Source of the DNA: a virus
Direction: 5' to 3' (one strand)
DNA length: 64,000 bases
Virus genome (UHGV): UHGV-0311442
Shown: one piece after another, positions 1 to 64,000 of the stretch
Position numbering within the stretch: the stretch's first letter is position 1
Layout of the letters: every line of letters begins with the position of its first letter
The notes under the pieces: model-generated
What the model saw: only the letters and a program-made list of their open reading frames with translations
What the model was told of the DNA's origin: nothing
Databases searched by the model: none
Position numbers and translations under genes: made by a program

Positions 1-500
1 TCTTTTTCCCACAATCTGCTTTCGGCGTCGTAAATCGAAAACCAGAAACCGACGAGGTTCTTTGTCCGTTTAACGTTCATTAAGTCGTTATAAATGGGGA
101 AGAGTGCTTTATTGAAACTTTCTAACATCTCTGGAGAGAGTAGAAAGTTCACGTAGTATTCTAGCCATTGATAAACGGCTTCCCAGACATCTTCAGAAGA
201 GAAATGCTCGAATACGGCGTCATCACAATCGTAGTTATCGAAGACCCCTGAGAGATCTATTATGACGTCGCGAAGGTCAAAGTTTCGGTTGGTATTGACA
301 GCCTCAATAACTTCGGAGATAAGACGAGTAAAGACGTTTGTGCAGGCAGTCTGTGCGGTATAAAAGAATTCTCCTTGTGCGGTTGACCACTTCGGGTCCT
401 TCAAATGTTCATTGAAGTATTGTGGCCAAATTTTATAAAAGATTCCCTCGAACAACGAGGGATTGATACGTTGTAATTGAGGGACATAAACTTTTAGCAT
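1..500 (-). CDS. hypothetical protein, 3' end truncated by window edge
   Basis: ATG at 500-498 (minus) preceded by GGAG; frame checked open down to position 1; absent from ORF track because its stop lies outside the window. Confidence 0.4.
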   Translation of the reverse strand, partial: MLKVYVPQLQRINPSLFEGIFYKIWPQYFNEHLKDPKWSTAQGEFFYTAQTACTNVFTRLISEVIEAVNTNRNFDLRDVIIDLSGVFDNYDCDDAVFEHFSSEDVWEAVYQWLEYYVNFLLSPEMLESFNKALFPIYNDLMNVKRTKNLVGFWFSIYDAESRLWEK

Positions 501-536
501 TTTAATAACTCCAATGGTGTTACACCTGGATAATAT

Positions 537-1205
537 CTATCTAAGAATATTTTTAGCGAAAAAAGGATCGACTGTAAACTCCTTCACCTGTGAGTCATAA
601 CCCGAATGTATTTGATCGCTACTGAGCAAATACTGGTCTAAATCGTGCGGAAGAATCCAAGAATCGCCTTGCTTAAAAATACCATAATCTGCTGTTCCTG
701 CGGAAAAAATGATTTCCTCTGGAAACGAATAGATGTGGCGTAAGGCAAGATCGGATGGCTTTAACACGATTAATCGAACGGGATGTTGACTGACTGCCTC
801 TTTAATAAACTGTTCACGATTAAACCAAATTATTTTTTCGGGGTAAGTTTCGAATTCAGCCCATGTCCGCGTGATAACTAATTTGGAAATCTTTCTCAAT
901 TCTTCAGAATGCTCTGCGTAGCCAATACACTCCTTGCGTACTTCATGATTTTCTACCGATGCTGTGAATTTTTGGAATAGGTGTTGTTGGAAAAAGCCGT
1001 TCTCCGGGATATCACAACCCGCGTTGTATAGTGCAATGATCTCCCACAACAACGAAAGAGAAAACACAAATGCTAACTTTTCCACCACTTCCCAATCTTC
1101 GGAGTAAGGGGCTTTAAAGCCCCAATACTGCCGTGCGTTATACATAAAGTGAGTTTGTAAAAACCGGGGGGCTTTTGACAAGACCTCACTATAAACGATC
1201 AGCAT
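537..1205 (-). CDS. hypothetical protein (222 aa)
   Basis: ORF track; ATG with AAGGAG upstream; 7-nt overlap with upstream gene suggests coupling. Confidence 0.55.
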   Translation of the reverse strand: MLIVYSEVLSKAPRFLQTHFMYNARQYWGFKAPYSEDWEVVEKLAFVFSLSLLWEIIALYNAGCDIPENGFFQQHLFQKFTASVENHEVRKECIGYAEHSEELRKISKLVITRTWAEFETYPEKIIWFNREQFIKEAVSQHPVRLIVLKPSDLALRHIYSFPEEIIFSAGTADYGIFKQGDSWILPHDLDQYLLSSDQIHSGYDSQVKEFTVDPFFAKNILR

Positions 1206-2719
1206 TCAAGCTCCTTATCCGTCAGTATTCGTTTGTTTGAATAATAGCCGCACCACAACCCATGATATTTTTCCCCGATATAAACCAACGCATATTCGAT
1301 ATACTGCCGTTCTGGACGCCGTACCGCCACGTAGAAACGCCCTTCTGGTTCTTTCATACGGTTGATTTCCGTACGCGTCGGTATGTCGATACCACGAGTA
1401 AGGATAGTTTTAACCTTGTTTTTGCTACCAGGGATATGGATAGTTACGTCAAAACCTTTATCTACATTACGATAAAAGTCTTTCTTCGGCTTACCCTTCT
1501 CATCGTAAAGCAGGTCAGTAATGTCGTTCATTACGACTGAGTTTTTCCCCTCCATGGCATCGCGTAACCAACCTGCAAGCTCATCACGAATCGTAATGCA
1601 GCGATAAGACAATAACGCGGGACGAAGAATTCGTGTAATCGAAAGATCTTCAAACATCCATAGGTTTTTGTCTTCGCTAAAATGCATCCGATCGACAGGA
1701 ATACCGTTAGCTGCGGCTTCTGCGAACTTCTTACGTTTTACGAATAAGTTAAAAACAACGGCGATGGGATCAAACTGACGTAAACGGGGCACCCCTTCCC
1801 ATGCTTTCGCAGAGTGGGTATTTACCAACTCGTATACGTTGTTCCATGGTTCTTTGGTAAACATTACGCAGAATTGTGCGTCTGGAATGTACTTACCAAC
1901 GAAGACGATATCGTCCTTCTGTTTTGCATGGTTCCCACCGAACATGTAATAAAGTTTATTACCGTTAACTGTAACCGTGGGATGCGGTTCGTTCACCATC
2001 GGGTAACAGAACTTCGTAACACAGATATCGGGAAAAGCAGACAAATTGACACCTTCACCAACAACTTCTGGTTGCTGTTCTTCCTCAGGCATCTCGTCTT
2101 TTGACCAATACGGTGTATAGTCTAGCCCCTCACCTCGAGCCGAGATACTTGAACCTTTCCGTGCTAACTCGTCGGCACGCTCGTTTCCATAACGCCCTGA
2201 GTGACCTTTAATTTTAAGGACACGAACGCCTTTCCCTTCTTTCTTTAACCGCTGTTTAACCTCCCACATCCGTTGGATTAATTCCAAATTCGCAATGGGT
2301 GTGCCGTCCGCACGACGCCAGCCGCGTGCTGCCCAACCATCAATCCAATCGTTATACGTGTTGACAACGTAAGATGCGTCGATATAGATAACATAGTTTT
2401 TGGCAACGAAAGGGGCGTGTTCGAAGACGGTCAGGAAAGCCACGAGTTCTGCAACGTCGGAGTGTGACATTTTTGGTACAGGCACAACACCGTCAATAAA
2501 CTCCACGGTTTCTGGTAAAGGTGGAAGTTTTTCATCCTTGTTTATCTGGCGGTATCCTGACGTCGTAATCCCCTCGGGAATAGAGGGATGGCGGTAAACC
2601 CGACCATCCTCAATCGTTTCACGATTAAATAAGTATCCATGAATCCCCGCTCCTGTACCGAGCGGGGAGGTCAAATGGCTACCATCCGTGTAAATTACTG
2701 CAACATCAACGTTCTTCAT
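1199..2719 (-). CDS. RNase H-like domain protein with ~300 aa C-terminal extension of unknown function
   Basis: N-terminal DGS... and KIKGHSGRYGNERADELARKG match the RNase HI active-site pattern (GHxGxxxNExAD). Confidence 0.6.
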   Translation of the reverse strand: MKNVDVAVIYTDGSHLTSPLGTGAGIHGYLFNRETIEDGRVYRHPSIPEGITTSGYRQINKDEKLPPLPETVEFIDGVVPVPKMSHSDVAELVAFLTVFEHAPFVAKNYVIYIDASYVVNTYNDWIDGWAARGWRRADGTPIANLELIQRMWEVKQRLKKEGKGVRVLKIKGHSGRYGNERADELARKGSSISARGEGLDYTPYWSKDEMPEEEQQPEVVGEGVNLSAFPDICVTKFCYPMVNEPHPTVTVNGNKLYYMFGGNHAKQKDDIVFVGKYIPDAQFCVMFTKEPWNNVYELVNTHSAKAWEGVPRLRQFDPIAVVFNLFVKRKKFAEAAANGIPVDRMHFSEDKNLWMFEDLSITRILRPALLSYRCITIRDELAGWLRDAMEGKNSVVMNDITDLLYDEKGKPKKDFYRNVDKGFDVTIHIPGSKNKVKTILTRGIDIPTRTEINRMKEPEGRFYVAVRRPERQYIEYALVYIGEKYHGLWCGYYSNKRILTDKELEC

Positions 2720-2721
2720 TC

Positions 2722-3456
2722 TTAATCCCTGGTTAATTGATCACGAATCTGCGGCGCAACATACTCGCCAGTTTTCAGTTCTTCGTGACAGGCTTTGGCG
2801 CGTTCAAACCCGTATTGGCGGGTGACCAAAGCGAGGTGATAAATACGTGCCGTAGTGTAGGCTTCTTTTGCTGCATCCCACATTGCGTGGTGCTCAAAAG
2901 CGGGCTTACCGCGCGTCCAATAAACTTGCTCTACCGTTAAGTCGGGTTCGAAACCAAACGCAAAAGCTAAACGCTCTGCGGTACGATCGCTATCTAACGC
3001 GCTAAATTTACGGAACTTCCCTGGCGGGATATCGCATTGTGCGAATGCGTTCATGAAAACCGGCGCATCGAAGTCGGGACCGCGCATGGTAATAACAAAC
3101 TCATGCTTTGCGGTGATCTCTCCGAGCCATTTTTGCATCGCCCACAGCGCGTCTGGCAATGCTGTTGTTCCACCCCAGGCTTCTTCATACGCTTCACGAG
3201 ATGGTGCGTATTCGGGTTCACCTTTACCTTCCCACCAACCAACGGTTTGTGGGTCTTCGTGGAAAATGGCTTTTGCTTTAGGATCGTTAGGATCAATACG
3301 GATGTATGAAGAACCGACCATTTTCAAGGTAGGGACGTCAAAAGCCACTAAACCTGCACTCAACAGATAAGCATCAGGACGTAACGATTTGGTTTCTGCA
3401 TCAGCACCAATAACCAGTGTCGGTGTGTACGGGGTGACAATTTTTGGGTAGGTCAT
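2722..3456 (-). CDS. DEDDh-type 3'-5' exonuclease (DexA/DnaQ-like)
   Basis: LVIGADAETKSL (D-x-E), PDFDAPVF, HHAMWDAAKEAY (H-x4-D) arrangement; AGGAG RBS. Confidence 0.5.
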   Translation of the reverse strand: MTYPKIVTPYTPTLVIGADAETKSLRPDAYLLSAGLVAFDVPTLKMVGSSYIRIDPNDPKAKAIFHEDPQTVGWWEGKGEPEYAPSREAYEEAWGGTTALPDALWAMQKWLGEITAKHEFVITMRGPDFDAPVFMNAFAQCDIPPGKFRKFSALDSDRTAERLAFAFGFEPDLTVEQVYWTRGKPAFEHHAMWDAAKEAYTTARIYHLALVTRQYGFERAKACHEELKTGEYVAPQIRDQLTRD

Positions 3457-3546
3457 GTTGAATTCTCCTGTTAGTCTACATTAAAATAGTCGTAAACGTT
3501 AAAAAGAAAGACCCTCCTGTACCACGAAAGGGTACAGGAGGGAGTG

Positions 3547-4002
3547 TCAGTACAAACACGATGTCAAGTATTGGTTATACGAATCGAGCAGTGTCTGACG
3601 GTCGGAACGGTAATTCCACAACAAATTATTGAGTTTACGCGATAAATCACGGCTAATCTCTTGGGGCGTTAAAGAACTTTCATCAAGAGATAAGCGTTCA
3701 GGTACAACATGTAACTTCGGTAACTCATAACGTTCACAAAGTGGAGCCAGCATTGGTGGGCTCCAGCCACGTTTAACGGCTTGTTGGTTTAAATTTCGGG
3801 TGTAGACATAAACGTAGTAAGCATAGGTGTTGACATCCGCAACATACTCACGCATTGCATTATTGTCAATTTTCCAATTCACCATTATTGGCGGTGTAGG
3901 AGGAAGTTCCAGTGGCCTATAAGCTGGACGTTTAACTTCGTCGCCGTAGCTATTACTCACCAACCCCACGAACACCATCATGATGAATAACAGCATTTTC
4001 AT
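3547..4002 (-). CDS. secreted protein (signal peptide), unknown function
   Basis: N-terminus MKMLLFIMMVFVGLVSNSYG; AAGGAG 6 nt upstream of ATG at 4002 (track start 4005 is TTG). Confidence 0.5.
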   Translation of the reverse strand: MKMLLFIMMVFVGLVSNSYGDEVKRPAYRPLELPPTPPIMVNWKIDNNAMREYVADVNTYAYYVYVYTRNLNQQAVKRGWSPPMLAPLCERYELPKLHVVPERLSLDESSLTPQEISRDLSRKLNNLLWNYRSDRQTLLDSYNQYLTSCLY

Positions 4003-4005
4003 CAA

Positions 4006-4509
4006 TCACTCCTTAGAAGACGTTAGCGTCTTTATGATCTCCTGTCGAAAACTGTTCGCATTTAAATTGCCAACAGGTCTCGCCGAAGCCTCTTTACGTT
4101 GTTCTGGTGTTGAAGCTGGATTAACAGGAGTTTCTGGTTTTGTCGAAGACAGATCCTTCGCCGTACCGCTCGCTTTCGATGAATTAAACGTGCTTTCATA
4201 TGGCGGTTTCTGGCCGAGGCAAACGAAGAGCCTGTCGTATAACTTCCCATTATCTTCTTTTAGTTTATCTCGATCTTGTTTCATCTCTTGGTAAGACTGC
4301 GACATATAAGTGTCATGAGACTGCACTGCAACGAGCGCGTGAAACTGTTGTACATAGGCGTAGGAGACGAAGCCAGAATACGACAACAAGATCGTGATGA
4401 TTAAAGTCATTATCTTGCTTGCTCTTGATACGTTTTCTCCTTCTCCTGGTTTAAATGCTTCCATTAACATCTGAAGGAAGAACGGAAGCACTTTAAAAAA
4501 TGAACCCAT
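4006..4509 (-). CDS. bitopic membrane protein with periplasmic coiled coil (i-spanin-like architecture)
   Basis: single hydrophobic helix IMTLIITILLSYSGFVSYAYV followed by charged coiled-coil-like segment; GAGGTGA RBS; stop overlaps RBS of next gene. Confidence 0.5.
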   Translation of the reverse strand: MGSFFKVLPFFLQMLMEAFKPGEGENVSRASKIMTLIITILLSYSGFVSYAYVQQFHALVAVQSHDTYMSQSYQEMKQDRDKLKEDNGKLYDRLFVCLGQKPPYESTFNSSKASGTAKDLSSTKPETPVNPASTPEQRKEASARPVGNLNANSFRQEIIKTLTSSKE

Positions 4510-4534
4510 TGCTCACCTCGGAGTATTTTTAATT

Positions 4535-5908
4535 ATGTTAGACTTACAAGGTTTTATTCAGATACCGGCACTGTTTGACAATCAGGACGGCGTCACCGCT
4601 CCGGTGGGCGAGCTGTCGGATTTGACACTCTCGTACGCGAAGAGTAAACAGACGTTTACTAAAACCAATTTGCAAGTTCAATTGGTGACTTTTACGTCTA
4701 AACGAGAAAAACAGACGGTTGTTGTGCCAGCCGAGTTTTCTGATCATATTCTAACCGTTTCTCAATGGATTTACCAGCAAGCCATCTTGGGGAATCTGAG
4801 AAATGACGAACTCGAATTCCAGCGCCTGTTATTAGGCCAATTCCAATCAACCATTTCTGGTGTTCAGTCTGGTGCGATGATACAGACGAACAGTAACTGG
4901 TTCCCACGTTGGGTGAGCTGGAAATATGAAGTAACGGCAGATCAAGTACAAGATGACACTGATGTAGATAATCAGATCATTGTTTGGTTCTCGGATGAAG
5001 ACTTCGATCAAGATTACACAGGGTTCGAAATCGAAGTACAGATGCCGATTTCACCAATCGACACATTTTTGTCGACCAAGTCAGTCGTTGAAAAGGCGAT
5101 GGAAGGGTTTAACCTTACCGAACACCATAAGAAAATCAATGAGTTAATGGCAGGGTTTCCTTACACCGCTATCCAAACCAACTACTATACTTGGCACGAT
5201 CAAGAAAACTACGAGTCCACCCTAGTTGTCCCAATGTCGGTTATTATTTACGGACGTGCGGGGAAAAACCCAACGAAAATAAAGCAGGCGTTGCGAGAAC
5301 ATATTCTCGCTAATTCCAGCTTTACTGTCCCTGTCGGGGTAAAAGTATTTCCCGAGATTTTCACTACCACGAAATTTACAATTGTTCCCGGATGGAAAAT
5401 TCGTGGAATACCCAATGAGGAAGATGTGGCGGCGCTTTATTCCCCCATCCTTCCATATGATTTCTGGGTCAAAGCTATCAGTCGGTTTGGAGAATGGGCA
5501 GACCTGACGGTAGCAGAAAGAAATACTAAAACGATCAGTAAACCTACAACAGACGTAACTGACTTACCAACAGTTTATAAATCATTAAACTGTGTTGTAA
5601 TCAGTGGGCCGGAAAACGATACACGGAAAGCGACCTTACACGAAACTATCCCGGATTATGCGTTAATTGCGACGACTAACCCTGATATTGCGCGTATGTC
5701 GAAAACAACGACCGAATGGTTGGCGTTATTCTTCCAGGCACTTATTGCTGCGGAAGAATACCACCCGTATCAAACCAGCTTAGATGTTGTAAAACTGGTC
5801 GATGAGGCCGACCCTGATAACTACTTCTGGGTGTTTGAATACGACAACGTAGAATATCGTATCCTGTCTCGGAAAGCGAAATGGTACACCGAGTTAGACG
5901 AGGAGTAA
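4535..5908 (+). CDS. hypothetical protein (457 aa)
   Basis: long ORF, GGAG upstream, followed 4 nt later by next gene. Confidence 0.5.
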   Translation: MLDLQGFIQIPALFDNQDGVTAPVGELSDLTLSYAKSKQTFTKTNLQVQLVTFTSKREKQTVVVPAEFSDHILTVSQWIYQQAILGNLRNDELEFQRLLLGQFQSTISGVQSGAMIQTNSNWFPRWVSWKYEVTADQVQDDTDVDNQIIVWFSDEDFDQDYTGFEIEVQMPISPIDTFLSTKSVVEKAMEGFNLTEHHKKINELMAGFPYTAIQTNYYTWHDQENYESTLVVPMSVIIYGRAGKNPTKIKQALREHILANSSFTVPVGVKVFPEIFTTTKFTIVPGWKIRGIPNEEDVAALYSPILPYDFWVKAISRFGEWADLTVAERNTKTISKPTTDVTDLPTVYKSLNCVVISGPENDTRKATLHETIPDYALIATTNPDIARMSKTTTEWLALFFQALIAAEEYHPYQTSLDVVKLVDEADPDNYFWVFEYDNVEYRILSRKAKWYTELDEE

Positions 5909-5911
5909 TGA

Positions 5912-6535
5912 ATGGCTACGCGTTTACCACTCCAGGTACCGGTCAACACCACGGGACTGTTCAAAGTAAAAACACCATTTACTTTGGCCGAGACGGTCAT
6001 TTATACGGTAGAAGCGTCACGTACCTTCCCAGATTTAGTACGTCAGAATATTGACGTTTATAACTCGTATTACCAGCCAGTAGGGCTAGGACGTGAAGAA
6101 TATTTAGCAGATGCGAATGTTAGTGCGTCGATTCTGACATTTAAATCTCGGGACGGTCAAGTTGTATATATACCTGACACCTACCTGGAATCATACCCAG
6201 GTTTATCCGGGATCACGTATCAACGAAATGTGTTAGTGGTAGATTTGGCACTGGTACCGGATTACGTGAAAGTGTCGTCTATAACAAAAGACGTTTCAGA
6301 TATTCTCACGCATACACTAGGGATTGAGCCGAAAGTTGAAATTACAACACTCGAGTATGAGGGGAAGGTAACGGAGGAACAACACTTGCAGATGGAAGCG
6401 GCACGAAAAAATAAAATTCGTGAATCTATTCCATTAGGTGAGAAAGTTGCTGCGTTGACAGAAGAGAACAAAAAATTAAAAGAGTTAAACAACCAAATGT
6501 TAGAGATTCTTAAAGCTAACGGGTTAGTTAATTAA
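5912..6535 (+). CDS. hypothetical protein with C-terminal coiled coil (207 aa)
   Basis: GAGGAG RBS; C-terminus KVAALTEENKKLKELNNQMLEILK; followed by terminator. Confidence 0.55.
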   Translation: MATRLPLQVPVNTTGLFKVKTPFTLAETVIYTVEASRTFPDLVRQNIDVYNSYYQPVGLGREEYLADANVSASILTFKSRDGQVVYIPDTYLESYPGLSGITYQRNVLVVDLALVPDYVKVSSITKDVSDILTHTLGIEPKVEITTLEYEGKVTEEQHLQMEAARKNKIRESIPLGEKVAALTEENKKLKELNNQMLEILKANGLVN

Positions 6536-6542
6536 AAAAGAT

Positions 6543-6577
6543 TACCCTACTCCTTCGGGAGTAGGGTAGCTTTTATT
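6543..6577. terminator. bidirectional rho-independent terminator
   Basis: hairpin TACCCTACTCC-ttcg-GGAGTAGGGTA flanked by A-run and T-run between convergent genes. Confidence 0.6.
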
Positions 6578-7129
6578 TTAAATGTCGACTTCTAGTTTAC
6601 GGTAATCGATGACGCCTTGAGCAATCATAGCAGCAACATCGTTCCAAGTACGAAAAATGAAGTAAACGGTATCCCCGTTTAAATAGATATTGGATTCTTT
6701 ATCCGGGAAATCATCTTCACTGAGGTAGTAGTAGGGTTTGTCGAATGGGAAGTCACGTTCATCAGAGGAACCAAGTACCGCATAACGATTGCCACAATCA
6801 AACAGAATCTTCCAACCAGACATTTCACTATTAGCGTCAATACGATCGTCGATTTCAACGGTAATAGGAGAATGATCAAGAAAGCTGATTGTAACCTCCC
6901 CGTTATGTTGTCGTTTGAATCGATGAATATCTGTAGGCACAATTTCAGATGCTGCTATAAGGGAATAAAGTTGCGTTACGGTGATCTTTTTGTAAACACT
7001 ATCGCCATCCCACAAACGATCAAATAAGAAATTAGCCAGGAAATTTATATCCTTTAAACGTGAACGGAAAACAGAGCCACGACGAATACCGTAAGCCAGA
7101 TGAGTTAAATATTCAGACGATGGAAACAT
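6578..7129 (-). CDS. hypothetical protein (183 aa)
   Basis: ORF track; AGGAG 8 nt upstream of ATG. Confidence 0.55.
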   Translation of the reverse strand: MFPSSEYLTHLAYGIRRGSVFRSRLKDINFLANFLFDRLWDGDSVYKKITVTQLYSLIAASEIVPTDIHRFKRQHNGEVTISFLDHSPITVEIDDRIDANSEMSGWKILFDCGNRYAVLGSSDERDFPFDKPYYYLSEDDFPDKESNIYLNGDTVYFIFRTWNDVAAMIAQGVIDYRKLEVDI

Positions 7130-7148
7130 TTTAATACTCCTAAGGTGG

Positions 7149-7184
7149 AAAAAAGAATTAACCCTACTCCCGGAGGAGTAGGGG
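7149..7184 (-). terminator. rho-independent terminator
   Basis: hairpin CCCTACTCC-cgga-GGAGTAGGG with T-run on minus strand, just downstream of 7192..8124. Confidence 0.55.
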
Positions 7185-7191
7185 ATTTAAA

Positions 7192-8124
7192 TTACTTTTT
7201 GGTTTGACCCAGGTTTTCAAGAACCAGCTCACGAATGTACTTCTGAGTACGTTTCTTCGGTGGTAAAGCCATAAGGGTGTCAACGATTCCCTGGCCGCCG
7301 ATAACCTTGCTGACGAGTTGTTGAACTTGGAAGAGTTCTGCTTCTTCGTCGCTAATTTCGTTAGCTTGGTCTTTCTGACACAATGCTTCTACCAGGTCAG
7401 CTACGGATATTTCATTTTCGTCACCAGGGAAATCCAGGTTTAACGATTCGAAAACATCACGCTTAACGAGCACAGATTTCAGATCATCGTAGTTTTCACA
7501 AACGGCGACTTCTGTGCCAGGTACCGTTTCTTCTTCGTCTTGATCTTCATTCTCAGCGGAGAGGTAACTTACTTCTGTTGCGTGGAATGTTGCGTCAGCT
7601 TTTCTCAGGACGTAGCTCACATGCGACCAATTGCTCAGGATGAAGTAGACAACACCCCCATTTAATCCGATATTGCCCTGGCGAAGTTCGAGAGCAATTT
7701 CCAGGCGGCGTGAAATCTGCCCCAAGTCAAAGAAAGACTCGTCGCGTGCCGCAACAACTTCGTACTGATTCACCCCTTGTTCTACAACAACGAACCAGTT
7801 ATCCGGGAGAGGATACGGGTTGCGCATGAAAGAAAGTTCGTTCCCTACGCCTGGGTCAACAGTAACGGATGTATGGCGCATTCCCATGGAGAAGTTGAAC
7901 GTATCCCCATTTAGAACCGCAATTGCACCGTCAATCGGAAGAATTTTGGTGGTACGATCAATAGAGAAAATCTCTTTCTGCGCAATTGAAGGCTGATTAC
8001 TGCCTAGGAAATGGTTACGCAGAAAAGCAGCGGTTGGGCCTAAGCTGGCTTGCAGTATATGGTAGTTATAACGACGACGCAGCGTGTTAGCCAGTTCGTA
8101 AATTACTTCAGATGGAAAAGTCAT
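7192..8124 (-). CDS. hypothetical protein (310 aa)
   Basis: ORF track; SD-like sequence upstream. Confidence 0.55.
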   Translation of the reverse strand: MTFPSEVIYELANTLRRRYNYHILQASLGPTAAFLRNHFLGSNQPSIAQKEIFSIDRTTKILPIDGAIAVLNGDTFNFSMGMRHTSVTVDPGVGNELSFMRNPYPLPDNWFVVVEQGVNQYEVVAARDESFFDLGQISRRLEIALELRQGNIGLNGGVVYFILSNWSHVSYVLRKADATFHATEVSYLSAENEDQDEEETVPGTEVAVCENYDDLKSVLVKRDVFESLNLDFPGDENEISVADLVEALCQKDQANEISDEEAELFQVQQLVSKVIGGQGIVDTLMALPPKKRTQKYIRELVLENLGQTKK

Positions 8125-8177
8125 TTTAATAGTCCTCTTTTAGGTTTGTTCAAATCAACTAAGGGTTATGTAAAAAG

Positions 8178-8657
8178 TTAAAATAATGGCAAGTTACGCC
8201 ATTGCCCTACCGAGTAAAAAGCTTTTGGATGTTTACGGATATACGCTTTCGCTTCTTCTGGCAACCAACGATCGCCTACCAGTTTTTGTTGTGCAACAAT
8301 TACCGCCATCAACAAATACGGATTTTTCGCACCGGGGAACTTTGCATTGGTTTCTAGCGCAATATCCAACATTGACGACCAGCCCAATAATTTATGTTGC
8401 GCCGGTAAACGTTCTTCAATATACATCAGCCATTTCATGATTTGTTTAGGCTTATACGGACAGGTATAATTCGCCCAACAGACCATGACGAACTTAATAG
8501 CCTTCGCAATCACCCATACAGGGACAGTCACGAAAAGGCAGAAAATGGCCAACTGCGAGGCGGGCGCTTCGACAAAAGTAATCGCCACAAGGACCATAAA
8601 CAATTCAAGTACCACAAACCAAAAACGCGTTGGATAACGCCAAATGAATTTTATCAT
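8178..8657 (-). CDS. integral membrane protein (2 predicted TM helices)
   Basis: hydrophobic segments FWFVVLELFMVLVAITFV and LAIFCLFVTVPVWVIAKAIKFV. Confidence 0.5.
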   Translation of the reverse strand: MIKFIWRYPTRFWFVVLELFMVLVAITFVEAPASQLAIFCLFVTVPVWVIAKAIKFVMVCWANYTCPYKPKQIMKWLMYIEERLPAQHKLLGWSSMLDIALETNAKFPGAKNPYLLMAVIVAQQKLVGDRWLPEEAKAYIRKHPKAFYSVGQWRNLPLF

Positions 8658-8679
8658 AACTCTGTTCCTTTAGGGAATG

Positions 8680-8717
8680 AAAATAAAAGTACCCCTTACT
8701 CCGTATAGGGTAAGGGG
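8680..8717 (-). terminator. rho-independent terminator
   Basis: hairpin CCCCTTAC...GTAAGGGG with T-run on minus strand. Confidence 0.45.
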
Positions 8718-8723
8718 TAGAGG

Positions 8724-9233
8724 TTAGAAGAACGGCTGGTTTGGAATGACAGCGTACTCTAAAATGAACATGTGTTCTGGGGCGTCTTCTTTACGCCAGA
8801 CTTTGTGCGTCGTCACAAGTTTTTCCAGAATCGTTAAAAAACTACGCTGGCAGTATGTGTTTTCACCAAGCAGTAGATTTTGAAGTTCTACAGTAGCGTC
8901 CATATACGCCTGTTTAAAGACTAAACTACGATTATACTGTCCGGTAAAATTCCAAAGCAAGACTTTCCCTTCTTCGGTTTCTTTTACCGTTGGCCGTAAA
9001 CCACAAATCCACAACAAGGCAAGGTTGACGTTCCAGTCAAACTCTAAACCTTCTTCTTCGTCATCACCGAATGCTGTGGGTAAAGCATCGTAAAATTCGT
9101 GTTTCTCTGCGAATTCTTCATCTGACTTAATCTCGTCTTCGATGCTGCTTCGGACGATACTGTAAACGTCTTTCGCGGTCAATTGTGCGGCTTTTGTAAT
9201 GCCTTTATACCAATCGGTTACTACGATGCTCAA
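8724..9233 (-). CDS. hypothetical protein (169 aa), probable TTG start
   Basis: no ATG near N-terminus; TTG at 9233 preceded by GAGGAG at ideal spacing; overlaps stop of upstream gene. Confidence 0.45.
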   Translation of the reverse strand: MSIVVTDWYKGITKAAQLTAKDVYSIVRSSIEDEIKSDEEFAEKHEFYDALPTAFGDDEEEGLEFDWNVNLALLWICGLRPTVKETEEGKVLLWNFTGQYNRSLVFKQAYMDATVELQNLLLGENTYCQRSFLTILEKLVTTHKVWRKEDAPEHMFILEYAVIPNQPFF

Positions 9234-9928
9234 AGGGTAACTCCTCTATTGATTGGAAAACTCGTGTTTATCGTATCCCAAATTTTACTAACTTCCGCCA
9301 ATTGAATCTGACGTGGTGTTTTCTTCGCAAACGCAAGCTGACGTGGGGCCGAGCCCACAACAACAGGCACATCGATTTTCGCGCTATAGAACGCGGCGTC
9401 TTTCATAAAGCCTGCCATTTCTCGTTGTGCTGCTCGAGATTTGCTTTTGATTCGCGTGTGAGCGCCACTTTCACCCCAGTGGTAAGCTAACGCAACTTCA
9501 GCCATGGTGGGCTTGCGTTTGAGTCGTTTGGTTAACCCCTTTTCAAGATGTTTAACATACGCGGCAGCCAGCAAAACAGCATTACGCGGATTATACAAAT
9601 CGGCGTTCTGACTAAGACCTAATTCTTTTCCATAAAGCCTTAGCAGATTACGCTTGGTACTTGGAAGCATCTGTACCAGGCTGTGTGCTCGTGAGCTTTT
9701 GTTGTAAGCCTTGGGATCAAAACGCGATTCACGATAAATCAGCGTAATCATCAGCTTAGGATCAACGCCTTGCTTTCGAGAGATTTCCACAATTAACGGG
9801 CTGACTTTTTCGAACCGATGTTGGATTTGTGTAAACTCACGCTGATGCTTAGATTGCGGCGTTGATGTTGACGCCTGTGCGTTAAACGCGAAAAGTGTTA
9901 CCAGTAAAAGAAAGAAGATACGAAACAT
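9230..9928 (-). CDS. secreted soluble lytic transglycosylase (SLT domain)
   Basis: signal peptide MFRIFFLLLVTLFAFNAQAS; SLT motifs ITLIYRESRFDP and SLVQMLPST; GGAG RBS before the second ATG (9928). Confidence 0.6.
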   Translation of the reverse strand: MFRIFFLLLVTLFAFNAQASTSTPQSKHQREFTQIQHRFEKVSPLIVEISRKQGVDPKLMITLIYRESRFDPKAYNKSSRAHSLVQMLPSTKRNLLRLYGKELGLSQNADLYNPRNAVLLAAAYVKHLEKGLTKRLKRKPTMAEVALAYHWGESGAHTRIKSKSRAAQREMAGFMKDAAFYSAKIDVPVVVGSAPRQLAFAKKTPRQIQLAEVSKIWDTINTSFPINRGVTL

Positions 9929-10028
9929 TTTGTTTCTCCAGTTGGATTTATACATTTCCGTATTCCGTAAGACGAAATGACGGCGCGGACAGCTAATACT
10001 CCTTTGTTGTGTGCCCTAATGATAATAT

Positions 10029-10526
10029 CTATTTAAAAGAGTTTGGAATTAATGACTCTGCTTCTCGGTACAGCTTATCGGGTAAGTATAACGTGTAGTG
10101 TTGTCTCCTCGGTTCAAGTTTTTTGTAAAGCCACAAAAAGATTTCTTGTCTTTCCCAGGAATCTAACCACCCATTTGCCATCCCCAGTGGAGGGATAGCA
10201 ACGCTGGTATCCAGTTCCTCAACACAATCTGCTAATGCGGTAATGCCCGCAGTAACATAAGAAACCTGGGACTTTAAACGCCAATGTGTTTTCGTTGGGA
10301 GCAAGATGCACTTTTCATCAGGGTAAACGTAAACGCTTCCAATCTTAATTTCGTCTTCGCGACACCGCTTACGGTAATCTTGATAAAGGTTGGGGTAGCG
10401 TTCACGGCACGCCAGTGCAATACCGCGACCCATCGCTCCTACGCAGTTAATGGTAACGACTTTATAGTCTTCGGGCGCATTAAAAAGATCGTTACCAATT
10501 TCAGATTCTTTACGTACCGTTAACAT
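10029..10526 (-). CDS. macro-domain-like protein (possible ADP-ribose-binding/processing)
   Basis: VVTINCVGAMGRGIALA and VAIPPLGMANGW resemble the macro-domain Gly-rich loop and second motif; start set to first ATG (track start is TTG); weak RBS. Confidence 0.4.
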   Translation of the reverse strand: MLTVRKESEIGNDLFNAPEDYKVVTINCVGAMGRGIALACRERYPNLYQDYRKRCREDEIKIGSVYVYPDEKCILLPTKTHWRLKSQVSYVTAGITALADCVEELDTSVAIPPLGMANGWLDSWERQEIFLWLYKKLEPRRQHYTLYLPDKLYREAESLIPNSFK

Positions 10527-10613
10527 AACGAAACGCCCGGAGTTGATGTGTAGTATTAAAACGTGTACCGCCGATTGATAACTCGACAAGTATAGCGATA
10601 TATGTTTTACCCA

Positions 10614-10982
10614 TTAGCGATTTTTCGTAATCCATTGTTTGACCGCCGCTTCTAAACCTTCGTGTTGTAAGCCCAGGCGTTGCATAGTCAGCGCCAAGTT
10701 GAGCGTGTGCACAACCTGTTCACGGAACTGATGATCGTTCATGCGGTCCCAGACCTTCTCTACCGAAATATTGTGTTTCCAGAGCAAATAAGCTTCGCGA
10801 CACGATGCGCGACGAACCAAGCTGGGTTTAACAAAAGGCAACTCGATTTCAGGCAAGTAACCTAAAAGCTTAACTAGCGGCGTTACCTGCGTCTTACCGA
10901 AGTCACCGCACTGATAACAAATTTGTAGAATATCAATTTCATTCAACGGTATACCGTAAATTGATGGGTTCTCTGTGAACAT
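10614..10982 (-). CDS. hypothetical protein (122 aa)
   Basis: strong GAGGAG RBS. Confidence 0.5.
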   Translation of the reverse strand: MFTENPSIYGIPLNEIDILQICYQCGDFGKTQVTPLVKLLGYLPEIELPFVKPSLVRRASCREAYLLWKHNISVEKVWDRMNDHQFREQVVHTLNLALTMQRLGLQHEGLEAAVKQWITKNR

Positions 10983-11184
10983 TCATATTCTCCTCAGGCT
11001 CGAAATGTGTTTCGGGTGGCAACGTCCCTAAAGCCCCTTGGATACAAGCTGTCAGCGTAGGTTTGCCGAAACAGACCTTACCTATTGTCCCCACATTGGG
11101 ATGCTGTAAGAACGCTTTTGCACGTTCGTATTCCTTCCAACAAATACTCGTATCCAAACCACCCACTCCGTACGATTTTAACAT
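10939..11184 (-). CDS. hypothetical protein (81 aa)
   Basis: ORF track; weak RBS; 44-nt overlap with next gene. Confidence 0.3.
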   Translation of the reverse strand: MLKSYGVGGLDTSICWKEYERAKAFLQHPNVGTIGKVCFGKPTLTACIQGALGTLPPETHFEPEENMNVHREPINLRYTVE

Positions 11185-11187
11185 AAT

Positions 11188-11250
11188 TAGCTCTCTTGAC
11201 GTAAATTTCTCACACTCATAGTGAGGTACGTCAAGAGAGCTTGATTGTTT
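11188..11250 (+). other. 15-bp perfect inverted repeat (AGCTCTCTTGACGTA / TACGTCAAGAGAGCT) with nested inner repeat, followed by T-run on plus strand
   Basis: read directly from sequence; terminator-like in plus orientation inside a minus-strand gene block. Confidence 0.5.
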
Positions 11251-11694
11251 TTAGAATGTTTTGCTAAAATCGACCCACTCACGATCGTGCGAGTAAACCG
11301 CCTGATAGCCGCGTCGGATGAAATACTCTTTTGCTTCTTTACATTTCGCATACATGCCAGTAACAATCTCGCCGAAAACTTCATCAGCTGCAATTGCTTT
11401 GAAAATCTCTTTCATTACACCCCGTTGACGGTAGTCTGGGAGCACGTATACTGAACGTATCTTAAGTGAACCGTTACGATTCCGATAACTACAGTATCCT
11501 ACCGCGACGTCATCCTGATACACCAGAACTATGCAGTTACCTTCGATCAGTTGCCGAGCTTTTAATTTCGGTACCGACGTTTTGATTTTCAGTAACGTGG
11601 CCTGGTGGTCTAAGTAACGGTAGTGCAGTTTGAGTAAATCGGCAGCTTGTCGCTCACCGACTTTAGAAGATGCGTTCAACAAATAAATTTCCAT
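11251..11694 (-). CDS. GNAT family N-acetyltransferase
   Basis: acetyl-CoA binding motif YRQRGVMKEIFKAI (R/Q-x-x-G-x-G/A pattern); start re-set to ATG at 11694. Confidence 0.6.
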   Translation of the reverse strand: MEIYLLNASSKVGERQAADLLKLHYRYLDHQATLLKIKTSVPKLKARQLIEGNCIVLVYQDDVAVGYCSYRNRNGSLKIRSVYVLPDYRQRGVMKEIFKAIAADEVFGEIVTGMYAKCKEAKEYFIRRGYQAVYSHDREWVDFSKTF

Positions 11695-11725
11695 TTGCAA
11701 ACCTTAGAGACGCAAAAAAGTAAAA

Positions 11726-11854
11726 TTAAAACCAACGCGCGATGACGAAAGCCGCAGCGGCTAATATGGCTGTGGTGATTATTAACCCACCCCATGAAAG
11801 TTCCGCGTCGTATAGTGCGGATATCGCTACATTCGTAGCGTTTATCGTGGTCAT
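11726..11854 (-). CDS. possible small membrane protein (42 aa)
   Basis: unlisted small ORF MTTINATNVAISALYDAELSWGGLIITTAILAAAAFVIARWF with GGAG RBS. Confidence 0.25.
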   Translation of the reverse strand: MTTINATNVAISALYDAELSWGGLIITTAILAAAAFVIARWF

Positions 11855-12020
11855 TTTCTGCTCCTATCAATACCCTCACACCGGAGGGTATCTTCTGGAT
11901 TATTTGGGTGGTTAATCTTCGAACGCCCAACGGTGTCGTTTAATCAGCCAGTTTAAACCTTTACCAATTAACCACAACGAGCCAAGTGTTAACAGAACCC
12001 CTACAACCATATTCCCTCTC

Positions 12021-12200
12021 CTAATTCCGCCATTCGCATTCGCGTTGACGCCAAATTGAACCCCACGATAGTTTAATCAGATAAGATGAAACTACCCATA
12101 AAATCATCACCACACAAAACATGACATAAAGAACCGCTAGAATGGACATGAAGCCAAACCCTGCCGCATCCACAATACGACGGAACCAATCAGTTTGCAT
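12021..12200 (-). CDS. possible small membrane protein (59 aa)
   Basis: hydrophobic core FGFMSILAVLYVMFCVVMILWVV; AAGGAG upstream; overlaps 3' end of ATPase gene. Confidence 0.35.
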   Translation of the reverse strand: MQTDWFRRIVDAAGFGFMSILAVLYVMFCVVMILWVVSSYLIKLSWGSIWRQRECEWRN

Positions 12201-14694
12201 AAACAATTTTTACTCCTTCGTTATACACCGCAGGCAATGTCACCCCTTCCGGTTCGATGACACAGTACGATGCTTCATTAAGTTTAGAATGAACCTCGGC
12301 TTCGTGGGAGACTACCAACAGTTGTGAAAATTCTCCTGAGTTTGCTAACGTTTTAATAAAGCCGACCAGGTTGTTACGGTGCTCCTCATCCATGCCCTCC
12401 GAAGGTTCATCCAAAAGCAACGGAAACTGATGCAACTTCAGCGCTTTGTACGCAGTCAGTCTGAACATCAGATTAAATATCGCACGCTGCGCCTTTGACC
12501 CTTTACGCACGTCAGGAACAGGCTCAGGATGCGTTTTTAGCTGGACAGGAAAAGTATAATCCAAATCGCCGTCAGTGAGATCACAAGGCATAACACGCAT
12601 GGGGTACGTCCAGACCTGTTCGATATAACGCGTCATTAACTCTGTGATTCTAACGATAGCGTTGTAAAAATACTTTCTAAGTACACCCTTTTCTGGCGAG
12701 AAGGCTTGAATCATCAGTTTGTTATTGAACTGCTGGGCTTGTAAGTCAGCAAGTTCGCGTTCCAAACTGTTGAGCTGGTTCAATTCATTTTCCATCTGAC
12801 GATAACGTTCGCGTGCGGTTGTAAAAGCATCCAGCTTCCCTTCTCGTGTACGTAAGAGTTCCTCGACGACCGTATTTGTCAACGTAACCTTAACGTCACT
12901 CTCTAACCGTTCGAATAACGCACTGAAATCATCTACAGCACGTTTAACATTCACTAGATAGGTAAGTGTCGTGTTAGCCAGTTCGTGCTCTCTACGACGC
13001 ATTGAGAGCATCTCTGTGGCTTTACCTAATCGCGACTGTTGGAAGGCGATCTTTTGTTGTAAAGCACCATCGACGTTACCAACGGCCGCTACGGCATCCT
13101 GCCATTCTTTTTCCGCCTTCACTAACCGTTGTCTGGTTTCATGGTACTCAATAGCAGAGTACAACTCACCGTCAAACGCTGCGCATAGACTCCCGAACTG
13201 CTCGCGAGACTCTGTGAAAACGTTACGTTCTTGCAAACGCTTAAAGAACATACTCAAAACAGGGTCCTTTGAATACGTCAGTACAATCTCACGAACCTGC
13301 CGCATATAAGTTACATCAGATTCTAATTCAACACGATCGCGTAATAAGGTCTCTAACTGCGTTTGCAGTTCCGTGCGCTGCTGTTGCTGTCCACGAATCG
13401 AAGACTCAAGTTCAGGCAAAGAACGCGTAACGCCTGGTCGAAACTTAAACCGACACTGCGGACAATCCACTTCCGCTGTTTCTAAGTAGTGGTTACGTTC
13501 GTGATTTAAATTCTGTAAAACGTTCTCCACTCGCTGGAGTCTATCCCGCAACCCGGCGGTTTTTTGATCCATCACCAGAAGCCGTTCTTCCAAAACATTG
13601 AGTTTTTCGGTCGAATGAATTGCGTCCAGCGTTGTTCCTAACCGTTGTCCCCAAACACGCGCGTCGGTAGCCGCACGAAGTTGGTCTAAATTGACGTTAT
13701 CGTTAAATAGACCCGGAAAGAGATGTTCAGTGTCCCATTTGGTAAGTAACTCACGTAAACGTGCCAGCGTATTCTTGAGACCTTCGTGATTCCGCATCAG
13801 GTAGTCCTGTCGTGTCGACTCATCCATCAATAACGACAAGTCTTTATTCAACATCGATACCTCTGTTTCAGTAGACACGACAGCTTCGCGGGCGGTCGCC
13901 TCGTTTTGTCGTGCGACCTGTATCTGTTCATCAGTAGGCAGACCACCACGATGTTGTAATATTGCGTCGATGGTTGGACCCAAGCTGTTTAATGACGCTT
14001 GGATTGTTTCGATGGTGACGCCGCGATTTAATCCTGGCAACTGTTCGATTTCTCGGTTCAGTTCACGTAAATCCGATTCCAAACCTTTTAATCTCGTCGC
14101 TAACTGCTGCCGTTCTTCCTCGTTCTCAATAACACGCGTCCGTAATTCGGCGATCTTACGGCTGGTGATTTCAATACCCCCATTTAAGGCAGTAAGGTTT
14201 TTACGTAAACGTTGATAAAACCCTAACGCGTAAGTGAGGTCAGAGGTGCTTAAACGGTAAAACCACTTGCGACGTAATTCGGTTCCCGCATCGGTTAACA
14301 AGACCTCACCATTTAATAGTTCTTTAATTTCTTTCGTAATACCCGTGATTTCTTCAACACGGGAGTTGTAGACTTTCGCATTACCTTGCTCGACGATCTT
14401 TGCCCCCGTGGTCAGGTTCTCAATATCACAAACCAAAGAGTTGCCTTTACGGGCAACTTTGAATCGATAGCGTTGATCGCCGACTAAACAGTAATTCGTG
14501 TAAGAACCGCCGTCCCTGAATTCAGTTTTAGCTGGTGCTAAGGGTAAGAACACAGACAGTAGACTGGTTTTCCCGCAGCCGTTCCCACCCAGGATAATTG
14601 TTGTTGGAGACTGGATAGTGAAATCGAAGGTTTCAATTTCATGTAACCCCATCCCCGTAAAACCTTTGAGTATAATGCGTTCAACTTTTAGCAT
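12190..14694 (-). CDS. Rad50/SbcC-like SMC-family ATPase with zinc hook
   Basis: Walker A ILGGNGCGKTSLL; long coiled-coil middle; CPQC hook motif mid-protein; Walker B/D-loop LLLDEPSEGMD; H-loop VSHE; start re-set to ATG at 14694 with GGAGGTG RBS. Confidence 0.7.
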   Translation of the reverse strand: MLKVERIILKGFTGMGLHEIETFDFTIQSPTTIILGGNGCGKTSLLSVFLPLAPAKTEFRDGGSYTNYCLVGDQRYRFKVARKGNSLVCDIENLTTGAKIVEQGNAKVYNSRVEEITGITKEIKELLNGEVLLTDAGTELRRKWFYRLSTSDLTYALGFYQRLRKNLTALNGGIEITSRKIAELRTRVIENEEERQQLATRLKGLESDLRELNREIEQLPGLNRGVTIETIQASLNSLGPTIDAILQHRGGLPTDEQIQVARQNEATAREAVVSTETEVSMLNKDLSLLMDESTRQDYLMRNHEGLKNTLARLRELLTKWDTEHLFPGLFNDNVNLDQLRAATDARVWGQRLGTTLDAIHSTEKLNVLEERLLVMDQKTAGLRDRLQRVENVLQNLNHERNHYLETAEVDCPQCRFKFRPGVTRSLPELESSIRGQQQQRTELQTQLETLLRDRVELESDVTYMRQVREIVLTYSKDPVLSMFFKRLQERNVFTESREQFGSLCAAFDGELYSAIEYHETRQRLVKAEKEWQDAVAAVGNVDGALQQKIAFQQSRLGKATEMLSMRRREHELANTTLTYLVNVKRAVDDFSALFERLESDVKVTLTNTVVEELLRTREGKLDAFTTARERYRQMENELNQLNSLERELADLQAQQFNNKLMIQAFSPEKGVLRKYFYNAIVRITELMTRYIEQVWTYPMRVMPCDLTDGDLDYTFPVQLKTHPEPVPDVRKGSKAQRAIFNLMFRLTAYKALKLHQFPLLLDEPSEGMDEEHRNNLVGFIKTLANSGEFSQLLVVSHEAEVHSKLNEASYCVIEPEGVTLPAVYNEGVKIVYAN

Positions 14695-14772
14695 ACCCAC
14701 CTCCATAAAGACGGAGTGTGGTGTAAAAAGAAAAAAATAAAGAAAGGGAGAACCCGAAGGTTCTCCCAAACG

Positions 14773-15381
14773 TTATTTGGTGTACAGGTGATAACCCATT
14801 GAAGTCCAATAATCGACGTTCTTCGTGTTTTCTACCCAAACCTGTCCCGCCTTTGTGGCTAAGACTTCCATTGTCAATGTACAGATCAGATTTGTTACCG
14901 GGATACAATTTCCAGGTGTAACATCATCCAGATAAACCGGATATAAAAACGGCGATTTAATGGATTGGTACGGGTAAGAATAGTGGCTACCGACCTTCCA
15001 CCCTTCTTCTACAGGACAGAGATTAAAAGTGCGTGTTTCAGGAACTGCGTTTTCAGAGATCCAGTTAACAACATCGGCTTTAATTCGATCGTGGTCGATA
15101 TAGTAGAACACAACACGTTGTGGGATACTTGTGGTACCAGCCGGGTCTAAAGCCTCCAACGCCTTAAAAGGCGACGTTAACAATGTTGTACTGTTCTCAA
15201 GCGCGTAAACCAACTTTTCGTAAGCAGTCGGTGTTTTACGTTTAAAATATTCCCGTAAGCGAGGGTATGCCAGGAAGCCCTCTACTTCTTCTTCCATTAA
15301 GTCAATGAATAAAGGCGTATGCGAAAAGCGTTCTGCATTTTGCATCGCTTCAAGAAAACGAACTAATGTAATTTCGTTCAT
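14773..15381 (-). CDS. hypothetical protein (202 aa)
   Basis: ORF track; AAGGAAAG RBS; no Mre11 phosphoesterase motifs. Confidence 0.55.
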   Translation of the reverse strand: MNEITLVRFLEAMQNAERFSHTPLFIDLMEEEVEGFLAYPRLREYFKRKTPTAYEKLVYALENSTTLLTSPFKALEALDPAGTTSIPQRVVFYYIDHDRIKADVVNWISENAVPETRTFNLCPVEEGWKVGSHYSYPYQSIKSPFLYPVYLDDVTPGNCIPVTNLICTLTMEVLATKAGQVWVENTKNVDYWTSMGYHLYTK

Positions 15382-15401
15382 CTGGTCTTTCCTTTTAGAT
15401 C

Positions 15402-15429
15402 AAAAAAAGAAGCCCCGAGTAAACGGGGC
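15402..15429 (-). terminator. rho-independent terminator
   Basis: hairpin GCCCCG-agtaaa-CGGGGC with T-run on minus strand. Confidence 0.5.
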
Positions 15430-15437
15430 CGGGCTAA

Positions 15438-15914
15438 TTACAGCCCTAAGTGCGTGAGTGATAAAATAGGTTGTGTTTCACCTTTAATCGTCGCGAAGGA
15501 ACGATACATTTCTGCGTTACTTGAAAAAACTTCGTTAGCAACGATACATTCACCCGTCTCTAAAGAAAGGAGATAAATGTAGTCGCTCCATACGCTTTGT
15601 ACCAACACCCACTCAAGTGCGGTATCATTTTCGCGTGTTGTTCGCAGGTGGTGAAAGTAAGGACGGATTGCATCAACTGCCGCATTAAAACGACGGTGAT
15701 AAATTCGGGTTAAATCAAAGGTCCAGATTGTTTCCAGGTCGACTGGATGTAGTGTGCGCACCGTTTCGATAATTGTCGACTGATCATTAAGGCGCGAGGC
15801 TTCGGCGATACGCAGCAGTTTCCAGGCCACCGTTAAGTTGTGGCGAATTTGTTCAGGTTTAGCCGACAGGTCATGATGAAATTGCGCAGCTTGGTAAACG
15901 TTAGATAATTGCAT
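15438..15914 (-). CDS. hypothetical protein (158 aa)
   Basis: ORF track; conserved TACCTAAAGGAGTATTAAA-ATG initiation context. Confidence 0.55.
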   Translation of the reverse strand: MQLSNVYQAAQFHHDLSAKPEQIRHNLTVAWKLLRIAEASRLNDQSTIIETVRTLHPVDLETIWTFDLTRIYHRRFNAAVDAIRPYFHHLRTTRENDTALEWVLVQSVWSDYIYLLSLETGECIVANEVFSSNAEMYRSFATIKGETQPILSLTHLGL

Positions 15915-15943
15915 TTTAATACTCCTTTAGGTAAACATGTCGT

Positions 15944-15969
15944 AAAAAGGACCCCGGACGTACCGGGGT
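15944..15969 (-). terminator. rho-independent terminator
   Basis: hairpin ACCCCGG-acgta-CCGGGGT with T-run on minus strand. Confidence 0.5.
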
Positions 15970-15980
15970 CAAGACTACAC

Positions 15981-16370
15981 TCAATGATCTAATTCAATAG
16001 CACCAGCCATCTTGCCCCGTTCTTCGATAACAATCAGATAACGGTCGCGAGATTTGCTTTTAGCGAGAGTTAAGACAACAGTAGGGTCGCATGTTTTCGT
16101 GGTGATAGGAAGAACCTCTCTTTCGACGGAATCGAGCAGAAAGTAATAACCTGCGGGACACATTGTGCCACCGTCAGCTTTTACCAGAATATAGCGCCCG
16201 TCTGCGCCGACTTCTTGGCAGATTGTTTCACCGACTTCGCAAACTTCAAACCCCGGAGGATTGTACTGATAATCGGTATTGTTGTTTGGGGTTAGCAGTA
16301 AATCGTTAACTTGAGTAGATGCTGCTACACTCAGGGAGAAGAAGAATGCTAAAACGCAGACGAGACGCAT
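15981..16370 (-). CDS. secreted protein 1 of 5 (signal peptide)
   Basis: MRLVCVLAFFFSLSVAAS; AAGGAG RBS. Confidence 0.55.
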   Translation of the reverse strand: MRLVCVLAFFFSLSVAASTQVNDLLLTPNNNTDYQYNPPGFEVCEVGETICQEVGADGRYILVKADGGTMCPAGYYFLLDSVEREVLPITTKTCDPTVVLTLAKSKSRDRYLIVIEERGKMAGAIELDH

Positions 16371-16380
16371 GAGTTACTCC

Positions 16381-16791
16381 TTAAATTTTAAGTTTATCCA
16401 TAGCTACAACGATAGGTTTTTCCGAAGTGTCTAATATCCCTACCATTGGCACACCATCTACGACTTCGAAGAATGGTTTGTTATTACCAGAGCATAGACG
16501 TTTGTCGTTGTATTCGAGACGTTGGGCCTTCCACGTTTCGAGGTTGAGTACAGACATTGGGCTGTCGTAGCACCAGGCACCACCTTGCTCAACGATGAAT
16601 ACGTATCTGCTACCTTTGTATTTAAACAGACTCTTCGCCTGACAGTACAACCCGTCAATTTCCGTACAATAGAAATCATCGGTGCTATTGACGTATTTAA
16701 TATTGTCTGGCAACTGAATCGTCTTTGCTGTAGCGTTGACAGAGAACAGAACAGCCATTGCAATGAGAAGAGTGTTGATGATAGTTTTCAT
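16381..16791 (-). CDS. secreted protein 2 of 5 (signal peptide)
   Basis: MKTIINTLLIAMAVLFSVNATA; AAGGA RBS. Confidence 0.55.
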   Translation of the reverse strand: MKTIINTLLIAMAVLFSVNATAKTIQLPDNIKYVNSTDDFYCTEIDGLYCQAKSLFKYKGSRYVFIVEQGGAWCYDSPMSVLNLETWKAQRLEYNDKRLCSGNNKPFFEVVDGVPMVGILDTSEKPIVVAMDKLKI

Positions 16792-16802
16792 GATAAAAGT
16801 CC

Positions 16803-17288
16803 TTAGTATTTAGATTGTTCTACGTATTTCTTAACCAGGTAAGCGAATTCAGCAACACCGATATCACCGAACCAAATCAGGTAACCGGGGTCGATGTTGT
16901 AGTAATAGCCGACGAGTTTCTTGGTGTGTGGGTTGTATAGCGTTACGATGTATTCCCAACCACAAGCGTTAGCTTTACAACCGCCGCTTTCAATCCAGAT
17001 TTTGTTGTTGATATTTACCGGATACATGTTACCGCCAGGGCCATCCATGTAACCTTTAGAGCCGAACATACCATCCAGTCCCACAGGGTCTAGTGTTTTA
17101 TCAACAACGGCTTTAAACGACTTATCGGTATCGTACAAGTCGTTGATGTTTGGGCACGCATTTGGCTGACCTTCCCAAGCGTTTCCATCGCAGGTAAGCA
17201 ATTCGTCTACGGAGGCCGCATCTACAGTTGGCGTGGCACCGATAAACAAGAAAACCAGAAAGAACATCAGTGTATGTAAACGTTTCAT
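16803..17288 (-). CDS. secreted Cys-containing protein 3 of 5 (signal peptide)
   Basis: MKRLHTLMFFLVFLFIGATPTVDAAS; AAGGAG RBS; several Cys in mature part. Confidence 0.55.
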   Translation of the reverse strand: MKRLHTLMFFLVFLFIGATPTVDAASVDELLTCDGNAWEGQPNACPNINDLYDTDKSFKAVVDKTLDPVGLDGMFGSKGYMDGPGGNMYPVNINNKIWIESGGCKANACGWEYIVTLYNPHTKKLVGYYYNIDPGYLIWFGDIGVAEFAYLVKKYVEQSKY

Positions 17289-17306
17289 TGTAACTACTCC
17301 TTTAGA

Positions 17307-17693
17307 TTATTCGGCAGGACGATTTAAGGTAACGCGTCCGATTAATTCGGCGTTGTGAAAGAAGTCCACAGCGGTATAATTACCAACGGATAATGGGTGA
17401 ATACTAACTGACATTACTTTCGGTTGTTCGCAAGCAATATCGGTTAGACGTTGGTAGACTTGCGCACGGGTGTCAGCAATGAGTAACCCCGTACACGCTT
17501 CACCACGCACTAAACGATAAACTTGCAGTTTACCGAAACTGCGCATTAACGTAGGCGTCTCATCCGGGTTGATAATCGGTGAGTCAGGAGCCGGTTCGTA
17601 ATAGCGGACATCCGAATCACCGAAAGCATAAGTGCCAGTAATTCCGACCGCACAGAAAATAATGATAGTATAAAGTATAGTTCTGATATTCAT
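17307..17693 (-). CDS. secreted protein 4 of 5 (signal peptide)
   Basis: MNIRTILYTIIIFCAVGITGTYAFG; start ambiguous (GTG 17699 or ATG 17693). Confidence 0.5.
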   Translation of the reverse strand: MNIRTILYTIIIFCAVGITGTYAFGDSDVRYYEPAPDSPIINPDETPTLMRSFGKLQVYRLVRGEACTGLLIADTRAQVYQRLTDIACEQPKVMSVSIHPLSVGNYTAVDFFHNAELIGRVTLNRPAE

Positions 17694-17721
17694 TTTCACG
17701 CACTCTAAAAAAGATTAATAG

Positions 17722-18183
17722 TTATTTGTTAGGACGGGTGTGCCCACAGTTTTGGAAGAAAGTTTCAGATAAACGATCGCCTTCTACGGTAAAGTTAGCG
17801 GCATCGTTACCATTGATACTCACACTGAAAGTTTTGGCATTACCGATAGCATTAACGAAAGCAACCCAAGCGTGTTCTGCCTTGTCACTACCGTCCACGG
17901 TAGGGATGTTATAGGTTTTGCCGTTTACGACAATATCCATCGTGTTATCTTCAGCGTTAGTTGCACCTACGGGTTCCCCGTAATACCAAACCATGCGACC
18001 GTAAAATTTGCGATTCGCAGTTTCAGTGTCACAGTTGATAGACAGTCCGTTTCCGGCGGTGTCTTCAATTTCGTAAACTGCCTGGCCAGGGTTTTGTATT
18101 TGTTCCCAGCTGTTGATAGCGGCGTGTGCAGTATTGAAACCGATTACGAAAAGGGCGATTAAAAAGGAAGTGAAGATTTTCAT
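17722..18183 (-). CDS. secreted protein 5 of 5 (signal peptide)
   Basis: MKIFTSFLIALFVIGFNTAHA; AAAGGAG RBS; first gene after promoter-like motif. Confidence 0.55.
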   Translation of the reverse strand: MKIFTSFLIALFVIGFNTAHAAINSWEQIQNPGQAVYEIEDTAGNGLSINCDTETANRKFYGRMVWYYGEPVGATNAEDNTMDIVVNGKTYNIPTVDGSDKAEHAWVAFVNAIGNAKTFSVSINGNDAANFTVEGDRLSETFFQNCGHTRPNK

Positions 18184-18230
18184 TGTTTTGCTCCTTTATG
18201 GCGTTAATGTATAAAGAGTTAATCGTAACT

Positions 18231-18267
18231 CTCACCTAAGTAATATATATCTGAAATTATTTTTAAT
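18231..18267 (-). promoter_or_regulatory. conserved promoter-like motif, copy 1
   Basis: minus-strand reading ATTTCAGATATATATTACTTAGGTGAG, then a 5'-UTR hairpin and RBS of 17722..18183. Confidence 0.45.
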
Positions 18268-18276
18268 ATTAACGAA

Positions 18277-18307
18277 CAAAAAATAAAAGGTGGGGGTAAA
18301 CCCCCAC
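18277..18307 (-). terminator. rho-independent terminator
   Basis: hairpin GTGGGGG-taaa-CCCCCAC with T-run on minus strand. Confidence 0.55.
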
Positions 18308-18312
18308 CGATG

Positions 18313-18891
18313 TTATACATCGAACCGGTACTGCCGGGAGTTAATGAGGAACTCGGTATTCAGCTCAATCCATTCGAGTAAATCACCCAACGGTAATCGG
18401 TTTGGGTTTTCTAACTCAATAGACGCTACCGGATAAGAGTTTACTAATTCCGTAATTGCCTCAATACCCTCTTGCGTTCCGTCGTCTTCTAAGGTGATTG
18501 TAAACGGCATATCGGTACGATCCGCATTAGGATTGTACAAACTGACTTTCGTTGCTTGGACAAACGCAGTCAGGTCGTCACGTATAATGCGTGTATCAGG
18601 CGCTAGAACTACCCAGAGATGTTGTCCTGGCTGGAGTTTACGTTTTGCGTAGTTTAAGAACGGGTTAGCCGGTAAGCTTTCCAAACCACTGCAAATGTTC
18701 CGTAAATGAATCCCTCGTGGGTCTTTATAGTCCACGCTGAAGATTCCTACCGGTTCCTTCGCTGCCTGTTTTATCAGAAAGACCAATACCGTGTCCGCTC
18801 TTTCTGGTAAGGAAAGCTCTATTCCCTCAAGCTCCCCATCGACGAGGTTTTCCAACCAAACGTCTTTTCGCATTTCTATTAATCGGTACAC
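18313..18891 (-). CDS. hypothetical protein (192 aa), GTG start
   Basis: GTG at 18891 preceded by GAGGTG at 5 nt. Confidence 0.5.
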   Translation of the reverse strand: MYRLIEMRKDVWLENLVDGELEGIELSLPERADTVLVFLIKQAAKEPVGIFSVDYKDPRGIHLRNICSGLESLPANPFLNYAKRKLQPGQHLWVVLAPDTRIIRDDLTAFVQATKVSLYNPNADRTDMPFTITLEDDGTQEGIEAITELVNSYPVASIELENPNRLPLGDLLEWIELNTEFLINSRQYRFDV

Positions 18892-18903
18892 GGTACCACC
18901 TCA

Positions 18904-19677
18904 CTATTGATTAAGTTTTACATCGGCAATAAACAGCAATTGTTTACCATGTTGCTGCACTTCTTTCCAACCTAGTTTCATAGCAGCGTCAACAACATCT
19001 AACATGCTGTAACGGGACATCAACGCGGTTGATTTTGTTCCTGACATTAAATAAAGCGGCTCATTAGGGCAACGGTCTCGAGCATCAGGAAGTTCTCGAA
19101 TAACCGCTGAGCCTTCGGGTGCGGTAACAACGTGAATCACGGTAAATGGTCTCTTATGCGTTAAATAGATACGAAATCCAACGTGTTCAGATTCATGAAA
19201 GATTTTCTTCACAACCACATCTTTTAGTGTTGTCTGAACATCATCCCCAGGTAATATCGTGGATTCACGAGAAACGAAACAACGACTATTTTCAATCGTG
19301 GAGAAATAATTACGTATCGGCAAACTGGCGTTATGATCGCGCAGTTTTTTGCTCAATAGATCGAAGTTCAGTTCTTTAACTTTTTCTAACCACTCTTTGG
19401 CTTGTTGAATGTAATAACTACCAACAGCGCGATAAGTTAATACCTTACCTGTGCTCACTTTCCAAAGCTTGATGCTTAGTGAATTTGGCTTATAGCGACG
19501 ATACTCACCCTGCGTATGGTTGATGCGCTCGTAACGCTCTACATCATCAACTGGTGCAGATTCGACCGATTGTAATTGCAGCGTACGATCTAATCTATCG
19601 GCAAATAGTAGTGATGATAGCGGGCCTTCGATCATATACGGTTCGGTTTTAAAGATATCGTCTAAATGGACTTTCAT
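18904..19677 (-). CDS. GW...QLLF-motif paralog family member (257 aa)
   Basis: C-terminus AMKLGWKEVQQHGKQLLFIADV shared with three neighbours. Confidence 0.55.
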   Translation of the reverse strand: MKVHLDDIFKTEPYMIEGPLSSLLFADRLDRTLQLQSVESAPVDDVERYERINHTQGEYRRYKPNSLSIKLWKVSTGKVLTYRAVGSYYIQQAKEWLEKVKELNFDLLSKKLRDHNASLPIRNYFSTIENSRCFVSRESTILPGDDVQTTLKDVVVKKIFHESEHVGFRIYLTHKRPFTVIHVVTAPEGSAVIRELPDARDRCPNEPLYLMSGTKSTALMSRYSMLDVVDAAMKLGWKEVQQHGKQLLFIADVKLNQ

Positions 19678-19744
19678 TTCTATTTCCTTCTTAACAAAAG
19701 CCGCGACTAAAGCGCGGCAGTTAGAGAAAGTGTAGTTTCACTTA

Positions 19745-20896
19745 TTAAAGGTCAGCAACAAACAGCAGCTGACTGCCGTACGGTTCGACAGATTTCCAAC
19801 CGTAATCTTTACCGATCGTCGTTAGATGGCCGGTATTTAACTTTTTGTCAACCATCCGCAGACGCATCATTAGCGTATTGGATTCTGCCGCATCGAGTAA
19901 CAACGCAGGTTCTTTTTCAGTGCGGTCATCCGCTTTCGGGAAGAAACTGTAATACTGACTTTTGGGCAGTTCGATTGTCAACGTATAGTTTTTCTTTGTA
20001 ATGAATAACGCCATCCCTTCGAAATTACAATCGAAACGATATTCCCAACCCGCCTCGGCTAAAACGTCTTTTAGCATTTCCATGACTTTAAGCTGGTTAA
20101 CGCTAGGCAGTCGGTAAGCTGCAAGGTTACTTGGAAATATGCGTATACCGTCGACGACACTATCGGTGGTTTCGTCAATAAGTTCAGGATAACGTTGCGA
20201 GAAAATATGATCGCTCTTGCTTTTCTCTTCGATGTCACGAATGAATTGGGCTATTTCGTCTCTTAAGCCAGACACTTGATTTTCTCCTTCGACTTCAATA
20301 ATCTGGTGGGGTTCGCCGCTAATTAAAATGTGGTAAACGATGTCGTCGGTAGAACGGTAAGTGAGTTTGATAGCTTTATCACTTAACATTTCGTAGCGGA
20401 AGAAACTTTCGTACCAAGTTGACCCGAAATCGTTTCGTGTAAGTTCCTGCTCAACTTTGATGGTTTTTGCTTCAAAACCAATTAACCCACTTAATAACGC
20501 GTGTTCTGGTTTAGTTAAAATGTTCGCACCGTGAAAGGGCACTTTCTCAAGCTGAAAACATAAATTACTGACTTTACCACTTGGGAAGACCTTAAACATA
20601 ATCTTCCGGCTGCTACTCTTTTCCCTAACAACGAGTTTACGGTAATTTAGTCCACAATTTGTGTAAACCGCGAACTTGTAACCTTCAATTTCTTCATCGT
20701 AAGTACAGACATCGACAGGTGCGATAATCTCATTGTATTCAGTAAGTACACAGCAGCCCAAGTTATAACCAAACAACTCACGTTGTAATGAAGATTCGAT
20801 GGTTAAGCTTGGTAGTGACCAAGTCCGATTATAGCATCTGTCCATCAGTTCTTTTAGGATCTTGGCATGTCCTGGCTTAGAAATAATATTTCGCAT
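19745..20896 (-). CDS. GW...QLLF-motif paralog family member (383 aa)
   Basis: C-terminus GKDYGWKSVEPYGSQLLFVADL. Confidence 0.55.
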   Translation of the reverse strand: MRNIISKPGHAKILKELMDRCYNRTWSLPSLTIESSLQRELFGYNLGCCVLTEYNEIIAPVDVCTYDEEIEGYKFAVYTNCGLNYRKLVVREKSSSRKIMFKVFPSGKVSNLCFQLEKVPFHGANILTKPEHALLSGLIGFEAKTIKVEQELTRNDFGSTWYESFFRYEMLSDKAIKLTYRSTDDIVYHILISGEPHQIIEVEGENQVSGLRDEIAQFIRDIEEKSKSDHIFSQRYPELIDETTDSVVDGIRIFPSNLAAYRLPSVNQLKVMEMLKDVLAEAGWEYRFDCNFEGMALFITKKNYTLTIELPKSQYYSFFPKADDRTEKEPALLLDAAESNTLMMRLRMVDKKLNTGHLTTIGKDYGWKSVEPYGSQLLFVADL

Positions 20897-20926
20897 TTTT
20901 ACTCTCCTTTAGGGTTTTTTTGTTAC

Positions 20927-21481
20927 TTAAGCAGGGTAAGCTAAAAACAACAACTGCTGGCCGAGTTTACGTACAGTATACCAACCGTGGGCTTTAGCGA
21001 CCGCGATCAACGTTTCCCAGTCATCAACATCACACTGCTCATTCCGAAGTCTTGTAAAGAGTGCCTCGGCTTCGCTTTGGTTTAATAACTTACCTGGGTT
21101 GTCTGGGGTGCAGTCAGTAGGGGTTGGAAAGAAAGTATACTGACGCGCTAGGAGAAAATCGACCAGATACTTGGTATTTTCTTTATAAACCAGCGTGGAA
21201 GACTTTCCTTCGTGGAAGAAGCTGCCTGTTTTCCAAGCGCTATCCCCCAGTAAGCTCTGAAGGTAATCTGTAAAGCCCGTTCTGAAAGGGATATGGTTTT
21301 TACGTGTGATGTTACGACGCAGCGGGGTTTCCTCTACAGCTTGTACACCCACCCCTACTATCATCGCACCTGGCTGAATAATGCTATTGGTCAGTACGGT
21401 ATAAGGACGGACAAAGAAATGTTCGCCTACGCCTTTTTCAAGGGTTTGGATAATTTCATTTTTCAGTTCAGTTTGAAACAT
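20927..21481 (-). CDS. GW...QLLF-motif paralog family member (184 aa)
   Basis: C-terminus AKAHGWYTVRKLGQQLLFLAYPA. Confidence 0.55.
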   Translation of the reverse strand: MFQTELKNEIIQTLEKGVGEHFFVRPYTVLTNSIIQPGAMIVGVGVQAVEETPLRRNITRKNHIPFRTGFTDYLQSLLGDSAWKTGSFFHEGKSSTLVYKENTKYLVDFLLARQYTFFPTPTDCTPDNPGKLLNQSEAEALFTRLRNEQCDVDDWETLIAVAKAHGWYTVRKLGQQLLFLAYPA

Positions 21482-21510
21482 GGTATATTCTCCTTTTTCG
21501 GTTTTCTTAA

Positions 21511-22248
21511 TTACGCGGTTTTAATTAACAGCAGATAGTCCTTCGTAATCTCAGCACAACCCCACCCTCTCATCGCGGCGATTTTACGAAGATCAATTTT
21601 CTCGTGATATCTCAATAAGGGATCGCCTGAGTTAATCTCAACCAGGTGTGTGGCTTTAGAAATCGTTTCTACATCAGGGATCTGTTTTGCTAAGTCGGAT
21701 GCAATTAACTCGATGATACGGTATCCCTCTAACACAGAAACATAGATGCGCAAACCATATAGCGTGCCTTCGTCTTCTAATGGACAAAGATCGATGCCGG
21801 GTCCAAGCAGTGATAACTCGACGTTATCGGGAAGGTTTTCTGCATTTCGGAGTAACCCTATCCCATTTCTAAACAGAGGGAAGTAAGAGAATAGTGGTGG
21901 TAAAGCCCAACCGTTCCCAATAAGCACATCAGCGATACTCGTAGGTGTGTTCGCAAGAAGACGAATGTGGTCAGCCACAACTTCAAGTTCGGCGTCACTG
22001 ATCAACTTATAGATTAACATGACACTGGTTTCGGTATTAATAACAAAGAAGACGCGGTTGGCGTAACTGCCTATCACGTATTCGTCAATCATACAGTCGA
22101 TAACGTCACTGTCTGGATAATCTTCAGGTTTAATTGTTCCAGCATCGATTAACTTAGCAGGTTGCGATTGTTTTATTAGTTCGTTAACCACCGTAGAAGA
22201 AAGTTCTAAACTGGTGTTGGTAAAGATATCGTCTAATAATTCTTTCAT
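21511..22248 (-). CDS. GW...LL-motif paralog family member, divergent (245 aa)
   Basis: C-terminus AAMRGWGCAEITKDYLLLIKTA. Confidence 0.5.
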   Translation of the reverse strand: MKELLDDIFTNTSLELSSTVVNELIKQSQPAKLIDAGTIKPEDYPDSDVIDCMIDEYVIGSYANRVFFVINTETSVMLIYKLISDAELEVVADHIRLLANTPTSIADVLIGNGWALPPLFSYFPLFRNGIGLLRNAENLPDNVELSLLGPGIDLCPLEDEGTLYGLRIYVSVLEGYRIIELIASDLAKQIPDVETISKATHLVEINSGDPLLRYHEKIDLRKIAAMRGWGCAEITKDYLLLIKTA

Positions 22249-22516
22249 GATTTACTCGCTAATCCCAATGAAGGGAAGGCTATTATTATGGATTGTAAAA
22301 GAGGTATAAGGAAGTCACTACGTTCCTCTGGGAAGAGTATGTCGGTATACTCCGTATACCTCCGCTATTTATATCCGTATACATAATGCCCCCTACCCCC
22401 TACCGGTATCCCGAGTAGCAGAATAAAGGGACATAATGTAATTTTTAGTAACCTTTAACGAAAGGTACTAAAAGGGTAACGTGTCCGTAGGGACTGAACT
22501 GGTACTTCAGTCCCTA

Positions 22517-22548
22517 TTCACTTAAGTAAAATATATCTGAAATCAATT
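22517..22548 (-). promoter_or_regulatory. conserved promoter-like motif, copy 2 (variant)
   Basis: minus-strand reading GATTTCAGATATATTTTACTTAAGTGAA followed by a hairpin; lies about 265 nt upstream of 21511..22248. Confidence 0.4.
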
Positions 22549-22568
22549 CCGATCTAAGGAACGTCCCG

Positions 22569-23534
22569 ATGGAGAAATCCAGTGTTGATTTTTTCTCAAT
22601 TGGTATCGTCGCGGAAGACAAACCCCGTGGTACAGATCGGGTAAAAGTGATACCAATTGAAACTAACTTTGCTAACCCTACCGTGGTGCAATCTGTTTCT
22701 TCAGCAACTGAAAAGACGCATGAAACGTCTGGTGCAACAGATAACCTAACCATTAAGACGGGTAACACGATAACAGCAAAGTGGTGGAAGTTTAACTCCA
22801 ACCGAATTAATTCCCCTGACGTTAAACGAGAAGACTACGTTATCTTGTTACGTTTGGGGAAAACCGATATTTATTTTTGGATTGATCTGAACTTCGCTAA
22901 CGTTAAGCGATTAGAAGATGCGGTTTATGCGTGGTCGGCTGACCCTGAAAACCAAATGGCGGATGACTTGTCCAATGCGTATGTGTTGAACGTTTCGACG
23001 ATTGACAAACATATCACGCTAAGAACAAGTATGGTGAATGGCGAGAAAGCGGCGTGGTTGTTTCAGTTTGATAATGCAAACGGTACGTGGCAGTGCGTTG
23101 ACCATAAAGGAAACAAGTATTACATTAACTCGGTTGAAGATGATCTCGGGTTTGAGAATGCGATGCTTTCAAAAGTGAACATCAACAAAGAAGATGCGTT
23201 CATTTATTCAAAGCGTTCTATTAACCTGGAAACGAAAACGATTAATGAAAAATGCGAAGTTCGCAATACAGAAGCAGCGAAATCCGTTACGTTTAAAACA
23301 CAAACCTGGTTAACGGAAGCGGGAAGTTCGACAACGTTTAAAACGCCGAACTTTAAACAAGAAGGGAAGGAAGCGATGTTCACCGGTAATTTGGAAATCG
23401 CTAAGAACTTCAAATACGGTGGTACGGGTGAAGGTGTGGGTGTCTTTACGGTTAAAGATGCTGTTATTTCCGGTATTACCTTTAGCGTTCACATTCACCA
23501 AGGTAAACATGGTCCGACATCACCTCCGCAATAA
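22569..23534 (+). CDS. hypothetical protein (321 aa), possibly virion-associated
   Basis: ORF track; AAGGA RBS; plus-strand gene isolated between minus-strand blocks. Confidence 0.5.
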   Translation: MEKSSVDFFSIGIVAEDKPRGTDRVKVIPIETNFANPTVVQSVSSATEKTHETSGATDNLTIKTGNTITAKWWKFNSNRINSPDVKREDYVILLRLGKTDIYFWIDLNFANVKRLEDAVYAWSADPENQMADDLSNAYVLNVSTIDKHITLRTSMVNGEKAAWLFQFDNANGTWQCVDHKGNKYYINSVEDDLGFENAMLSKVNINKEDAFIYSKRSINLETKTINEKCEVRNTEAAKSVTFKTQTWLTEAGSSTTFKTPNFKQEGKEAMFTGNLEIAKNFKYGGTGEGVGVFTVKDAVISGITFSVHIHQGKHGPTSPPQ

Positions 23535-23740
23535 TTCCCCTTTTTCTTACGTTGTTTTTATATATTGTGACCTGACGTTGGTAAAACTTTTTATCAACAC
23601 TTTTCTTAAACCCATCGTTTAGTTAAGCAGGCCACTTTTTTCGCGCACTCTACTCCTCCCTACGGGGAGGAGCTATCTTATGCTTCGGTTGTAACACACG
23701 TCGGTCTTAGACCACCTTCCTTTTGAAATGGAGAGCTGTT

Positions 23741-23950
23741 ATGTCTATTAAAGAGTTCTCTTCTGCTGAGCATATTCCAGAAGAGTTTAAGAAAATCGGT
23801 AACGTTAGCGCCTTCGGCGATACCGTTGATCATGTAACTGGTAAGCTGGCTGCTGAAGCCGAAAAAATTGGCGGCGACGCATTCAAAGTTATCGGTATTT
23901 CCGGCAACAACAAACTGCACGGTAACGCGATTGTCTACAAAAAAGACTAA
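23741..23950 (+). CDS. DUF1471 (BhsA/YhcN-family)-like small protein without signal peptide
   Basis: GDTVDHVTGKLAAEAEKIGGDAFKVIGISGNNKLHGNAIVYK matches the DUF1471 domain pattern; GGAG RBS; flanked by hairpins. Confidence 0.55.
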   Translation: MSIKEFSSAEHIPEEFKKIGNVSAFGDTVDHVTGKLAAEAEKIGGDAFKVIGISGNNKLHGNAIVYKKD

Positions 23951-23952
23951 GC

Positions 23953-24010
23953 GAAAAAAAAACGTGCTACTCCTACCCTCTAAGAGGGTAGGAGGTTACT
24001 TTATTTTTTT
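23953..24010. terminator. bidirectional rho-independent terminator
   Basis: hairpin CTCCTACCCTC-taag-AGGGTAGGAG flanked by A8 and T-run between convergent genes. Confidence 0.6.
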
Positions 24011-25263
24011 CGTGCTCTAAAGCGATGCATTTCTAAATACACTTTTTCCCAGGGACCGAATGGACCAACGATTGCTTGAGCATCGTTAATCTTCTTCTGA
24101 TTATACCACCGGGCTTCACGAAAGACGTAGTTTTGACTGTCGAATTCGGTGGTGTTAAATACCCACTCACCTTCCTCCCACGTAGGCCAATAACCTACCG
24201 TCTTACCAAATCGATTATTTAAGTACCCTAATGGTTTTTCAGAATCAGGATCGTTAGGGTCCTTGAGATAACAACGTCCCCAAACTGCGTTATGGGATAC
24301 ACCCACAACCTCTTCTTCTAAATACGGATTATCTACCGTAAAGATAAAAGAGGATTCGTGGAGTAAAAGTGCCTTTAATGTTTCGGGGTTGCGAATACGT
24401 TGGACATTAGTAGGTGTTGATAAATCCCCCACACCGATGGCGTCCCAGTCGTAATAGCGACGGGTTTCCAGAACGGTCCGTGCAAGATCAAAATTCGGTA
24501 AAGAAATCATGATAGCACGGTCGGAGAAATAACCGCCCGGGGGCAACCAACGTAACATCCCGCCTATGACGAAACCCACGGTTTTTCCCGTAATAGATTC
24601 GGGCAGCGATATCATTAACGTAGAGTAATAGTCGCGTGTAGTGTCGAGCTTGTTTAGGGTAAGGTTGGCAATGGGGTAAGTTTTAACATTCCCTAACTGA
24701 CCAAAAACCATACAACCAATATCTGGCGTACAGGCTCTCCGTACGATTTTACCGGCCCCGGGTAATCGCACACCTACGGTATCCGTCTGGTGTGGTACCC
24801 ACTGACCGTTGATGTTGTAGAGCACACTATTACGGTATTTGTCCTTCCACTTGTCCTCACAAACGACGACAACGTCATCAGCATCGTCTAAGCTGAAATC
24901 TTGACTGTGATGGTACCCCGGCGGACACAGATATGTCTCGACAGGCACATCGGCATTAATTGATTGGTAGTGTGCCCAACTGAATTCCAGTTTCGGCAAT
25001 CCGGCCTTTAGAGTGGGGATGACGTTTCCGGCTTTTTCATTTAACCAATCTTGTAAAGTGTCTGTTCGGTTTTGTAGTTCGGCAAGATGGTATTGACTGA
25101 CTAACGTATAGTCTTTACCAAGTGCACTTAAACCGATCTCAAAGGTGTGGTAGTCTGAACACAACGTATTTAAGGGTTGCGTGACATCGATGGCTCCCCA
25201 GGTACGGGACTCTCGAGAGAAGCCAAAAGCGCTGTCGGGCCGCACTTGATAAGCAGTAGTCAC
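24001..25263 (-). CDS. hypothetical protein (420 aa), GTG start
   Basis: GTG at 25263 with GAGGAA upstream; divergent from tail-fibre operon. Confidence 0.5.
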   Translation of the reverse strand: MTTAYQVRPDSAFGFSRESRTWGAIDVTQPLNTLCSDYHTFEIGLSALGKDYTLVSQYHLAELQNRTDTLQDWLNEKAGNVIPTLKAGLPKLEFSWAHYQSINADVPVETYLCPPGYHHSQDFSLDDADDVVVVCEDKWKDKYRNSVLYNINGQWVPHQTDTVGVRLPGAGKIVRRACTPDIGCMVFGQLGNVKTYPIANLTLNKLDTTRDYYSTLMISLPESITGKTVGFVIGGMLRWLPPGGYFSDRAIMISLPNFDLARTVLETRRYYDWDAIGVGDLSTPTNVQRIRNPETLKALLLHESSFIFTVDNPYLEEEVVGVSHNAVWGRCYLKDPNDPDSEKPLGYLNNRFGKTVGYWPTWEEGEWVFNTTEFDSQNYVFREARWYNQKKINDAQAIVGPFGPWEKVYLEMHRFRARKK

Positions 25264-25331
25264 AGCTCTTTTCCTCTATAGATTCAAGTCATAGTATGAA
25301 CTTCGACGCCCACGGACTATAGGAGTAGAGA

Positions 25332-28300
25332 ATGGCTGTCGTCCTAGACCCACACTTCAAAAAACCGGGGAATAAAATAACCGGTGAAGCGGTCGCCGTC
25401 TTTGGTACGAAATACCGAATGTTGGTACCTGCCCACGCCCCTTTTTTCACCACATCCCTGGTGGTCAAGAGCGGCGGCAAAACACTGACCATAGGCGACG
25501 ATTACGTTATTACGCACCCGTACGAGACCGGTATGTTGCGCACAGCCTATCTCATTCACGGGATGATTTGGATTGTTAATGACAAATACAAATCGAATTT
25601 TACGGTAGATTACCACGCCGTTGGTTGTGGTCAGGCTACCCAACAACAGATTACCGCAGAACGCGAACTCAATAAAGATAAATACCCGTCTGCGTGTCAG
25701 TGGGACACCGTCATCGGGGACGTTTACTTTCCACCGGTCGATATCCAGTTCGATTGGGAGAATTGGAAAGGTGAACTGGAATTAATGCAGGCTATTGCTG
25801 GATTAGGCGATTCGTTAGGGGAAGTCGTGAGTCGGCTTAACCCCATCGCACGCAATACCCTGGATTTAGAATACCGTGCTAATAGCAAGGTTATCACTTC
25901 CGAGCAGTATGCCGTATACGACAATAAAGGTGGCTTCACCTACAACACTGCCCGTCATCGTTATAGCTTGAGTTATAAAACTGCAACCTTTAACGACTAC
26001 GCCCTGTCAGTGAAACACAGAATTCCTGCTATTCTGCCAGACATGACGAAATTGAATCCAAACGAACAGATCGATTGGATGCTCTGTTATGCTAACGGCG
26101 GTGCAAGTATTCTACGGCTGCAGCTAAAACAGCGCAAAATCTCACTGGTCTTAACGGTCGCTATTGGTAGCGGTTCAACAAACTACGATTATACGTTAAT
26201 CAACGGCTTAACTGACGATGAGTTAAAAAACGATATCGATTTTAGTGTAACCCGACAACCCGGAAACGGTGTTTACGTCATCGTAGTAAAAACAAATAAA
26301 CAGACCATGGATTACACATTCAATGTCGATACGCCGCCTGATGAGTTCTCGGCAGGGTATTCGAAAACGGATGTTGCTAAATGGTTGAAGTTTAAAACGA
26401 ACATTAATTTAAACTGGTATGCGGCCGAAAACGATTATATTCAAATTCGTTCTTTACCCGGCGCACCAGAACCTGACATCGATAACGATGTTTACCAGTT
26501 AATAGTCAAATACCATCAGTTAGTTGAGCAGCTGTATCGTAACGCGCCTGCACACGAACACGTTACACGTAAGGACAACCCGCACACCGATACGTGGGGT
26601 CCGATCCGTGCGTTAGAGCTGAATGGTATTGCGACAGATGCCGCGTTAGCTTACGGGAAGACGAAACAGCAGTTAACGGATTATGTTAATGCTAAGTACC
26701 CAACACAAGCAACGTTAACCGCACAGAAAAAACTGCTTCGTGAATCGCCGAGCAAGAACGTTAACGGCACGATTACCACACTTCCGGGTTTTACTTCGTT
26801 CACGACGGAAGTTGATCCGGTCTCGATGTCGAAATACGTGAGTCCTTATTTTAGCGAAAGCTATGTTAGTAGTGGTCACAGATATCACGGCGCGCTTCGT
26901 TATACAGGAGCGAAAAGCGGTTTCAGTGCTAACTTTAATGCAGTGCCTGCCAACCTGCAAGATATTGACTTTATTGTTACTGGACGTAAAACAGCGTCTG
27001 GTAATGAAGCGGTCGGTAGGGTTGGTTTACGTTTCTACGAAAATCCTGGTAGTAACTCCGGTAAGTACGTAGAGATTACCGGTGAAGTCTGGTCCGGTAC
27101 TCTTACTATCGAACTGGCGTTGCACGGTTACGGTAGTCCGGTACCGGCAGTTCGGTATATTTCACAAGCTCCTAACCCGGCAATACCGGATGGGGATTTT
27201 ACGCTACGTTTTCAACTGAAGCGTACAGGGAATGTGTTTGACGTCGTTATTACCGTAAACAGTAAAACGTATAGCGGTAGGATTAACTTCAATAACATGG
27301 ACGCTGCGTTAGAAGCATTAGAGAATCAGCACCACTTTAAATCGCTGATCAATAATGTTGCCGACGCCGTTACCATTAGTTCGCAAAACAAAGGTAACAC
27401 GGTTACCATTAAGAAAGCACCGGATGTTGTTGACGAGACACGTTTAGGTGCCCAGTTTGTTGTTGATCCGAAATCCATCAAGTTTATTGGCCAAGGTTCA
27501 ACTGATGTTAACGTGGCTAACAACCCCGTAACGTTCCAAGCAGGTACTAACCAGCTTGTGCTATACCCCGATGACCGAGGATTGTTGTGGCGTGGTAAAA
27601 AACTCTTAGACCCCACCACCGTAGCCCCGTATCTGCCAGGCAATACCGCAGGTGGCACAGGTTTATTCTACGCAAGTTCGACAACAACGGTTACGATCAC
27701 CGGTAGCGGGATAAAAGCCTCGCCGTTCGTAGCGACCTTTATTCTTCCTACCGCGACCGATACAACAGCTCTGGCAGCTTGGCAGTTGACCGATGAGTTC
27801 GGTACCGCTGAAAACCTTGCAGCAACGCCAGCACTGATTGAAAAACTCGATGCGGAGTTCACCGGTAAGTTAGTTGCAGTTAAATCGTACATTAACGACA
27901 TGCAACTTACCAGCTCGGTTACTATCGATAAGATTACCTTTGGTTTAGGTAACGTTGCGAATACGCCTGATGTCGATTTACCGATTTCTACAGCACAACG
28001 TGCGGAGTTAGATAAATACTCGCCTAAAGTTCACCAACACCCGTTTACCGCTTTTGGTACAGGGAACGCAACCACAGCGCAACGTGGTCTGATTAAATTT
28101 GGTCTGGATGTGGATGATGCGACTTTAGCACTCGATGGGAGTGTGGTAATGGCGCAGACTTCCCAGATTGAAAAATTGGAGCGCGCTGTCAGCGGTGTTG
28201 ACTCGGAGGCACGTCTTGACATTATACGTTTTGGTGAGTCTGGTAACGACTTAATAGACGTTACGGTCAAAGACAAAATTCTGGTCACGCTTCCAGCTTC

Positions 28301-29654
28301 AACGTATTTTATCGGTGGTGAAACATACGACGTTCCGTTGATGACGATTAACGTCAGTGAACGTTTTCCGAAATTGAATACAGAAATCTACGCAGGGATT
28401 TTTGTTGATATTGTTGACAACAAAGCGAAGTATATTGTCCACGACAGCTACAGTCAGGCTGAAACGGATACCATGACGCGTGTAGGGTTGATTGGTGTTA
28501 ACGACATTTCTGAGGTGTTCGTTACGGAGATGCGTAATGTCACACGGTTGGGCGATTTCCGTGAACTGAAAGATCATAAAGCCGATGACAACGCACACAT
28601 TCAACGCTCCGCGTCACGTGCAGCGCTTGGGTTAGCTAACTTAACCGTAGGTGCGCCTTGCTGGGCTTCTGGACTCCAGGCAGTAGTACGCGGTGAAGCA
28701 GATTGGCGTTATGTTGTCGATGGGCAGTATAAAGCCTTAGACGGGGTGAAATACGACCAGCTCGCATCCAAGTGGATTTTTGACGCGAAAGGGGTAAGCG
28801 ATAACCTGCACGGGTTTATCCACAGCATGTTCCCAGCTTTTAAGAACGCAGGAATGCGGGTAAGTTGGGAAACAGAAAGTAACGCAAAAACCGGTACGGT
28901 GCTAGAAACTGTTTTAGGATGCTGGAAAAACACCGACGGCGAGTTTATGCGGTTGTCGTTACTTATCACTCGTGGTTATCGTTTAACTGACAGCAACGGT
29001 GAATATTGTTACGCAGGGTTCGGTTTGAACTTCGGTAGCGGGAAATCGGTAGTGTTAGGTTTCACACCAACGAAGCGTGTTACGCCTGCACCGTGGAATA
29101 CGTTACAACCTGACGTAACGTTTACCCACACCCGTGCTGCAAATAACGCAATAACGTTTAACGCAACATTGACCTTAGCGGGCACTACGTATACCATCGT
29201 GGTGTTTTTATCTGCGACTGATAAATACGTAAGTTGCACGGCAGCAGGGGGAGCTACGCAGAAAATCCCTCTAACTGACCGTTTAACTGGGTTCAATATC
29301 GCACCTATCGTTAACGATCCGTATACCCCTATTTACTACGGTTTAGGGGGACTTTATGAGGATGAAGTTCGTGCCAACATCCGTTCTACGGCAGATAGCG
29401 CAACCGCGAATAAAGTCTATGGTACGTTGTTAGACTATATTAGCAACTATTCCTCATTAAATCGTGTGCGCGTTATGGAATTGACCGGTGTCAGTTCAGA
29501 CCCCGAAACGCTTAATGCGTTAGTGGCAACTGAATTTAATAACAACCTGGCGGATTACGCTGCGTTACCGATACCTCCTTATCTTAACAAGGAGCGCGTA
29601 ATGTCGTTTATCGACACCAACAATAAAGTGCAGGCGGTAATCATTCGCGATTAA
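25332..29654 (+). CDS. tail fibre protein (1440 aa)
   Basis: AGGAG RBS; tail-fibre-type repeat motifs (GNVANTPDVDLPISTAQRAEL; GNATTAQRGLIKFG); N-terminal PFF module shared with the next three genes. Confidence 0.65.
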   Translation: MAVVLDPHFKKPGNKITGEAVAVFGTKYRMLVPAHAPFFTTSLVVKSGGKTLTIGDDYVITHPYETGMLRTAYLIHGMIWIVNDKYKSNFTVDYHAVGCGQATQQQITAERELNKDKYPSACQWDTVIGDVYFPPVDIQFDWENWKGELELMQAIAGLGDSLGEVVSRLNPIARNTLDLEYRANSKVITSEQYAVYDNKGGFTYNTARHRYSLSYKTATFNDYALSVKHRIPAILPDMTKLNPNEQIDWMLCYANGGASILRLQLKQRKISLVLTVAIGSGSTNYDYTLINGLTDDELKNDIDFSVTRQPGNGVYVIVVKTNKQTMDYTFNVDTPPDEFSAGYSKTDVAKWLKFKTNINLNWYAAENDYIQIRSLPGAPEPDIDNDVYQLIVKYHQLVEQLYRNAPAHEHVTRKDNPHTDTWGPIRALELNGIATDAALAYGKTKQQLTDYVNAKYPTQATLTAQKKLLRESPSKNVNGTITTLPGFTSFTTEVDPVSMSKYVSPYFSESYVSSGHRYHGALRYTGAKSGFSANFNAVPANLQDIDFIVTGRKTASGNEAVGRVGLRFYENPGSNSGKYVEITGEVWSGTLTIELALHGYGSPVPAVRYISQAPNPAIPDGDFTLRFQLKRTGNVFDVVITVNSKTYSGRINFNNMDAALEALENQHHFKSLINNVADAVTISSQNKGNTVTIKKAPDVVDETRLGAQFVVDPKSIKFIGQGSTDVNVANNPVTFQAGTNQLVLYPDDRGLLWRGKKLLDPTTVAPYLPGNTAGGTGLFYASSTTTVTITGSGIKASPFVATFILPTATDTTALAAWQLTDEFGTAENLAATPALIEKLDAEFTGKLVAVKSYINDMQLTSSVTIDKITFGLGNVANTPDVDLPISTAQRAELDKYSPKVHQHPFTAFGTGNATTAQRGLIKFGLDVDDATLALDGSVVMAQTSQIEKLERAVSGVDSEARLDIIRFGESGNDLIDVTVKDKILVTLPASTYFIGGETYDVPLMTINVSERFPKLNTEIYAGIFVDIVDNKAKYIVHDSYSQAETDTMTRVGLIGVNDISEVFVTEMRNVTRLGDFRELKDHKADDNAHIQRSASRAALGLANLTVGAPCWASGLQAVVRGEADWRYVVDGQYKALDGVKYDQLASKWIFDAKGVSDNLHGFIHSMFPAFKNAGMRVSWETESNAKTGTVLETVLGCWKNTDGEFMRLSLLITRGYRLTDSNGEYCYAGFGLNFGSGKSVVLGFTPTKRVTPAPWNTLQPDVTFTHTRAANNAITFNATLTLAGTTYTIVVFLSATDKYVSCTAAGGATQKIPLTDRLTGFNIAPIVNDPYTPIYYGLGGLYEDEVRANIRSTADSATANKVYGTLLDYISNYSSLNRVRVMELTGVSSDPETLNALVATEFNNNLADYAALPIPPYLNKERVMSFIDTNNKVQAVIIRD

Positions 29655-29667
29655 GGAGATTTTTTTG

Positions 29668-32600
29668 ATGAAAGCGTATCCTTACGATCCTCGGGGGACG
29701 AAAGCCGAGAATCACTTCTTAGAGGAGCGTATCATCGGGTCAGAAAATAACAACGATCGGGTGGTGATTTTAGACCATCGCCCGTTCTTTGAAGATTTAG
29801 TCGTCAGACAACCAGGTTCAACCACCCCACTGAGTCGTGGGGTGGACTACGAACTGCAATATCAGCTGACGGAACTGGATGACTCGGTAGCAGCCAACGT
29901 GTATTGTGGGGTACACCTTATCAACCCATCCATCAAAGGCATCGTAACCTTTGAAGGGCAAATGCTCGGCGGTACGTTCTACGACCCGTTTGTTGATATT
30001 CTCGATGAACTGGTGAAATATTTGAATAACCCAGTCAGTGCTGACTGGCTGTTATTAGACGGTAGACCATCGTTATATCCAGCGACGCCAGCAGCAACGT
30101 CCTGGGCGGATTTGCTGAACAAAAAATATTTAGCGTCGGCAGTTCACGATATTGAATTGAAAACCGACGACGCTAACCAGCTAATTAAAGACAAATTAGC
30201 TGAAGTTAAAGCGTTAGTGACTGCGTTGGGTAAAGAAATCGAAGCATTTAACTACCCGGCACATATCGCAGCGAAGAACCCGCACGAAACCACATCCGCG
30301 CAGATTAACGCGCATCCTGTTAACTTGAAAACACCCGACACCTTTATGGCGTACGGGTTAAAGTTGAAAGCACTGACGGATGAGCTGAAAGCGTTTCGTT
30401 TACCGCAGTCGGTTATCGATACGTATATCTCTCACTGGATTTCTTCGGAAGTGCGGGGCGTGTTTAACTGTACGGTGTCAGGAAACCGCGCACAGTTCCG
30501 TTCGAAAAACGGTGAGTCCGAAATCATTTTTGCCAACGATGGTTTTACGTTAAAATCCAACGGTTCTGTGGTGTTAGCGGTAGGGCATCTGGAAGGCACA
30601 GGTGCAGGACGCTATATCAACTGGCGTGCCGGTAAAAACACATTACGCATCGAGTCAACAGGCGATGCTTTAGGGATGAACAAACTCACCCTGAACGGTA
30701 ACCCGTTACTGACTACCACGGCGTTGATGGAATACCAACAAGATCCAGATGCGGGTTCTGGTGGCGGTGGCGACCCTGATGACTCGAAGGTGTACATTGA
30801 AGGTCGTAATGGGATTAGCTTTACCGGTAAAGGTTCTCGCGCCGACCCTATCGTGGGGACTATCGACCCAACAAAAGCGACAACCGCCGAAAAAGGCGTC
30901 GCTAAACTTAAAACAGGTAAAGGTACAGAAACGACTGGGGTTGCTGCAACACCGGCTTCGTTAGCACCATACTCGACCGACCTATCGGGGTATGTGGCTA
31001 AAACGACCATGATTAACGGTAAGCCGATGAACGACGGCTCCAGGACAATCACGAAAGCTGATCTGGGGTTAGGGCGAGCGGATAACACCGCAGACGTTGA
31101 CAAGCCGTTGTCTACCGAGTTAAATACGGCGCTTAGTGGTTTAGCGGATGCAGGTCACCACCACGATTGGTCGGAACTAGGCATTTATAAAGCCTCGCAA
31201 ACCGTTTACGGTATCGGTCGTTACGCAACTAACCAGAACGGTTTGGTTGAAAACCGTGCAGTGGTGCCGAACGTCTTAAAAGAACTTTCGGCGCGTTTAG
31301 ATGTGGTCGCCGCGGCGATTGCAAACGCGAAAGAAGGGTCGGTAACAGATTTCGCTGCGGTAAAAGGCGCAGACTGGCGCTTTAATAGCCAGGGTACGGC
31401 AATCTCCGTTCAAGATTTGAAATATTTCTATTTGCTGAACGGTGCGAAAGCTGATAGCGCCGTTACAGGTTCGATTGACCTGCAAACTACGCCGATGTTT
31501 AACTGGTTCTCACCGAACAACCAAATTGAGACGACCTGGCCTACGGGGAAAGTGAGTGCTGGTAAGGGCATTAGCTGGACAGGTATTGAAGAACCACCAC
31601 TAATGGGTTTCCAATCTGTTCCGGTAGGTAAAACTGCCTCACAGATGGGCGACCAGTCAGTTGTTACTGTGTTGGCCAAAACGCGGGTAAGAGCACGCCA
31701 GCCGAAGCTTTGGGTTTATGCCGCTGGAGGTGGCCCGGTTACAGTTTACATTAACGGTATCCAGGCAGCCACAGGCCAGTCTCCGCTCGTTGCAGTGTAC
31801 GAAACATCAGCGGACGTTGAAAACTACACCGTAGCGGTTAAAGCTGAGTGTAGCGACACGGCTAAATCCGCAGCGGTGCAATTCGAAATTTACGACGGTG
31901 ACTACCCCGTTTATTTCAGTGGCCCTGAAACGCACGTAGAGCTTCTCCAAGAGTTTGTTACAACACACGTAGGCATTCGTCATTATCTGTACGTTAACAT
32001 GCTCACAGGCTCTCTGTATTCGCGTACTGAGCCAATTCAGAGTATTGCAGTTGACCCTGAGCGCGGTTATATCGGCTACGTTGATATTGTTGCCGGTGAA
32101 TCTTACTCGAATAAAACCGTGAGTTTTGAAACCACGTTTGATTTCGGGAAAAGTACCGAGGTTAGTGAGCACATCGACGCTCGTAAAGCACACGGACTCA
32201 GTTCTGTAGACTGGACGTTAACGGATAACCCACGGTTGCCGTTATTAAATCGTGCGATTGCTGAACCGAGAACGTGTATTTTTAGAAAAGCGTTAACGGC
32301 CGGTACTGGTGATGTTTTTCATCTGGTAAGTCGTGGTCTTTATACCTACGCACACAACCAAAACGTGAAGTCCAGTCTTCAATACGTTGTGATACCTGAG
32401 GGTGCTACACCGTATTGCTGGTTTACACCGTTTAACCCGAAAGAAAACAACGCGCCGACGTTCGAAGGTTCGTTTGCGTTCGACGTTGACGATGTCGGTG
32501 GAACACAAGCACTCACGGCTGCACCGGATTTGGTGCTGTGTACGTCAACACAAGGTAGCAGCGTTAAACGTCGTTACGTACGTATTGACCTAACTGCCAA

Positions 32601-33849
32601 AGCGTGTAAGCTGGGGATTGGTTCTCGTTCAGATTCTGCTGTTACGGATATCCCGTTAGTGATGGAGGAATCTGGGGAAACGGCGGTGGTGGCAACGTTT
32701 AAGGATGTGTTGTTCAACGGCGAGGAAACCAACGCAGCGATACTCGACTTGATAGGCTGGGGTCCAAATAAAGACAAAATCTCTGCAAACCATGCGCCAC
32801 GTGGTATGATTCGTTATCGTTACAACGTAAACACTCGGGTATTACGTTTAGCACTCTCATTCTCACAGTTCGGAACGACAACAGTTAAGCAACGTCAGTT
32901 GGAAATTCAATTCCCGTTTGATTTAGTGGATTACTTCACCGGTGACGGTGTAGGGTTGTCGTTTAAAGAACTGTCTGCGAAATGCCGTGTAACGATTAGC
33001 CACGCACTGATTGATCCGGTCACGACTAAAATCGATATTGATAAGTACCATTACTTACGCTCGTTATTTGAGTCGTATTTGGACGCATCTGTTGGTTATT
33101 TGGCTGATACCAAAGACGTCGACTTTAGTCAGTCTGTGATTGACCCAGCGACTTATGAGATTAGTCAGAAATACCGCGTTACCGAAAGCATTGCGCTGCC
33201 GACCGGCCAGGGAAGTGTTGCTGTTTCCCATGACGGCCAGTTACCTGCGCAGTTCTTTGACCGTAAGCTTTCTCGTGGTGCTTTGATGGCCAAGAAAGGT
33301 GAACTTCATGCCTCCTGGAACAATGAGTGGAGTACATCCAAAGCTGCCGCAAACCGGTATCGGCATAAACTCATTCTACGCTTTGCGCAAGGTGCTGATA
33401 AACAGCAGTACCGTGTTGCAAAAGTGGCAGGAACGGTGAAGTGTAACTGGCCGGGTAAGGTGATTATCGGCGATGCTGGGAAGGACGCGTATGTATCAGC
33501 TATTGATAGCGTGCCGTTTGCGCTTTCGACCAGCGCGGACACAGGTAAAGCAGTTACCCTTACGCCAAAGGATCTACGTGTAGGGCAGGATATTTATATT
33601 GTCTTAGAACCACCGGGTAATAATCCTGAAGGCTACGAGCTTAACTTTACCTGTTCGTTAGATGTCACTGACGAGAACGGTGTTCGTCAAGACCAACTCA
33701 ATGCGCAGAGCTTCGAACTCCGTAGCGGCGAAAGTCAATTCTTAATGGAGAAACGCAATCCGTACCACATCACGAGTAAAGCGTGGAAGTGGATTTTGGC
33801 TGTACTGAAACGAGAACTTAACGGGAAGCAGTTAGGGAATCGTACTTAG
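29668..33849 (+). CDS. tail fibre protein (1393 aa)
   Basis: AAGGAGA RBS; classical fibre motifs KATTAEKGVAKLKTGKGTETTGVAATPASL and ADLGLGRADNTADVDKPLSTELNTALSG. Confidence 0.7.
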   Translation: MKAYPYDPRGTKAENHFLEERIIGSENNNDRVVILDHRPFFEDLVVRQPGSTTPLSRGVDYELQYQLTELDDSVAANVYCGVHLINPSIKGIVTFEGQMLGGTFYDPFVDILDELVKYLNNPVSADWLLLDGRPSLYPATPAATSWADLLNKKYLASAVHDIELKTDDANQLIKDKLAEVKALVTALGKEIEAFNYPAHIAAKNPHETTSAQINAHPVNLKTPDTFMAYGLKLKALTDELKAFRLPQSVIDTYISHWISSEVRGVFNCTVSGNRAQFRSKNGESEIIFANDGFTLKSNGSVVLAVGHLEGTGAGRYINWRAGKNTLRIESTGDALGMNKLTLNGNPLLTTTALMEYQQDPDAGSGGGGDPDDSKVYIEGRNGISFTGKGSRADPIVGTIDPTKATTAEKGVAKLKTGKGTETTGVAATPASLAPYSTDLSGYVAKTTMINGKPMNDGSRTITKADLGLGRADNTADVDKPLSTELNTALSGLADAGHHHDWSELGIYKASQTVYGIGRYATNQNGLVENRAVVPNVLKELSARLDVVAAAIANAKEGSVTDFAAVKGADWRFNSQGTAISVQDLKYFYLLNGAKADSAVTGSIDLQTTPMFNWFSPNNQIETTWPTGKVSAGKGISWTGIEEPPLMGFQSVPVGKTASQMGDQSVVTVLAKTRVRARQPKLWVYAAGGGPVTVYINGIQAATGQSPLVAVYETSADVENYTVAVKAECSDTAKSAAVQFEIYDGDYPVYFSGPETHVELLQEFVTTHVGIRHYLYVNMLTGSLYSRTEPIQSIAVDPERGYIGYVDIVAGESYSNKTVSFETTFDFGKSTEVSEHIDARKAHGLSSVDWTLTDNPRLPLLNRAIAEPRTCIFRKALTAGTGDVFHLVSRGLYTYAHNQNVKSSLQYVVIPEGATPYCWFTPFNPKENNAPTFEGSFAFDVDDVGGTQALTAAPDLVLCTSTQGSSVKRRYVRIDLTAKACKLGIGSRSDSAVTDIPLVMEESGETAVVATFKDVLFNGEETNAAILDLIGWGPNKDKISANHAPRGMIRYRYNVNTRVLRLALSFSQFGTTTVKQRQLEIQFPFDLVDYFTGDGVGLSFKELSAKCRVTISHALIDPVTTKIDIDKYHYLRSLFESYLDASVGYLADTKDVDFSQSVIDPATYEISQKYRVTESIALPTGQGSVAVSHDGQLPAQFFDRKLSRGALMAKKGELHASWNNEWSTSKAAANRYRHKLILRFAQGADKQQYRVAKVAGTVKCNWPGKVIIGDAGKDAYVSAIDSVPFALSTSADTGKAVTLTPKDLRVGQDIYIVLEPPGNNPEGYELNFTCSLDVTDENGVRQDQLNAQSFELRSGESQFLMEKRNPYHITSKAWKWILAVLKRELNGKQLGNRT

Positions 33850-33887
33850 GACAGGCTGCCTGCGGGCAGTTGTGTGTCCGTAGGTAA

Positions 33888-33924
33888 CCCCTCCCTGTAA
33901 TGGGGAGGGGTATCCATTTTATTT
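33888..33924 (+). terminator. rho-independent terminator
   Basis: hairpin CCCCTCCC-tgtaa-TGGGGAGGGG followed by TATCCATTTTATTT. Confidence 0.55.
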
Positions 33925-33943
33925 AAAAGTAGGAGTCTTTACG

Positions 33944-36900
33944 ATGCCGAGAGAAGACGCGGCGCAGTTTAACGGTACGCTAAGCACAGCGACGTACCCT
34001 AACCGATTTAACGTGGTCATTCCGCCTGAAGGACCTTTTTATCGTATCGGATTAAAACTCACAGTAGCCGACGATACCGCGCCTAACGGACGTCGTACTC
34101 TGATTGAGGGGTTGGACTACTATTTAGGCTATTACTTTAAAGAACTCGCAGAAGCTGAGCAAGATCAGATTTACGGCGGGTTCATGTTGCTGACCGCAAC
34201 AGAAATCGAATATGAGATTTTAGGGGTAGCACGCCAGTATCGTGTACCACAATCTGAAATCGGAAAGTTCTTAGTTCGTACTGACCTGAAAGACCCACGT
34301 AACGTGGACTGGTCAGAGTTAATGGCGTATGCGCCAGTTATTCAACCCATCGATCCTCCTGCTAACTTAGAAGAAGCTATTCTGAGGGATGAGGTTGTTA
34401 AAGCGTTAAACGATATCCGTAAGAAAATCGTTCAACGTTCAACAGAGTTAGATGCAGCGTTTACCGAAGTCACTAACCTGATTTACGAGAACGGTAAAAA
34501 GGTTTTCGACGAGGAGTTATACCAACACCACCTTAATCCTAACGCACACCAGTATACGACCACTGATGTTGGTGCCCTTCCGGTTTTGGGACGTGCTGTC
34601 GACGCTACAAAAGCGTTTGGACTGACGATTGACGAATTGGCTACGCTGATGGGTTCGGCGGGTATTGAGCAATCAGACGTTGATCAGTTAATGGGTGAAG
34701 CCCTTGGTACCGTTTACGGTCGTTGGGGTAGCACAAACGGTAACGAGCTGACGTTTAAAACCGCAGGCGGACACATCATCAGTATCCGTGGTGATAAGTG
34801 GTTAATTACCTCACCGCAACCGTTGGTGATTAAAGCAGACCAGGACAACAACGAATCGGGTTTGGCGGTTGAATTTAGTGCGGGACTGAATACGCTTTGG
34901 GTGCACTCTGGGACAGAACAGGATGTATTAGCGCCGGTTTACAACTCTGTGTATTTGGTTACACCAGAAATGGTGAACATGTACCTGACGTCTGTAACGT
35001 TACTTGAAGCAAATGCCTATTTCAAACCATCAGACAGCGTAAAACCATACGGTACAGCGAAGCAGTCTAATCCGCTAACGTTGAACGCGAATATTCCCAC
35101 AGCAACCGAGTCGGTTTATGGGGTGTTTTCGATTACGAATATCGCAACCTCCGTAGCACTAGGCACTGCTATTTCCCAAAAGGCGGTGACCGAATTAAAA
35201 GACCGGTTAGACTTGTACGTTGACGATGACTACACGGTTAACGGTAAAGGGTTTGTTAAGACAGGCGATAAAATGGTGTTAACCTTAACGAAAACCGATT
35301 TCGGTATCGATAAGATGGATAACACCATGCCGATCGCTAAACCGGTAACAAAAGCGTTAGCGAATGTGCTGAAAAATAAAAGTGTGAAGGAGCACACGCA
35401 CACTACCGCCGATTTGGATAATGTCCCGATTGGTAGTGCGACTGTAGATGGTATTTTACAGTTGTGGGATGCGATTGATGCCACGAATGATAAAGCCGTC
35501 ACGTCTCGTCAAGGGTGGTTGTTCGCAAAAGAGATCAAGAAGGTTTCCGATAAACTGAATACCATCTTACCTGCGTGGACTGTCGGTGGGGCGAAGTTCG
35601 GTAACAAAAACTTCTTACCCATTCCGGCACTCGGTAATTATTCAGGTTTTACAAAGAACCAGTCCTATCAGAAAGGCGTTGTAGGATATCAACAAGGTAA
35701 AGTTTATTCGTTACGTAATGCTTCTAATGGTGTACCTGGTACAGAGGCTATTTATTACGGTTATGCTGATATCAATACGTCGAATGCATTTGAGAACCCT
35801 CAGCAAACTTCGGTGAAATACCATCCTGCTGGGATGAGTAAATATCCTGGAGTGACCTTAAAAGCTATTTTGATCGGTGGTCAGGAAGCGATTATTTGTC
35901 TGGGTTCTGACAATAACCGTTATCTGGTCTTGTTCAATGGCTCGATGGACCACAGTAAGCACACAGTGGTGTGCCGTGTTACAATGCCGAATTATCGCGA
36001 TAATAGTCCCACTGGTTCAAACGAGATTCCGTGGAATCCTCGGCCAGAATCTGACGATGTTGTTCTGGTTGACGACCACGTTTACCTTCTTCGCTCCACG
36101 GTAAATAACGCTGCTTATGCCGTGGCGGCATGGCGTTTACGTAAAGCCGATTTGTCTACTAATGTTGCGTTAGAATTTGAACGTGTAACGTTAAATGGTG
36201 AAATGGGACAATTCGGAGATAACCTCTGCCTAAGAATTGGCCAGAAGACCGAAGAGTCGCAGACTGGTCAATTCTTCACGTATTACCCACCCGAGGCACG
36301 GGCTAAATGGACAATCGGTCACAACTTTGTCCATGGTCCAGAATGTAACCATGCTTGTGCGGTGCGTGACAGTGTGATTCGTGTGAATCATGTACCCACT
36401 GTGTGGTTTGCGGCTGCCGACGGTTCGACGATTAATTTCCGTCAATGGTCAACAAGTTTCACAATCGATACGTTAACGGGTAGAGTTACGTTGGAGGGTG
36501 CCGAACGTTTCCCCATTAAGGCTGATACTACCACACTGACGTTCGCGGATGGTTCAACTGTAGAAACCAGTCGTAAGTGGGGCGGTGGTCAAGCAAACAA
36601 TCGTTGTTTTGCAACGTATGCTAAACCTAACGGCACCGGAATGATGCTTTCCTGTTGGCAGGTTAACGATGCGGACCAGATGCCGAATGTTTCTATTAAA
36701 GGAACGCAAGGCAAAGAGTTTTTCGATTATTTGCGTTACGATAACCCGAACAATACCTCAGGCGAAGGAACGTTTACTTGGGATAAAGGCCGTGGTTCTA
36801 TCTATACCATCGGTCTTTCTCATCCTGTCGGTATCGGTGGTTCGAATAAGGTTTGGCTATCCAATCCACGCAACCGTTATACGATCGAAGTAGAAGTTGA

Positions 36901-39127
36901 CCCAAGTAAACCTTATGACGTTCCTGGATATAGCGGTTATGGCCCGAACAACAACCGTCGAGAAGTTGATGCAACCCTTTACGAACAGTTAAGCTGTATG
37001 GCTGCTTGCATGACTCCAGAGGAGCGTCACGGCCAGTTAAACGGTTGGTATTTGACGAAAGCGGAAACCTTCCCATATCGAAACATCTACGGTAACTTTG
37101 CCCTGTCATCAGAACGGCTGACGTTAGAGGAAGCGGATCGCCAGAAGATGATTAGGATGATTGTCGATGGTGCACCATCTGGTCAGGCAAACGGTTACGC
37201 GAACGAGCGCATCAGCGCAGCACACCAAAGCGGTAACGCGTTGTTTGCGCTCTGGTTGCTAGGCATTAACACTGTTTGTGAGTTCGACTTATTACAAGTC
37301 TCATGCATGAAAATCTTGAGTAACGGACGTCGAGTTCTCGACATCTATTATTTCATGGTGAGTCCGACTAAAGAAAACGGTTATCTACGTTTTAACTCGG
37401 CTACTTTCAAACTCGTTGATTGGTTCTTAGACCTTGATTACGGCTTAAGTTATCAGTCTCTGAGGGAAGAAGCGGGTAATAAAACGCGACGTGTAGGCCA
37501 GCCAATTTTTGCTTCTGCCGACGGTGTAAACTTCGGTCTATGGCTACCTTATACGCTGACAATACGGAATATCGGGGACCTAAATGCTTTGGGTTACGCT
37601 GCGAAGTATACCTTCGACCCTGGGTCGGGTTGGACTCGCGTTCCCGGTAAGTCACAATTGCGTCGGATGGCCCCTGCTCATAATCCCGAAACAGGCTGCT
37701 ACATGGGTGCGGGTAATTGGGACAAGATGGCACTAATTTTCTCTAAAGCAGATCGTGTCTTCTGTTCAGGTAACGCATATACAGCCGAAGAGTTCGTTAA
37801 TGACACCAGATTCACAACTGGGGGACAGGCGGTTATTATCGCTGGTGTGGAAACTGCCGAAGGTTGGATTCTATATTTGACGGAAGAGGTCAGGTTAGAT
37901 TTCGGTAGTAATAGCTATACATTACCGACGTGGTTGGTGGATTTAAGCAATGAATTCCCAGAAAACCATGCTAACCAGACGTTCTATGTTCATGCTGCTC
38001 TTGTAGGTTCGAAAGCTCAATATCAGATCGGTCTGGAAAAGCTGCCGGATACGAGTTCGCGATTATTTGTTGGTACAGTTACAACCGATAAAAAGCGCAT
38101 AGTTGCTATTAACATCGATAAAGTGAAACGGTTAGGCAGGGTTCGTGAATTAGAAGAACACGCTGCTGTTAGAGATCAGCACGACGTTGCAGCGGCGTAC
38201 GATCGAAAAACGGGTCCACTCCAAACCTTGGTTAACCAACCGCTGAAAGCCCCCACGGCATCTGCGGGCAAGGGTGCAGGGTATGCCGATGGTCAGAGAT
38301 GGAATGCGTTGACCGGGATCACAACACGTCCCAAACTGCCGATACAGGAAACCTACGCAGGTTATAAAAGTATCGGTAGAGTAGCGTATGAGAACTGCGC
38401 TGATCAGTTCTGGCAGAAAGCGGTCGCTGCAAACGTTGCAGCGGCTACTGCGTCTGAGAACAGTCAAGCGGCAGCCGCGAACATGAAGTGGTTGGGCGCG
38501 TATACGAAACCGACTACAGGTGCGAATGCATATCTGGCGCTGAGTCTGCGTGTTAAAGTGCCTGGTAATCCCGGCACCGCTAATCGTAGACTAAAAATCA
38601 GGCTTGCGGCTCCGACAGGTATAACCCAAGTTCGTTACGGGTTAAACCAGTCTGGTGGCACGATGACTGAACAGACAGTAACGTTAACTGCTAACAGTTA
38701 TCTGGAAAAAGAACACGCCGGATTTAAGCCAGCCGAAGAAGTCCGTGTACATGCTACGTTTGTCATTCCAAAAAATGAATACGATAGCTACCGTACGAAG
38801 TTCGGTGCTGTTCAGCTGATTGACGTTGAGTCGAACACTGTCATTAAACAGACAGATATCGACACACCGTTTATCGTGTATACCGACACGGAGTTAGCAG
38901 CGCAATCTGGTTTGGTGTATAAAGCGGTTAAGGGTCAGTTCCATCAACTCCCGTCTCAACCTGTCGTCATTGTAACTGATGGACAGACAGGGACTACGCC
39001 ACCGGTGAAAACCTCGTTTGCTGACGGGACATTAACGGTCTACGTGGCAACCACGTACGATGCGGTTAACCCAGCACAAACCCGCGATATCGATAAGCTC
39101 CAGTTCAATCTTATGTTTACATCTTAA
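33944..39127 (+). CDS. tail fibre / receptor-binding protein (1727 aa)
   Basis: shares N-terminal GPFY...DYxLxY module; largest ORF of the operon. Confidence 0.6.
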   Translation: MPREDAAQFNGTLSTATYPNRFNVVIPPEGPFYRIGLKLTVADDTAPNGRRTLIEGLDYYLGYYFKELAEAEQDQIYGGFMLLTATEIEYEILGVARQYRVPQSEIGKFLVRTDLKDPRNVDWSELMAYAPVIQPIDPPANLEEAILRDEVVKALNDIRKKIVQRSTELDAAFTEVTNLIYENGKKVFDEELYQHHLNPNAHQYTTTDVGALPVLGRAVDATKAFGLTIDELATLMGSAGIEQSDVDQLMGEALGTVYGRWGSTNGNELTFKTAGGHIISIRGDKWLITSPQPLVIKADQDNNESGLAVEFSAGLNTLWVHSGTEQDVLAPVYNSVYLVTPEMVNMYLTSVTLLEANAYFKPSDSVKPYGTAKQSNPLTLNANIPTATESVYGVFSITNIATSVALGTAISQKAVTELKDRLDLYVDDDYTVNGKGFVKTGDKMVLTLTKTDFGIDKMDNTMPIAKPVTKALANVLKNKSVKEHTHTTADLDNVPIGSATVDGILQLWDAIDATNDKAVTSRQGWLFAKEIKKVSDKLNTILPAWTVGGAKFGNKNFLPIPALGNYSGFTKNQSYQKGVVGYQQGKVYSLRNASNGVPGTEAIYYGYADINTSNAFENPQQTSVKYHPAGMSKYPGVTLKAILIGGQEAIICLGSDNNRYLVLFNGSMDHSKHTVVCRVTMPNYRDNSPTGSNEIPWNPRPESDDVVLVDDHVYLLRSTVNNAAYAVAAWRLRKADLSTNVALEFERVTLNGEMGQFGDNLCLRIGQKTEESQTGQFFTYYPPEARAKWTIGHNFVHGPECNHACAVRDSVIRVNHVPTVWFAAADGSTINFRQWSTSFTIDTLTGRVTLEGAERFPIKADTTTLTFADGSTVETSRKWGGGQANNRCFATYAKPNGTGMMLSCWQVNDADQMPNVSIKGTQGKEFFDYLRYDNPNNTSGEGTFTWDKGRGSIYTIGLSHPVGIGGSNKVWLSNPRNRYTIEVEVDPSKPYDVPGYSGYGPNNNRREVDATLYEQLSCMAACMTPEERHGQLNGWYLTKAETFPYRNIYGNFALSSERLTLEEADRQKMIRMIVDGAPSGQANGYANERISAAHQSGNALFALWLLGINTVCEFDLLQVSCMKILSNGRRVLDIYYFMVSPTKENGYLRFNSATFKLVDWFLDLDYGLSYQSLREEAGNKTRRVGQPIFASADGVNFGLWLPYTLTIRNIGDLNALGYAAKYTFDPGSGWTRVPGKSQLRRMAPAHNPETGCYMGAGNWDKMALIFSKADRVFCSGNAYTAEEFVNDTRFTTGGQAVIIAGVETAEGWILYLTEEVRLDFGSNSYTLPTWLVDLSNEFPENHANQTFYVHAALVGSKAQYQIGLEKLPDTSSRLFVGTVTTDKKRIVAINIDKVKRLGRVRELEEHAAVRDQHDVAAAYDRKTGPLQTLVNQPLKAPTASAGKGAGYADGQRWNALTGITTRPKLPIQETYAGYKSIGRVAYENCADQFWQKAVAANVAAATASENSQAAAANMKWLGAYTKPTTGANAYLALSLRVKVPGNPGTANRRLKIRLAAPTGITQVRYGLNQSGGTMTEQTVTLTANSYLEKEHAGFKPAEEVRVHATFVIPKNEYDSYRTKFGAVQLIDVESNTVIKQTDIDTPFIVYTDTELAAQSGLVYKAVKGQFHQLPSQPVVIVTDGQTGTTPPVKTSFADGTLTVYVATTYDAVNPAQTRDIDKLQFNLMFTS

Positions 39128-39167
39128 CGCCACGAGACAAGGACGTCTCGGATTAAGGAGAGTGGCC

Positions 39168-40367
39168 ATGGCCTCCATTGTATATCAGTACCCTTTAGAT
39201 TTAACGGGAACCCTAACCTCTAACGCCGTGGAGCGTCAGGTTACGTTAGGTACAGGTAAAGTTAACCGTGCGTTTGCTTTTCCTGACGGACCGTTTTATG
39301 CTGATACGTTCCGCTTGCGGGTTGCCAATCGACCCGACGCGACGTATGAACGCGGAACGGACTATGAGTTGATTTTTGCACACCCGGGTTACGAGAAATT
39401 GACGAAGAACCGGGAAGTGGTAATGGCGGTTGTTGTAACGAACACCGCGATTCCGACCGATATCACGGTATCGGCGCAAGTAGTCGGTGGTCCGCAGTCT
39501 GCAAACGTGACTGCGATAGAACAGGCGATTGCCGAGTTGAATCTCGATAATCGAACTGTTGGCTTTAAAGACTTGCGAAATGTGCCGGACACGTTTCCTT
39601 CGGCACCAACGTATAAAGACGTCGGCGATATTTACGGCTTCGAATATATCATTACAGTGCTCGCTGGCATCAAAGATGCGATAACGGCGGGTGATGCTGT
39701 ACAGCTTGAGAACATCAAAGCGATTCTCGAAAGCCTGAAAAACGATTTCCTGGACGCGCTGAACGCGCACATTAACGCCACGGGTAATGTCCACCATCTG
39801 GATATTCATCAGGTTAACGGGTTAACAGAAACGGAGATCCGTGCACTTATCCGTGACGTACAATCTGCCATCGATGCAACCATTACTGATATTAATGCGT
39901 TGAAGAAAGCAGACGAAGCGTTAGGAAAACGTATTGATGCTGTTGTCAAATCTTTGGAAGCGTGGAACGACCAACTTAACATCGTTGCCCAAAACTACCA
40001 GAAGATGGCATTGGCATTGGCGAACCTAAATTCGCTAGTGTTACAGTTACAGAAAAATATCAACGATCTGAACACCAAACTCAACCAAGCGATTCAGCGC
40101 ATTGCTGCGTTAGAACAACGGGGTAATGAGTCCGATCAGAAAATTGATAATCTGCAACAAAACCTGGATGCGCTTAAACAACAGGTTGCGAATAACACGA
40201 ACGCAATCAGTCAGGCGAATCAGAACCTACAAAACCATATTGCGGCGGATAACCCGCACACAGGTTATCTCCACAAGAAATACGGCGGTGTGGTTCAGGC
40301 TCCAGTGCACGTTAACGCTAACTTGACGTCCCGTGATGACGTTCAGGCAGAAGCGGGTACGAAATAA
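39168..40367 (+). CDS. tail fibre-associated protein with C-terminal coiled coil (400 aa)
   Basis: start re-set to ATG 39168 with AAGGAGAG RBS; N-terminal FPDGPFY...DYELIF module; heptad-like Q/N/L-rich C-terminus. Confidence 0.55.
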   Translation: MASIVYQYPLDLTGTLTSNAVERQVTLGTGKVNRAFAFPDGPFYADTFRLRVANRPDATYERGTDYELIFAHPGYEKLTKNREVVMAVVVTNTAIPTDITVSAQVVGGPQSANVTAIEQAIAELNLDNRTVGFKDLRNVPDTFPSAPTYKDVGDIYGFEYIITVLAGIKDAITAGDAVQLENIKAILESLKNDFLDALNAHINATGNVHHLDIHQVNGLTETEIRALIRDVQSAIDATITDINALKKADEALGKRIDAVVKSLEAWNDQLNIVAQNYQKMALALANLNSLVLQLQKNINDLNTKLNQAIQRIAALEQRGNESDQKIDNLQQNLDALKQQVANNTNAISQANQNLQNHIAADNPHTGYLHKKYGGVVQAPVHVNANLTSRDDVQAEAGTK

Positions 40368-40376
40368 CTTTATTAC

Positions 40377-40423
40377 AGGAGGAACTATGCTTATGGGCGT
40401 AGTCCTCCATTCTTTTTTATTTT
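40377..40423 (+). terminator. rho-independent terminator (likely partial)
   Basis: stem AGGAGG...CCTCC followed by ATTCTTTTTTATTTT. Confidence 0.5.
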
Positions 40424-40434
40424 AAGGATACGTG

Positions 40435-40830
40435 ATGGCGATCAGTGTTAAAAATGTACGTGACCGAATCACCAACGTAGAGAACCAAATGGCAACTGGC
40501 CCACGTGTTGATCCGCAAGTTGCGTCGAAAGCACATAATGCCGCCGACACTTTTTCGGGTTGGACGCCAAGTCGGTTAGACTGCGGGGGAAGCTGTAGCT
40601 GGACGTGCTCAAACGGTTGTACGCATGGCTGTACGAGTTGTTCGGGCACCTGTACGTCGGTGTGTGTAGGTAGCTGCTCCTCTGCGTGCGGTAACCAGTG
40701 TACTGGATGTAGTTCAACGTGTTCTGGTGGCTGTTCAGGTTGCAGTGGGACCTGTGGAGGTGCTTGCTCGGGCCGTTGTTCTACGGGTTGTTCTGGTGCT
40801 TGCTCCGGTGGCTGTTCTGGCCCAACCTAA
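40435..40830 (+). CDS. Cys-rich repeat peptide precursor A (leader + (C-x3)n core, ~21 Cys)
   Basis: AAGGA RBS; N-terminal ~50 aa ordinary sequence then DCGGSCSWTCSNGCTHGCTSCSGTC... of only C/S/G/T/N/A/V. Confidence 0.6.
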   Translation: MAISVKNVRDRITNVENQMATGPRVDPQVASKAHNAADTFSGWTPSRLDCGGSCSWTCSNGCTHGCTSCSGTCTSVCVGSCSSACGNQCTGCSSTCSGGCSGCSGTCGGACSGRCSTGCSGACSGGCSGPT

Positions 40831-40840
40831 GAGGTGAAAA

Positions 40841-41239
40841 ATGGCAATTGGATTACCTGCGCTACAAGCGCGGCTAAATAACATTGACAACACTGCATTG
40901 AAGAATACGGGTGCAGTACAAAACTATATTCGTGGGAAAGCGACGAACAACGCAGACCTATTCGGTGGGCAAGCTCGCAACCACTATGACTGCGGGGGAA
41001 GCTGTAGCTGGACCTGTTCGAGCTGTTCTGGTGGTTGTACAGGGAACGCATCAGGCGGCTGTGGCTCTTCCTGTTCTGCAAACTGTGTATCAGGTTGTAG
41101 CGCGGGCTGTAGTGGATGTTCGAATACCTGTTCTGGTGGCTGCTCAGGAAGCTGTACGGGGAGTTGTTCTAACTCGTGTGTAGGAAACTGTTCTGCAGGC
41201 TGCTCTGGTGCTTGCTCCGGTGGCTGTTCTGGGAGGTAA
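40841..41239 (+). CDS. Cys-rich repeat peptide precursor B
   Basis: AGAGGTGA RBS; leader shares NADLFGG and YDCGGSCSWTCS junction with A; CxxxC repeats. Confidence 0.6.
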   Translation: MAIGLPALQARLNNIDNTALKNTGAVQNYIRGKATNNADLFGGQARNHYDCGGSCSWTCSSCSGGCTGNASGGCGSSCSANCVSGCSAGCSGCSNTCSGGCSGSCTGSCSNSCVGNCSAGCSGACSGGCSGR

Positions 41240-41241
41240 TT

Positions 41242-41448
41242 GTGATTAGCCTTAAGAACCTTCGTGATCGGTTAGTAACAGCGGAAGGGTATATTACGAC
41301 CGCTAACGCAAACAACTATATTGCAAACCAGGGCACCGTGTCTTCAACCAATAACCTTGCCGGTTTACCTTTAAGCCATTATAACTGTAACGGCGGATGT
41401 AGCTGGTCGTGCAGTGGTAGCTGTAGTAAAGGTGCGGGGGGAAGGTAA
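41242..41448 (+). CDS. Cys-rich peptide precursor C (short core), GTG start
   Basis: GGGAGG 5 nt before GTG at 41242; ISLKNLRDRL leader resembling A; core YNCNGGCSWSCSGSCSKGAGGR. Confidence 0.5.
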   Translation: MISLKNLRDRLVTAEGYITTANANNYIANQGTVSSTNNLAGLPLSHYNCNGGCSWSCSGSCSKGAGGR

Positions 41449-41597
41449 CTAAGCCCTCCAGTGGTAGTATGTCTATTACGCAATAACCGAGTTAATCGTA
41501 CGGGTTTACTACTGAGTTTCAAGTTACCGGTAGGCAATGGTGCGGTGGTTTCTATACCCTGAATGTCCGTTTGACCGTGAAATAATTGGAGCAATCA

Positions 41598-42485
41598 ATG
41601 AAGAATGATTTACATTTAGCGTACAAAACAATTTTCAATCATCCACTTCACATTTCTTCCCCTGATTCCGTACGTGCACACTTAGCAGATGAAGTTCGTC
41701 TGTTGACTCAGTTGCCGGGCGAATGGCCTAAAGTGCGCGGACGTTTCTTTACCGATCGTAAAAACTATCGTGTGGAAAATACGTTTAAGATTCGTGATCT
41801 GACGGCAGAAAGTGTAGTGGTCTTTACCGGTGACTCCGAGTTGCGTGGTAAACTGGTTGCGGGTAAATATTTCTTTAGTGACGGGATTTTGAATAACTCC
41901 GTAGATATGGAATTGTTCTTTACCCCATTTGAAGAAATGGGCGCAAAACCAGTTGCCCGTCGTTGGTGGTCGCCGGATTACTTAGGCTCGTTCCCGTATT
42001 TCTTTACCCTGGTAACACCAGAAACGAAGAACTATTTCGATACGGAATCGTATATCGAAATTGAAGGGTACGAAGCGTTAGGGATTAATTGCTTAGCGGA
42101 TTTAATGGCGTATAGCTATAAGTTCGTGTGGGATCGTGAACGTTCCGTGTGGGTTGCCCTGACGGATGAACACGAAATTACAAAACGCATCCGTAAGCCT
42201 TGGATGCAGCATTTGATTCAAACGCGTATTGGCGAGCATCCGTCAACAGAAGCGGATCTGGCAAAACTCGTTAGTTTCTTAATGACGAAAGTCACGTTAA
42301 CTGACGAAGAGAAAGCAGCAGTGTCGGCGGTGTTGGACCGTAACGTAACGTTAGCGGATTTAGAACGTTTAAATGTCCGTTATAAAGACCTTAATCGTAT
42401 TTTGGAAGCGTATAACTCTCCATTCTTGTTAACCCCTGGTGCTAACGTAGACGACGATCCTTTGTTCGCCATTGATTATATTTAA
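41598..42485 (+). CDS. hypothetical protein (295 aa), cassette accessory
   Basis: GGAG RBS before ATG 41598; sits between precursor genes and radical SAM genes. Confidence 0.5.
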   Translation: MKNDLHLAYKTIFNHPLHISSPDSVRAHLADEVRLLTQLPGEWPKVRGRFFTDRKNYRVENTFKIRDLTAESVVVFTGDSELRGKLVAGKYFFSDGILNNSVDMELFFTPFEEMGAKPVARRWWSPDYLGSFPYFFTLVTPETKNYFDTESYIEIEGYEALGINCLADLMAYSYKFVWDRERSVWVALTDEHEITKRIRKPWMQHLIQTRIGEHPSTEADLAKLVSFLMTKVTLTDEEKAAVSAVLDRNVTLADLERLNVRYKDLNRILEAYNSPFLLTPGANVDDDPLFAIDYI

Positions 42486-42506
42486 AAACGACCGGAGTCA
42501 CCTGCA

Positions 42507-43430
42507 ATGACAACCAATGCAGAACCAAGGTTATCGAATCGTTTATACGATAAACCCACCGTATTGTCCGTAGTCGCTACGTCCAAGTGTAACCTGGATT
42601 GTAGCTTCTGCGGTGGAGCCTATTACATGAATCGTGAAGATTCTCCGCGAGAGTTTCAACGTGAGCGAATTTTGGAAGCGCTGGAAGCTAATCCAACCAT
42701 TACCGAAATTCAGTGGACGGGTGGTGAGCCATTACTGGCAACCCGTAAAATTGAGGCGTTTGTTGACGAATTAAAAGTGATTCGTCCAGAACTCAAACAC
42801 CAGTTGTATACCAATGGCTTAAAGATGCGTAAATCGCATCTCCCGTTGCTAAAACAGTTTGACAATGTCTACGTTAGCATCGATGGGTTTAAGTCGTCTG
42901 AGCGCCCGTTTATGCGCTTTATTGACGAAGGCTGTTACGAAGCACTGGAAACGATCTACGAGCTGGATAATGTCCAGACTTGGGGTGTCCTGACACGGGA
43001 CCGTTTAGGGGACAAACGCTGGCACGAAGATATTATTCAGCTGCACAGCGCGATTTACCATTACGGTTTCCGTGCAATGACGTTACTCTTAGATGCGAAA
43101 ATGCCAAAACCTTTATCGCCTGACCACGTCATGAACTTTATTTACGGCTACTATCAGGTTCAGGACAACATTGAACGTCTGAATGTAGTAAATGGACGTG
43201 AATGTGGCTTTACGGTAAGTAAAGTGTTTGAAGAAGGGTGTAACGTTTGCAGCGAAAGTCTTTGGATTAATGCAGACGGTGGTGAGCACCAACTCCAGAA
43301 TGCACCTAACGTTCTGGAATCGGGATGTAACCAACTGGCCTTCTCTATCGGTGTAGAGGCGTACGAATATATTCGTCGCGTAGTGATGGCAGGACGTAAT
43401 AGAGGGGCGGCAAATGAGCCAAGCAAATGA
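42507..43430 (+). CDS. radical SAM enzyme (307 aa)
   Basis: CNLDCSFCGG (CxxxCxxC) and GGEPLL SAM-binding motif; extra C-terminal Cys (CNVCSE...GCNQ). Confidence 0.7.
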   Translation: MTTNAEPRLSNRLYDKPTVLSVVATSKCNLDCSFCGGAYYMNREDSPREFQRERILEALEANPTITEIQWTGGEPLLATRKIEAFVDELKVIRPELKHQLYTNGLKMRKSHLPLLKQFDNVYVSIDGFKSSERPFMRFIDEGCYEALETIYELDNVQTWGVLTRDRLGDKRWHEDIIQLHSAIYHYGFRAMTLLLDAKMPKPLSPDHVMNFIYGYYQVQDNIERLNVVNGRECGFTVSKVFEEGCNVCSESLWINADGGEHQLQNAPNVLESGCNQLAFSIGVEAYEYIRRVVMAGRNRGAANEPSK

Positions 43431-44736
43431 ATTCCCTAAGCAGTTAACGTATCAGATCGTAACCAACCTTTCGTGTAACCTGGACTGCGAATATTGTTAC
43501 GAACGTAAGTACCCGCGTAACAACAAAGCGGCCGACATTGTTGATTTCTTACACGCCTGTTTTGAACGTGATAAAAACGAACCGAATGTTGAAGTTATTA
43601 TCGACATTATCGGCGGTGAACCGTTCATGCAGCCTAAGTTGCTGCTGGCAGCGTTTGAAACCGCAGAGCAGTTGTGTAAAGAACACAACCGTCCGTTTAT
43701 GTTTAGTATCTCCACGAACGGGACCTTGTTAGATCGTCCGTTGAACCGTGAGATTGTAGAACGTTGGAAAGACAAACTTTCGGTTGGGGTTTCGATTGAT
43801 GGCTTGCCTGAGTCCCATGACCGTTATCGTATCTTCACAACAACGCGCCAGGGTTCTTACGAAGCCGCAGTACGTGGCTATAATTACTTAAAAGAGGTTG
43901 GCATTGCAGAACTCGGCGTAAAAGCGACCTTTACGTTAGAAACACTGCCGTTCTATGCTGCAGGGATGAAGTCATTAATTGACATTACTGGCGGTGGGAC
44001 AATTTCTGGGAACGTAACCTTCGAAGACGTTATGCCACGTAGCATGGCGACGTCAATCGCTTTACAGATGATGGATGTGATAGATTATTGGGTTGAGAAA
44101 GGATTACACACCAACCCACGTAATATCTTATCGCACATCATTCCAGAAGGGTTGGATTTCGATACGATTTGGGAACCGAACTGGCGTGACCAGTTACTGT
44201 ATAATGACACCGTACGGTTGAACCCAGAACGTTTACGTCCGTTCTGTGGGACGTTAACGCACATGACGTGCTTAGGATTTGACCGTAAGATCTTTGGCTG
44301 TAACCGCTTTATGTCAACGGTAACGTCGCGTTCTGCGGTGTTTGAGTTGGTAGGTCGGGAATTCGTCAGTCTGGACAACGGTAAATTGTTAGAAGAGATT
44401 CAAACGCAATATACCAACTACCCAGAGACCTGTTTAGGTTGTCCGATGAAACACGCTTGTGGTAGCTGTGCGGCGGCTTCTTACGAGAACGGGGAAGGAA
44501 CGTTAGAAGACCGTAAAGCGTATCACGCTGAACGTCGTCAGTGTGGCTGGACGACAGCGAAACTGATGGTGGCGGAATACTGGAAACAGAAGATGGGTAC
44601 GACGTCAGCAAAAGCGTTCCACGACACGAGCATGTGTTATTGCCCACGCTGTGTTCGTGAACGTGCCCAAAAGGAAAAATTATTAAGAGAAGCCAAAGAT
44701 GAAACCAATTCTGATCAACAATATTACGAAGCGTAG
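43414..44736 (+). CDS. radical SAM enzyme with SPASM-like C-terminal domain (440 aa)
   Basis: CNLDCEYCYE and GGEPF motifs; C-terminal CLGCPMKHACGSC cluster typical of SPASM/twitch auxiliary Fe-S domains; 17-nt overlap with upstream gene. Confidence 0.7.
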   Translation: MSQANEFPKQLTYQIVTNLSCNLDCEYCYERKYPRNNKAADIVDFLHACFERDKNEPNVEVIIDIIGGEPFMQPKLLLAAFETAEQLCKEHNRPFMFSISTNGTLLDRPLNREIVERWKDKLSVGVSIDGLPESHDRYRIFTTTRQGSYEAAVRGYNYLKEVGIAELGVKATFTLETLPFYAAGMKSLIDITGGGTISGNVTFEDVMPRSMATSIALQMMDVIDYWVEKGLHTNPRNILSHIIPEGLDFDTIWEPNWRDQLLYNDTVRLNPERLRPFCGTLTHMTCLGFDRKIFGCNRFMSTVTSRSAVFELVGREFVSLDNGKLLEEIQTQYTNYPETCLGCPMKHACGSCAAASYENGEGTLEDRKAYHAERRQCGWTTAKLMVAEYWKQKMGTTSAKAFHDTSMCYCPRCVRERAQKEKLLREAKDETNSDQQYYEA

Positions 44737-45271
44737 AATTCGACTTCTGGATAAGTTTCTGGAAAACAGTAAGCTATTCGGTTGTTATGTGGTGATTAAC
44801 GGTGAAGATTTTACCGATGACGTAAAACGCTTACTGATTCGTCACGGTGTGACTGTAATCATCCCAATGTACTGCACCGAACTTACTGACCTGTCGGTCG
44901 CGGAAATTGAAAAACGTAACCCAGGGTTTGAAGAACGGGTATTGGATTTCCCACGTCACAAAATTGCGTTTCTACGCCGCTCTTTAAGCGAACCCAGCGC
45001 AGAATCTATCACTGTGTTGGCATTGTCCTTCCCCGGCATTACTATCTTCGCAACACGTAACCCGAACTCACCGATTGATGGGTTTTACGATGAGCGAGAG
45101 AAATTTAATACCGTGATTTTTCCTGAGCTAACGCCAGAAGAATGCCAGGGTATCCGTATCGATTGGGAATCGGACTTCGACACAAGATTCCGTCATATCG
45201 ATTTTGAACTGTTAATCGAATTAGGGTTGATTAAAGGAGACGATGAATGTCTGCTACTGGTGAAGGCTTAA
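44699..45271 (+). CDS. hypothetical protein (190 aa), cassette accessory
   Basis: ORF track; overlaps preceding gene by 38 nt. Confidence 0.45.
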   Translation: MKPILINNITKRRIRLLDKFLENSKLFGCYVVINGEDFTDDVKRLLIRHGVTVIIPMYCTELTDLSVAEIEKRNPGFEERVLDFPRHKIAFLRRSLSEPSAESITVLALSFPGITIFATRNPNSPIDGFYDEREKFNTVIFPELTPEECQGIRIDWESDFDTRFRHIDFELLIELGLIKGDDECLLLVKA

Positions 45272-45918
45272 CGAAAGAAGAAATCCGTCGCCGTTATTTT
45301 GCGCACGATTTACCGATTGACCGTCATGGTAACTACATGGAGAAAATCGGTAGTGAAGATCACGGCCGTACAGGGTTTTGTGCGTTACTGCACTATAAGT
45401 TGATTGATGGGATGTCTGATCGCGAAGCATTGGAACAAATGCGTAACTACGACATGTCTGAAATCGAAGCACGGTTTACGCTACAGAAAGCGAAAGACTT
45501 TGTTAACGACACGTTGGGGATTGACCTGGAAGAAATTCGTGCAGGTTTACGTTCCACGGTGCGGTACATCTTTACCGATGTTCAGAAAATTCTAAGCGCT
45601 CTGGAATTCCGTTATCAGGATGCGCGCTATGCTGAGATTCAGGTAGGTGATTTCACTTTCCAGGCAGATGAGAAGTCACAGGTAGCACTGAGTCGTTATA
45701 TCCAGTCAGAAACTGCGCCAGCGTATTGGTTAACGGCTAACAACACCCGTATCGAACCGTTTACGTTAGAACAGTGCAAGACGTTGCTGGCAGCAATCGT
45801 TGAGCGCGATCAAAGACTACACCACGCAATGTCTGAGCAGAAAAGAGAAGTCAGAGCTTGGGCTGAAGCACGTGATTACGATTCAATTAAAGCGTTTGCG
45901 TTAGAGCAAGGGCTGTAA
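45247..45918 (+). CDS. hypothetical protein (223 aa), cassette accessory
   Basis: GGAG RBS; last gene before bidirectional terminator. Confidence 0.5.
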   Translation: MSATGEGLTKEEIRRRYFAHDLPIDRHGNYMEKIGSEDHGRTGFCALLHYKLIDGMSDREALEQMRNYDMSEIEARFTLQKAKDFVNDTLGIDLEEIRAGLRSTVRYIFTDVQKILSALEFRYQDARYAEIQVGDFTFQADEKSQVALSRYIQSETAPAYWLTANNTRIEPFTLEQCKTLLAAIVERDQRLHHAMSEQKREVRAWAEARDYDSIKAFALEQGL

Positions 45919-45926
45919 TCGACAGC

Positions 45927-45982
45927 GAAAAAAAATAGTATACCTACCTCCTATTACGGGAGGTAGGTATTTTTATTTTTTC
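45927..45982. terminator. bidirectional rho-independent terminator
   Basis: hairpin TACCTACCTCC-tattacg-GGAGGTAGGTA flanked by A8 and TTTTTATTTTTT. Confidence 0.65.
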
Positions 45983-46513
45983 TTAGGACGTAAAACCGTC
46001 CAGCTCACCGTTGGTGGTGGCCAGGTCAATACGATTATCAACAACTTTCGGCGTAATTACGAAAGTTGCCATTACACCTGGTTTATAACGGAGGTTCTTT
46101 TCAGTAACGGTGCACGTTACCGTACGCAGAGTGACGTTTTCATGTTCGTCTTTCTGGTCTTCGGTGTTGTACACAACGTCGCCTGGTGCGATAGCATCGT
46201 TCGGTTTAACTTTATTGATGTAATATTGTAACCAAGCGCGCAGTTCATTTTCTTGAACCCAGCGAGACAGATCGTCAGTTAGTTCAATACGGCCTACAAC
46301 ACCCGGTTCCAGACGATCGTAATGCAGTTCGATTGCACCTTTGAAATTCTCAGAACCTGGTAGTGCAGTCATGGTAACTTTGGTATTCTTACCTTCGCCT
46401 TCCAGCGCAGTAGGGAGACCAAAGGACACTTCTTTATCAGTTACCTGATGTGGTAGCTCAGTGTTAGCAGCATTATAAAGCGCGACCAACATCATCTGGT
46501 TAGTAGCGGCCAT
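45983..46513 (-). CDS. five-member paralog family protein (176 aa)
   Basis: shares N-terminal pattern and ENFKG...HYxRL core with 46579..47109; similar to 49774, 50264, 61107. Confidence 0.55.
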   Translation of the reverse strand: MAATNQMMLVALYNAANTELPHQVTDKEVSFGLPTALEGEGKNTKVTMTALPGSENFKGAIELHYDRLEPGVVGRIELTDDLSRWVQENELRAWLQYYINKVKPNDAIAPGDVVYNTEDQKDEHENVTLRTVTCTVTEKNLRYKPGVMATFVITPKVVDNRIDLATTNGELDGFTS

Positions 46514-46561
46514 TATCTTAAATCCTCAATAGTACGAGTTAAAGAAATATCGGGGAGGTTA

Positions 46562-46571
46562 CCCCCCCCCC
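46562..46571. repeat. C10/G10 homopolymer tract in intergenic hairpin
   Basis: ten consecutive C on plus strand. Confidence 0.8.
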
Positions 46572-46578
46572 GATTTAA

Positions 46579-47109
46579 TTATTCTTTAGGAGACGGTGCG
46601 GTGAAGCCATCCAGTTCACCTTCCAAACCGCTCAGTGCTACTTTCTCAGGAGCCGGAGGAGTAACTTTATACGTCGCGACAGTACCAGGCAGGAACTTCA
46701 AGTGGCCAGCCACAACCGTTACCACGTAAATGGTTTTGCCTTCTTCTTCACGAGAAATAGTTTGCAGGTCGTTTTCACCGAACTCGTCATCGGTGTACCC
46801 TTTCTCAGCCATGGCTGCGTTAACTTTCGCCAGGATCTTCGTTGGTGAATCGAAATCGGTAGTAGGTGCAGTTACTTCAACTTCACCAACGATGTCGCAG
46901 GAAAGACGAGTATAGTGGAATTCTTTCTCGCCTTTGAAGTTCTGGCTTTCTGCCTTGGCGGTCAGAGTAATTTTAGTGTTGCGGCCAGCTTCTCCGGTGA
47001 ACTCAGCGACAGCACTAAAATTAACATCATTTACAGTCAACTTAGAAGCAGTTTGGTTGTTTTTAGCAATTACAATCTCGATAAGCTGCTGTTGAAAAGT
47101 TTTAGCCAT
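46579..47109 (-). CDS. five-member paralog family protein (176 aa)
   Basis: TKITLTAKAESQNFKGEKEFHYTRL aligns with TKVTMTALPGSENFKGAIELHYDRL in neighbour. Confidence 0.55.
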   Translation of the reverse strand: MAKTFQQQLIEIVIAKNNQTASKLTVNDVNFSAVAEFTGEAGRNTKITLTAKAESQNFKGEKEFHYTRLSCDIVGEVEVTAPTTDFDSPTKILAKVNAAMAEKGYTDDEFGENDLQTISREEEGKTIYVVTVVAGHLKFLPGTVATYKVTPPAPEKVALSGLEGELDGFTAPSPKE

Positions 47110-47248
47110 TGTTTTACCTCGTAAGTAGTATGGGTGGTTTGCATAGTATTGTTCGGATTATAGAAGTGTTGTTAATAGTTATGACAGACAGCAGTAAGGG
47201 TTGTCTGTAAAATTATTATTTTTTAACTTTTTATAGAAGGGTGAAAAC

Positions 47249-47728
47249 ATGCTAAAACGTTTTCTACTTGTTGTAACTGCAGCACTTTCGTTGGCAAGCT
47301 GTGCCCTACAACCCACCGCTAACGGTCAATTCTCGACTGTACCCGTAGAGCCACACGACATGGTTATTTACACCTGTATGGGTGTTGAGCAAGATTTTGC
47401 AAATTACAAACCTGTCGTCAGTTCGACTAACCTAATGTTAGGTTCAGTAACTGTAGTCGATACTGGTGCTAACTGGGTAGCCACTTGGCCAAACGGTAAG
47501 ATTGAATCACCACAACTTTATAAAGATCTATTAGGTAAAGTTAATGGGAATATCGATCCTATCACGGGACAACGTTACTACCGTGTAAATGGACTACTTT
47601 CAAAAACGCCAACATTTGCGTATTCTACTTTAGAATATAAAACGGGCGATGGTAAAGGCATTACTTTCTTCCACTGTAAGGAAGGTGTAGCTCCTGACAG
47701 TGGAACAATGCTCCATCCTGCGGAATAA
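47249..47728 (+). CDS. lipoprotein (159 aa)
   Basis: signal peptide with lipobox LASC (MLKRFLLVVTAALSLASC); own terminator; opposite strand to neighbours. Confidence 0.6.
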   Translation: MLKRFLLVVTAALSLASCALQPTANGQFSTVPVEPHDMVIYTCMGVEQDFANYKPVVSSTNLMLGSVTVVDTGANWVATWPNGKIESPQLYKDLLGKVNGNIDPITGQRYYRVNGLLSKTPTFAYSTLEYKTGDGKGITFFHCKEGVAPDSGTMLHPAE

Positions 47729-47735
47729 TAAAAAC

Positions 47736-47773
47736 TACCCTACTCCCGATAAGGAGTAGGGTATATTGATTTT
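47736..47773 (+). terminator. rho-independent terminator
   Basis: hairpin TACCCTACTCC-cgataa-GGAGTAGGGTA followed by TATTGATTTT. Confidence 0.6.
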
Positions 47774-47846
47774 AACCGTCAAATCGTGCGTAAAACGCAT
47801 TCTAAGCGTCTTTATACAAAATAAGGTATAAACGCCTTAGAAATAG

Positions 47847-48362
47847 TTAAATCTCGACTAAAGCGCTCCAATCGATTGGTTTTTGCTTAACCACTTTCAC
47901 AGTACCACGATTTGGTGACCAGAAAGTAATGTTAGGTTGATTACGAACGTCGATGTGTAACCAGCTGATGTCACATTCAATAAAGTGAATGAACGGAAAC
48001 TCATCAGGGTTAGCAGCGATATAGTCGTGAACCTGTTTTACGGTGCTATCCAACAACGTTGCATCAATTGCGTTACCGAATTTGTGTTGACTTCCTGAAT
48101 CGGCGTAAAGCTGTAACGCACGTTGTTTATAACTACCGCCCTTAGGCTTTTCTTGATTAATAAAGAAATCTAAAGTTCTTAGTCCGCGTTGTTGCGCAGC
48201 GGTTGAGTTAATCACCATTCTACCGAAACGGTTACGAATCTGTTGCAGTGAAATCATTAGCAACGGGTTCATAAACCGGATTGCAGAATCGCCGTATTTG
48301 GCAATATAAGACTGTGGTACTAACTCTCTGAGTTTAAAATTACTCGGATTTGGATGAAACAT
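47847..48362 (-). CDS. peptidase M15-family cell-wall peptidase
   Basis: SGSQHKFGNAIDA and WLHIDVR motifs (zinc ligands of M15 D,D-/L,D-peptidases); GGGAGGGAAG RBS. Confidence 0.6.
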   Translation of the reverse strand: MFHPNPSNFKLRELVPQSYIAKYGDSAIRFMNPLLMISLQQIRNRFGRMVINSTAAQQRGLRTLDFFINQEKPKGGSYKQRALQLYADSGSQHKFGNAIDATLLDSTVKQVHDYIAANPDEFPFIHFIECDISWLHIDVRNQPNITFWSPNRGTVKVVKQKPIDWSALVEI

Positions 48363-49005
48363 CTTCCCTCCCAGACAGAAAAGCGCGTTTGATGTTCAGG
48401 TATTTGACATTAACGGGCTGATCTGTGGTGATATCAATACGTTCGTGGTCAGGGATTGCAGGTTCCTTAAACTCGCGAACGAATAAATAGTTTCGATTAT
48501 AATCTAACGTACGAAACGCGTTAGTGTTGTAGGATGGCTTTGCATTAGGATCTACGTAGGAATCCCAGCCGAATTCAACGACGGCCTTATAAAATGTTTG
48601 GCAGATATAAGGTGAGATTTCCAACGACTGCATAATACGCAGGAACGTTAAATCAGAGAACTCTTTATCGATAATACGCGAAACGTTACCACCCGGTGTC
48701 ATGGGATAGCTACGCTCCGTGTTACATTTTTGATAGAGTAGGTCGTGAATGCAGGCCGCAGGTGCCCACGGTCCGTCAGGATGGAAAATTCCCTGGAGGT
48801 GTTCAGGAATTGACGCTAAATCGGTAACGAACCCTTTCGGTGCTGTTAACCACAGTTGCGTGTCAGGCAATACACCCGTTAAATAAACCGCACGGTCTAA
48901 GTGTACGTGGTCGTGATAAATCTCACGTAACGTAAACGGATAATGGTAATCCTCCGTTAATACAAACCACTTATTGTCTAAACGTTTATATTGAAACTTC
49001 TCCAT
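48340..49005 (-). CDS. DUF1353-like protein
   Basis: TDLASIPEHLQGIFHPDGPWAPAACIHDLLY resembles the DUF1353 D-x-AS-x-P...HD pattern; start re-set to ATG 49005. Confidence 0.4.
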   Translation of the reverse strand: MEKFQYKRLDNKWFVLTEDYHYPFTLREIYHDHVHLDRAVYLTGVLPDTQLWLTAPKGFVTDLASIPEHLQGIFHPDGPWAPAACIHDLLYQKCNTERSYPMTPGGNVSRIIDKEFSDLTFLRIMQSLEISPYICQTFYKAVVEFGWDSYVDPNAKPSYNTNAFRTLDYNRNYLFVREFKEPAIPDHERIDITTDQPVNVKYLNIKRAFLSGREDVSSKSE

Positions 49006-49121
49006 TACCCACACCTTCCCTTATAGAAACCAGAAAAATTCGCATCCACGCTTTTCGTCTTTACGTTTTCGTCCAGACGTTAACGCTTTCCACAATAGTG
49101 CTAAGAGTTTAGCAAACCAGT

Positions 49122-49712
49122 TCATTTTACTAACCCCGCCTTCACTACATAATCCGGCATTTCCCTGAACACACGTGCGTACCAGCCGTAAGCGAATTTT
49201 TCATTCTTCTTACGCTTTTCGGAGATTTCTGTGTAGTAGGTTACCTGGTGTGAGATTAACGCAAAGATTAAGATGCCTAACCCCTCGTCTTTACGGTAAT
49301 TCAGATAAGCATTCAGGGCACCTAGCGTTTTAGGTCCCATACCGCCGTCGGTGTCAATATCTGCGTAAAGTTTCCCTTCGTTATTTAAAACGTTCAGAAT
49401 ACGTTGTAACGATTTCACACAGTTAACGCGGCCAGAGTTAATAGCAAAATCAAACATCCGGTCTGCGAGTAAGGGTGAAATAGCTAAAATCTCATCGAGT
49501 TTAAGTTTCTTCCACCAACCGCGATCGTAAATATCAAACGCCTGCGCACGGGTCAGATCCTTCATTTTTCCTTTATACCCGTATTCGCGTGCAGTTGTTA
49601 GTGTTACACCGTGACAGGTTTCCCCACCTTTATCGTCAGGGTCGTTTACGTACCCGCCTTCTAAATCTGTTTTCGAAGCAATAATACCTTCTTTAGTCCA
49701 ACGTTCGGCCAT
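49122..49712 (-). CDS. GH108-type muramidase with peptidoglycan-binding domain (endolysin candidate)
   Basis: N-terminal DLEGGYVNDPDDKGGETCHGVT (EGGY catalytic motif of GH108) plus C-terminal PG-binding-like region; GAGGAG RBS. Confidence 0.7.
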   Translation of the reverse strand: MAERWTKEGIIASKTDLEGGYVNDPDDKGGETCHGVTLTTAREYGYKGKMKDLTRAQAFDIYDRGWWKKLKLDEILAISPLLADRMFDFAINSGRVNCVKSLQRILNVLNNEGKLYADIDTDGGMGPKTLGALNAYLNYRKDEGLGILIFALISHQVTYYTEISEKRKKNEKFAYGWYARVFREMPDYVVKAGLVK

Positions 49713-49734
49713 TTTGTTTAACTCCTCTTTTACA

Positions 49735-49769
49735 CAAAAAAAGAAAAGAGGGTGGGATTACCCCACCCT
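49735..49769 (-). terminator. rho-independent terminator
   Basis: hairpin AGGGTGGG-atta-CCCACCCT with T-run on minus strand. Confidence 0.55.
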
Positions 49770-49773
49770 GTCG

Positions 49774-50250
49774 TTATTTCTTCTTAGCGCGTGATGGCTT
49801 AGCTGGCGGTGTTTCAACAGTCGGTTTACGCGCAACGCGCACTGTAAAACCACCGACCCAGGTTAGGCACTCAGGACGGAAGAAAATGCCGTGCTCGATT
49901 GCACTGCCGCCCAGCGGTAACTCACCAACCTGCTCTACCCATACGTCGTCTTCAGTAAGGGTTAAGCCATACTGTTCGTTAATTACAGGCAACAGGTCCG
50001 CAGTCGTGGTGGCTGTTTCAACTAACAGTTTCGGCAATACGTTGAGGAAATACAAACCGGCATCGATGCGGTTATACTGGAACGTTTGCTTATTAGCATA
50101 ACCGAGATTCTTAACCGCCACAACCGTAATTTCGGTATTGTACGCACCGGTACTTACGACGGGCTCACCCAATGTAACTTTGGCGGTGTCGAACTCAGCG
50201 TCTGGGTTAGCCTTTTTAATAAGGTCGAAGATAGTTTCTTGACTGGTCAT
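49774..50250 (-). CDS. five-member paralog family protein (158 aa)
   Basis: N-terminal pattern and DLLPVINEQYGLTLTEDDV shared with 50264 and 61107. Confidence 0.55.
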   Translation of the reverse strand: MTSQETIFDLIKKANPDAEFDTAKVTLGEPVVSTGAYNTEITVVAVKNLGYANKQTFQYNRIDAGLYFLNVLPKLLVETATTTADLLPVINEQYGLTLTEDDVWVEQVGELPLGGSAIEHGIFFRPECLTWVGGFTVRVARKPTVETPPAKPSRAKKK

Positions 50251-50263
50251 TACTGTAATCCTC

Positions 50264-51112
50264 TTAATCTAAGAATCCCGGTAAGACCGAATTAGTTTTA
50301 GCTAATTCAATCTTCGACTTCGGACGATCGGTACCGTTAAAGTGGATTAACAGATTACCGGTCAGGTTAGCACACAGTCCACTGAGTGCGAGTACCAGCA
50401 CACGTGTGTACTTTGTGTTTGCGCCTTCGTAACCTGCGGTAGGCCCATCGTAGATAACCTTAGCACCGTAGAGGTTATTAGCAGCGTTCTTAGGTACGCT
50501 TACCCATATCTCATCAACGACGTTAGTCAGTTTAGTGGCTAACTCAGCCAGGTCGACGGTGTCGTTAATGGTAATCGGATCAAGGTAATCTTTTTCTGCT
50601 GTGAAATCAATTGGATAAGAATAAACCGCAGCGTTACCTTTCTTAGTGGACGGATACTCTACCAGGTTTTCTAATTGAGTAACAGGTAACAGTTTAGCCA
50701 GATCAATAGGATCGCGTAGCGTAAGTGTTACTTCGCCACACCACTCGTAGGATTTCTCGTTAGCGGTAAGCTGATGGGTTTCACCTTCAACTTTCGCATC
50801 AACGATATCCGACGGCAGAATATTTAAATCGTATTTTGCATTGATTGCATTAAGCAAATCTGCAGCGGTTACAACACCGTCGTTACCAAACACCAACTCA
50901 CCTGTTAGGTATTCGGGCAAATTACGACGATGGTAAGTCACAGTTAAAGTAGTAGACTCATCGCCTTTGAGTTTAGAAGTCAGAACCACCTGGGTATCAA
51001 CCCCAGTACCAGTAGGTTCGCCGATATCAACATCACTGAAGGTCAATGGCGGAACAATATTGTTTTCAGTGTTGATGAGTTTTAGCAGTTTCTGTTTTGA
51101 CGTAAGAGACAT
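50264..51112 (-). CDS. five-member paralog family protein, extended (282 aa)
   Basis: N-terminal KLINTENN...TFSDVDIG...LTVTYHRR and DLLNAINAKYDL. Confidence 0.55.
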   Translation of the reverse strand: MSLTSKQKLLKLINTENNIVPPLTFSDVDIGEPTGTGVDTQVVLTSKLKGDESTTLTVTYHRRNLPEYLTGELVFGNDGVVTAADLLNAINAKYDLNILPSDIVDAKVEGETHQLTANEKSYEWCGEVTLTLRDPIDLAKLLPVTQLENLVEYPSTKKGNAAVYSYPIDFTAEKDYLDPITINDTVDLAELATKLTNVVDEIWVSVPKNAANNLYGAKVIYDGPTAGYEGANTKYTRVLVLALSGLCANLTGNLLIHFNGTDRPKSKIELAKTNSVLPGFLD

Positions 51113-51234
51113 CGCGTTAACTCACAATAAGTAAAAAGGTTTAAGAGGTCGTTTTACATCCCTCAGCCAGCATAGGAATAGTCGAGTAGAGGGTAAGCAA
51201 AGTAGTGTCGAAATAACAAAAAAGAAAAGGGAAA

Positions 51235-51271
51235 GAAAATTAATTCCGCTATAGACCGAAGCCTATAGCGG
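51235..51271 (-). terminator. possible terminator hairpin
   Basis: CCGCTATAG-accgaagc-CTATAGCGG downstream of 51279..51710. Confidence 0.35.
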
Positions 51272-51278
51272 AGAGAGG

Positions 51279-51710
51279 TTAGCGAACGTTATGTGCTAAG
51301 TACATCAGAGAACGAGTGTCGGTGTCACGATAAGTTTGTGACATCTGGCTCAGTAACTTGTTGGCGGTAGGATCGCTATAAAGACGTTTTAACCATTCGT
51401 CAACCATTTCTGGTACAGTGTCGACCAGCAGTGGATAGTTAAGATTTTCCAGTGTGTATTCAACGAATTCGTGCATCAGATTCTGGTCACGATGCATGGT
51501 GTCACCTAACTCACCTGCGGGATACTCTTCACGAGGACGTTTACCCCAGCTGCAAATCTCCATATAGGCCGTGTTTACAATCTCTTTGTATTCCTCTAAC
51601 TTAAGTAAATCGAAGCCAGCATTCGGGCGGCAGAAACCTACTAAAACGCTCAGAGCAATAGGGTTGTTACGAACGTAGTTACGGATTTCATCATTTAATA
51701 CGAAAAACAT
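51279..51710 (-). CDS. hypothetical protein (143 aa), paralog of 52914..53342
   Basis: aligned N-termini (NDEIRNYVRNNPIALSVL vs NSDLRDYIRQYPASIPVL) and shared W-x-R-L...DP motif. Confidence 0.55.
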   Translation of the reverse strand: MFFVLNDEIRNYVRNNPIALSVLVGFCRPNAGFDLLKLEEYKEIVNTAYMEICSWGKRPREEYPAGELGDTMHRDQNLMHEFVEYTLENLNYPLLVDTVPEMVDEWLKRLYSDPTANKLLSQMSQTYRDTDTRSLMYLAHNVR

Positions 51711-51742
51711 TTTAATACTCCTTTAGGTAAATACAATAATGG

Positions 51743-51762
51743 AGGGGTGGTTTACCACCCCT
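51743..51762 (-). terminator. possible terminator hairpin
   Basis: GGGGTGG-ttta-CCACCCC after stop of 51780..52892; weak T-run. Confidence 0.35.
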
Positions 51763-51779
51763 TGTACGATTTTAGTTAA

Positions 51780-52892
51780 TTAACGAAATTTTTGACAAGC
51801 AGGGCAATCGCAGCCTATGCCAGATGATATTTCTCTAAAGATCGCGTCGATCGAGTGCTCATTATTCTTAAGAAAACGAGCTCCCGCCAAGTCACGCAGA
51901 TGAGTTTTTAACTTTCCGATAATACCGGGTTCATAGTTGAGTAGAATGGTAAGTGTATTGTCTGTGTAAGTCCACTGACGGACTTTCTCAGGAAACCAAC
52001 GAGCGATATCACGCATAAACTTATCGGCATCTTCTTTCCCAATAGTAGTGATTGTCAGAAGACGTAGACGATTGTCAACAATCTCATTAATGAGGTTGCT
52101 AATTTCTTCGTCAAGAGCAGCGTCCCACCATTTCCATTTAATGATGAGTTTTTCGCCCTCGAGTTTAGTCTCTACTTTGGTAGGATAGAAAGCTGTCAAG
52201 GTATCATTAATCGCTTCGGCCTCTGGGCCAGTGTAAGTAAAGGAATACGGTTCTTCGAACCATTTAATAACGTCAGGATCATTATCAACAAGCACGGTTA
52301 GCGTGCCGTCGACATAATTAGACCCACGAATTTTCTCCTTGTATTCGTGAACAGCACTACGCATGAGTTCATCAGCGGTATCTTTTCCGATACCATGAAT
52401 CGAAATAAGTCGAACGGCATCGTTATCGATCAGCTCAGCGATAGAACTAATTTCTTCCATGAGATTACGATCGTCTTTCTTCAATCGAACGACGATCTTA
52501 TCGTTATCCGAATAAATGCCTAAATCGTCGGGATAGAGGGTCTCTAACGCTTCTTTAATTTCCTTAATCTTCTTACCTTCGTACCAGAGGACGTGTGGTT
52601 CGTCTTTCTGCTGTTCTTCTACTTTCGGTTGTTCAGTCTCGGTCGTTTCCACCCGAGTGTTCGTGGTACCTTCTGCTGGGTTGAGTAACTCACCGATTTC
52701 TTTCGCGATAGTGTCGCAAAGATAATCGTTGCAGTGAGTCCAGTAGAATACGATGCTTTCATCGTTGACCTGCTCTACACGGAAATGTACACCTTTATCC
52801 AGGAATATGCGATAAAGTTGATCAAGTAACTGTGCTTCAGGAACCGGACGGATTTCAGTTTTAACGAGCGGGGTAATTTCGATATTAAACAT
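51780..52892 (-). CDS. hypothetical protein with internal duplication and C-terminal Cys cluster (370 aa)
   Basis: two ~65-aa repeats; C-terminal CDCPACQKF. Confidence 0.55.
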   Translation of the reverse strand: MFNIEITPLVKTEIRPVPEAQLLDQLYRIFLDKGVHFRVEQVNDESIVFYWTHCNDYLCDTIAKEIGELLNPAEGTTNTRVETTETEQPKVEEQQKDEPHVLWYEGKKIKEIKEALETLYPDDLGIYSDNDKIVVRLKKDDRNLMEEISSIAELIDNDAVRLISIHGIGKDTADELMRSAVHEYKEKIRGSNYVDGTLTVLVDNDPDVIKWFEEPYSFTYTGPEAEAINDTLTAFYPTKVETKLEGEKLIIKWKWWDAALDEEISNLINEIVDNRLRLLTITTIGKEDADKFMRDIARWFPEKVRQWTYTDNTLTILLNYEPGIIGKLKTHLRDLAGARFLKNNEHSIDAIFREISSGIGCDCPACQKFR

Positions 52893-52913
52893 GTCATTTT
52901 TCCTTTTGGTAAA

Positions 52914-53342
52914 TTAGCTGTAATTGTGCTTAAAGAACTCTAAAGCACGCTGGTCGTTTGTAATCGCCGTTGTGGACATTCGTTTTAACGCCTGGCGGCA
53001 GTAAGGGTCGTTCAGAATACGTTGCTGCCAAGCGTTGACTATTTCCGTCACTGTTTCCCCTTCTACAGCAGTGTTAAGTTTATCGAGGCAGTGCCGTCCT
53101 AACAGAAACGCAACTGCGTAATCGGTAAACATCTCGGTGCCGAAATCCCCGTCGGGATAATCGCAACGTTTACGTACCGACGTTGCGGTAATGGAGTTAT
53201 AAGCGGTTTTTATTATCTCGTGGAACTGTTCCACCGTTAAGATGTTAACGTCAGTACCTGAAAGCGTAAGCGATGCCAGTACAGGAATACTGGCTGGGTA
53301 CTGACGGATGTAATCACGCAAATCTGAATTGAGCGTTTTCAT
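52914..53342 (-). CDS. hypothetical protein (142 aa), paralog of 51279..51710
   Basis: see 51279..51710. Confidence 0.55.
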   Translation of the reverse strand: MKTLNSDLRDYIRQYPASIPVLASLTLSGTDVNILTVEQFHEIIKTAYNSITATSVRKRCDYPDGDFGTEMFTDYAVAFLLGRHCLDKLNTAVEGETVTEIVNAWQQRILNDPYCRQALKRMSTTAITNDQRALEFFKHNYS

Positions 53343-54090
53343 TCATGAACCCTTTTGTTTTTATCCAATATAAGCAATTTGCACCAACCTGAACTGGCTC
53401 GATCCTATCAAGTTCTTCCATCAGAGCCAGATAAGTTTGCCAAACGGTTTGACGTTCGAAGAAAAATGATGTTGTGCCATTAGACCTAAGACATGCACGT
53501 ACTAAGTGCTCGGTTTGTGAAAACTGTATATTAACGTTGTTCAGGACACGTTGTATAGTATCAGAGTCGTAATGCGCGAAACGATCTTTGTGTACCAGAA
53601 CCATCTCTATAGGCGAGGAATCGTCATTGACTGAAAAAGGTTCGTCAATGCGAATAAGGTTATTCCGGTGAGGTACCCCATCGTAACCGAGCGTATAGAC
53701 ATCCATACCTTCCCCCGGGTTACAGTCGAAATACTCCAGAATTTTATCAGCGTTTTTCTCCGCCGAACGTTTAAAGTAAACAATATAAACGGTATGACTA
53801 ATCTTCTCAACTTCGTATACTTTTTCGGAGAACGATCTGAAAATTGCCATGACGTTTAATCTTCCTTTGTCTTTAGCAACGTAACTTGCAACTAAACACG
53901 TTGCTTCACCACGAAGAACATCGTCAATGAACTCTTTTGCTCGTTTTAATTCATCCTCGTTAAAACCACCGATAGTGAGCTCATTCCCATAAATCTGATA
54001 AGCAAGATGTGGAGTAACGTTTTTCAGGAAACTCGTAATGATGTGCGTGTATGCCCAAAGACTACTATTCTTAAACTCGATAGTTTTCAT
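53314..54090 (-). CDS. hypothetical protein (258 aa)
   Basis: ORF track. Confidence 0.5.
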   Translation of the reverse strand: MKTIEFKNSSLWAYTHIITSFLKNVTPHLAYQIYGNELTIGGFNEDELKRAKEFIDDVLRGEATCLVASYVAKDKGRLNVMAIFRSFSEKVYEVEKISHTVYIVYFKRSAEKNADKILEYFDCNPGEGMDVYTLGYDGVPHRNNLIRIDEPFSVNDDSSPIEMVLVHKDRFAHYDSDTIQRVLNNVNIQFSQTEHLVRACLRSNGTTSFFFERQTVWQTYLALMEELDRIEPVQVGANCLYWIKTKGFMNENAQFRFA

Positions 54091-54134
54091 TTTATTTTCC
54101 TTTTGGTTTTACAAGCTGAAACGTTAATTTACGC

Positions 54135-54629
54135 TTAGAGGTGTTTTCCGATAACTTCCGAAACTAATTCGTAAAGGTCATCGTCACTGCACACGTCTAC
54201 GCTAATTCCGATATCGATACTACGACTGCGGAACCCTACTTTGAGCGTTTTACCGAATTCGGTTTGTAGGGCTTTATAGAGTCTATTCTTATCTTCTTTA
54301 AAGAGAGGAACAGGTAGTCTAACAGTGAACTTGTAATGTTCTTTCGAAACAAGTTCGTTAGAATAATTAAAACGTTTAGCCACACGGGTTCCGACAATCT
54401 GTGTTATCAGCTTAAACATTTCTTCGTCACTATACGGAGTTGCGCCATAACCGATATCAATAGAATTTCTACGGAATCCTGCGCAGAATAATGCACCGAA
54501 TTGCTCACGGAATTCTTTGTATAGAACATCTTTTTCTACATCCCACAGCCCGTAACCCAAGTCAACAGTGAATTTGTATTTTTCTTTGTCAACTAATTCG
54601 TTAGTGTAATCAAGTCTAGTGAAGTTCAT
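54135..54629 (-). CDS. tandem-duplicated ~80-aa domain protein (164 aa)
   Basis: two repeats sharing NELV-KE-YKFTV...LYK...FG...GFR-SIDIG...CSD..L. Confidence 0.55.
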   Translation of the reverse strand: MNFTRLDYTNELVDKEKYKFTVDLGYGLWDVEKDVLYKEFREQFGALFCAGFRRNSIDIGYGATPYSDEEMFKLITQIVGTRVAKRFNYSNELVSKEHYKFTVRLPVPLFKEDKNRLYKALQTEFGKTLKVGFRSRSIDIGISVDVCSDDDLYELVSEVIGKHL

Positions 54630-54676
54630 GGTATATTCTCCTAAAATGGTTTTCGTTAAGTGAGAGCTTTTGTACT

Positions 54677-54710
54677 CTCACCTAAGTAATATATATCTGA
54701 AATTATTTTT
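54677..54710 (-). promoter_or_regulatory. conserved promoter-like motif, copy 3
   Basis: minus-strand reading AATAATTTCAGATATATATTACTTAGGTGAGAG, then hairpin and RBS of 54135..54629. Confidence 0.45.
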
Positions 54711-54711
54711 A

Positions 54712-54993
54712 TTAAAAACCCGCAATAAAACTGCCTAGCGAGACACGTTGCAAGTATTTTGGTTTGCGTGCCAGGTAACAGTTCTTAGGATTACCTATTG
54801 CCATCTGTGCAACTGCACGTTCTAAACGCGGCGCTTCTAAGATGGCACGATAGTTCCCTTCGTAGTGCATCAACCACGCACACTCTTCAACAAAACGTTT
54901 TGCTTCTCGGTATTCTAACGTACGAATTAACTTCTTGCCCCGGTATTGTTTTACATCACCGTTTTGACAAAATACAATAGTTTCACGCTTCAT
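54712..54993 (-). CDS. hypothetical protein (93 aa)
   Basis: ORF track. Confidence 0.45.
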   Translation of the reverse strand: MKRETIVFCQNGDVKQYRGKKLIRTLEYREAKRFVEECAWLMHYEGNYRAILEAPRLERAVAQMAIGNPKNCYLARKPKYLQRVSLGSFIAGF

Positions 54994-55294
54994 TGATAAT
55001 CTCCCAGTTCGCTCTTATAATCTCACGTTTACAGTCTTCAATATCTTTACGGTAAAACGTCGTTTTTTCTTTTAATAGCTTTAATATCTCCTCTTTAGGC
55101 AATTTCCCCTCACAACCCAATTCAGCAATAGCACAAACGAGAACAGTCAAATATTCTACTGAACCGGTTTTCGCACGATATTCAGAGATAAGTTCTTGTT
55201 GTGTTTCAACGGTTTCTTCTAATAACTTGATATATTCTTCGTGCTTTGCGCACGCTTTGCATTTTCCGAAACCTAGCAATTTAAAAACCACTAT
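54983..55294 (-). CDS. hypothetical protein with CxxC (103 aa), GTG start
   Basis: AAGGAGG 5 nt before GTG at 55294; the track ATG at 55330 lacks an RBS. Confidence 0.45.
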   Translation of the reverse strand: MVVFKLLGFGKCKACAKHEEYIKLLEETVETQQELISEYRAKTGSVEYLTVLVCAIAELGCEGKLPKEEILKLLKEKTTFYRKDIEDCKREIIRANWEIINEA

Positions 55295-55592
55295 TACCTC
55301 CTTTGGCAATCCAGGTCGCCACACGCACATGAGCGTCTTGAAAAGACGATATGAGCAAGATCACACCGCCTAACGTACGAGGGACGCGTAAGGCTTCGTA
55401 ACGACGGCAGTAAGAACGTACGCAATACTCGGAACCTAAGATAACGATTTCGCAGTATTCTGAACGAATAGGTAGTAGTTGAGAAACGAGTTTATCGCAC
55501 GTTTCTTTATTGTCTTCTAACAACCCACCACGGAGAATATAGTTGACAATGTTCTCAGGTACCGATGTGTTTGTGATTTTACTTTCCATCAT
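55281..55592 (-). CDS. hypothetical Cys-containing protein (103 aa)
   Basis: AGGAG RBS. Confidence 0.5.
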   Translation of the reverse strand: MMESKITNTSVPENIVNYILRGGLLEDNKETCDKLVSQLLPIRSEYCEIVILGSEYCVRSYCRRYEALRVPRTLGGVILLISSFQDAHVRVATWIAKGGNSGF

Positions 55593-55978
55593 TAAACTCC
55601 TATAGTGATCTCCGTAATGTGCATTCTTCGCATCTCACGGGTCATTCTGTCTATTGCTCGTTGACACTCGAATAAATTGTCGTAGTATTTCTGGGCGGTA
55701 ACGTTGAATATAATCCGACCTTCTTTCAATTGTTTAGCAACGACTTTTGTAGTTTCCGATTCAAACAGCAAACCACCTTCCCTGCCGATCTTAACTAAAA
55801 CGTCACGAATGATAACGTTTATAAGCTCACCATTTGGGGAAACCACGATTTCCGTATACCAATCGCCCTCGCTAACGATACGTTGTACCCTTTCACCGCA
55901 TAGCCAGTTTTTAACTTTCCCGTTAACATACAGTTGGGCTTTCAGTAACAAACGTCTTTTAATGTAAGATAAACGCAT
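55592..55978 (-). CDS. hypothetical protein (128 aa), paralog of 55982..56356
   Basis: shared GDWYTEI...IGREGG...F...TAQ core. Confidence 0.55.
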   Translation of the reverse strand: MRLSYIKRRLLLKAQLYVNGKVKNWLCGERVQRIVSEGDWYTEIVVSPNGELINVIIRDVLVKIGREGGLLFESETTKVVAKQLKEGRIIFNVTAQKYYDNLFECQRAIDRMTREMRRMHITEITIGV

Positions 55979-55981
55979 CTT

Positions 55982-56356
55982 TTAAACCTCCACCGTAGTT
56001 CGTTCAGTTTCTTTAATAAACTTACTAAGCGATTCATTTAAACGTTTTACTCTTTCACCAAACTTAACTACTGTATCGTAAAGGCATTGTGCTGTACCGT
56101 TAAATAAAATCGGACCGTTTTTTAACTCCAGGGCAGAAACTTGATAGTATTCAGAGTTGAAGATTGCTCCTCCCTCGCGTCCTATTCTAACAACTACGTT
56201 ACGAACTTGTATGTTTTGTAACCCACCGTTTGCTAACGTAATAATCTCTGTATACCAGTCACCCGATTTAACTACCGTTGTGACATTCTTGCCGCAAGCC
56301 CAGGTTTTAAACGAAGTGTCTAGCCAACATCTGAATTTGTATAACAGTAATGACAT
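55982..56356 (-). CDS. hypothetical protein (124 aa), paralog of 55592..55978
   Basis: GGAGGAG RBS; see above. Confidence 0.55.
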   Translation of the reverse strand: MSLLLYKFRCWLDTSFKTWACGKNVTTVVKSGDWYTEIITLANGGLQNIQVRNVVVRIGREGGAIFNSEYYQVSALELKNGPILFNGTAQCLYDTVVKFGERVKRLNESLSKFIKETERTTVEV

Positions 56357-56398
56357 ATCGTTACTCCTCCCTCTCAGGATTTCCTGAGAGGGGTTATA

Positions 56399-56680
56399 TC
56401 ACAGTTTCTCTTCTATTGTATCTAATCGAACTAACGCATCGTGACTGACTTTCCGTGCGTGTCCGATTGTCCCACCGAGGGCTTTTGTTGTTGGGTCTAA
56501 GGTATTCAGACGGTGATACTGATAATCGATATCACGTATACAACGCGCCTGTTGTTTTACCATCCGAATTAATAGTCGTTTGGTTTGACGATTGTTACTA
56601 AGCTCCTGCCGTAATCGCGTGTTTTCTTTATAAAGCTCCTGTTGACGTGAGTTAATTAAACCCAACAACCAATCTAACAT
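56399..56680 (-). CDS. hypothetical coiled-coil protein (93 aa)
   Basis: ORF track. Confidence 0.45.
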   Translation of the reverse strand: MLDWLLGLINSRQQELYKENTRLRQELSNNRQTKRLLIRMVKQQARCIRDIDYQYHRLNTLDPTTKALGGTIGHARKVSHDALVRLDTIEEKL

Positions 56681-56682
56681 TT

Positions 56683-57198
56683 TTACCCCCGGTGCAAGAA
56701 AATACGGTTAGTGTTTTCGAATTTCGGTTCTGTCCACTCTAGTTCCCAGTAAGCCTGGTTAATATCGCGAGACGTGAGTTTCAAATTCGAAACACCGGGG
56801 ATATCGATCTGCTGCAGTAAATTAATAATCGTCACCAGCTCTTTACGAGGACGGTTCCAGATAACTTCAAGATACTCTTTCAGACGCTCCGGATAAGCGA
56901 CAGGTCGAATATAAACTAGTCCAGCGGGATACTCAATTGCTGAGGGTGTTCTAGGCACTAACCAAACCCAGTCTTTTAATAACGGTCCTGGGTGATAGTT
57001 AGAGAGTTGAGTAAGCGCGTTTGCGACCGAACAACAACGGAAGTAGGTGATATCCCAATCGTGTTCATGGCAATTTCGCGCAACGATAACTTTTAAACGG
57101 TCAATAGGTTTACCGTCGATGGTCGTAACACCAGGTTGATTCGCCAGAATCTGACGTTCACGTTTAGTGTAAAGATTCATGTTAATATTTACTGACAT
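56683..57198 (-). CDS. hypothetical protein (171 aa)
   Basis: ORF track; conserved initiation context. Confidence 0.5.
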   Translation of the reverse strand: MSVNINMNLYTKRERQILANQPGVTTIDGKPIDRLKVIVARNCHEHDWDITYFRCCSVANALTQLSNYHPGPLLKDWVWLVPRTPSAIEYPAGLVYIRPVAYPERLKEYLEVIWNRPRKELVTIINLLQQIDIPGVSNLKLTSRDINQAYWELEWTEPKFENTNRIFLHRG

Positions 57199-57244
57199 TT
57201 AATGCTCCTTTAGGTAAATGGTGGGGTAATTAAGCTACGGTTCC

Positions 57245-57688
57245 TTAAATCATGCCTGGGAATTCGAAATCGATTTTATCTAAAAGTTTGTAGTCGTCTT
57301 TTAGCTGAAGCATTAGCGTATTCTTAAACAGTTCAAGCGAACCGATAAAGTAAGCCGTATAGCAGCTACCACGAACAGAAGAGGAAAGACCCAAGTCTCT
57401 TAAACACTGTTTCAAGATTTCATGTTCTTCAGCGGTACCGAAAAGTTGGAAATTGATAACGGTAATCTGTTTATTAATGATTGCCGATAACCATTCTTTA
57501 ATTCTTCTCGTGGTTATTCTTTCTTTGAAATCACTAGCTTCTGGCAGCCAGGTAATGTGAACAAACGGTGCATCGTAATCCACGAGAACTTTCTGCTGCC
57601 AACGTACTTGCATCAAACCACGAATACGGTTTGCTAACGTTTCAGAATCACAAAGTAGCATAATGCCGTTGGTAGTATTTGGTTTCAT
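57245..57688 (-). CDS. hypothetical protein (147 aa)
   Basis: AAGGAAGGG RBS. Confidence 0.5.
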   Translation of the reverse strand: MKPNTTNGIMLLCDSETLANRIRGLMQVRWQQKVLVDYDAPFVHITWLPEASDFKERITTRRIKEWLSAIINKQITVINFQLFGTAEEHEILKQCLRDLGLSSSVRGSCYTAYFIGSLELFKNTLMLQLKDDYKLLDKIDFEFPGMI

Positions 57689-58536
57689 AATTGCCCTTCC
57701 TTCTTAATGTAATCTTCAACCAACTTATCAAACACGATTTTTATCTTCTCGCGTTCTTCTTCGCCCAATTCACCGGAACAGGTTAGTCCGTTTATCTTTC
57801 CGTACCGTAATTCCAACACATACTTCAACCGATGACGTAAGGCTTGTTCAAAATGCGTTGGAATATAAATTGGTTCGAAGTTGTGCAATAAAATAAAATC
57901 GTCTTCGGTGTGTTTAGGAGGTTCGAATTTTACTCTATCTAAGATAGTAAGCCAGCGTTGTCTGTCGACTAGCCGATCGTCCCAATAAACAGGTTTTGTC
58001 TTAGAGGGGGTAAGTGTATTGTAGTCACTGGAATCGGAGATACGGAAATTTGCTGTGACGTAAGTCTTCGAGAGTAACGAGAGAAGACAAATCGTGCCTT
58101 CTTTAGGGTAGCTTAAAAGCTCTCCGAGTACGTCTTTAGCTTTCTTGAAGTAGTCTCTAATATAGTCTTCAGCAATTGGTTGAATTTCTACTTCCATACA
58201 GCTAATTTGGGGCCCGTCTATCCGTAAAGGAATTTTTAGTTCAGCAATATACTGCCTATCAGATGTATAAGCTCGCGTAATAATAGGGTACGTAACAGGC
58301 TTGGCCAAATGACGATATTCATCATTTCTAATGACTGAGTAACGTCCAAACCCGCCTTTATTCGATTTTGAAAAAGCGTAAAGGTCTTTTAGATACTCTA
58401 GATACTGGTCATCGGTCATTTCGTCGGTATTAAATTCACGAATGTAAAGTCGTTCAACAAATCCCTTTGTTTGTTCGTAGTAATAACTGGGGTCCCTATT
58501 TGCTAGAATGTGCGGGAGATAATACGGGTGTGACAT
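57685..58536 (-). CDS. hypothetical protein (283 aa)
   Basis: AAAGGAGGA RBS; first gene after promoter-like motif. Confidence 0.55.
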   Translation of the reverse strand: MSHPYYLPHILANRDPSYYYEQTKGFVERLYIREFNTDEMTDDQYLEYLKDLYAFSKSNKGGFGRYSVIRNDEYRHLAKPVTYPIITRAYTSDRQYIAELKIPLRIDGPQISCMEVEIQPIAEDYIRDYFKKAKDVLGELLSYPKEGTICLLSLLSKTYVTANFRISDSSDYNTLTPSKTKPVYWDDRLVDRQRWLTILDRVKFEPPKHTEDDFILLHNFEPIYIPTHFEQALRHRLKYVLELRYGKINGLTCSGELGEEEREKIKIVFDKLVEDYIKKEGQL

Positions 58537-58584
58537 CTAATCCTCCTTTCGGCTATAACTAATGGAGTGAACGTAAATTTCACT

Positions 58585-58616
58585 CTCCCCTAGGTAATAT
58601 ATATCTGAGAAAAAAT
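58585..58616 (-). promoter_or_regulatory. conserved promoter-like motif, copy 4
   Basis: minus-strand reading TTCTCAGATATATATTACCTAGGGGAGAG then hairpin GAGTGAA...TTCACTC and RBS. Confidence 0.45.
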
Positions 58617-58653
58617 ATAAAAACCGTAGGATGGACTTAGTCCATCCTACGGT
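58617..58653 (-). terminator. rho-independent terminator
   Basis: hairpin CCGTAGGATGGAC-tta-GTCCATCCTACGG flanked by A/T runs. Confidence 0.6.
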
Positions 58654-58658
58654 TTAAA

Positions 58659-60785
58659 TTAAATAACTACCCAGCTTTTACCATCGGAGCCAACTTGCAT
58701 TAGCGTAATACTTTCAGTGGTCTCAATGGGTTTGGCAAGACCTTCCGTCCCACCCTTTGGAGTGATGAGAACGTTCGAATTTTGCGGTTTAACGGTGATC
58801 GAACCAGCCTTATTTGCCACGATCTGTATATTTCTACCCACGCTATATTCTAGATCAGGAATAGTAAGTTGGCCGCCACGGTTGGTGGCTGGGAAATACA
58901 CATAAGACGATACATCTTCCTCAGATAACACTATACTACCAGAATCACGATTGACCGAGATCTCAAACTTAGAAATATCGATATCGTAGGCAGTAACTTT
59001 CGTAATATCTGTCAGAACCAATTCGTTCAAATTGGTCTTAGCTGTACTGTTCGCCAGATCAAATGGAGTGCCATTCTTGCCGTCAAGCACAGGCGTGACT
59101 TTGATTTTATTGTCACCCGGATAAATGATTTCAAACGTATGCCAGTTATTATCGTACGCACCAAAAGTTCCTAATTGCACATTCTGCTTTTTATGATGCA
59201 TCAGATAAAGATTCGTACCGTCGGTCTGTAAGAAAAAAGACATTAAGTACGGGTTCGTATCAGCCACACCAGCGTCAGCAAGTGTAGTACCAGAAGGTAG
59301 GTCGGACGCGGAAATACGCCAATAAAGTCCTAATCCGAAACGATCTGCTGCTAAATCACCTTTTAGTCTAAAAGTAACGGTCAGACGTCCACCGTAACGT
59401 ATCATGTCCGCAGCAGATGTCATTGACTTAGTTACATTCCAAGGTTTCATCGTTACAGCCTTTCTTAATTCGACGAAATGCCCGTTTCCATCCTCAGAAT
59501 CTTGCACGGTTACGTTACAATCAACGATATTGTTCCAACCCTGCCCTTTCAGGGAACCATCTCCACGACGTCCGTTATAACCCACAGACTCTACTAATGG
59601 GGTATAGCTTCTTACCACATTCATATTGTCTTTGAGCTCTTTAGTGTCGTTCTTCGTCAGGAGCATTGCACCATTCGCTGTTCTTGATAATATCTCAGCA
59701 GCTATTCTCTCTGAGATAATACCGCGTCGTGCCCAAGAACTGAAATGGCTATTCCTTGTTTCAGACGTCCAGTTTTTATTACTACGGGTGGCAGCACCGT
59801 AGTAGGCAGCACCAGCGATATCAGGATCGTCAGTGGGATCATTAGTCGGTACACGTTGGCCATTATCGTCGTACATGAATGGAACAAAAAAGATATTTTT
59901 TTGTTCATTGTTACGATAATTACCGTATATGGTTTCATATTGAACAGGATATTTTTCCTTCCAATAGTAGGTAGTGTCCCCGCAGATCCATGGTACTTCG
60001 GCGGTGTCGTACTCGGGCATCTGAGAGAGATGGTCAGAGAGATCAGTTCGGAAACGCTCTACCATTGCCATAAATAACGCTGGTTGTTGTGCGTAACCTA
60101 CTTTAGTCAGATCATACTCCCCCTGCATCCACACTACAGCCAAGAGTTTATTTTTAGGATTAACGTCCAGAGCTTTTTTGGTCCGGCTAACTAAATCTTT
60201 ATAAAGAGGTTTTTCCACCCCCCATACCGATGACGTCGCAGAGGCTCCTGTGGCTTCATCGAAGGTACCTTCTGCACCACCCGTGAAAGCAGAACCGCCG
60301 CGTGCGCAGGGTACTAGTAAGATACCAGCGTTGCTAGGAATATACGGGAGAAGACGCTTCGCGATGTGTAGACCTTGACCCACACATCCGTATTCACCTT
60401 TGTCCAAATTGGCTTTGGGGTGCGAGAATACGGACATATCTTGCACGTCGTGCAGACAGTGATCCGCTGGAATGACGTCGTTATACTTACAATCAGCACC
60501 ATTAGGCGTTACCTTCGCACGGCGCGCCATTTGTTTAATCCGCGGATCGGGAGCGTCCAACGTCGCTGGTAAAGGCAATCCTTCACCATAACTCATCGCA
60601 TTAGATTGCCCGGCTATAGGGATCACGAAGTAATAATCCGGTTCCGTCACCCCCCCCCCTTGAAGTTCTGCAATATCAATTTTATATTCTTTTTCTTCCT
60701 TAGAAAGGAGAACTACCGCACCTTTGAGATCGCCAGAGAAATTGTCGAGTTCATGGATACGTTTCTTTCCAATTGGTTGAACCAT
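58659..60785 (-). CDS. tail-associated SASA/SGNH-type carbohydrate O-acetylesterase with C-terminal beta-rich domain (708 aa)
   Basis: N-terminal FVIPIAGQSNAMSYGEG (GQSN motif); GGAGGT RBS before ATG 60785; adjacent to fibre genes. Confidence 0.6.
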   Translation of the reverse strand: MVQPIGKKRIHELDNFSGDLKGAVVLLSKEEKEYKIDIAELQGGGVTEPDYYFVIPIAGQSNAMSYGEGLPLPATLDAPDPRIKQMARRAKVTPNGADCKYNDVIPADHCLHDVQDMSVFSHPKANLDKGEYGCVGQGLHIAKRLLPYIPSNAGILLVPCARGGSAFTGGAEGTFDEATGASATSSVWGVEKPLYKDLVSRTKKALDVNPKNKLLAVVWMQGEYDLTKVGYAQQPALFMAMVERFRTDLSDHLSQMPEYDTAEVPWICGDTTYYWKEKYPVQYETIYGNYRNNEQKNIFFVPFMYDDNGQRVPTNDPTDDPDIAGAAYYGAATRSNKNWTSETRNSHFSSWARRGIISERIAAEILSRTANGAMLLTKNDTKELKDNMNVVRSYTPLVESVGYNGRRGDGSLKGQGWNNIVDCNVTVQDSEDGNGHFVELRKAVTMKPWNVTKSMTSAADMIRYGGRLTVTFRLKGDLAADRFGLGLYWRISASDLPSGTTLADAGVADTNPYLMSFFLQTDGTNLYLMHHKKQNVQLGTFGAYDNNWHTFEIIYPGDNKIKVTPVLDGKNGTPFDLANSTAKTNLNELVLTDITKVTAYDIDISKFEISVNRDSGSIVLSEEDVSSYVYFPATNRGGQLTIPDLEYSVGRNIQIVANKAGSITVKPQNSNVLITPKGGTEGLAKPIETTESITLMQVGSDGKSWVVI
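60650..60659 (-). repeat. G10 homopolymer tract inside the esterase coding sequence (codons for GGGV)
   Basis: ten consecutive C on plus strand; in frame as given. Confidence 0.85.
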
Positions 60786-61106
60786 TGTAACCTCCAATTT
60801 TTAAACCAATACTCTTCCGGTTAGCGCGACATGCCGTTCTGTGATAAGGCAGTACTAACGATAAGTTTAACCGGGGTTTGTTCTTCCGTAATAGGGATTT
60901 CATCGAGATTGTTGATATCAATAGTAACATCATGGACTTTAGGCATTGTTACCAAGATAGTCAACATTACCACCGATGCTTTTGTGGAAGTATCCGCAAC
61001 GTAATATTTAACGTCCAGTAATTCGTTACTTTCAGATAAGTAGAGTATTTGCGGATAGATTGTTATCAATGTAAAAAAAATACCAACGCCATTTAAGTTT
61101 TAGCCA

Positions 61107-61622
61107 TTAATGATCTCCGAAGGTTAATGCACAATTATCTGCGGTAACGATTAAATCGTCGTCTTTTGTTACTGCGGCTTCTTCACTGTTACCGAAAACC
61201 AGAACAGAGAATTGACCTTTATAACCTAATGAATTAGGTGATACCTGTAACGTTACCGCGTCTTTTCCTACAGTGAAAGAATCATCTGTTAGATCTTCAG
61301 CTTGTAAGTTACTGCCACAAGCTGCGTTAATCGCTTCGATTAAATCGTGTGTGGTAAACCCTTCCCCGGCTACTTTTACCAGAATAGGTTGCTGGTTTAA
61401 CCACCGCTCTGCGGTTAAACGGTTGTAATAGATCTGCAACGTTCTGTTTCCAGGACGCTTAATCTTTACAACGGCAGTGGTATCACGATTCATTTCTTCA
61501 GTAGGATTTACGTTGCTGAACTCAACCTCGTTTTCTTGCAGATCGAGCTGAAGGTCGTAGTTGATCAGCGATATAACCATGTTAGTTGAAGTTAATGATA
61601 AATCTGGTGTGAATTGCCCCAT
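61107..61622 (-). CDS. five-member paralog family protein (171 aa)
   Basis: start re-set to ATG 61622 with GGAGGT RBS; LINYDL...HDLIEAINAACG pattern. Confidence 0.5.
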   Translation of the reverse strand: MGQFTPDLSLTSTNMVISLINYDLQLDLQENEVEFSNVNPTEEMNRDTTAVVKIKRPGNRTLQIYYNRLTAERWLNQQPILVKVAGEGFTTHDLIEAINAACGSNLQAEDLTDDSFTVGKDAVTLQVSPNSLGYKGQFSVLVFGNSEEAAVTKDDDLIVTADNCALTFGDH

Positions 61623-61720
61623 AAAGTTTACCTCCAACGGTTAGGGGAGTCATAAAATGTTGGCTAAAACATTTCACCCCTCCCCCGATTATGTTTTCAG
61701 GCACTATGACTTGAAAATAA

Positions 61721-62224
61721 TTAACTAATTCTCAAATCACGTAGTGCGCCTGTTGACTTCATCACGTTTTGGAACGCAGCGCTGATGTTATTAGTCCAGT
61801 AGTAATGCTGTCCGTTAATAACCTGCTGATAGGCCAGCGCGCAGGTGTTGCCACCTAAATTTACGGTAATGTTAGAGGCTCTGCCTCCTTGTAAGTAAAC
61901 CGCTAAAGTAGGCTTTGCGTTGGTAAATATCGTCGTTAGCATTAACTCGATACCTATTAAAGTCCCCACCCCGCAGTTACCCGCGTTTTGAATGGTCCCC
62001 TGATTTTTCTGGTTTAACGGCCAGCTTGGTCCTACTGCGCCCCATTTATTACCTAAAGAATCGCTATATGCAGCGGTTGCAATTTTACAGCCCATAGATC
62101 GTCCCACCATTTGACTCATCATAAAAGGTCTACCCAATCCTAATTTACTACCCGCAGCGCTCATCCATTGTTGGCCAGTTTCATTCTTAGCTGAAGATCC
62201 GTCCCATCCTGACGCTACCCCCAT
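61721..62224 (-). CDS. Gly-rich putative tail fibre accessory protein (167 aa)
   Basis: AAGGAGGG RBS; N-terminal GWDGSSAKNETGQQWMSAAG shared with 62241..63032. Confidence 0.5.
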   Translation of the reverse strand: MGVASGWDGSSAKNETGQQWMSAAGSKLGLGRPFMMSQMVGRSMGCKIATAAYSDSLGNKWGAVGPSWPLNQKNQGTIQNAGNCGVGTLIGIELMLTTIFTNAKPTLAVYLQGGRASNITVNLGGNTCALAYQQVINGQHYYWTNNISAAFQNVMKSTGALRDLRIS

Positions 62225-62240
62225 CTACCCTCCTTTTTAA

Positions 62241-63032
62241 TTAAACACGTGAACCGTATATTGCACCTACTGCGTCCCATCTTGGCGCATTACCAGTAAC
62301 AGCTGCACCAGCTGCTCCGCCGTTATATTCTGTACCGTTACCTTGAGTATTACATCTTCCTCCACCAGCACCGACATTACCACCCGAACCGCCTGTATAT
62401 GCACTAAGAGACCCCTCACCAACAGATCCTCTACCAGGAGCGGAAATAGTACCAGCAGCCGCACCGGAACTCATATGAGAGGAAGACCCACCAGCACCGA
62501 ATGGGCGACCACCGCCACCACCAAATATTAGTCTACCCCTGTTACCGCCGCCACCGCCGCCACCGCCTCCGGCAATAGCGCCACGGTTGGTTATACGCAG
62601 TCTGTTTCCTATTCCGTTCTGTACTGCGGTTCCACCTGCACCGCCTGGCGAGTTAGAACCACCGTTGCCTCCTCTGCCGTATACTGTAACCCCAGGATTG
62701 ATGATGAGTGTAATATACGAATTTGGAAGATTGCTAGGGAATTCTAAACAAGGAACCCCGCTACTATAAGACACTAAATCCCCTGTAATGGTCACAACGA
62801 CAGCAGTAGAGCCTAAAGAACGTAAATAGTTAATAAGCGTATCTTTATTGTAATTGTGATTAGCTCCGATCGAATACTGAACCTCTTTTGATTTTCCCGC
62901 CAATTGCGACATCCAGCCTGGAACCGGCACACCGAGTGTGCGCATCGCGCCAGACATCCAACCATTACCAGCTTCAGCTTTTGCTGAAGAACCAATCCAT
63001 CCGGGAGTCGCTGATACAGACAAAATAACCAC
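62241..63032 (-). CDS. Gly-rich protein with poly-Gly tracts (263 aa), start uncertain
   Basis: GGGGGGGGGNRG tract; N-terminal GWIGSSAKAEAGNGWMSGA; GTG start without clear RBS, preceded by a perfect hairpin. Confidence 0.45.
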   Translation of the reverse strand: MVILSVSATPGWIGSSAKAEAGNGWMSGAMRTLGVPVPGWMSQLAGKSKEVQYSIGANHNYNKDTLINYLRSLGSTAVVVTITGDLVSYSSGVPCLEFPSNLPNSYITLIINPGVTVYGRGGNGGSNSPGGAGGTAVQNGIGNRLRITNRGAIAGGGGGGGGGNRGRLIFGGGGGRPFGAGGSSSHMSSGAAAGTISAPGRGSVGEGSLSAYTGGSGGNVGAGGGRCNTQGNGTEYNGGAAGAAVTGNAPRWDAVGAIYGSRV

Positions 63033-63078
63033 CTTATAACGTACTTGTGAGTCAGTGAGGGGAACCCCTCACTGATAA

Positions 63079-64000
63079 TTATAACTTGTTCTCGATTATC
63101 TCCGCCAACTCCTTTATTGCCTCAATAAGTAGAGCTATTTGGGCAGAGTTAGAGACCGTTAAAACGTCCTCACCATTAGCGTCTTTATAAGTAGAAACTG
63201 CTTCAGGTAACACTTTTTGTAAGGTCTGTGCTACAACGCCAGCCTCACGATGAACATTAGTGGATTTAAAGTTCTCCTTTTTGTCGTATATTAAACCTGA
63301 CAATTCCTTTACCTTCTCCAATGCATTAGTTATTGGAGAGAAATTACTTTTCAGCCGGGCGTCAGATCGTATATAAACGTCGTTAAAGTTACCGTTCCCA
63401 CCACAAACCCAAGTACCGTCGTTTTGCAAATAAGCATTGGCATCGGTGCCATTATCAGTACGTGAGTTGTTTATCATGTAAAAGCCGAATTGATAGTTAC
63501 CTAAACCACCAACAAAAAATTTCCTATCAGCATGGTCTTGTCTTAACAATGCCTGAGCAGAACTGGTTCCTACCGGATTAAGACCAAAAATAACGTTATG
63601 GTCTCTCATGCTAATCCAAGAACCTGAGTTGCTGTTAATAGAATATCTATTTGCATAAACCCAAGTATTGGTTCTTATATCTCCGGTAACGTTGAGAGGT
63701 TTATTGCTTTGAACAGCCCCACTCGTAAAGCGTAAAACATGAGCATTATTGGCGTAAACATCTAGAACGCCATCCCCGTTCTGCTTAAAGCCGGTGTCAT
63801 TATCCCCTAAAACTATGGAGTTCCCACCTAAAGCATTGGCGGTTCCAATACCCAATGCTCCATTCAATTGACCGCCAGATAATGGCAACGCCCCAACGTC
63901 GGCAGCAGTTGGCTTGTTTCTCGTATTGTACACGCGACGCCAACCTGGTGAGTAAGTATCGCCGTTAAATACGTAGATAAACTCCGCATTAGTGAGTGCG
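63079..64000 (-). CDS. tail fibre protein C-terminal portion with S74-type intramolecular chaperone domain (5' part beyond window)
   Basis: PTAADVGALPLSGGQLNG fibre motif; SDARLK autoprocessing motif followed by coiled coil; ORF runs off window end. Confidence 0.65.
   Translation of the reverse strand, partial: ALTNAEFIYVFNGDTYSPGWRRVYNTRNKPTAADVGALPLSGGQLNGALGIGTANALGGNSIVLGDNDTGFKQNGDGVLDVYANNAHVLRFTSGAVQSNKPLNVTGDIRTNTWVYANRYSINSNSGSWISMRDHNVIFGLNPVGTSSAQALLRQDHADRKFFVGGLGNYQFGFYMINNSRTDNGTDANAYLQNDGTWVCGGNGNFNDVYIRSDARLKSNFSPITNALEKVKELSGLIYDKKENFKSTNVHREAGVVAQTLQKVLPEAVSTYKDANGEDVLTVSNSAQIALLIEAIKELAEIIENKL

What the first reader, a model, noticed from the sequence alone, without database searches (positions are those of the whole stretch)
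12190..14694. Rad50/SbcC-like ATPase with zinc hook but no adjacent Mre11/SbcD
The protein has Walker A/B, H-loop, a long coiled coil and a CPQC hook, which are hallmarks of Rad50/SbcC. In T4- and T5-type phages the nuclease partner is encoded adjacently, but neither flanking ORF shows phosphoesterase motifs; instead two tiny membrane-protein ORFs follow. The partner may be elsewhere or the ATPase may work with a different nuclease.
Basis: partly seen in the sequence, partly recalled or inferred. Interest (0 to 1): 0.4.

Follow-up and report, generated by a model that had tools for sequence, protein, structure and literature searches.

The report
Jumbo-phage SbcC/Rad50 ATPase, partner encoded far away
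This gene encodes the Rad50/SbcC-type ATPase of a phiKZ-like jumbo phage, and the absence of a nuclease gene next to it is ordinary, because this phage family always encodes the SbcD/Mre11 partner about 90-150 kb away, as published in 2016.

Summary
Window 12190-14694 (-) encodes an 834-aa protein with a Walker A motif (res 36-43), an S-K-A-Q signature-like motif, Walker B/D-loop (759-769), an H-loop (H797), a roughly 530-residue helical middle and one central CPQC (411-414).

It matches PHROG 77, "SbcC-like subunit" (E 2.5e-91). Rad50 tops both the PDB profile search and the fold search. It is the ortholog of Salmonella phage SPN3US gp186 (58% aa) and phiKZ gp165. Both hook cysteines are invariant in 14 homologs down to 20% identity.

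No SbcD/Mre11 gene lies anywhere in the 64-kb window. The closest genomes available (IMG/VR contigs, 97.6% nt identity locally) encode an SbcD-like protein (PHROG 100, E 1e-59) about 86-87 kb from SbcC. In the phage collection, SbcC and SbcD homologs each hit 290 records with nearly the same genus distribution.

Thomas et al. 2016 (PMC5105663) already reported this. gp186 is an essential SbcC, gp27 is the SbcD, the two genes are "drastically separated" in SPN3US and phiKZ, and a small transmembrane ORF follows SbcC.

Verdict: a real gene, correctly recognised, but already known. The "different nuclease" idea is not needed. Low interest.

The parts
12190..14694 (-). SbcC/Rad50-type ABC ATPase gene, 834 aa. 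Ortholog of SPN3US gp186, phiKZ gp165 and Asesino gp207.
   Evidence: PHROG 77 E 2.5e-91. tblastn 70.9% aa to Asesino and 58% to SPN3US. Profile versus PDB is topped by Rad50 at E 1.8e-11. Foldseek is topped by C. thermophilum Rad50 at 2e-17.
14566..14589 (-). Walker A / P-loop, GGNGCGKT (res 36-43)
   Evidence: G36, N38, G39, G41 and K42 are invariant in 14 homologs. Coordinates.
13453..13464 (-). CPQC zinc-hook motif (res 411-414) at the turn between the two long helical arms
   Evidence: C411 and C414 are invariant and P412 is nearly invariant down to 20% identity. It is the only CxxC in the protein. It lies in the non-helical turn between helices 365-405 and 426-474 of the model.
12487..12501 (-). 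Signature-motif equivalent, GSKAQ (res 732-736). It deviates from the canonical S-G-G-E/Q.
   Evidence: hhalign places S733-K-A-Q on the SGGE of E. coli SbcC. S733 is invariant, and the Vibrio pTD1 homolog keeps SGGE.
12388..12420 (-). Walker B and D-loop, LLLDEPSEGMD (res 759-769)
   Evidence: D762, E763 and D769 are invariant. Aligned to E. coli SbcC 'lflDEgfgtlD'.
12298..12315 (-). H-loop, VVSHEA (H797)
   Evidence: S796 and H797 are invariant. Aligned to E. coli SbcC 'viSHv'.
12021..12206 (-). 61-aa single-pass membrane-like ORF that overlaps the SbcC stop codon by 17 nt. Homolog of SPN3US gp187 and Asesino gp208.
   Evidence: Kyte-Doolittle 2.82 over 19 aa. PHROG 16515 at E 9e-5. It shares a central hydrophobic segment and a C-terminal CEWR with the SPN3US 63-aa ORF. 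Noted by Thomas et al. 2016.
11912..12010 (-). 32-aa hydrophobic ORF with its own Shine-Dalgarno, conserved in SPN3US-like phages
   Evidence: PHROG 13448 at E 6.6e-14. Kyte-Doolittle 2.32. Similar to the 42-aa ORF at L015 5665-5793 in SPN3US.
14724..14765 (-). Stem-loop plus T-run (terminator-like) between the upstream ORF and the SbcC start
   Evidence: Read directly from the sequence: GGGAGAACC-TTCG-GGTTCTCCC followed by TTTCTTTATTTTTTT. Function is inferred only.

Best explanation
The gene encodes the SbcC/Rad50-type ATPase subunit of a phage SbcCD (Mre11-Rad50-like) nuclease in a phiKZ-like, nucleus-forming jumbo phage related to the Erwinia Erskinevirus and Salmonella Seoulvirus genera.

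Shown here: the protein has a bipartite ABC head, two long helical arms and a central CPxC hook. Its orthologs are a core gene of 290 phiKZ-like phage records.

Shown in relatives: an SbcD-like protein with the calcineurin-type metal-binding motifs (DxH, GDxFD, G-TPS-HD, GHDH) is encoded about 86-87 kb away on the same strand. That position falls outside this window.

Inferred by analogy with T4 gp46/gp47, E. coli SbcCD and Mre11-Rad50:
- Two SbcC heads dimerise on ATP and clamp DNA ends.
- The hooks join two coiled coils through a shared Zn2+.
- Bound SbcD resects or cleaves DNA ends and hairpins, which feeds recombination-dependent replication and repair of the phage genome.

Genetic essentiality is published for the SPN3US ortholog (amber mutants). 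It is suggested for phiKZ orf165, which tolerated no transposon insertions.
For: Family:
- PHROG 77 'SbcC-like subunit' at E 2.5e-91 over residues 1-833.
- The profile of 14 homologs against PDB gives Rad50 heads as all top hits, E 1.8e-11 to 1e-10.
- hhalign gives 94.6% probability to the T4 gp46 N-lobe and to the E. coli SbcC C-lobe.
- Foldseek is topped by Rad50 of the C. thermophilum MRN complex, 2.2e-17.

Architecture: AF2 model, pLDDT 81.9. Catalytic residues and hook cysteines are invariant.

Orthology and synteny: Asesino gp207 70.9% and SPN3US gp186 58%, with the same gene order on both sides.

Partner:
- SPN3US gp27, annotated as the SbcCD D subunit, finds 290 phage records. The SbcC query also finds 290, with nearly the same genus counts.
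- In IMGVR_UViG_3300029126_000001 (97.6% nt to window 9193-17694), SbcC lies at 53684-56185 and SbcD at about 143.1-144.2 kb.
- That SbcD matches PHROG 100 at E 1.2e-59.
- Two more relatives show the same 86-87 kb spacing once circular permutation is allowed for.
- The metal-binding motifs align with T4 gp47 and E. coli SbcD.

Literature:
- PMC5105663 reports gp186 as an essential SbcC, gp27 as the SbcD, and the genes as 'drastically separated' in SPN3US and phiKZ.
- PMC7824862 reports SbcC and SbcD as practically universal in jumbo phages.
- bioRxiv 10.1101/2025.11.23.690004 reports no transposon insertions in phiKZ orf165.
Against: - No biochemical data exist for any chimallivirus SbcCD, so complex formation between these two proteins is inferred from co-occurrence and homology.
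- The window's own genome beyond 64 kb could not be read. Exact-sequence look-ups found nothing.
- Pfam SMC_N scores 34.3 bits for the window protein, below the 40-bit gathering threshold.
- The clade's SbcD reaches only E 0.032 on Pfam Metallophos and has no sequence-profile hit in PDB. It is very divergent, with 'GTPSHD' in place of 'GNHD'.
- The signature motif is non-canonical (S-K-A-Q).
- No Q-loop glutamine could be assigned.
Confidence: 0.9

Rival explanations
1. The ATPase works with a different nuclease encoded nearer to it, such as the Rv2179c-like 3'-5' exonuclease (window 2722-3456) or the RNase H-domain protein (1199-2719), rather than with an Mre11/SbcD-type phosphoesterase.
For: No Mre11/SbcD lies within the 64 kb. 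An exonuclease (PF16473, 4.9e-11; PHROG 255) and an RNase H protein lie about 9 kb downstream on the same strand, in conserved synteny.
Against: An SbcD ortholog exists in every close relative examined. It co-occurs with SbcC across 290 phage records. Nothing suggests that Rad50-family ATPases pair with DEDD exonucleases. Gene scattering is general in these genomes, including the RNA polymerase subunits.
Confidence: 0.04
2. It is not a recombination nuclease subunit. It is an SMC-like or Lamassu LmuB-like protein used for DNA compaction, or for a conflict (defence or counter-defence) function, in the phage nucleus.
For: The PADLOC LmuB model hits at E 1.4e-18. Foldseek also returns Smc5/6, condensin, MukB, JetC and LmuB with E 1e-15 to 1e-9. 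GenBank annotators called it an 'SMC domain-containing protein'.
Against: The PHROG SbcC score (308 bits) far exceeds the LmuB score (65 bits). The apex is an invariant CPxC hook and not an SMC hinge domain. Ten neighbouring ORFs gave no LmuA or other Lamassu/Wadjet component in PADLOC. The gene is core and essential in lytic phages. A matching SbcD is always present.
Confidence: 0.04
3. The CPQC is a chance or merely structural motif, and the protein is a generic ABC/AAA ATPase with a helical insert.
For: Zinc binding was not and cannot be tested here. CxxC tetrapeptides are common in proteins generally.
Against: It is the only CxxC among 8 cysteines and sits at 49% of the length. Both cysteines are invariant down to 20% identity while the surrounding arms are almost unalignable. 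The motif lies in the single break between the two long helical arms of the model.
Confidence: 0.02

Closest known systems
Salmonella phage SPN3US gp186 (SbcC subunit) with gp27 (SbcD), and Pseudomonas phage phiKZ gp165 with gp65
   Same: Orthologs: 58% aa to gp186 over the full length, and 27% over 53% of the length to phiKZ gp165. They share the length (about 830 aa), the motifs, the CPxC hook, the flanking gene order and the small transmembrane ORF after SbcC. They also share the split arrangement, with SbcD far away.
   Different: Only sequence divergence. The window phage is a distinct species or genus-level relative, at 70.9% aa to the nearest isolate Asesino and with no megablast DNA match in the phage collection. 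The small transmembrane ORFs are absent next to phiKZ, RAY and Vibrio pTD1 SbcC.
T4 gp46/gp47 (phage Rad50/Mre11)
   Same: The same PHROGs, 77 and 100. hhalign to the gp46 N-lobe gives 94.6% probability. The SbcD motifs align with gp47. A small membrane protein gene (47.1) is part of the T4 cluster.
   Different: T4 gp46 has 560 aa and this protein has 834, with arms about 300 residues longer. In T4 the two genes are separated only by two small ORFs, whereas here they lie about 87 kb apart. No BLAST-level similarity is detectable.
E. coli SbcCD and archaeal/eukaryotic Mre11-Rad50
   Same: A bipartite ABC head, an antiparallel coiled coil and a CxxC hook. The C-lobe aligns to E. coli SbcC. The top PDB sequence and fold hits are Rad50.
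   Different: In E. coli sbcD and sbcC form one operon with overlapping genes. The signature motif is S-K-A-Q here and S-G-G-E there. The partner carries 'GTPSHD' rather than 'GNHD'.
Lamassu LmuB, and the SMC, MukB and JetC families
   Same: The same superfamily fold: an ABC head plus a coiled coil.
   Different: There is no hinge domain, no kleisin or LmuA-type partner nearby, and the sequence scores are far weaker than for SbcC.

Membership tests
Rad50/SbcC (T4 gp46-type) ABC ATPase | N-terminal Walker A P-loop | tested here: met
   GGNGCGKT at residues 36-43. G36, N38, G39, G41 and K42 are invariant in 14 homologs.
Rad50/SbcC (T4 gp46-type) ABC ATPase | C-terminal half-head with signature motif, Walker B, D-loop and H-loop | tested here: met
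   Walker B LLLDE (D762, E763), D-loop D769 and H-loop H797 are invariant. The signature position is S733-K-A-Q, a deviation from SGGE/Q, and it aligns onto the E. coli SbcC SGGE.
Rad50/SbcC (T4 gp46-type) ABC ATPase | Q-loop glutamine | tested here: inconclusive
   In the hhalign to T4 gp46, the gp46 glutamine falls in a gap next to E122. No conserved Gln could be assigned.
Rad50/SbcC (T4 gp46-type) ABC ATPase | Long antiparallel coiled coil inserted between the two half-heads | tested here: met
   The AF2 model is helical at 138-405 and 426-664 between the N- and C-lobes, mean pLDDT 81.9. This is a prediction, not an experiment.
Rad50/SbcC (T4 gp46-type) ABC ATPase | CxxC zinc hook at the coiled-coil apex | tested here: met
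   CPQC at 411-414 is the only CxxC and is central. Both Cys are invariant to 20% identity, and the motif lies in the turn between the arms. Zinc binding itself cannot be tested here.
Rad50/SbcC (T4 gp46-type) ABC ATPase | Significant match to curated family models | tested here: met
   PHROG 77 at E 2.5e-91. The PDB profile is topped by Rad50 at 1.8e-11. Pfam SMC_N scores only 34.3 bits against a 40-bit cut-off for the window protein alone, although PF02463 is precomputed for nearly all homologs. NCBIfam Rad50 models score far below their cut-offs.
Rad50/SbcC (T4 gp46-type) ABC ATPase | Cognate Mre11/SbcD phosphoesterase encoded in the same genome | tested here: met
   It is not in the window: tblastn best E 0.84, clade HMM best E 0.19, and the motif regex found none while the control passed. 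It is present about 86-87 kb from SbcC in three nearest relatives at 87-100% aa, at PHROG 100 E 1.2e-59. It co-occurs in 290 phage records. The window's own full genome was not available.
Rad50/SbcC (T4 gp46-type) ABC ATPase | Adjacent or operonic arrangement with the nuclease gene (typical, not defining) | tested here: not met
   The flanking ORFs are PHROG 9964 (unknown function) and small membrane ORFs. The same holds in all phiKZ-like relatives and is published.
Rad50/SbcC (T4 gp46-type) ABC ATPase | ATP-dependent nuclease activity in complex with SbcD | not testable with these tools
   This needs biochemistry. Only genetic essentiality of the SPN3US ortholog is published.
SMC proper (Smc, MukB, condensin) | Globular hinge dimerisation domain at the coiled-coil apex | tested here: not met
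   Only about 20 non-helical residues (406-425), carrying the CPQC, separate the arms.
Lamassu LmuB | Operon with an LmuA effector (and LmuC) | tested here: not met
   PADLOC found no Lamassu component in ten neighbouring ORFs. The LmuB hit at 65 bits is much weaker than the SbcC hit at 308 bits.

The most novel reading that the evidence does not exclude
The most novel reading not excluded is that, in the Seoulvirus/Erskinevirus-type clade, the SbcC ATPase is physically tethered by the small single-pass membrane proteins whose genes follow it. The first of these genes overlaps the SbcC stop codon by 17 nt. Tethering to a membrane or to the phage-nucleus periphery would make end-processing spatially restricted, and the genomic separation from SbcD would reflect separately timed expression and regulated assembly of the nuclease.
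Probability: 0.08. Interest if true: 0.5.

Novelty: already known. Interest (0 to 1): 0.1.

Why it matters
It matters little beyond annotation. The gene can be labelled with confidence as the SbcC/Rad50 subunit of the phage SbcCD nuclease, a core and essential replication/recombination function of phiKZ-like jumbo phages. The lack of an adjacent nuclease should not be read as an orphan ATPase or as a new pairing.

Two general lessons follow. Operon-adjacency expectations taken from T4, T5 and E. coli fail in chimalliviruses, whose functional modules are scattered. Pfam thresholds alone miss both subunits (SMC_N scores below its cut-off and Metallophos reaches only E 0.03), so clade-specific profiles or PHROGs are needed.

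The real open questions are biochemical. Does the divergent SbcD ('GTPSHD') bind this SbcC? Where does the complex act relative to the phage nucleus? Do the downstream membrane peptides play a role?

Tried and rejected
- Megablast of the gene against the phage collection found no match. The source genome is not an INPHARED record.
- Exact-sequence look-ups of the 834-aa and 859-aa products found nothing on record. The window's own contig could not be retrieved. The nearest relative is an IMG/VR contig at 97.6% nt.
- A Pfam scan of about 40 window ORFs of roughly 150 aa or more found no Metallophos hit. I then found that the bona fide clade SbcD (SPN3US gp27) itself scores only E 0.032 on Metallophos. 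Pfam negativity was therefore not decisive, and I replaced it with tblastn, a clade HMM and a motif regex with a positive control.
- The first pattern scan for SbcD, using the Stratton protein, missed the nearest-relative contig. It succeeded with an alignment query and again with the relative's own protein.
- The profile of six SbcD sequences against PDB gave no Mre11 hit because the alignment was too narrow. hhalign of that profile against single T4 gp47 and E. coli SbcD sequences was statistically weak (E 0.028 and 2e-4) although the motifs were in register.
- A structure prediction for SbcD was not possible under the tool's input restriction.
- Considered and rejected: a Lamassu LmuB or SMC identity, and the nearby exonuclease as the partner.
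- Small transmembrane ORFs as a universal SbcC companion: rejected, because the ORFs next to phiKZ and Vibrio pTD1 SbcC are hydrophilic and unrelated.
Full report
**1. What is in the sequence**

The ORF list shows one long minus-strand ORF at 12190-14769.
- It is preceded by GGAGGTG about 5 nt upstream.
- A stem-loop with a T-run closes the upstream gene.
- All homologs begin with the same MLKVERI.

The product is 834 aa.

| Motif | Sequence | Residues |
|---|---|---|
| Walker A | GGNGCGKT | 36-43 |
| Hook | CPQC | 411-414 |
| Signature-like | GSKAQ | 732-736 |
| Walker B and D-loop | LLLDEPSEGMD | 759-769 |
| H-loop | VVSHEA | H797 |

The CPQC is the only CxxC in the protein.

The flanks are as described.
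- Upstream lies a 202-aa ORF (14773-15381) with no Pfam hit. It matches PHROG 9964 of unknown function.
- Downstream lie a 61-aa ORF that overlaps the SbcC stop by 17 nt and a 32-aa ORF with its own ribosome-binding site.
- Each small ORF has one strongly hydrophobic segment.

**2. Is it more than chance?**

I aligned the protein with 13 homologs. They range from 87% to 20% identity and include phiKZ gp165, Erwinia phage RAY gp23, a Ralstonia phage and Vibrio phage pTD1.
- The invariant columns are the catalytic ones: G36, N38, G39, G41, K42, S733, D762, E763, D769 and H797.
- The two hook cysteines, C411 and C414, are also invariant, and P412 is nearly so.
- The helical arms between them barely align.

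An AlphaFold2 model built on 26 sequences has mean pLDDT 81.9. It shows an N-terminal alpha/beta lobe (1-130), helices 138-405, a short turn carrying the CPQC, helices 426-664, and a C-terminal lobe (671-834). This is the Rad50/SbcC layout. There is no SMC hinge domain.

**3. Family assignment**

- PHROGs gives family 77, "SbcC-like subunit of palindrome specific endonuclease", at E 2.5e-91 over the whole protein. This is the label carried by T4 gp46.
- Pfam SMC_N scores 34.3 bits, below its 40-bit cut-off.
- A single-sequence PDB search gives Rad50 heads at modest E-values.
- The 14-sequence profile raises them to 1.8e-11, and every top hit is Rad50.
- hhalign of the profile matches the T4 gp46 N-lobe and the E. 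coli SbcC C-lobe, each at 94.6% probability. The latter places S733-K-A-Q on the SGGE signature.
- Foldseek against PDB is topped by Rad50 of the Chaetomium MRN complex (2.2e-17). Smc5/6, condensin, LmuB, MukB and JetC follow.
- PADLOC's LmuB model hits at 1.4e-18. This is expected for a superfamily relative and is far weaker than the SbcC match. Ten neighbouring ORFs contain no Lamassu or Wadjet partner.

**4. Whose gene is it?**

tblastn against 50,697 phage records finds 290 records, all phiKZ-like jumbo phages of Pseudomonas, Erwinia, Salmonella, Vibrio, Serratia, Aeromonas, Klebsiella and Ralstonia.
- The best are Erwinia phage Asesino gp207 (70.9% aa) and SPN3US gp186 (58%).
- There is no megablast DNA match.
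- Gene order on both sides matches Asesino and the SPN3US-like phage SPLA5c. It includes the GNAT acetyltransferase, macro-domain protein, transglycosylase, exonuclease and RNase H downstream.
- In IMG/VR, contig IMGVR_UViG_3300029126_000001 (225,000 bp) is 97.6% identical in DNA to window 9193-17694.

**5. Where is the nuclease?**

Pfam scans of about 40 window ORFs gave no Metallophos hit. That test is weak, because the annotated SbcD of SPN3US (gp27, 382 aa, record positions 21020-22168) itself reaches only E 0.032 on Metallophos. I therefore searched the window directly with clade-specific queries.
- tblastn with gp27 gave a best E of 0.84.
- phmmer --max on all six-frame segments found nothing.
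- An HMM built from six clade SbcD proteins gave a best E of 0.19.
- An ordered regex for the phosphoesterase motifs found no hit, while the positive control passed.

The nuclease is not in the 64 kb. It is present in the relatives.
- gp27 finds 290 phage records, with nearly the same genus counts as the SbcC query.
- In the 97.6%-identical IMG/VR contig, SbcC lies at 53684-56185 and the SbcD ortholog at about 143.1-144.2 kb on the same strand, 87 kb apart.
- In contig 3300045988_078609 the gap is 86 kb. In contig 3300045988_113438 it is 86.5 kb across the contig ends, that is, allowing for circular permutation.
- The relative's SbcD matches PHROG 100, "SbcD-like subunit", at E 1.2e-59.
- It keeps DxH, GDxFD, G-(TPS)-HD and GHDH in register with T4 gp47 and E. 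coli SbcD.

Record positions of the two genes (kb) show the same separation in isolates:

| Phage | SbcD | SbcC |
|---|---|---|
| SPN3US | 21.0 | 168.9 |
| Stratton | 21.9 | 170.2 |
| phiKZ (ORF65, ORF165) | 55.1 | 169.1 |
| RAY | 193.3 | 28.9 |

Projected onto the window, the partner would lie about 75 kb beyond coordinate 1.

**6. Literature**

- Thomas et al. 2016 (J Virol, PMC5105663) isolated amber mutants of SPN3US and showed that gp186, "a predicted SbcC subunit" homologous to phiKZ ORF165, is essential.
- The same paper names gp27 as the SbcD subunit. [quoted passage not shown]
- It notes the region of more than 600 residues between the half-heads. It also points out the 63-aa transmembrane gp187 immediately downstream and compares it with T4 gp47.1.
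- Iyer et al. 2021 (PMC7824862) describe SbcC and SbcD as practically universal in jumbo phages.
- A 2025 transposon screen found no insertions in phiKZ orf165.

Every element of the finding is therefore already in print for the orthologs.

**7. Mechanism**

Shown here or in relatives: the architecture, the conserved catalytic and hook residues, core-gene status, and a co-occurring SbcD.

Inferred from T4 gp46/47, E. coli SbcCD and Mre11-Rad50:
- ATP-driven head dimerisation clamps DNA ends.
- Zinc-hook-mediated pairing joins the coiled coils.
- SbcD-catalysed resection or hairpin opening feeds recombination-dependent replication and repair of the phage genome.

Not established: a physical SbcC-SbcD complex in any chimallivirus, its location relative to the phage nucleus, and any role for the small membrane ORFs.

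These ORFs are conserved between the window, Asesino and SPN3US. They are absent next to phiKZ, RAY and Vibrio pTD1 SbcC, so a general functional link is unlikely.

**8. Verdict**

"Partner elsewhere" is right, and "different nuclease" is unsupported. The arrangement is the documented norm for this phage family.
- Novelty: already known. The phage itself is a somewhat divergent relative of Erskinevirus and Seoulvirus, but that does not bear on the finding.
- Interest: low.

Noticed in passing
window 10029-10589 (-): This 186-aa macro-domain protein matches the PADLOC DarG antitoxin model at E 5e-37 (Pfam Macro 5e-6), and no DarT lies nearby. It could be a phage counter-defence against DNA ADP-ribosylation. 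The orthologs are annotated 'Appr-1-p processing protein' or 'phosphatase'.
   Followed up: partly
window 42507-43430 (+) and 43414-44736 (+): Two adjacent, overlapping radical SAM proteins (PF04055 at 6e-14 and 3.4e-15, each with a 4Fe-4S cluster domain) lie downstream of three giant ORFs of 1394-1727 aa that have no Pfam hit.
   Followed up: no
window 15981-18183 (-): A run of five small ORFs (129-161 aa) each begins with a signal-peptide-like hydrophobic N-terminus. They lie between SbcC and the baseplate-like gene at 22569-23534 (+). In phiKZ, RAY, Ralstonia FLC4-11C and Vibrio pTD1, SbcC sits directly beside that divergent structural gene. The block therefore looks like a clade-specific insertion of secreted or membrane proteins.
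   Followed up: partly
window 14724-14765 (-): A perfect 9-bp stem (GGGAGAACC/GGTTCTCCC) with a TTCG loop and a T-run lies immediately upstream of the SbcC ribosome-binding site. It looks like an intrinsic terminator and would separate SbcC from the upstream gene.
   Followed up: no
It is similar to a 43-aa ORF in SPN3US at L015 5967-6098.
   Followed up: partly
window 58659-63933 (-): A tail-fibre module: a T4 gp38-like adhesin (PF05268, 5.8e-69), a protein with an S74 intramolecular-chaperone domain, and a 712-aa protein with a SASA sialate-O-acetylesterase-type domain plus DUF6645.
   Followed up: no
L003 9021-10169 (SPN3US gp27) and L024 3992-5140: The chimallivirus SbcD has 'G-T-P-S-H-D' in place of the canonical Mre11 motif III 'G-N-H-D'. 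It falls below the Pfam and NCBIfam thresholds (Metallophos E 0.032, TIGR00619 E 0.0012) and has no sequence-profile hit in PDB.
   Followed up: partly

What the first reader, a model, noticed from the sequence alone, without database searches (positions are those of the whole stretch)
15981..18183. Operon of five small secreted proteins
Five consecutive minus-strand genes (129-161 aa), separated by 10-22 bp, each with a strong SD and a classical N-terminal signal peptide, sit downstream of a promoter-like motif. A block of exported proteins in a lytic phage suggests periplasmic functions such as host envelope remodelling, superinfection exclusion or inhibition of host periplasmic enzymes.
Basis: partly seen in the sequence, partly recalled or inferred. 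Interest (0 to 1): 0.6.

Follow-up and report, generated by a model that had tools for sequence, protein, structure and literature searches.

The report
Jumbo-phage early operon of exported proteins
A giant phage related to Salmonella phage SPN3US carries an apparently early-transcribed block of five small proteins that look built for export to the host periplasm; one has the fold of the bacterial lysozyme inhibitor Ivy, and pieces of the block have been captured by E. coli genomic islands, which points to a role in protecting the cell wall or excluding rival phages.

Summary
Five consecutive minus-strand genes (153, 130/128, 161, 136 and 129 aa) all have signal-peptide architecture, AXA-type cleavage sites and an even number of Cys in the mature part. 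The unit lies between two hairpin terminators. A 28-bp element upstream matches the published phiKZ/201phi2-1-type early-promoter consensus.

The core is conserved and syntenic in SPN3US (gp180-183) and in Erwinia jumbo phages, where all members are annotated as hypothetical proteins.

What the proteins are:
- **p1:** a member of the uncharacterised YfjT family.
- **p4 and p5:** paralogues in a four-Cys superfamily that also includes SPN3US gp181. No solved relative was found.
- **p2:** a separate family, also with no solved relative.

E. coli CP4-type islands carry a partly decayed p2-p3-p4 block, present in 138 of 5,426 complete genomes. A preprint reports that knocking down an E. coli O121 Ivy-like protein with a CKANTC loop raises T7 plating.

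Best reading (confidence about 0.45): an early periplasmic envelope-protection or superinfection-exclusion cassette that works like T4 Spackle but is unrelated to it. No activity has been demonstrated, and four of the five proteins have no assigned mechanism.

The parts
18289..18308 (-). Intrinsic-terminator-like hairpin (GGTGGGGG-TTTA-CCCCCACC followed by TTTTATTTTT). It ends the upstream gene (18313-18891) and insulates the cassette.
   Evidence: sequence
18229..18256 (-). Early-promoter-like element TTTCAGATATATATTACTTAGGTGAGAG, preceded by an AT-rich tract. The TATATTAC core is at 18240-18247. The element ends 45 nt upstream of the p1 ATG.
   Evidence: An exact second copy lies at 54675-54702 and a third with 3 mismatches at 58583-58610, each upstream of a co-oriented gene, with 0 expected by chance. 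It matches the published consensus for 201phi2-1, OBP and phiKZ promoters (PMC7058600 Table 2). This is the only stretch with DNA-level similarity to SPN3US-like genomes. The same element lies upstream of the cassette in SPN3US and three other relatives.
17722..18183 (-). p1, 153 aa: exported protein of the YfjT family (PF27224, phrog_3429). Predicted signal peptide 1-21 (AHA|A). Two conserved Cys (C51, C146). This extra first gene is absent from the SPN3US and Erwinia-phage cassettes.
17307..17699 (-). p2, 130 aa from GTG (more likely 128 aa from the ATG at 17693): family A, equivalent to SPN3US gp180 (49% identity). Hydrophobic N-terminus with a TYA|F site. Two invariant Cys (C69, C90). No curated-family or solved-structure match found.
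16803..17288 (-). p3, 161 aa: exported Ivy-fold protein. Signal peptide about 1-24 (VDA|A). Four invariant Cys (C33, C45, C104, C109). It fills the variable slot that holds gp181-like family B in SPN3US.
16962..16979 (-). Codons for the p3 loop C104-K-A-N-A-C109, which aligns with the inhibitory CKPHDC loop of Ivy. In the model it lies between strands 96-104 and 112-119.
16381..16791 (-). p4, 136 aa: exported protein of family C, equivalent to SPN3US gp182 (30% identity). Member of the four-Cys B/C/D superfamily. Modelled as all-beta.
15981..16370 (-). p5, 129 aa: exported protein of family D, equivalent to SPN3US gp183 (47% identity). Paralogue of p4 in the same four-Cys superfamily (C44, C51, C71, C94).
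15950..15970 (-). Intrinsic-terminator-like hairpin (GACCCCGG-TACGT-CCGGGGTC followed by CTTTTT) that closes the unit. An equivalent hairpin plus T-run follows the last cassette gene in all six related phages examined.

Best explanation
The region is a self-contained transcription unit of a jumbo phage related to SPN3US. It is probably transcribed early, from a promoter of the type described as early in phiKZ-like phages. It encodes five small, probably Sec-exported and disulphide-bonded periplasmic proteins.

I propose that it conditions the envelope of the newly infected cell. p3, an Ivy-fold protein, would bind and block peptidoglycan-cleaving glycosidases in the periplasm. Candidate targets are the cell-wall-piercing lysozyme or lytic-transglycosylase modules of superinfecting phages, and possibly host autolysins or external lysozyme. 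The other four proteins (YfjT-like p1, family-A p2, paralogues p4 and p5) would be further periplasmic binders or inhibitors aimed at other envelope targets. The net effect would be superinfection exclusion and resistance to lysis from without. That is functionally analogous to the early periplasmic protein Spackle of T4, but built on unrelated folds.

What is shown:
- the gene structure
- the export-signal architecture
- the repeated promoter-like element and the terminators
- synteny across phage genera
- the Ivy fold of p3
- the paralogy of p4 and p5
- the presence of the p2-p3-p4 block in E. coli islands

What is inferred:
- actual export
- early timing
- inhibitor activity and its targets
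- the exclusion phenotype
For: - **Export:** all five proteins and all homologues have n/h/c signal architecture, and each mature part has an even number of Cys at conserved positions. A run of five such ORFs has a chance probability of about 2.7e-4.
- **Transcription unit:** the 28-bp element occurs three times in the window with 0 expected and matches the consensus tabulated for phiKZ-like phages, which that paper's discussion calls an early promoter for OBP (PMC7058600). The same element precedes the cassette in SPN3US, a related Logan-assembled phage, SNUABM_29 and SPAsTU. A terminator follows the last gene in all six phages.
- **What Ivy proteins do:** they inhibit C-type lysozyme. P. aeruginosa Ivyp1 and Ivyp2 inhibit MltB, and E. 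coli Ivy partially inhibits MltA and MltB (PMC10139938).
- **Anti-phage phenotype:** knock-down of E. coli O121 Hypo_04657, an Ivy-like protein with loop CKANTC, increases T7 plating (bioRxiv 10.1101/2024.04.20.590424). CKANTC is the loop of p3 homologues P0011 and P0012.
- **Island capture:** a p2-remnant/p3/p4 block sits in the cargo region of CP4-type islands, in the phage gene order, in 138 of 5,426 complete E. coli genomes. A family-B gene lies next to a YfjT-family gene in a Yersinia island.
- **Fast divergence:** against the closest related phage, p3 is 65% identical and p4 and p5 are 76-78%. Upstream neighbours are 92-95%; the two small downstream genes are 82% and 77.5% and the SMC-like gene 87%. 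The p3 slot is variable across genera.
- **Precedent:** T4 Spackle is an early periplasmic protein that inhibits the gp5 tail lysozyme (PMC7677548).
Against:
- The phage p3 loop lacks the His, Pro and Asp of CKPHDC (it reads CKANAC). Its score against the Ivy equivalog model is 18.6 bits against a cut-off of 180. It may therefore not inhibit lysozyme-type enzymes at all.
- The AF2 models are of only moderate confidence (pLDDT 65-68).
- That Hypo_04657 belongs to the p3 family rests on the organism, the Ivy-like fold and the loop motif, not on its sequence. The preprint's domain description (Ivy-like N-terminal half, C-terminal helical segment) does not obviously match the order in P0011 and P0012.
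- Early timing is inferred from a motif only. TATATTAC alone is not enriched in the window (5 found, 2.8 expected).
- The element was not found within 400 nt upstream of the cassette in phiEaH2 or SNUABM_43.
- E. coli Ivy is only a weak lytic-transglycosylase inhibitor in vitro.
Confidence: 0.45

Rival explanations
1. Control of lysis timing. The exported proteins, p3 in particular, restrain the phage's own exported SLT-type lytic transglycosylase or host autolysins, so that the wall survives the long jumbo-phage cycle. This would be an anti-lysin or lysis-inhibition role, not exclusion of other phages.
For: The window encodes a transglycosylase at 9230-9955 with an N-terminal export signal (phrog_4067 E=1e-47; related to phiKZ endolysin gp144 and to MltC and EmtA). 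Ivy proteins can inhibit lytic transglycosylases in vitro.
Against: The promoter is of the early type, not late. Related phages fill the p3 slot with an unrelated family or leave it empty. Island-borne copies persist in E. coli without the phage enzyme. The reported phenotype of the presumed homologue is reduced plating of an unrelated phage, T7.
Confidence: 0.2
2. The canonical Ivy role. p3 protects the infected enterobacterial cell from animal C-type lysozyme in the gut, and the other four proteins are unrelated periplasmic accessory proteins or chaperones.
For: p3 has the Ivy fold and the disulphide loop. Some island alleles keep a His in the loop (CKAHAC). K-12 ivy is annotated as 'periplasmic chaperone, inhibitor of vertebrate C-type lysozyme'.
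Against: The phage alleles have Asn, not His (CKANAC, CKSNAC). This does not explain a five-gene early cassette, or its conservation in Erwinia (plant-pathogen) phages that lack the Ivy-like gene.
Confidence: 0.1
3. The proteins are exported but act on host physiology unrelated to peptidoglycan or phage exclusion. Examples are blocking or modifying receptors, porins or efflux and transport systems, signalling through envelope-stress pathways, or chaperoning phage components across the envelope. The Ivy fold would then be only a scaffold.
For: Four of the five proteins have no relative of known function. The catalytic-site-binding residues of the Ivy loop are not conserved.
Against: This reading is not specific. 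It does not account for the T7 phenotype of the presumed homologue, though it is compatible with receptor masking.
Confidence: 0.2
4. The N-termini are not cleaved signal peptides. The proteins are membrane-anchored (signal-anchor) or virion components, and the apparent 'secretome' is an artefact of hydrophobic N-termini.
For: Only a home-made heuristic was used, because SignalP was not available. The uncharged stretch in p2 is up to about 19 residues and could span the membrane.
Against: The h-regions are mostly 11-15 residues and are followed by small-x-small sites in all five proteins and their homologues. p3 is homologous to soluble periplasmic Ivy. The SPN3US counterparts are not annotated as virion proteins. 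Even a signal anchor would still place the domains in the periplasm.
Confidence: 0.05

Closest known systems
Ivy (inhibitor of vertebrate lysozyme; E. coli YkfE/Ivy, P. aeruginosa Ivyp1; PDB 1XS0, 1GPQ, 1UUZ)
   Different: Only about 16% identity. The score is far below the NCBIfam equivalog cut-off (18.6 against 180 bits). The loop reads CKANAC and lacks the His, Pro and Asp of CKPHDC. There is an extra N-terminal Cys pair. The gene is encoded by a jumbo phage and by mobile islands, not at the chromosomal ivy locus. Activity is untested.
T4 Spackle (gp61.3), and the T4 Imm/Sp superinfection-exclusion pair
   Same: A small, early-expressed, signal-peptide-bearing periplasmic protein of a virulent phage. 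Spackle inhibits a peptidoglycan-cleaving enzyme, the gp5 tail lysozyme of incoming phages (PMC7677548). This is the working model proposed for p3.
   Different: No homology was detected: none of the five matches a PHROG annotated for exclusion, and the p3 model's best structural matches are Ivy. Here there is a five-gene cassette, not a single gene. No exclusion phenotype has been shown.
E. coli O121 Hypo_04657 (PHAGEPACK preprint, bioRxiv 10.1101/2024.04.20.590424)
   Same: It is Ivy-like, with a CKANTC loop identical to that of p3 homologues P0011 and P0012 (58-60% identical to p3). Its knock-down raises T7 plating efficiency, which is the only functional datum for this protein family.
   Different: It is bacterial and island-borne, not phage-borne. 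The mechanism is not established there either.
YfjT and YfjS of cryptic prophage CP4-57 (E. coli K-12), and the cargo region of CP4-type islands
   Same: p1 is a YfjT-family member (PF27224 on a 95%-identical homologue; hhalign 100%; shared phrog_3429). A family-B gene lies next to a YfjT-family gene in a Yersinia CP4-type island. The lipoprotein YfjS shows a weak match to the core motif of the p4/p5 superfamily.
   Different: p1 is only about 21-24% identical to the bacterial YfjT proteins. The YfjS link is inconclusive (E=1.8e-4 and 6e-3). YfjT is annotated as uncharacterised in K-12 and turned up only in passing mentions in the literature search; I found no described function for YfjS.
SPN3US gp180-gp183 (RefSeq gp086-gp083) and phiEaH2 gp104-gp107
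   Same: Direct syntenic counterparts, upstream of the same two small genes and the SbcC/SMC-like gene. Families A, C and D are shared (49%, 30% and 47% identity), all have export signals, and the promoter and terminator arrangement is the same.
   Different: Those phages have a four-gene cassette (three genes in Machinavirus SNUABM_43). Family B (gp181) occupies the slot where this phage has the Ivy-like p3, and they have no YfjT-like first gene. All are annotated as hypothetical, and my literature searches found nothing on them.

Membership tests
Ivy family (C-type lysozyme inhibitor) | Ivy fold: an antiparallel sheet flanked by helices | tested here: met
Ivy family (C-type lysozyme inhibitor) | Sequence-profile membership (NCBIfam NF007443 equivalog, cut-off 180 bits; Pfam was not available) | tested here: not met
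   18.6 bits, E=1.3e-3, covering residues 86-133 only. The PDB profile hit to Ivy has E=0.56. hhalign against E. coli Ivy gives E=3.8e-4 with 36% probability. p3 is a distant homologue, not an Ivy orthologue.
Ivy family (C-type lysozyme inhibitor) | Protruding disulphide-closed loop C-x4-C at the equivalent hairpin | tested here: met
   C104-KANA-C109 aligns column for column with C-KPHD-C of 1GPQ and 1XS0. It lies between strands 96-104 and 112-119 of the model. Both Cys are invariant in the family.
Ivy family (C-type lysozyme inhibitor) | Loop sequence CKPHDC, with the His that inserts into the lysozyme active site | tested here: not met
   Phage alleles read CKANAC and CKSNAC. Island alleles read CKAHAC, CKANAC, CKANTC and CKSDAC. 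Only the Lys and the two Cys are conserved. A His is present in some island alleles.
Ivy family (C-type lysozyme inhibitor) | Sec signal peptide and periplasmic location | tested here: inconclusive
   The heuristic n/h/c architecture with a VDA|A site is present in p3 and all its homologues. SignalP and experiment were not available.
Ivy family (C-type lysozyme inhibitor) | Inhibition of C-type lysozyme or lytic transglycosylase | not testable with these tools
   This needs purified protein and enzyme assays.
YfjT family (PF27224) | Profile match to the family | tested here: met
   The 95%-identical homologue in L014 and L015 carries a precomputed PF27224 hit. p1 finds family members by phmmer at E=1.7e-11 to 4e-4 in 1.84 billion proteins. 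The p1-family profile against K-12 YfjT gives 100% probability, but that profile includes a close YfjT relative. p1 and YfjT share phrog_3429.
YfjT family (PF27224) | Signal peptide followed by N-x-W, plus a conserved Cys pair (about C51 and a C-terminal Cys) | tested here: met
   Alignment A5.
T4 Spackle / Imm-type superinfection exclusion proteins | Sequence or fold homology to Sp (gp61.3) or Imm | tested here: not met
   None of the five matches a PHROG with an exclusion annotation: every hit is 'unknown function'. There is no PADLOC hit. The best structural matches of the p3 model are Ivy, not Spackle.
T4 Spackle / Imm-type superinfection exclusion proteins | Early expression and periplasmic or membrane location | tested here: inconclusive
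   An early-type promoter motif and export signals are present. Both are predictions.
T4 Spackle / Imm-type superinfection exclusion proteins | Blocks infection by the same or related phages | not testable with these tools
   The only indirect evidence is the T7 efficiency-of-plating phenotype of the presumed E. coli homologue.
Spanin / lysis cassette (i-spanin with o-spanin, holin) | An outer-membrane lipoprotein with a lipobox Cys, a type-II membrane protein, and holin transmembrane domains | tested here: not met
   None of the five has a lipobox or an additional transmembrane segment. The promoter is of the early type.
B/C/D four-Cys superfamily (phrog_17072, phrog_8968, phrog_5248; SPN3US gp181, gp182, gp183) | Profile-profile homology and four conserved Cys with an RYxLV...GGxxCP core | tested here: met
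   hhalign on mature parts: B-C 96% (E=3e-9), B-D 94% (E=2e-7), C-D 81% (E=1e-5). Conserved Cys are shown in alignments A2 and A4. PHROG cross-hits agree. p4 belongs to family C and p5 to family D.

The most novel reading that the evidence does not exclude
SPN3US-type jumbo phages deploy, immediately after genome entry, a modular periplasmic 'lock-down' cassette. Each small disulphide-bonded protein neutralises a different step used by competing phages to cross the envelope. The Ivy-fold module would block their wall-piercing muramidases or transglycosylases.

CP4-type genomic islands of Enterobacteria have repeatedly captured modules of this cassette (p2-p3-p4 recently) as host anti-phage defences. 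The yfjT and possibly yfjS genes in those islands would be older relatives with the same kind of role; I did not test the direction of that relationship. If so, this would give a first function to these y-ome genes and define a new class of periplasmic, entry-blocking defence proteins shared between phages and islands.
Probability: 0.2. Interest if true: 0.8.

Novelty: new variant of a known kind. Interest (0 to 1): 0.58.

Why it matters
Almost nothing is known about what phiKZ/SPN3US-type jumbo phages do outside the cytoplasm. Research on these phages has centred on the phage nucleus and the early infection vesicle.

A conserved, apparently early operon devoted entirely to exported proteins suggests that these phages also manage the periplasm from the start of infection. 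The Ivy-fold member gives a concrete, testable hypothesis: inhibition of peptidoglycan-cleaving entry enzymes, a Spackle-like function reached with a different fold.

The same genes in 2.5% of complete E. coli genomes, inside CP4-type islands, link this phage cassette to a reported host factor that limits T7 and to the uncharacterised K-12 gene yfjT (and, more weakly, yfjS). If confirmed, this would add periplasmic entry-blocking proteins exchanged between virulent phages and islands to the catalogue of anti-phage mechanisms. It would also matter for phage-therapy cocktails that combine jumbo phages with other phages.

Tried and rejected
- The Pfam library was unavailable. PADLOC gave no hit for any of the five. 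NCBIfam gave only the weak Ivy hit for p3.
- The megablast match to SPN3US at about 114 kb is not a syntenic gene block. It is only the promoter-like element; the small proteins there show no similarity to the five.
- p1 and p3 have no tblastn match in 50,697 phage records.
- hhalign finds no link between p2 (family A) or p1 and the other families or Ivy. The PHROG cross-hit of p2 to phrog_5248 (E=0.003) probably reflects the signal peptide.
- Profiles of family A and of the p1 family found no solved relative.
- The YfjS link to the B/C/D superfamily is suggestive only.
- The BFVD fold search with the p3 model found nothing at E≤0.001.
- I first guessed that the 85-kb contig carrying P0010 and P0042 was a phage. 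It is an E. coli island.
- The sigma-70 promoter scan found no more sites than expected from shuffled sequence.
- I found no literature on SPN3US gp180-183 or on YfjT function.
Full report
**1. The observation**

The five minus-strand ORFs exist exactly as described:

| Protein | Coordinates | Length |
|---|---|---|
| p1 | 17722-18183 | 153 aa |
| p2 | 17307-17699 | 130 aa from GTG |
| p3 | 16803-17288 | 161 aa |
| p4 | 16381-16791 | 136 aa |
| p5 | 15981-16370 | 129 aa |

The gaps between them are 22, 18, 11 and 10 bp. Homologues of p2 start at the position of the ATG at 17693, so p2 is probably 128 aa. It has the only weak ribosome-binding site; the other four have AGGAG/AAGGA at the usual spacing.

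Each protein starts with a K/R-containing n-region, an uncharged h-region of about 11-15 residues and a small-x-small site: AHA|A, TYA|F, VDA|A, ATA|K and SVA|A. None has a lipobox or a further hydrophobic segment. The predicted mature parts contain 2, 2, 4, 4 and 4 Cys, and these are conserved in the homologues. That is what one expects of disulphide-bonded periplasmic proteins.

With the same simple filter, only 8 of 73 non-overlapping ORFs in the window look exported. A run of five among them has a chance probability of about 2.7e-4. SignalP was not available, so export is a strong prediction, not a result.

**2. The transcription unit**

A G+C-rich hairpin with a T-run follows the upstream gene (18308-18289), and another follows p5 (15970-15950). 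Between the first hairpin and p1 lies an AT-rich tract and the 28-mer TTTCAGATATATATTACTTAGGTGAGAG (18229-18256, minus strand).

- The 28-mer recurs exactly at 54675-54702 and with three mismatches at 58583-58610. Each copy is upstream of a co-oriented gene, and none is expected by chance.
- It is the only part of the region with nucleotide similarity to SPN3US-like genomes.
- It matches the promoter consensus tabulated for phiKZ-like phages: 201phi2-1 TTTRARR-BTATATTACDWHDGTG and phiKZ TATATTAC. For OBP that consensus is described as an early promoter (PMC7058600).
- The same element precedes the homologous cassette in SPN3US (91 nt before gp180), in a related Logan-assembled phage (64 nt), and, one small gene further upstream, in SNUABM_29 and SPAsTU.
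- A hairpin terminator follows the last cassette gene in all six phages examined.

The block is therefore a conserved, insulated and probably early operon. I did not find the element within 400 nt upstream in phiEaH2 or SNUABM_43. The 8-mer TATATTAC alone is not enriched in the window.

**3. Genome context and conservation**

The window comes from a jumbo phage that is only distantly related, at the protein level, to Salmonella phage SPN3US (Seoulvirus) and to the Erwinia phages phiEaH2 (Erskinevirus) and pEa_SNUABM_43 (Machinavirus).

The cassette is syntenic. It lies upstream of two small genes and the SbcC/SMC-like gene in every phage examined.

- p2 corresponds to SPN3US gp180 (49% identity; family A).
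- p4 corresponds to gp182 (30%; family C).
- p5 corresponds to gp183 (47%; family D).
- The slot between families A and C is variable. It holds gp181-like family B in Seoulvirus and Erskinevirus, nothing in Machinavirus, and the unrelated p3 here.
- p1 is an additional first gene that these relatives lack. Neither p1 nor p3 has a tblastn match in 50,697 phage records.
- A closer relative assembled from public reads (L014, L015) has the same five genes.

On mature sequences, families B, C and D are homologous to one another (hhalign 96%, 94% and 81%; E from 3e-9 to 1e-5). They share four Cys and an RYxLV...GGxxCP core. p4 and p5 are therefore paralogues. Family A and p1 stand apart.

All the SPN3US counterparts are annotated 'hypothetical protein', in a record where MS-identified virion proteins are labelled as such. 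They do not appear in the main text of the SPN3US essential-gene and virion-proteome paper. I found no literature on them.

**4. What the proteins are**

*p3.* The NCBIfam model for Ivy-family C-type lysozyme inhibitors matches residues 86-133 weakly (E=1.3e-3, far below the equivalog cut-off). A family profile aligns p3's C104-KANA-C109 loop column for column with the CKPHDC loop of Ivy structures 1GPQ and 1XS0, but at a non-significant E of 0.56. hhalign against E. coli Ivy gives E=3.8e-4 over 81 columns.

p3 is thus a distant Ivy-fold homologue that keeps the disulphide loop but lacks the His, Pro and Asp of the canonical inhibitory motif.

*p1.* It has only 15 relatives (E≤1e-3) among 1.84 billion representative proteins. 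These are exported proteins of about 150 aa with an N-x-W motif after the signal peptide and a conserved Cys pair. The family is Pfam PF27224 (YfjT), named after a gene of the K-12 cryptic prophage CP4-57. YfjT is annotated as uncharacterised in K-12 and I found no described function.

*p2.* No relative was found in PDB, NCBIfam or PADLOC.

**5. The link to E. coli islands**

The closest relatives of p3 outside the two phages (58-66% identity) are chromosomal E. coli proteins. They lie in the cargo region of CP4-type integrative islands. The gene order there is dynamin-like GTPase, YjcZ, patatin, then [p3-like], then DUF932, antirestriction, RadC and CbeA/CbtA.

Local tblastn shows that these islands carry the phage block in the phage order:

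- a p2-like pseudogene followed by an intact p3-like gene (L004-L008)
- p3-like plus p4-like, both frameshifted (L013)
- p3-like with an internal stop, plus an intact p4-like gene 80% identical to p4 (O121:H19, L018)
- both p3-like and p4-like intact (O146, L021)

Families A and C are ancestral to the jumbo phages, being syntenic across several genera at 30-50% identity. The simplest reading is therefore transfer from a phage of this clade into the islands. One island allele (P0007) is 91% identical to the allele of the related phage (P0003), so some exchange is recent.

The p3-like gene is present in 138 of 5,426 complete E. coli genomes, and always on the chromosome. In Yersinia rohdei, a family-B gene lies next to a YfjT-family gene in the same type of island. 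K-12 YfjS, the lipoprotein encoded next to YfjT, shows a weak match to the core motif of the B/C/D superfamily: E=1.8e-4 against the merged profile, and E=6e-3 (score 21, against at most 15.7 for 30 shuffles) against family D. I treat this as suggestive only.

**6. Functional leads from the literature**

- Ivy proteins inhibit C-type lysozymes. P. aeruginosa Ivyp1 and Ivyp2 inhibit the lytic transglycosylase MltB, and E. coli Ivy partially inhibits MltA and MltB in vitro (PMC10139938).
- A preprint (bioRxiv 10.1101/2024.04.20.590424) reports that knocking down E. coli O121 'Hypo_04657' increases T7 plating efficiency. The protein is described as Ivy-like with a CKANTC loop in place of CKPHDC. 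CKANTC is exactly the loop of p3 homologues P0011 and P0012, and O121 strains carry the island copy. I infer that Hypo_04657 belongs to the p3 family, but I did not see its sequence.
- T4 Spackle is an early periplasmic protein that inhibits the gp5 tail lysozyme and so excludes superinfecting phages, without inhibiting the T4 endolysin (PMC7677548). It provides the mechanistic precedent.

**7. Further observations**

Against the closest related phage, p3 is the most divergent gene in the neighbourhood at 65% identity. p4 and p5 are 76-78%. The upstream neighbours are 92-95%, the two small downstream genes are 82% and 77.5%, and the SMC-like gene is 87%. Together with the variable slot, this is what one might expect of a gene involved in conflict, but it is not proof.

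The phage also encodes an SLT-type lytic transglycosylase with an export signal (9230-9955). This keeps alive the rival idea that p3 regulates the phage's own lysin.

Ivy-like genes seem rare in sequenced phages. Canonical Ivy finds a single phage (PHB10) by tblastn, and the p3 model finds nothing in the BFVD viral structure library.

**8. Verdict**

The best-supported account is an early periplasmic envelope-protection or superinfection-exclusion cassette. Its Ivy-fold member would block peptidoglycan-cleaving enzymes, and parts of the cassette have been domesticated by E. coli islands (confidence about 0.45). The rivals are control of the phage's own lysis (0.2), some other envelope function (0.2), canonical protection against animal lysozyme (0.1), and non-export (0.05).

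On novelty:
- p3 is a new, divergent member of the Ivy fold in a new setting.
- p1 is a new phage member of the YfjT family.
- p2, p4 and p5 belong to uncharacterised families.
- The cassette as a whole, with its exchange with CP4-type islands, did not turn up in my literature searches.

I rate it a new variant of a known kind (phage-encoded periplasmic exclusion or inhibitor proteins), of moderate to good interest and directly testable.

Noticed in passing
window 9230-9955 (-): This 241-aa protein has an N-terminal export signal (MYKSNWRNKMFRIFFLLLVTLFA|FNAQA) and an SLT-type lytic transglycosylase domain (phrog_4067 E=1e-47; PDB phiKZ endolysin gp144 and MltC/EmtA at E about 4e-7). It is a candidate secreted or SAR-type endolysin of this phage, and a possible target of the Ivy-like p3.
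   Followed up: partly
window 54675-54702 (-) and 58583-58610 (-): Two further copies of the 28-bp early-promoter-like element (one exact, one with 3 mismatches). Each lies about 45-50 nt upstream of a co-oriented gene (54135-54629 and 57685-58536). They mark other probable early units.
   Followed up: partly
window 47249-47728 (+): This 159-aa protein has a lipoprotein-type signal (MLKRFLLVVTAALSLA-SC, i.e. a lipobox L-A-S-C) and matches phrog_9559 (unknown function). It is a possible outer-membrane lipoprotein or o-spanin candidate.
   Followed up: no
window 3547-4005 (-): Another small ORF (152 aa, TTG start) has a signal-peptide-like N-terminus (MMKMLLFIMMVFVGLVS|NSYGD). It was not examined further.
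   Followed up: no
window 25332-40367 (+): Four consecutive large genes (1440, 1394, 1727 and 435 aa) cross-hit the same PHROGs (7557, 8078, 7449, 2163; 'virion structural protein'). They form a paralogous family of giant virion proteins, as in SPN3US-like phages.
   Followed up: no
window 18904-19677 and 19745-20896 (-), just upstream of the cassette: The 257-aa and 383-aa proteins share a similar C-terminal region (…GWK.V…G.QLLF.AD…; 30-37% identity in cross-hits on L014). This suggests another local paralogue family.
   Followed up: no
L004-L008 (7687-8483), L013 (5504-6407), L018 (3820-4923), L021 (5001-5912): E. coli CP4-type islands: These islands carry the phage block as p2-remnant, p3-like and p4-like genes in phage order, between patatin/YjcZ and DUF932. 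The genes are variously intact, frameshifted or fused. The N-terminal extension of the 223-227-aa 'p3-like' proteins looks like an in-frame remnant of p2.
   Followed up: yes
L019 6001-7014 (Yersinia rohdei CP009787.1): A family-B (SPN3US gp181-like) gene lies directly next to a YfjT-family gene in a CP4-type island, between a WYL regulator and DUF932. This mirrors yfjR-yfjS-yfjT in K-12 and hints that YfjS is a diverged member of the B/C/D superfamily.
   Followed up: partly
Escherichia phage PHB10, MK524177.1 14591-14950 (-): This is the only phage among 50,697 records with a tblastn match to canonical E. coli Ivy (38% identity over 76% of the protein). It is annotated as a hypothetical protein.
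   Followed up: no
L009 1903-2142, L010 1898-2137, L003 3387-3626: In SNUABM_29, SPAsTU and phiEaH2, a conserved 79-aa gene without a signal peptide lies between the promoter-like element and the first exported gene. It is absent from the window and from SPN3US.
   Followed up: no

What the first reader, a model, noticed from the sequence alone, without database searches (positions are those of the whole stretch)
18231..58618. Conserved 26-nt promoter-like element in four copies
A near-identical motif occurs at 18231-18267, 22517-22548, 54677-54710 and 58585-58616. Each copy sits after a terminator hairpin and before a short stem-loop and the RBS of the first gene of a minus-strand block, the expected layout for a phage-specific promoter with a structured 5' UTR. 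It does not resemble a sigma70 -35/-10 pair and may be recognised by a phage-encoded or phage-modified polymerase.
Basis: seen in the sequence. Interest (0 to 1): 0.6.

Follow-up and report, generated by a model that had tools for sequence, protein, structure and literature searches.

The report
Jumbo-phage early promoters with 5' hairpin leaders
The four repeated motifs are real and are most likely the early-gene promoters read by the RNA polymerase that phiKZ-like giant phages carry inside their virions. This is a known kind of element, found here in an uncultivated relative of Salmonella phage SPN3US.

Summary
Four minus-strand copies of (A/T-rich)TTTCAGATATATATTACYTAGGTGAG lie in non-coding gaps of a 93%-coding window, where chance predicts none. 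The window is a jumbo phage collinear with Salmonella phage SPN3US at about 50% amino-acid identity.

The motif belongs to the published predicted early-promoter family of phiKZ-related phages. Its core TATATTAC-N6-G is identical to phiKZ's own copies and fits the mapped AR9 consensus AAATATATATTAT-N6-G(+1). In SPN3US, 7 strong and 16 weaker copies all lie on the main coding strand. They precede small unknown genes and the non-virion RNA polymerase genes, never the virion polymerase or major structural genes. The window's nearest relatives encode the virion polymerase subunit gp241.

I add four things:
- Two weaker copies at 521-556 and 10013-10048.
- A predicted start at the G seven bases after TTAC.
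- A covarying stem-loop at the very 5' end of each strong-class transcript, with a fixed leader of about 50 nt.
- A 271-nt structured, highly conserved leader behind the 22.5 kb copy, function unknown.

No transcript data exist, so start sites, timing and polymerase assignment are inferred.

The parts
18231..18266 (-). Strong-class ('class A') early promoter, positions -33 to +3. The predicted start site is G at 18233.
   Evidence: Exact 26-mer. Matrix score 54.4 bits. A 42-nt stretch is 100% identical to an intergenic site in Erwinia phage phiEaH2.
18215..18233 (-). 5'-terminal stem-loop of the predicted transcript (GAGAGUUA-CGAU-UAACUCUU). It is followed by the RBS, with the ATG at 18183, giving a 50-nt leader.
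18289..18308 (-). Intrinsic terminator of the upstream unit (GGTGGGGG-TTTA-CCCCCACC plus a T run).
22517..22552 (-). Class A early promoter, the most diverged copy (TATTTTAC core). The predicted start site is G at 22519. It lies in the divergent gap between the baseplate gene (22569-23534, plus strand) and the minus-strand block.
   Evidence: An exact 21-mer is conserved in three IMG/VR relatives.
22488..22516 (-). An 11-bp stem-loop at +4 to +32 of the predicted transcript.
   Evidence: 100% of cells pair in 4 orthologues, and 3 of 11 pairs show compensatory double changes.
22249..22519 (-). A 271-nt leader with no RBS-preceded ORF, strongly structured. It contains a block of about 130 nt (22306-22433) that is 99-100% identical in relatives whose flanking DNA is only 79-93% identical.
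   Evidence: Fold z = -4.5. The minus strand folds better than the plus strand. Conservation is shown. Diverged homologues exist in SPN3US and in an Asesino-like contig. Their consensus structure has 17 pairs, 5 compensatory, and invariant G-U pairs. There is no Rfam match.
54677..54712 (-). Class A early promoter. The predicted start site is G at 54679. It overlaps the stop codon of ORF 54712-54993, and no terminator lies upstream.
54662..54679 (-). 5'-terminal stem-loop (GAGAGU-ACAAAA-GCUCUC). The RBS follows, with the ATG at 54629, giving a 50-nt leader.
58585..58620 (-). Class A early promoter. The predicted start site is G at 58587.
   Evidence: The orthologous position in SPN3US (109879) carries a weaker-class copy with the same hairpin-loop sequence AAATTTACGTT.
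58565..58585 (-). 5' stem-loop (GAGUGAA-AUUUACG-UUCACUC). The RBS follows, with the ATG at 58536, giving a 51-nt leader.
58621..58655 (-). Strong intrinsic terminator (16-bp stem plus a T run) that closes the tail-fibre gene block upstream.
521..556 (-). Weaker-class ('class B') copy, CTAAAAATATTCTTAGATAGATATTATCCAGGTGTA. The predicted start site is G at 523. The leader is short, with the ATG at 500.
   Evidence: The SPN3US orthologue is at 184030.
10013..10048 (-). Class B copy, TTCCAAACTCTTTTAAATAGATATTATCATTAGGGC. The predicted start site is G at 10015. It lies upstream of the transglycosylase-like gene.
   Evidence: The SPN3US orthologue is at 174940.

Best explanation
These are early promoters of a phiKZ-related (chimallivirus-type) jumbo phage. 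The polymerase that reads them is most likely the multisubunit RNA polymerase packaged in the virion and injected with the DNA (vRNAP).

The recognition element is an A/T-rich stretch followed by TTTCAGATA-TATATTAC at about -25 to -7. Transcription is predicted to start at the conserved G seven bases after TTAC, at window positions 18233, 22519, 54679 and 58587 on the minus strand.

The strong copies are the first part of a stereotyped cassette:
- The transcript begins GAGAG and immediately folds into a 5-11 bp stem-loop.
- A short linker and an AAGGAG ribosome-binding site follow.
- The ATG lies about 50 nt from the start.

The 5'-terminal stem-loop most probably protects these first transcripts from 5'-end-dependent decay by host RNase E and RppH. 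That step is inferred.

What is shown: the motif itself, its placement, its membership of the family, and selection on the hairpin. What is inferred by homology: the start site, early timing, and which polymerase reads it.
For: 1. The window is a SPN3US-type jumbo phage. Its 1440-aa ORF matches SPN3US virion protein gp96-equivalents at 52-54% identity. Gene order follows SPN3US from about 184 kb back to about 105 kb.

2. Megablast of 8 kb of the window against 50,697 phage records found nothing except the motif. It matched at unannotated intergenic sites of Erwinia and Salmonella jumbo phages. blastn with the 43-nt motif finds 149 records, nearly all 220-300 kb phiKZ-related phages, with 4-7 sites per genome in the SPN3US and Erwinia groups.

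3. The motif matches published predicted early promoters (PMC7058600 Table 2):
- N1M2: TBYAWWWWWTTTCARRYAKATATTATYWAAGTGWA
- OBP: BSHAWWWWWTTTYARRYAKATATTATYWWADTG
- 201phi2-1: ...TTTRARR_BTATATTACDWHDGTG
- phiKZ: TATATTAC

In phiKZ's own sequence, 7 copies of TATATTAC-N6-G lie upstream of PHIKZ005, 006, p02, 031, 036, p12 and 054.

4. Mapped early promoters have the same geometry. AR9 is AAATATATATTAT-(6N)-G+1, and the phiKZ and phiR1-37 start sites lie 6 nt after the element (PMC5312081). The G at that position is present in all 6 window copies and in all 23 SPN3US copies.

5. In SPN3US, 7 class A and 16 class B copies all lie on the plus strand, and 22 of 23 are intergenic (read). They precede small hypothetical genes and RNA-polymerase-annotated genes that are not among the five virion subunits (29014-33356, and 17704-19299 via 15768). 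None precedes the virion polymerase genes (gp42, 218, 240, 241, 244; PMC5694885), the major head, sheath or terminase genes. This is the phiKZ pattern, in which vRNAP transcribes the non-virion polymerase genes.

6. The window's nearest relatives (89-97% and 93% nucleotide identity) encode a full-length homologue of vRNAP subunit gp241 at 76-77% identity.

7. Genes downstream of the window copies are small and lack an assigned function, as is typical of early genes (PMC5312081).

8. Hairpin. Of the distinct class A transcripts, 81% have a contiguous stem of at least 6 bp starting at +1 to +4, against 22% after shuffling +6 to +34. There are about 25 different arm pairs. Compensatory changes occur among orthologues. 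Allowing G-U lengthens 26 of 42 stems, whereas allowing A-C lengthens 12 of 42, which favours a sense-strand RNA structure.
Against: - There are no transcript 5' ends, timing data or inhibitor data for this phage or for any SPN3US-type phage in the literature I could search.
- The window itself contains no RNA polymerase gene. The polymerase is inferred from relatives.
- As of the papers I read (the AR9 study, 2017, PMC5312081; PMC7598289), no vRNAP had been purified. Even in phiKZ and AR9 the link between promoter and vRNAP therefore rests on timing and on rifampicin and chloramphenicol experiments.
- Why two sequence classes exist is unexplained. A different polymerase form could read one of them.
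- The stabiliser role of the hairpin is inferred from E. coli mRNA biology (my own knowledge). phiKZ early leaders show no comparable hairpin: 29% have stems of at least 6 bp against 20% by chance, with n=7.
Confidence: 0.85

Rival explanations
1. The motifs are promoters for the phage's second, non-virion RNA polymerase (a middle class), or one of the two sequence classes is read by a modified polymerase form rather than by the injected enzyme.
For: Two distinct sequence classes exist, TATATTAC with a hairpin and long leader versus GATATTAT with a short leader. It is unresolved in phiKZ which enzyme reads middle promoters (PMC4666361). In 201phi2-1 not all non-virion polymerase genes have an early promoter nearby (PMC11512511).
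Against: Both classes share the geometry and core of mapped early promoters of phiKZ and AR9 (PMC5312081). Middle and late phiKZ motifs (AAAATTACC; TATG) are different (PMC4666361). Class B copies sit directly before the non-virion polymerase genes in SPN3US, which that enzyme cannot transcribe before it exists. The two classes replace each other at orthologous positions: window 58585 versus SPN3US 109879.
Confidence: 0.07
2. The motifs are strong host sigma70 promoters, with TATATT as the -10 box and an A/T-rich UP-like element, used by the host polymerase at the start of infection.
For: TATATT matches TATAAT at 5 of 6 positions, and the upstream region is A/T-rich. The 54.7 kb copy is flagged by the consensus scan at 9 of 12.
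Against: Only 1 of 4 copies is flagged, at the minimum threshold, in a scan whose total hits equal chance (34 found against 35.7 expected). There is no conserved -35 box. Conservation runs through +5, which is not typical of sigma70 promoters. The same core serves phages of Pseudomonas, Salmonella, Erwinia, Klebsiella and Bacillus. phiKZ and AR9 infections are rifampicin-insensitive (PMC5312081, PMC13282480).
Confidence: 0.04
3. The repeats are primarily recombination cassettes, like the promoter-terminator 'PeSL' repeats of T4-type phages. On this view their conservation reflects gene shuffling, or a protein or RNase recognition site, rather than promoter function.
For: A 38-42 nt stretch is identical to phiEaH2, which otherwise shares no nucleotide similarity with the window. 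Gene content next to the cassettes differs between close relatives: a small ORF is present or absent after the 22.5 kb hairpin, and a second copy of the 54.7 kb-type cassette lies in a different context in contig 078609. Two copies are terminator-promoter composites. PeSLs are described in PMC2839356 and PMC4122927.
Against: This does not exclude promoter function, since PeSLs are themselves early promoters. Strict orientation, the fixed distance to the RBS and the match to mapped promoters are not explained by recombination alone.
Confidence: 0.04

Closest known systems
Early (vRNAP) promoters of phiKZ and 201phi2-1
   Same: The core TATATTAC is identical, followed by 6 nt and a G. The upstream region is A/T-rich with a TTT block. 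Sites lie before operons of small unknown genes and point the same way as those genes. There are tens of copies per genome (PMC8244752; PMC11512511; PMC7058600).
   Different: Here conservation is longer: TTTCAGATA upstream and YTAGGTGAGAG downstream. The strong class is fused to a 5'-terminal stem-loop and a fixed leader of about 50 nt. phiKZ leaders in the first 50 kb do not show this. The hosts are enterobacteria rather than Pseudomonas.
Predicted early promoters of Pseudomonas phage OBP and Klebsiella phage N1M2
   Same: They match the window's weaker class (class B) and the shared frame almost position for position: AWWWWWTTTCARRYAKATATTATYWAAGTGWA (PMC7058600 Table 2).
   Different: Those consensus sequences have TATTAT, whereas the four reported copies have TATTAC, as phiKZ does. 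Neither has been tested experimentally.
Bacillus phage AR9 early promoters, AAATATATATTAT-(6N)-G+1
   Same: The ATATATTA core and the 6-nt spacer to a G start site are the same. This is the best-mapped example. Transcription there is chloramphenicol-independent, so the injected enzyme carries it out (PMC5312081).
   Different: AR9 has uracil-containing DNA, is not nucleus-forming, and is a distant relative.
T7/T3/SP6 promoters (single-subunit phage polymerases)
   Same: A long, nearly invariant phage-specific promoter that includes the first transcribed bases (GAGAG here, GGGAGA in T7; T7 sequence from my own knowledge).
   Different: The enzyme class is different: a multisubunit beta/beta'-like polymerase rather than a single-subunit one. 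There is no sequence similarity. No candidate single-subunit polymerase ORF lies in the window.
PeSL promoter-terminator cassettes of T4-type phages
   Same: Repeated composite early-promoter and stem-loop modules that flank variable blocks of small early genes (PMC2839356, PMC4122927).
   Different: PeSL promoters are sigma70-type and the stem-loop is the upstream terminator. Here the conserved stem-loop lies downstream of the start site. A role in shuffling was only touched on.

Membership tests
phiKZ-type virion-RNAP early promoter | An extended, highly conserved A/T-rich element centred near -10 (core TATATTAC or TATATTAT) | tested here: met
   The core is identical to that in phiKZ's own sequence. 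It matches the published consensus sequences (PMC7058600 Table 2; PMC7598289).
phiKZ-type virion-RNAP early promoter | Transcription start at a conserved purine 6 nt downstream of the element | tested here: inconclusive
   A G is present at that position in 6 of 6 window copies and in 23 of 23 SPN3US copies. No 5' ends have been mapped for this phage group.
phiKZ-type virion-RNAP early promoter | The genome encodes a virion-packaged multisubunit RNA polymerase | tested here: inconclusive
   None lies within the 64-kb window. Four close relatives of the window encode a 76-77% identical homologue of SPN3US vRNAP subunit gp241 (PMC5694885). The feature is met by proxy only.
phiKZ-type virion-RNAP early promoter | Located before early operons, including non-virion polymerase genes, and absent before virion polymerase and structural genes | tested here: met
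   The SPN3US genome-wide scan read against its annotation. In the window, all copies precede minus-strand blocks of small unknown genes and none precedes the plus-strand structural block.
phiKZ-type virion-RNAP early promoter | Active within minutes of infection, independent of host polymerase and of new protein synthesis | not testable with these tools
   This needs RNA from infected cells with and without rifampicin and chloramphenicol.
Bacterial sigma70 promoter | -35 and -10 hexamers with a 16-18 nt spacer | tested here: not met
   Only 1 of 4 copies reaches 9 of 12 matches. Total scan hits equal the shuffled expectation.
T7-like single-subunit RNAP promoter | A cognate single-subunit polymerase gene, and the 23-bp T7/T3/SP6-type consensus | tested here: not met
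   No ORF in the window matches. The only ORF of about 860 aa is SbcC-like, and the larger ones are virion proteins. The sequence differs from the T7, T3 and SP6 consensus sequences (my own knowledge). The whole genome was not searched.
N4 virion-RNAP hairpin promoter | A promoter formed by a DNA hairpin upstream of the start site | tested here: not met
   The conserved element is not self-complementary. The stem-loop lies at +1 to about +30, downstream of the predicted start. The N4 architecture is from my own knowledge and PMC4496689.
PeSL-type mobile regulatory cassette | Repeated promoter plus stem-loop modules at the breakpoints of gene insertions, deletions or replacements between close relatives | tested here: inconclusive
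   Some gene-content differences abut the cassettes. No systematic breakpoint analysis was possible without complete genomes.

The most novel reading that the evidence does not exclude
The strong-class copies are more than promoters. They would be an immediate-early 'promoter plus leader' cassette specific to the SPN3US, Erwinia-phage and related clades.

In this reading the transcript's selected 5'-terminal stem-loop and fixed leader of about 50 nt, with a recurrent TTAAC/AATCGACYATTA box, form a functional RNA signal. The signal could protect the RNA from host RNase E and RppH. Alternatively it could serve export or ribosome loading of RNAs made by the injected polymerase before any phage protein exists.

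The 22.5 kb copy would in addition drive a previously undescribed structured RNA (22306-22433) that is conserved across at least three genera.
Probability: 0.35. Interest if true: 0.5.

Novelty: new member of a known kind. Interest (0 to 1): 0.3.

Why it matters
For annotation, these sites mark the starts of the early transcription units of an uncultivated jumbo phage. They separate its host-takeover genes from its structural genes without any experiment.

For biology, how the sigma-less virion polymerase of nucleus-forming phages recognises promoters is still unsolved. A long, almost invariant element shared from Pseudomonas phages to Salmonella and Erwinia phages gives a well-defined template for in vitro and structural work.

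The covarying 5'-terminal hairpin and the conserved structured leader are testable additions. I did not find either described in the papers I could read.

Tried and rejected
- tRNA and Rfam scans of the whole window found nothing. A relaxed Rfam scan of 22200-22560 gave only chance-level hits.
- An exact 14-mer scan of IMG/VR (CAGATATATATTAC) was too unspecific.
- I considered the conserved 22.3 kb block as a small protein gene (MYTDINSGG...). I rejected this because the frame is broken in SPN3US and the C-terminus is not conserved.
- I considered the same block as a general late-promoter module ((T/G)ATG plus hairpin on the baseplate-sense strand). I rejected it as a repeated element because it is single-copy in both the window and SPN3US. 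Invariant G-U pairs also favour the minus-strand RNA.
- blastn of the block against isolated phages in distant mode found nothing. The homologues were found only by looking at the orthologous position.
- My first statistics for the weaker class used a wrong offset and mixed the two classes. I redid them from explicit coordinates.
- The phiKZ 2014 and OBP 2012 primary papers are not in the library. I took the consensus sequences from later papers and from the phiKZ sequence itself.


Full report
**Observation**

On the minus strand the 26-mer TCAGATATATATTACTTAGGTGAGAG occurs exactly at 18229-18254 and 54675-54700, and with two mismatches at 58583-58608. A 19-nt core adds 22521-22539, giving four matches where 100 shuffles gave none. 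A 36-nt weight matrix scores the four sites 41-54 bits. The next unrelated hit scores 5.6 bits, and the best of 20 shuffled windows scores 13.5 bits.

A greedy ORF model makes the window 93.4% coding. All four sites lie in the remaining gaps and point the same way as the downstream genes.

Two details of the description were over-generalised:
- Only the 18.2 kb and 58.6 kb copies follow a terminator. The 54.7 kb copy overlaps the stop codon of the upstream ORF. The 22.5 kb copy sits in a divergent gap.
- The 22.5 kb copy is followed by 271 nt without a gene, not by an RBS.

**What the window is**

Megablast of 52000-60000 against 50,697 phage records returned only the motif itself. It matched at unannotated intergenic sites of Erwinia phages phiEaH2, Stratton and Asesino and of Salmonella phage SPN3US and its relatives.

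The 1440-aa ORF is 52-54% identical to a virion protein of SPN3US-type phages. Gene order follows SPN3US from about 184 kb back to about 105 kb: ribonuclease, SbcC/SMC-like protein, baseplate protein, three giant baseplate or tail-fibre proteins, radical SAM proteins.

IMG/VR holds uncultivated relatives of 220-225 kb at 79-97% nucleotide identity. The window is therefore part of a jumbo phage of the phiKZ-related, nucleus-forming group, distinct from any isolate in the collection.

**What the motif is**

Every jumbo phage that encodes multisubunit RNA polymerases has a conserved A/T-rich motif of about 10 nt centred near -10 upstream of its early operons. Where transcripts were mapped, this motif proved to be the early promoter, attributed to the virion polymerase, vRNAP (PMC7598289).

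Published consensus sequences are:
- N1M2: TBYAWWWWWTTTCARRYAKATATTATYWAAGTGWA
- OBP: BSHAWWWWWTTTYARRYAKATATTATYWWADTG
- 201phi2-1: ...TTTRARR_BTATATTACDWHDGTG
- phiKZ: TATATTAC (all four from PMC7058600, Table 2)
- AR9: AAATATATATTAT-(6N)-G+1, with the start sites of phiKZ and phiR1-37 also 6 nt after the element (PMC5312081)

The window motif, AAAAATAATTTCAGATATATATTACTTAGGTGAG, fits this frame position for position. I checked phiKZ directly. In its first 50 kb, TATATTAC-N6-G occurs seven times, each in front of a gene, including the nuclear shell gene PHIKZ054.

A blastn search with the 43-nt motif finds 149 phage records. Almost all are 220-300 kb phiKZ-related phages of Erwinia, Salmonella, Pseudomonas, Cronobacter, Proteus, Klebsiella and Serratia, with 4-7 sites per genome in the SPN3US and Erwinia groups.

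**Genome-wide behaviour in a complete relative**

I assembled SPN3US from five annotated pieces and scanned it with two matrices.

Seven copies match the strong form, which I call class A: TTTCAGATATATATTACYTAGGTGAG. Sixteen match a weaker form, class B: CTnAAA...AGATAGATATTATCT-N4-GA. All 23 lie on the plus strand, which is the main coding strand, and 22 are intergenic. All have G at the predicted +1.

They precede small hypothetical genes, an HTH protein gene, and the RNA-polymerase-annotated genes that are not among the five virion subunits (29014-33356, and 17704-19299 via 15768). None precedes the virion polymerase genes (gp42, 218, 240, 241, 244; PMC5694885), the major head, sheath or terminase genes.

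This is what the phiKZ scheme predicts. The injected enzyme transcribes the early genes, including those of the second polymerase, and that second enzyme then transcribes the virion polymerase and structural genes.

The window holds no polymerase gene. Its four closest relatives each encode a full-length, 76-77% identical homologue of vRNAP subunit gp241.

Each has a SPN3US orthologue, at 184030 and 174940. The two classes replace one another at orthologous positions: window 58585 is class A and SPN3US 109879 is class B, yet both share the hairpin-loop sequence AAATTTACGTT. I therefore treat them as one family of differing strength.

**Anatomy of the strong cassette**

With +1 set at the conserved G (18233, 22519, 54679, 58587), the transcripts begin GAGAG or GAAUA and fold at once into a stem-loop.

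- Among 37 distinct class A transcripts from the window, SPN3US and IMG/VR loci, 81% have a contiguous stem of at least 6 bp starting at +1 to +4. After shuffling +6 to +34 the figure is 22%. About 25 different arm pairs occur.
- Class B shows 22% against 8%. The seven phiKZ leaders show 29% against 20%.
- Four orthologues of the 22.5 kb hairpin pair at 100% of positions, with compensatory double changes in 3 of 11 pairs and a freely varying loop.
- Allowing G-U lengthens 26 of 42 stems, whereas allowing A-C lengthens 12 of 42. This favours an RNA structure on the sense strand.

After the hairpin come a short linker, often containing TTAAC or AATCGACYATTA, then an AAGGAG-type RBS. The ATG lies at +48 to +56, and at +51 or +52 in the three ordinary window copies.

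**The 22.5 kb copy**

Here the hairpin is followed by a 271-nt leader that folds far better than shuffles (-92.6 kcal/mol, z = -4.5).

A block of about 130 nt (22306-22433) is 99-100% identical in six IMG/VR relatives whose flanking DNA is 79-93% identical. Diverged versions sit at the same divergent gap next to the baseplate gene in SPN3US and in an Asesino-like contig.

A three-lineage consensus structure has 17 pairs. Five show compensatory changes. Several G-U pairs are invariant, and these could not pair on the other strand. The minus strand also folds better than the plus strand.

The block is single-copy per genome, matches no Rfam family and is not a conserved ORF. I cannot assign it a function. 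It looks like a cis-regulatory leader or a small RNA.

**Mechanism and rivals**

The best-supported reading is that these are early promoters for the injected virion polymerase (confidence 0.85). The steps divide as follows:
- Shown: the motif, its placement, its membership of the published family, and selection on the hairpin.
- Inferred by homology: the start site, early timing, and the identity of the polymerase.
- Inferred from E. coli mRNA biology (my own knowledge): a stem-loop within 2-4 nt of a 5' end blocks RppH- and RNase E-dependent decay, so the hairpin would stabilise the first transcripts before any phage protein exists.

The rivals are:
- Reading by the non-virion polymerase or a modified form (0.07). 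This is disfavoured because the motif sits before the genes for that enzyme and differs from the phiKZ middle and late motifs (PMC4666361).
- Host sigma70 promoters (0.04). Only one of four sites is flagged, at the minimum score, and total hits equal chance. phiKZ and AR9 infections are rifampicin-insensitive.
- A primarily recombinational, PeSL-like role (0.04; PMC2839356, PMC4122927). This would not exclude promoter function.

**Verdict**

The element is a new member, in an uncultivated SPN3US-like phage, of a promoter family already described for phiKZ-related phages. A specialist would not be surprised, and I score interest at 0.3.

The selected 5'-terminal hairpin with its fixed leader, and the conserved structured leader at 22.3 kb, are the parts I did not find described. 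They are worth a modest follow-up.

Noticed in passing
window 22306-22433 (minus strand), within the leader 22249-22519: A non-coding block of about 130 nt that is 99-100% identical in six relatives whose flanking DNA has diverged by 7-21%. Diverged homologues lie at the same baseplate-adjacent gap in SPN3US (161.44-161.56 kb) and in an Asesino-like contig. The central hairpin covaries: GGTATAC/GTATACC, GGTATCC/GGATACC, GGTGAC/GTCACC. It has a G5-N2-3-G5 tract, is single-copy per genome, and matches no Rfam family. It is a candidate structured RNA of unknown function.
   Followed up: partly
window 521-556 and 10013-10048 (minus strand): Two weaker promoter copies of the AGATAGATATTATC type with short leaders and no clear 5' hairpin. 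SPN3US has 16 such copies, including those before its non-virion RNA polymerase genes.
   Followed up: yes
window 6545-6566, 7162-7183, 47738-47761: A family of near-identical, partly bidirectional terminator hairpins, CCCTACTCC-loop-GGAGTAGGG. The same stem sequence occurs next to class A promoters in phiEaH2 and SPN3US-type phages. This parallels the conserved terminator motif reported for phiKZ, but with a different sequence.
   Followed up: partly
L154, L156, L157, L158 (IMG/VR relatives), orthologous to window ~22440-22487: The relatives carry a small ORF of about 25-30 aa (for example MSTEKKSGLDEVIELFKRYNPAIPR) with its own RBS between the 5' hairpin and the conserved block. The window and contig 3300029126_000001 have a short unrelated hairpin there instead. 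This is a gene presence/absence difference immediately next to the promoter cassette.
   Followed up: no
SPN3US 165673-165760 (L139 15673-15760), orthologue of window 18.2 kb copy: In SPN3US the class A promoter and its 5' hairpin are followed directly by a terminator-like hairpin (GGCTACC-TTCG-GGTAGCC plus a T run) before the first gene. This suggests an attenuated leader or a small RNA of about 50 nt. The window copy lacks it.
   Followed up: no
window 61721-63032 and 58659-60797 (minus strand): T-even-type Gp38 tail-fibre adhesin domains (PF05268 at 5.8e-69; Gp38_N twice), and a 712-aa protein with an SASA carbohydrate-esterase domain plus DUF6645. This is a host-recognition module of T4-like type in a phiKZ-related jumbo phage. 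It ends at the strong terminator just upstream of the 58.6 kb promoter.
   Followed up: no
window ~9990-10000 (minus strand), downstream of the 10015 start: The good RBS (AAAGGAG) that precedes an ATG in SPN3US is followed in the window by CTG at the aligned position, with TAG one codon upstream. The transglycosylase-like gene may use a non-ATG start or the ATG at 9955.
   Followed up: no
class A leaders in window, SPN3US, phiEaH2 loci (e.g. window 18190-18212, 54640-54660): A recurrent box lies between the 5' hairpin and the RBS: AATCGACYATTA in SPN3US and phiEaH2, and TTAACG/TTAACC-like in the window clade. It could be a translation or RNA-binding signal. I did not test it.
   Followed up: no
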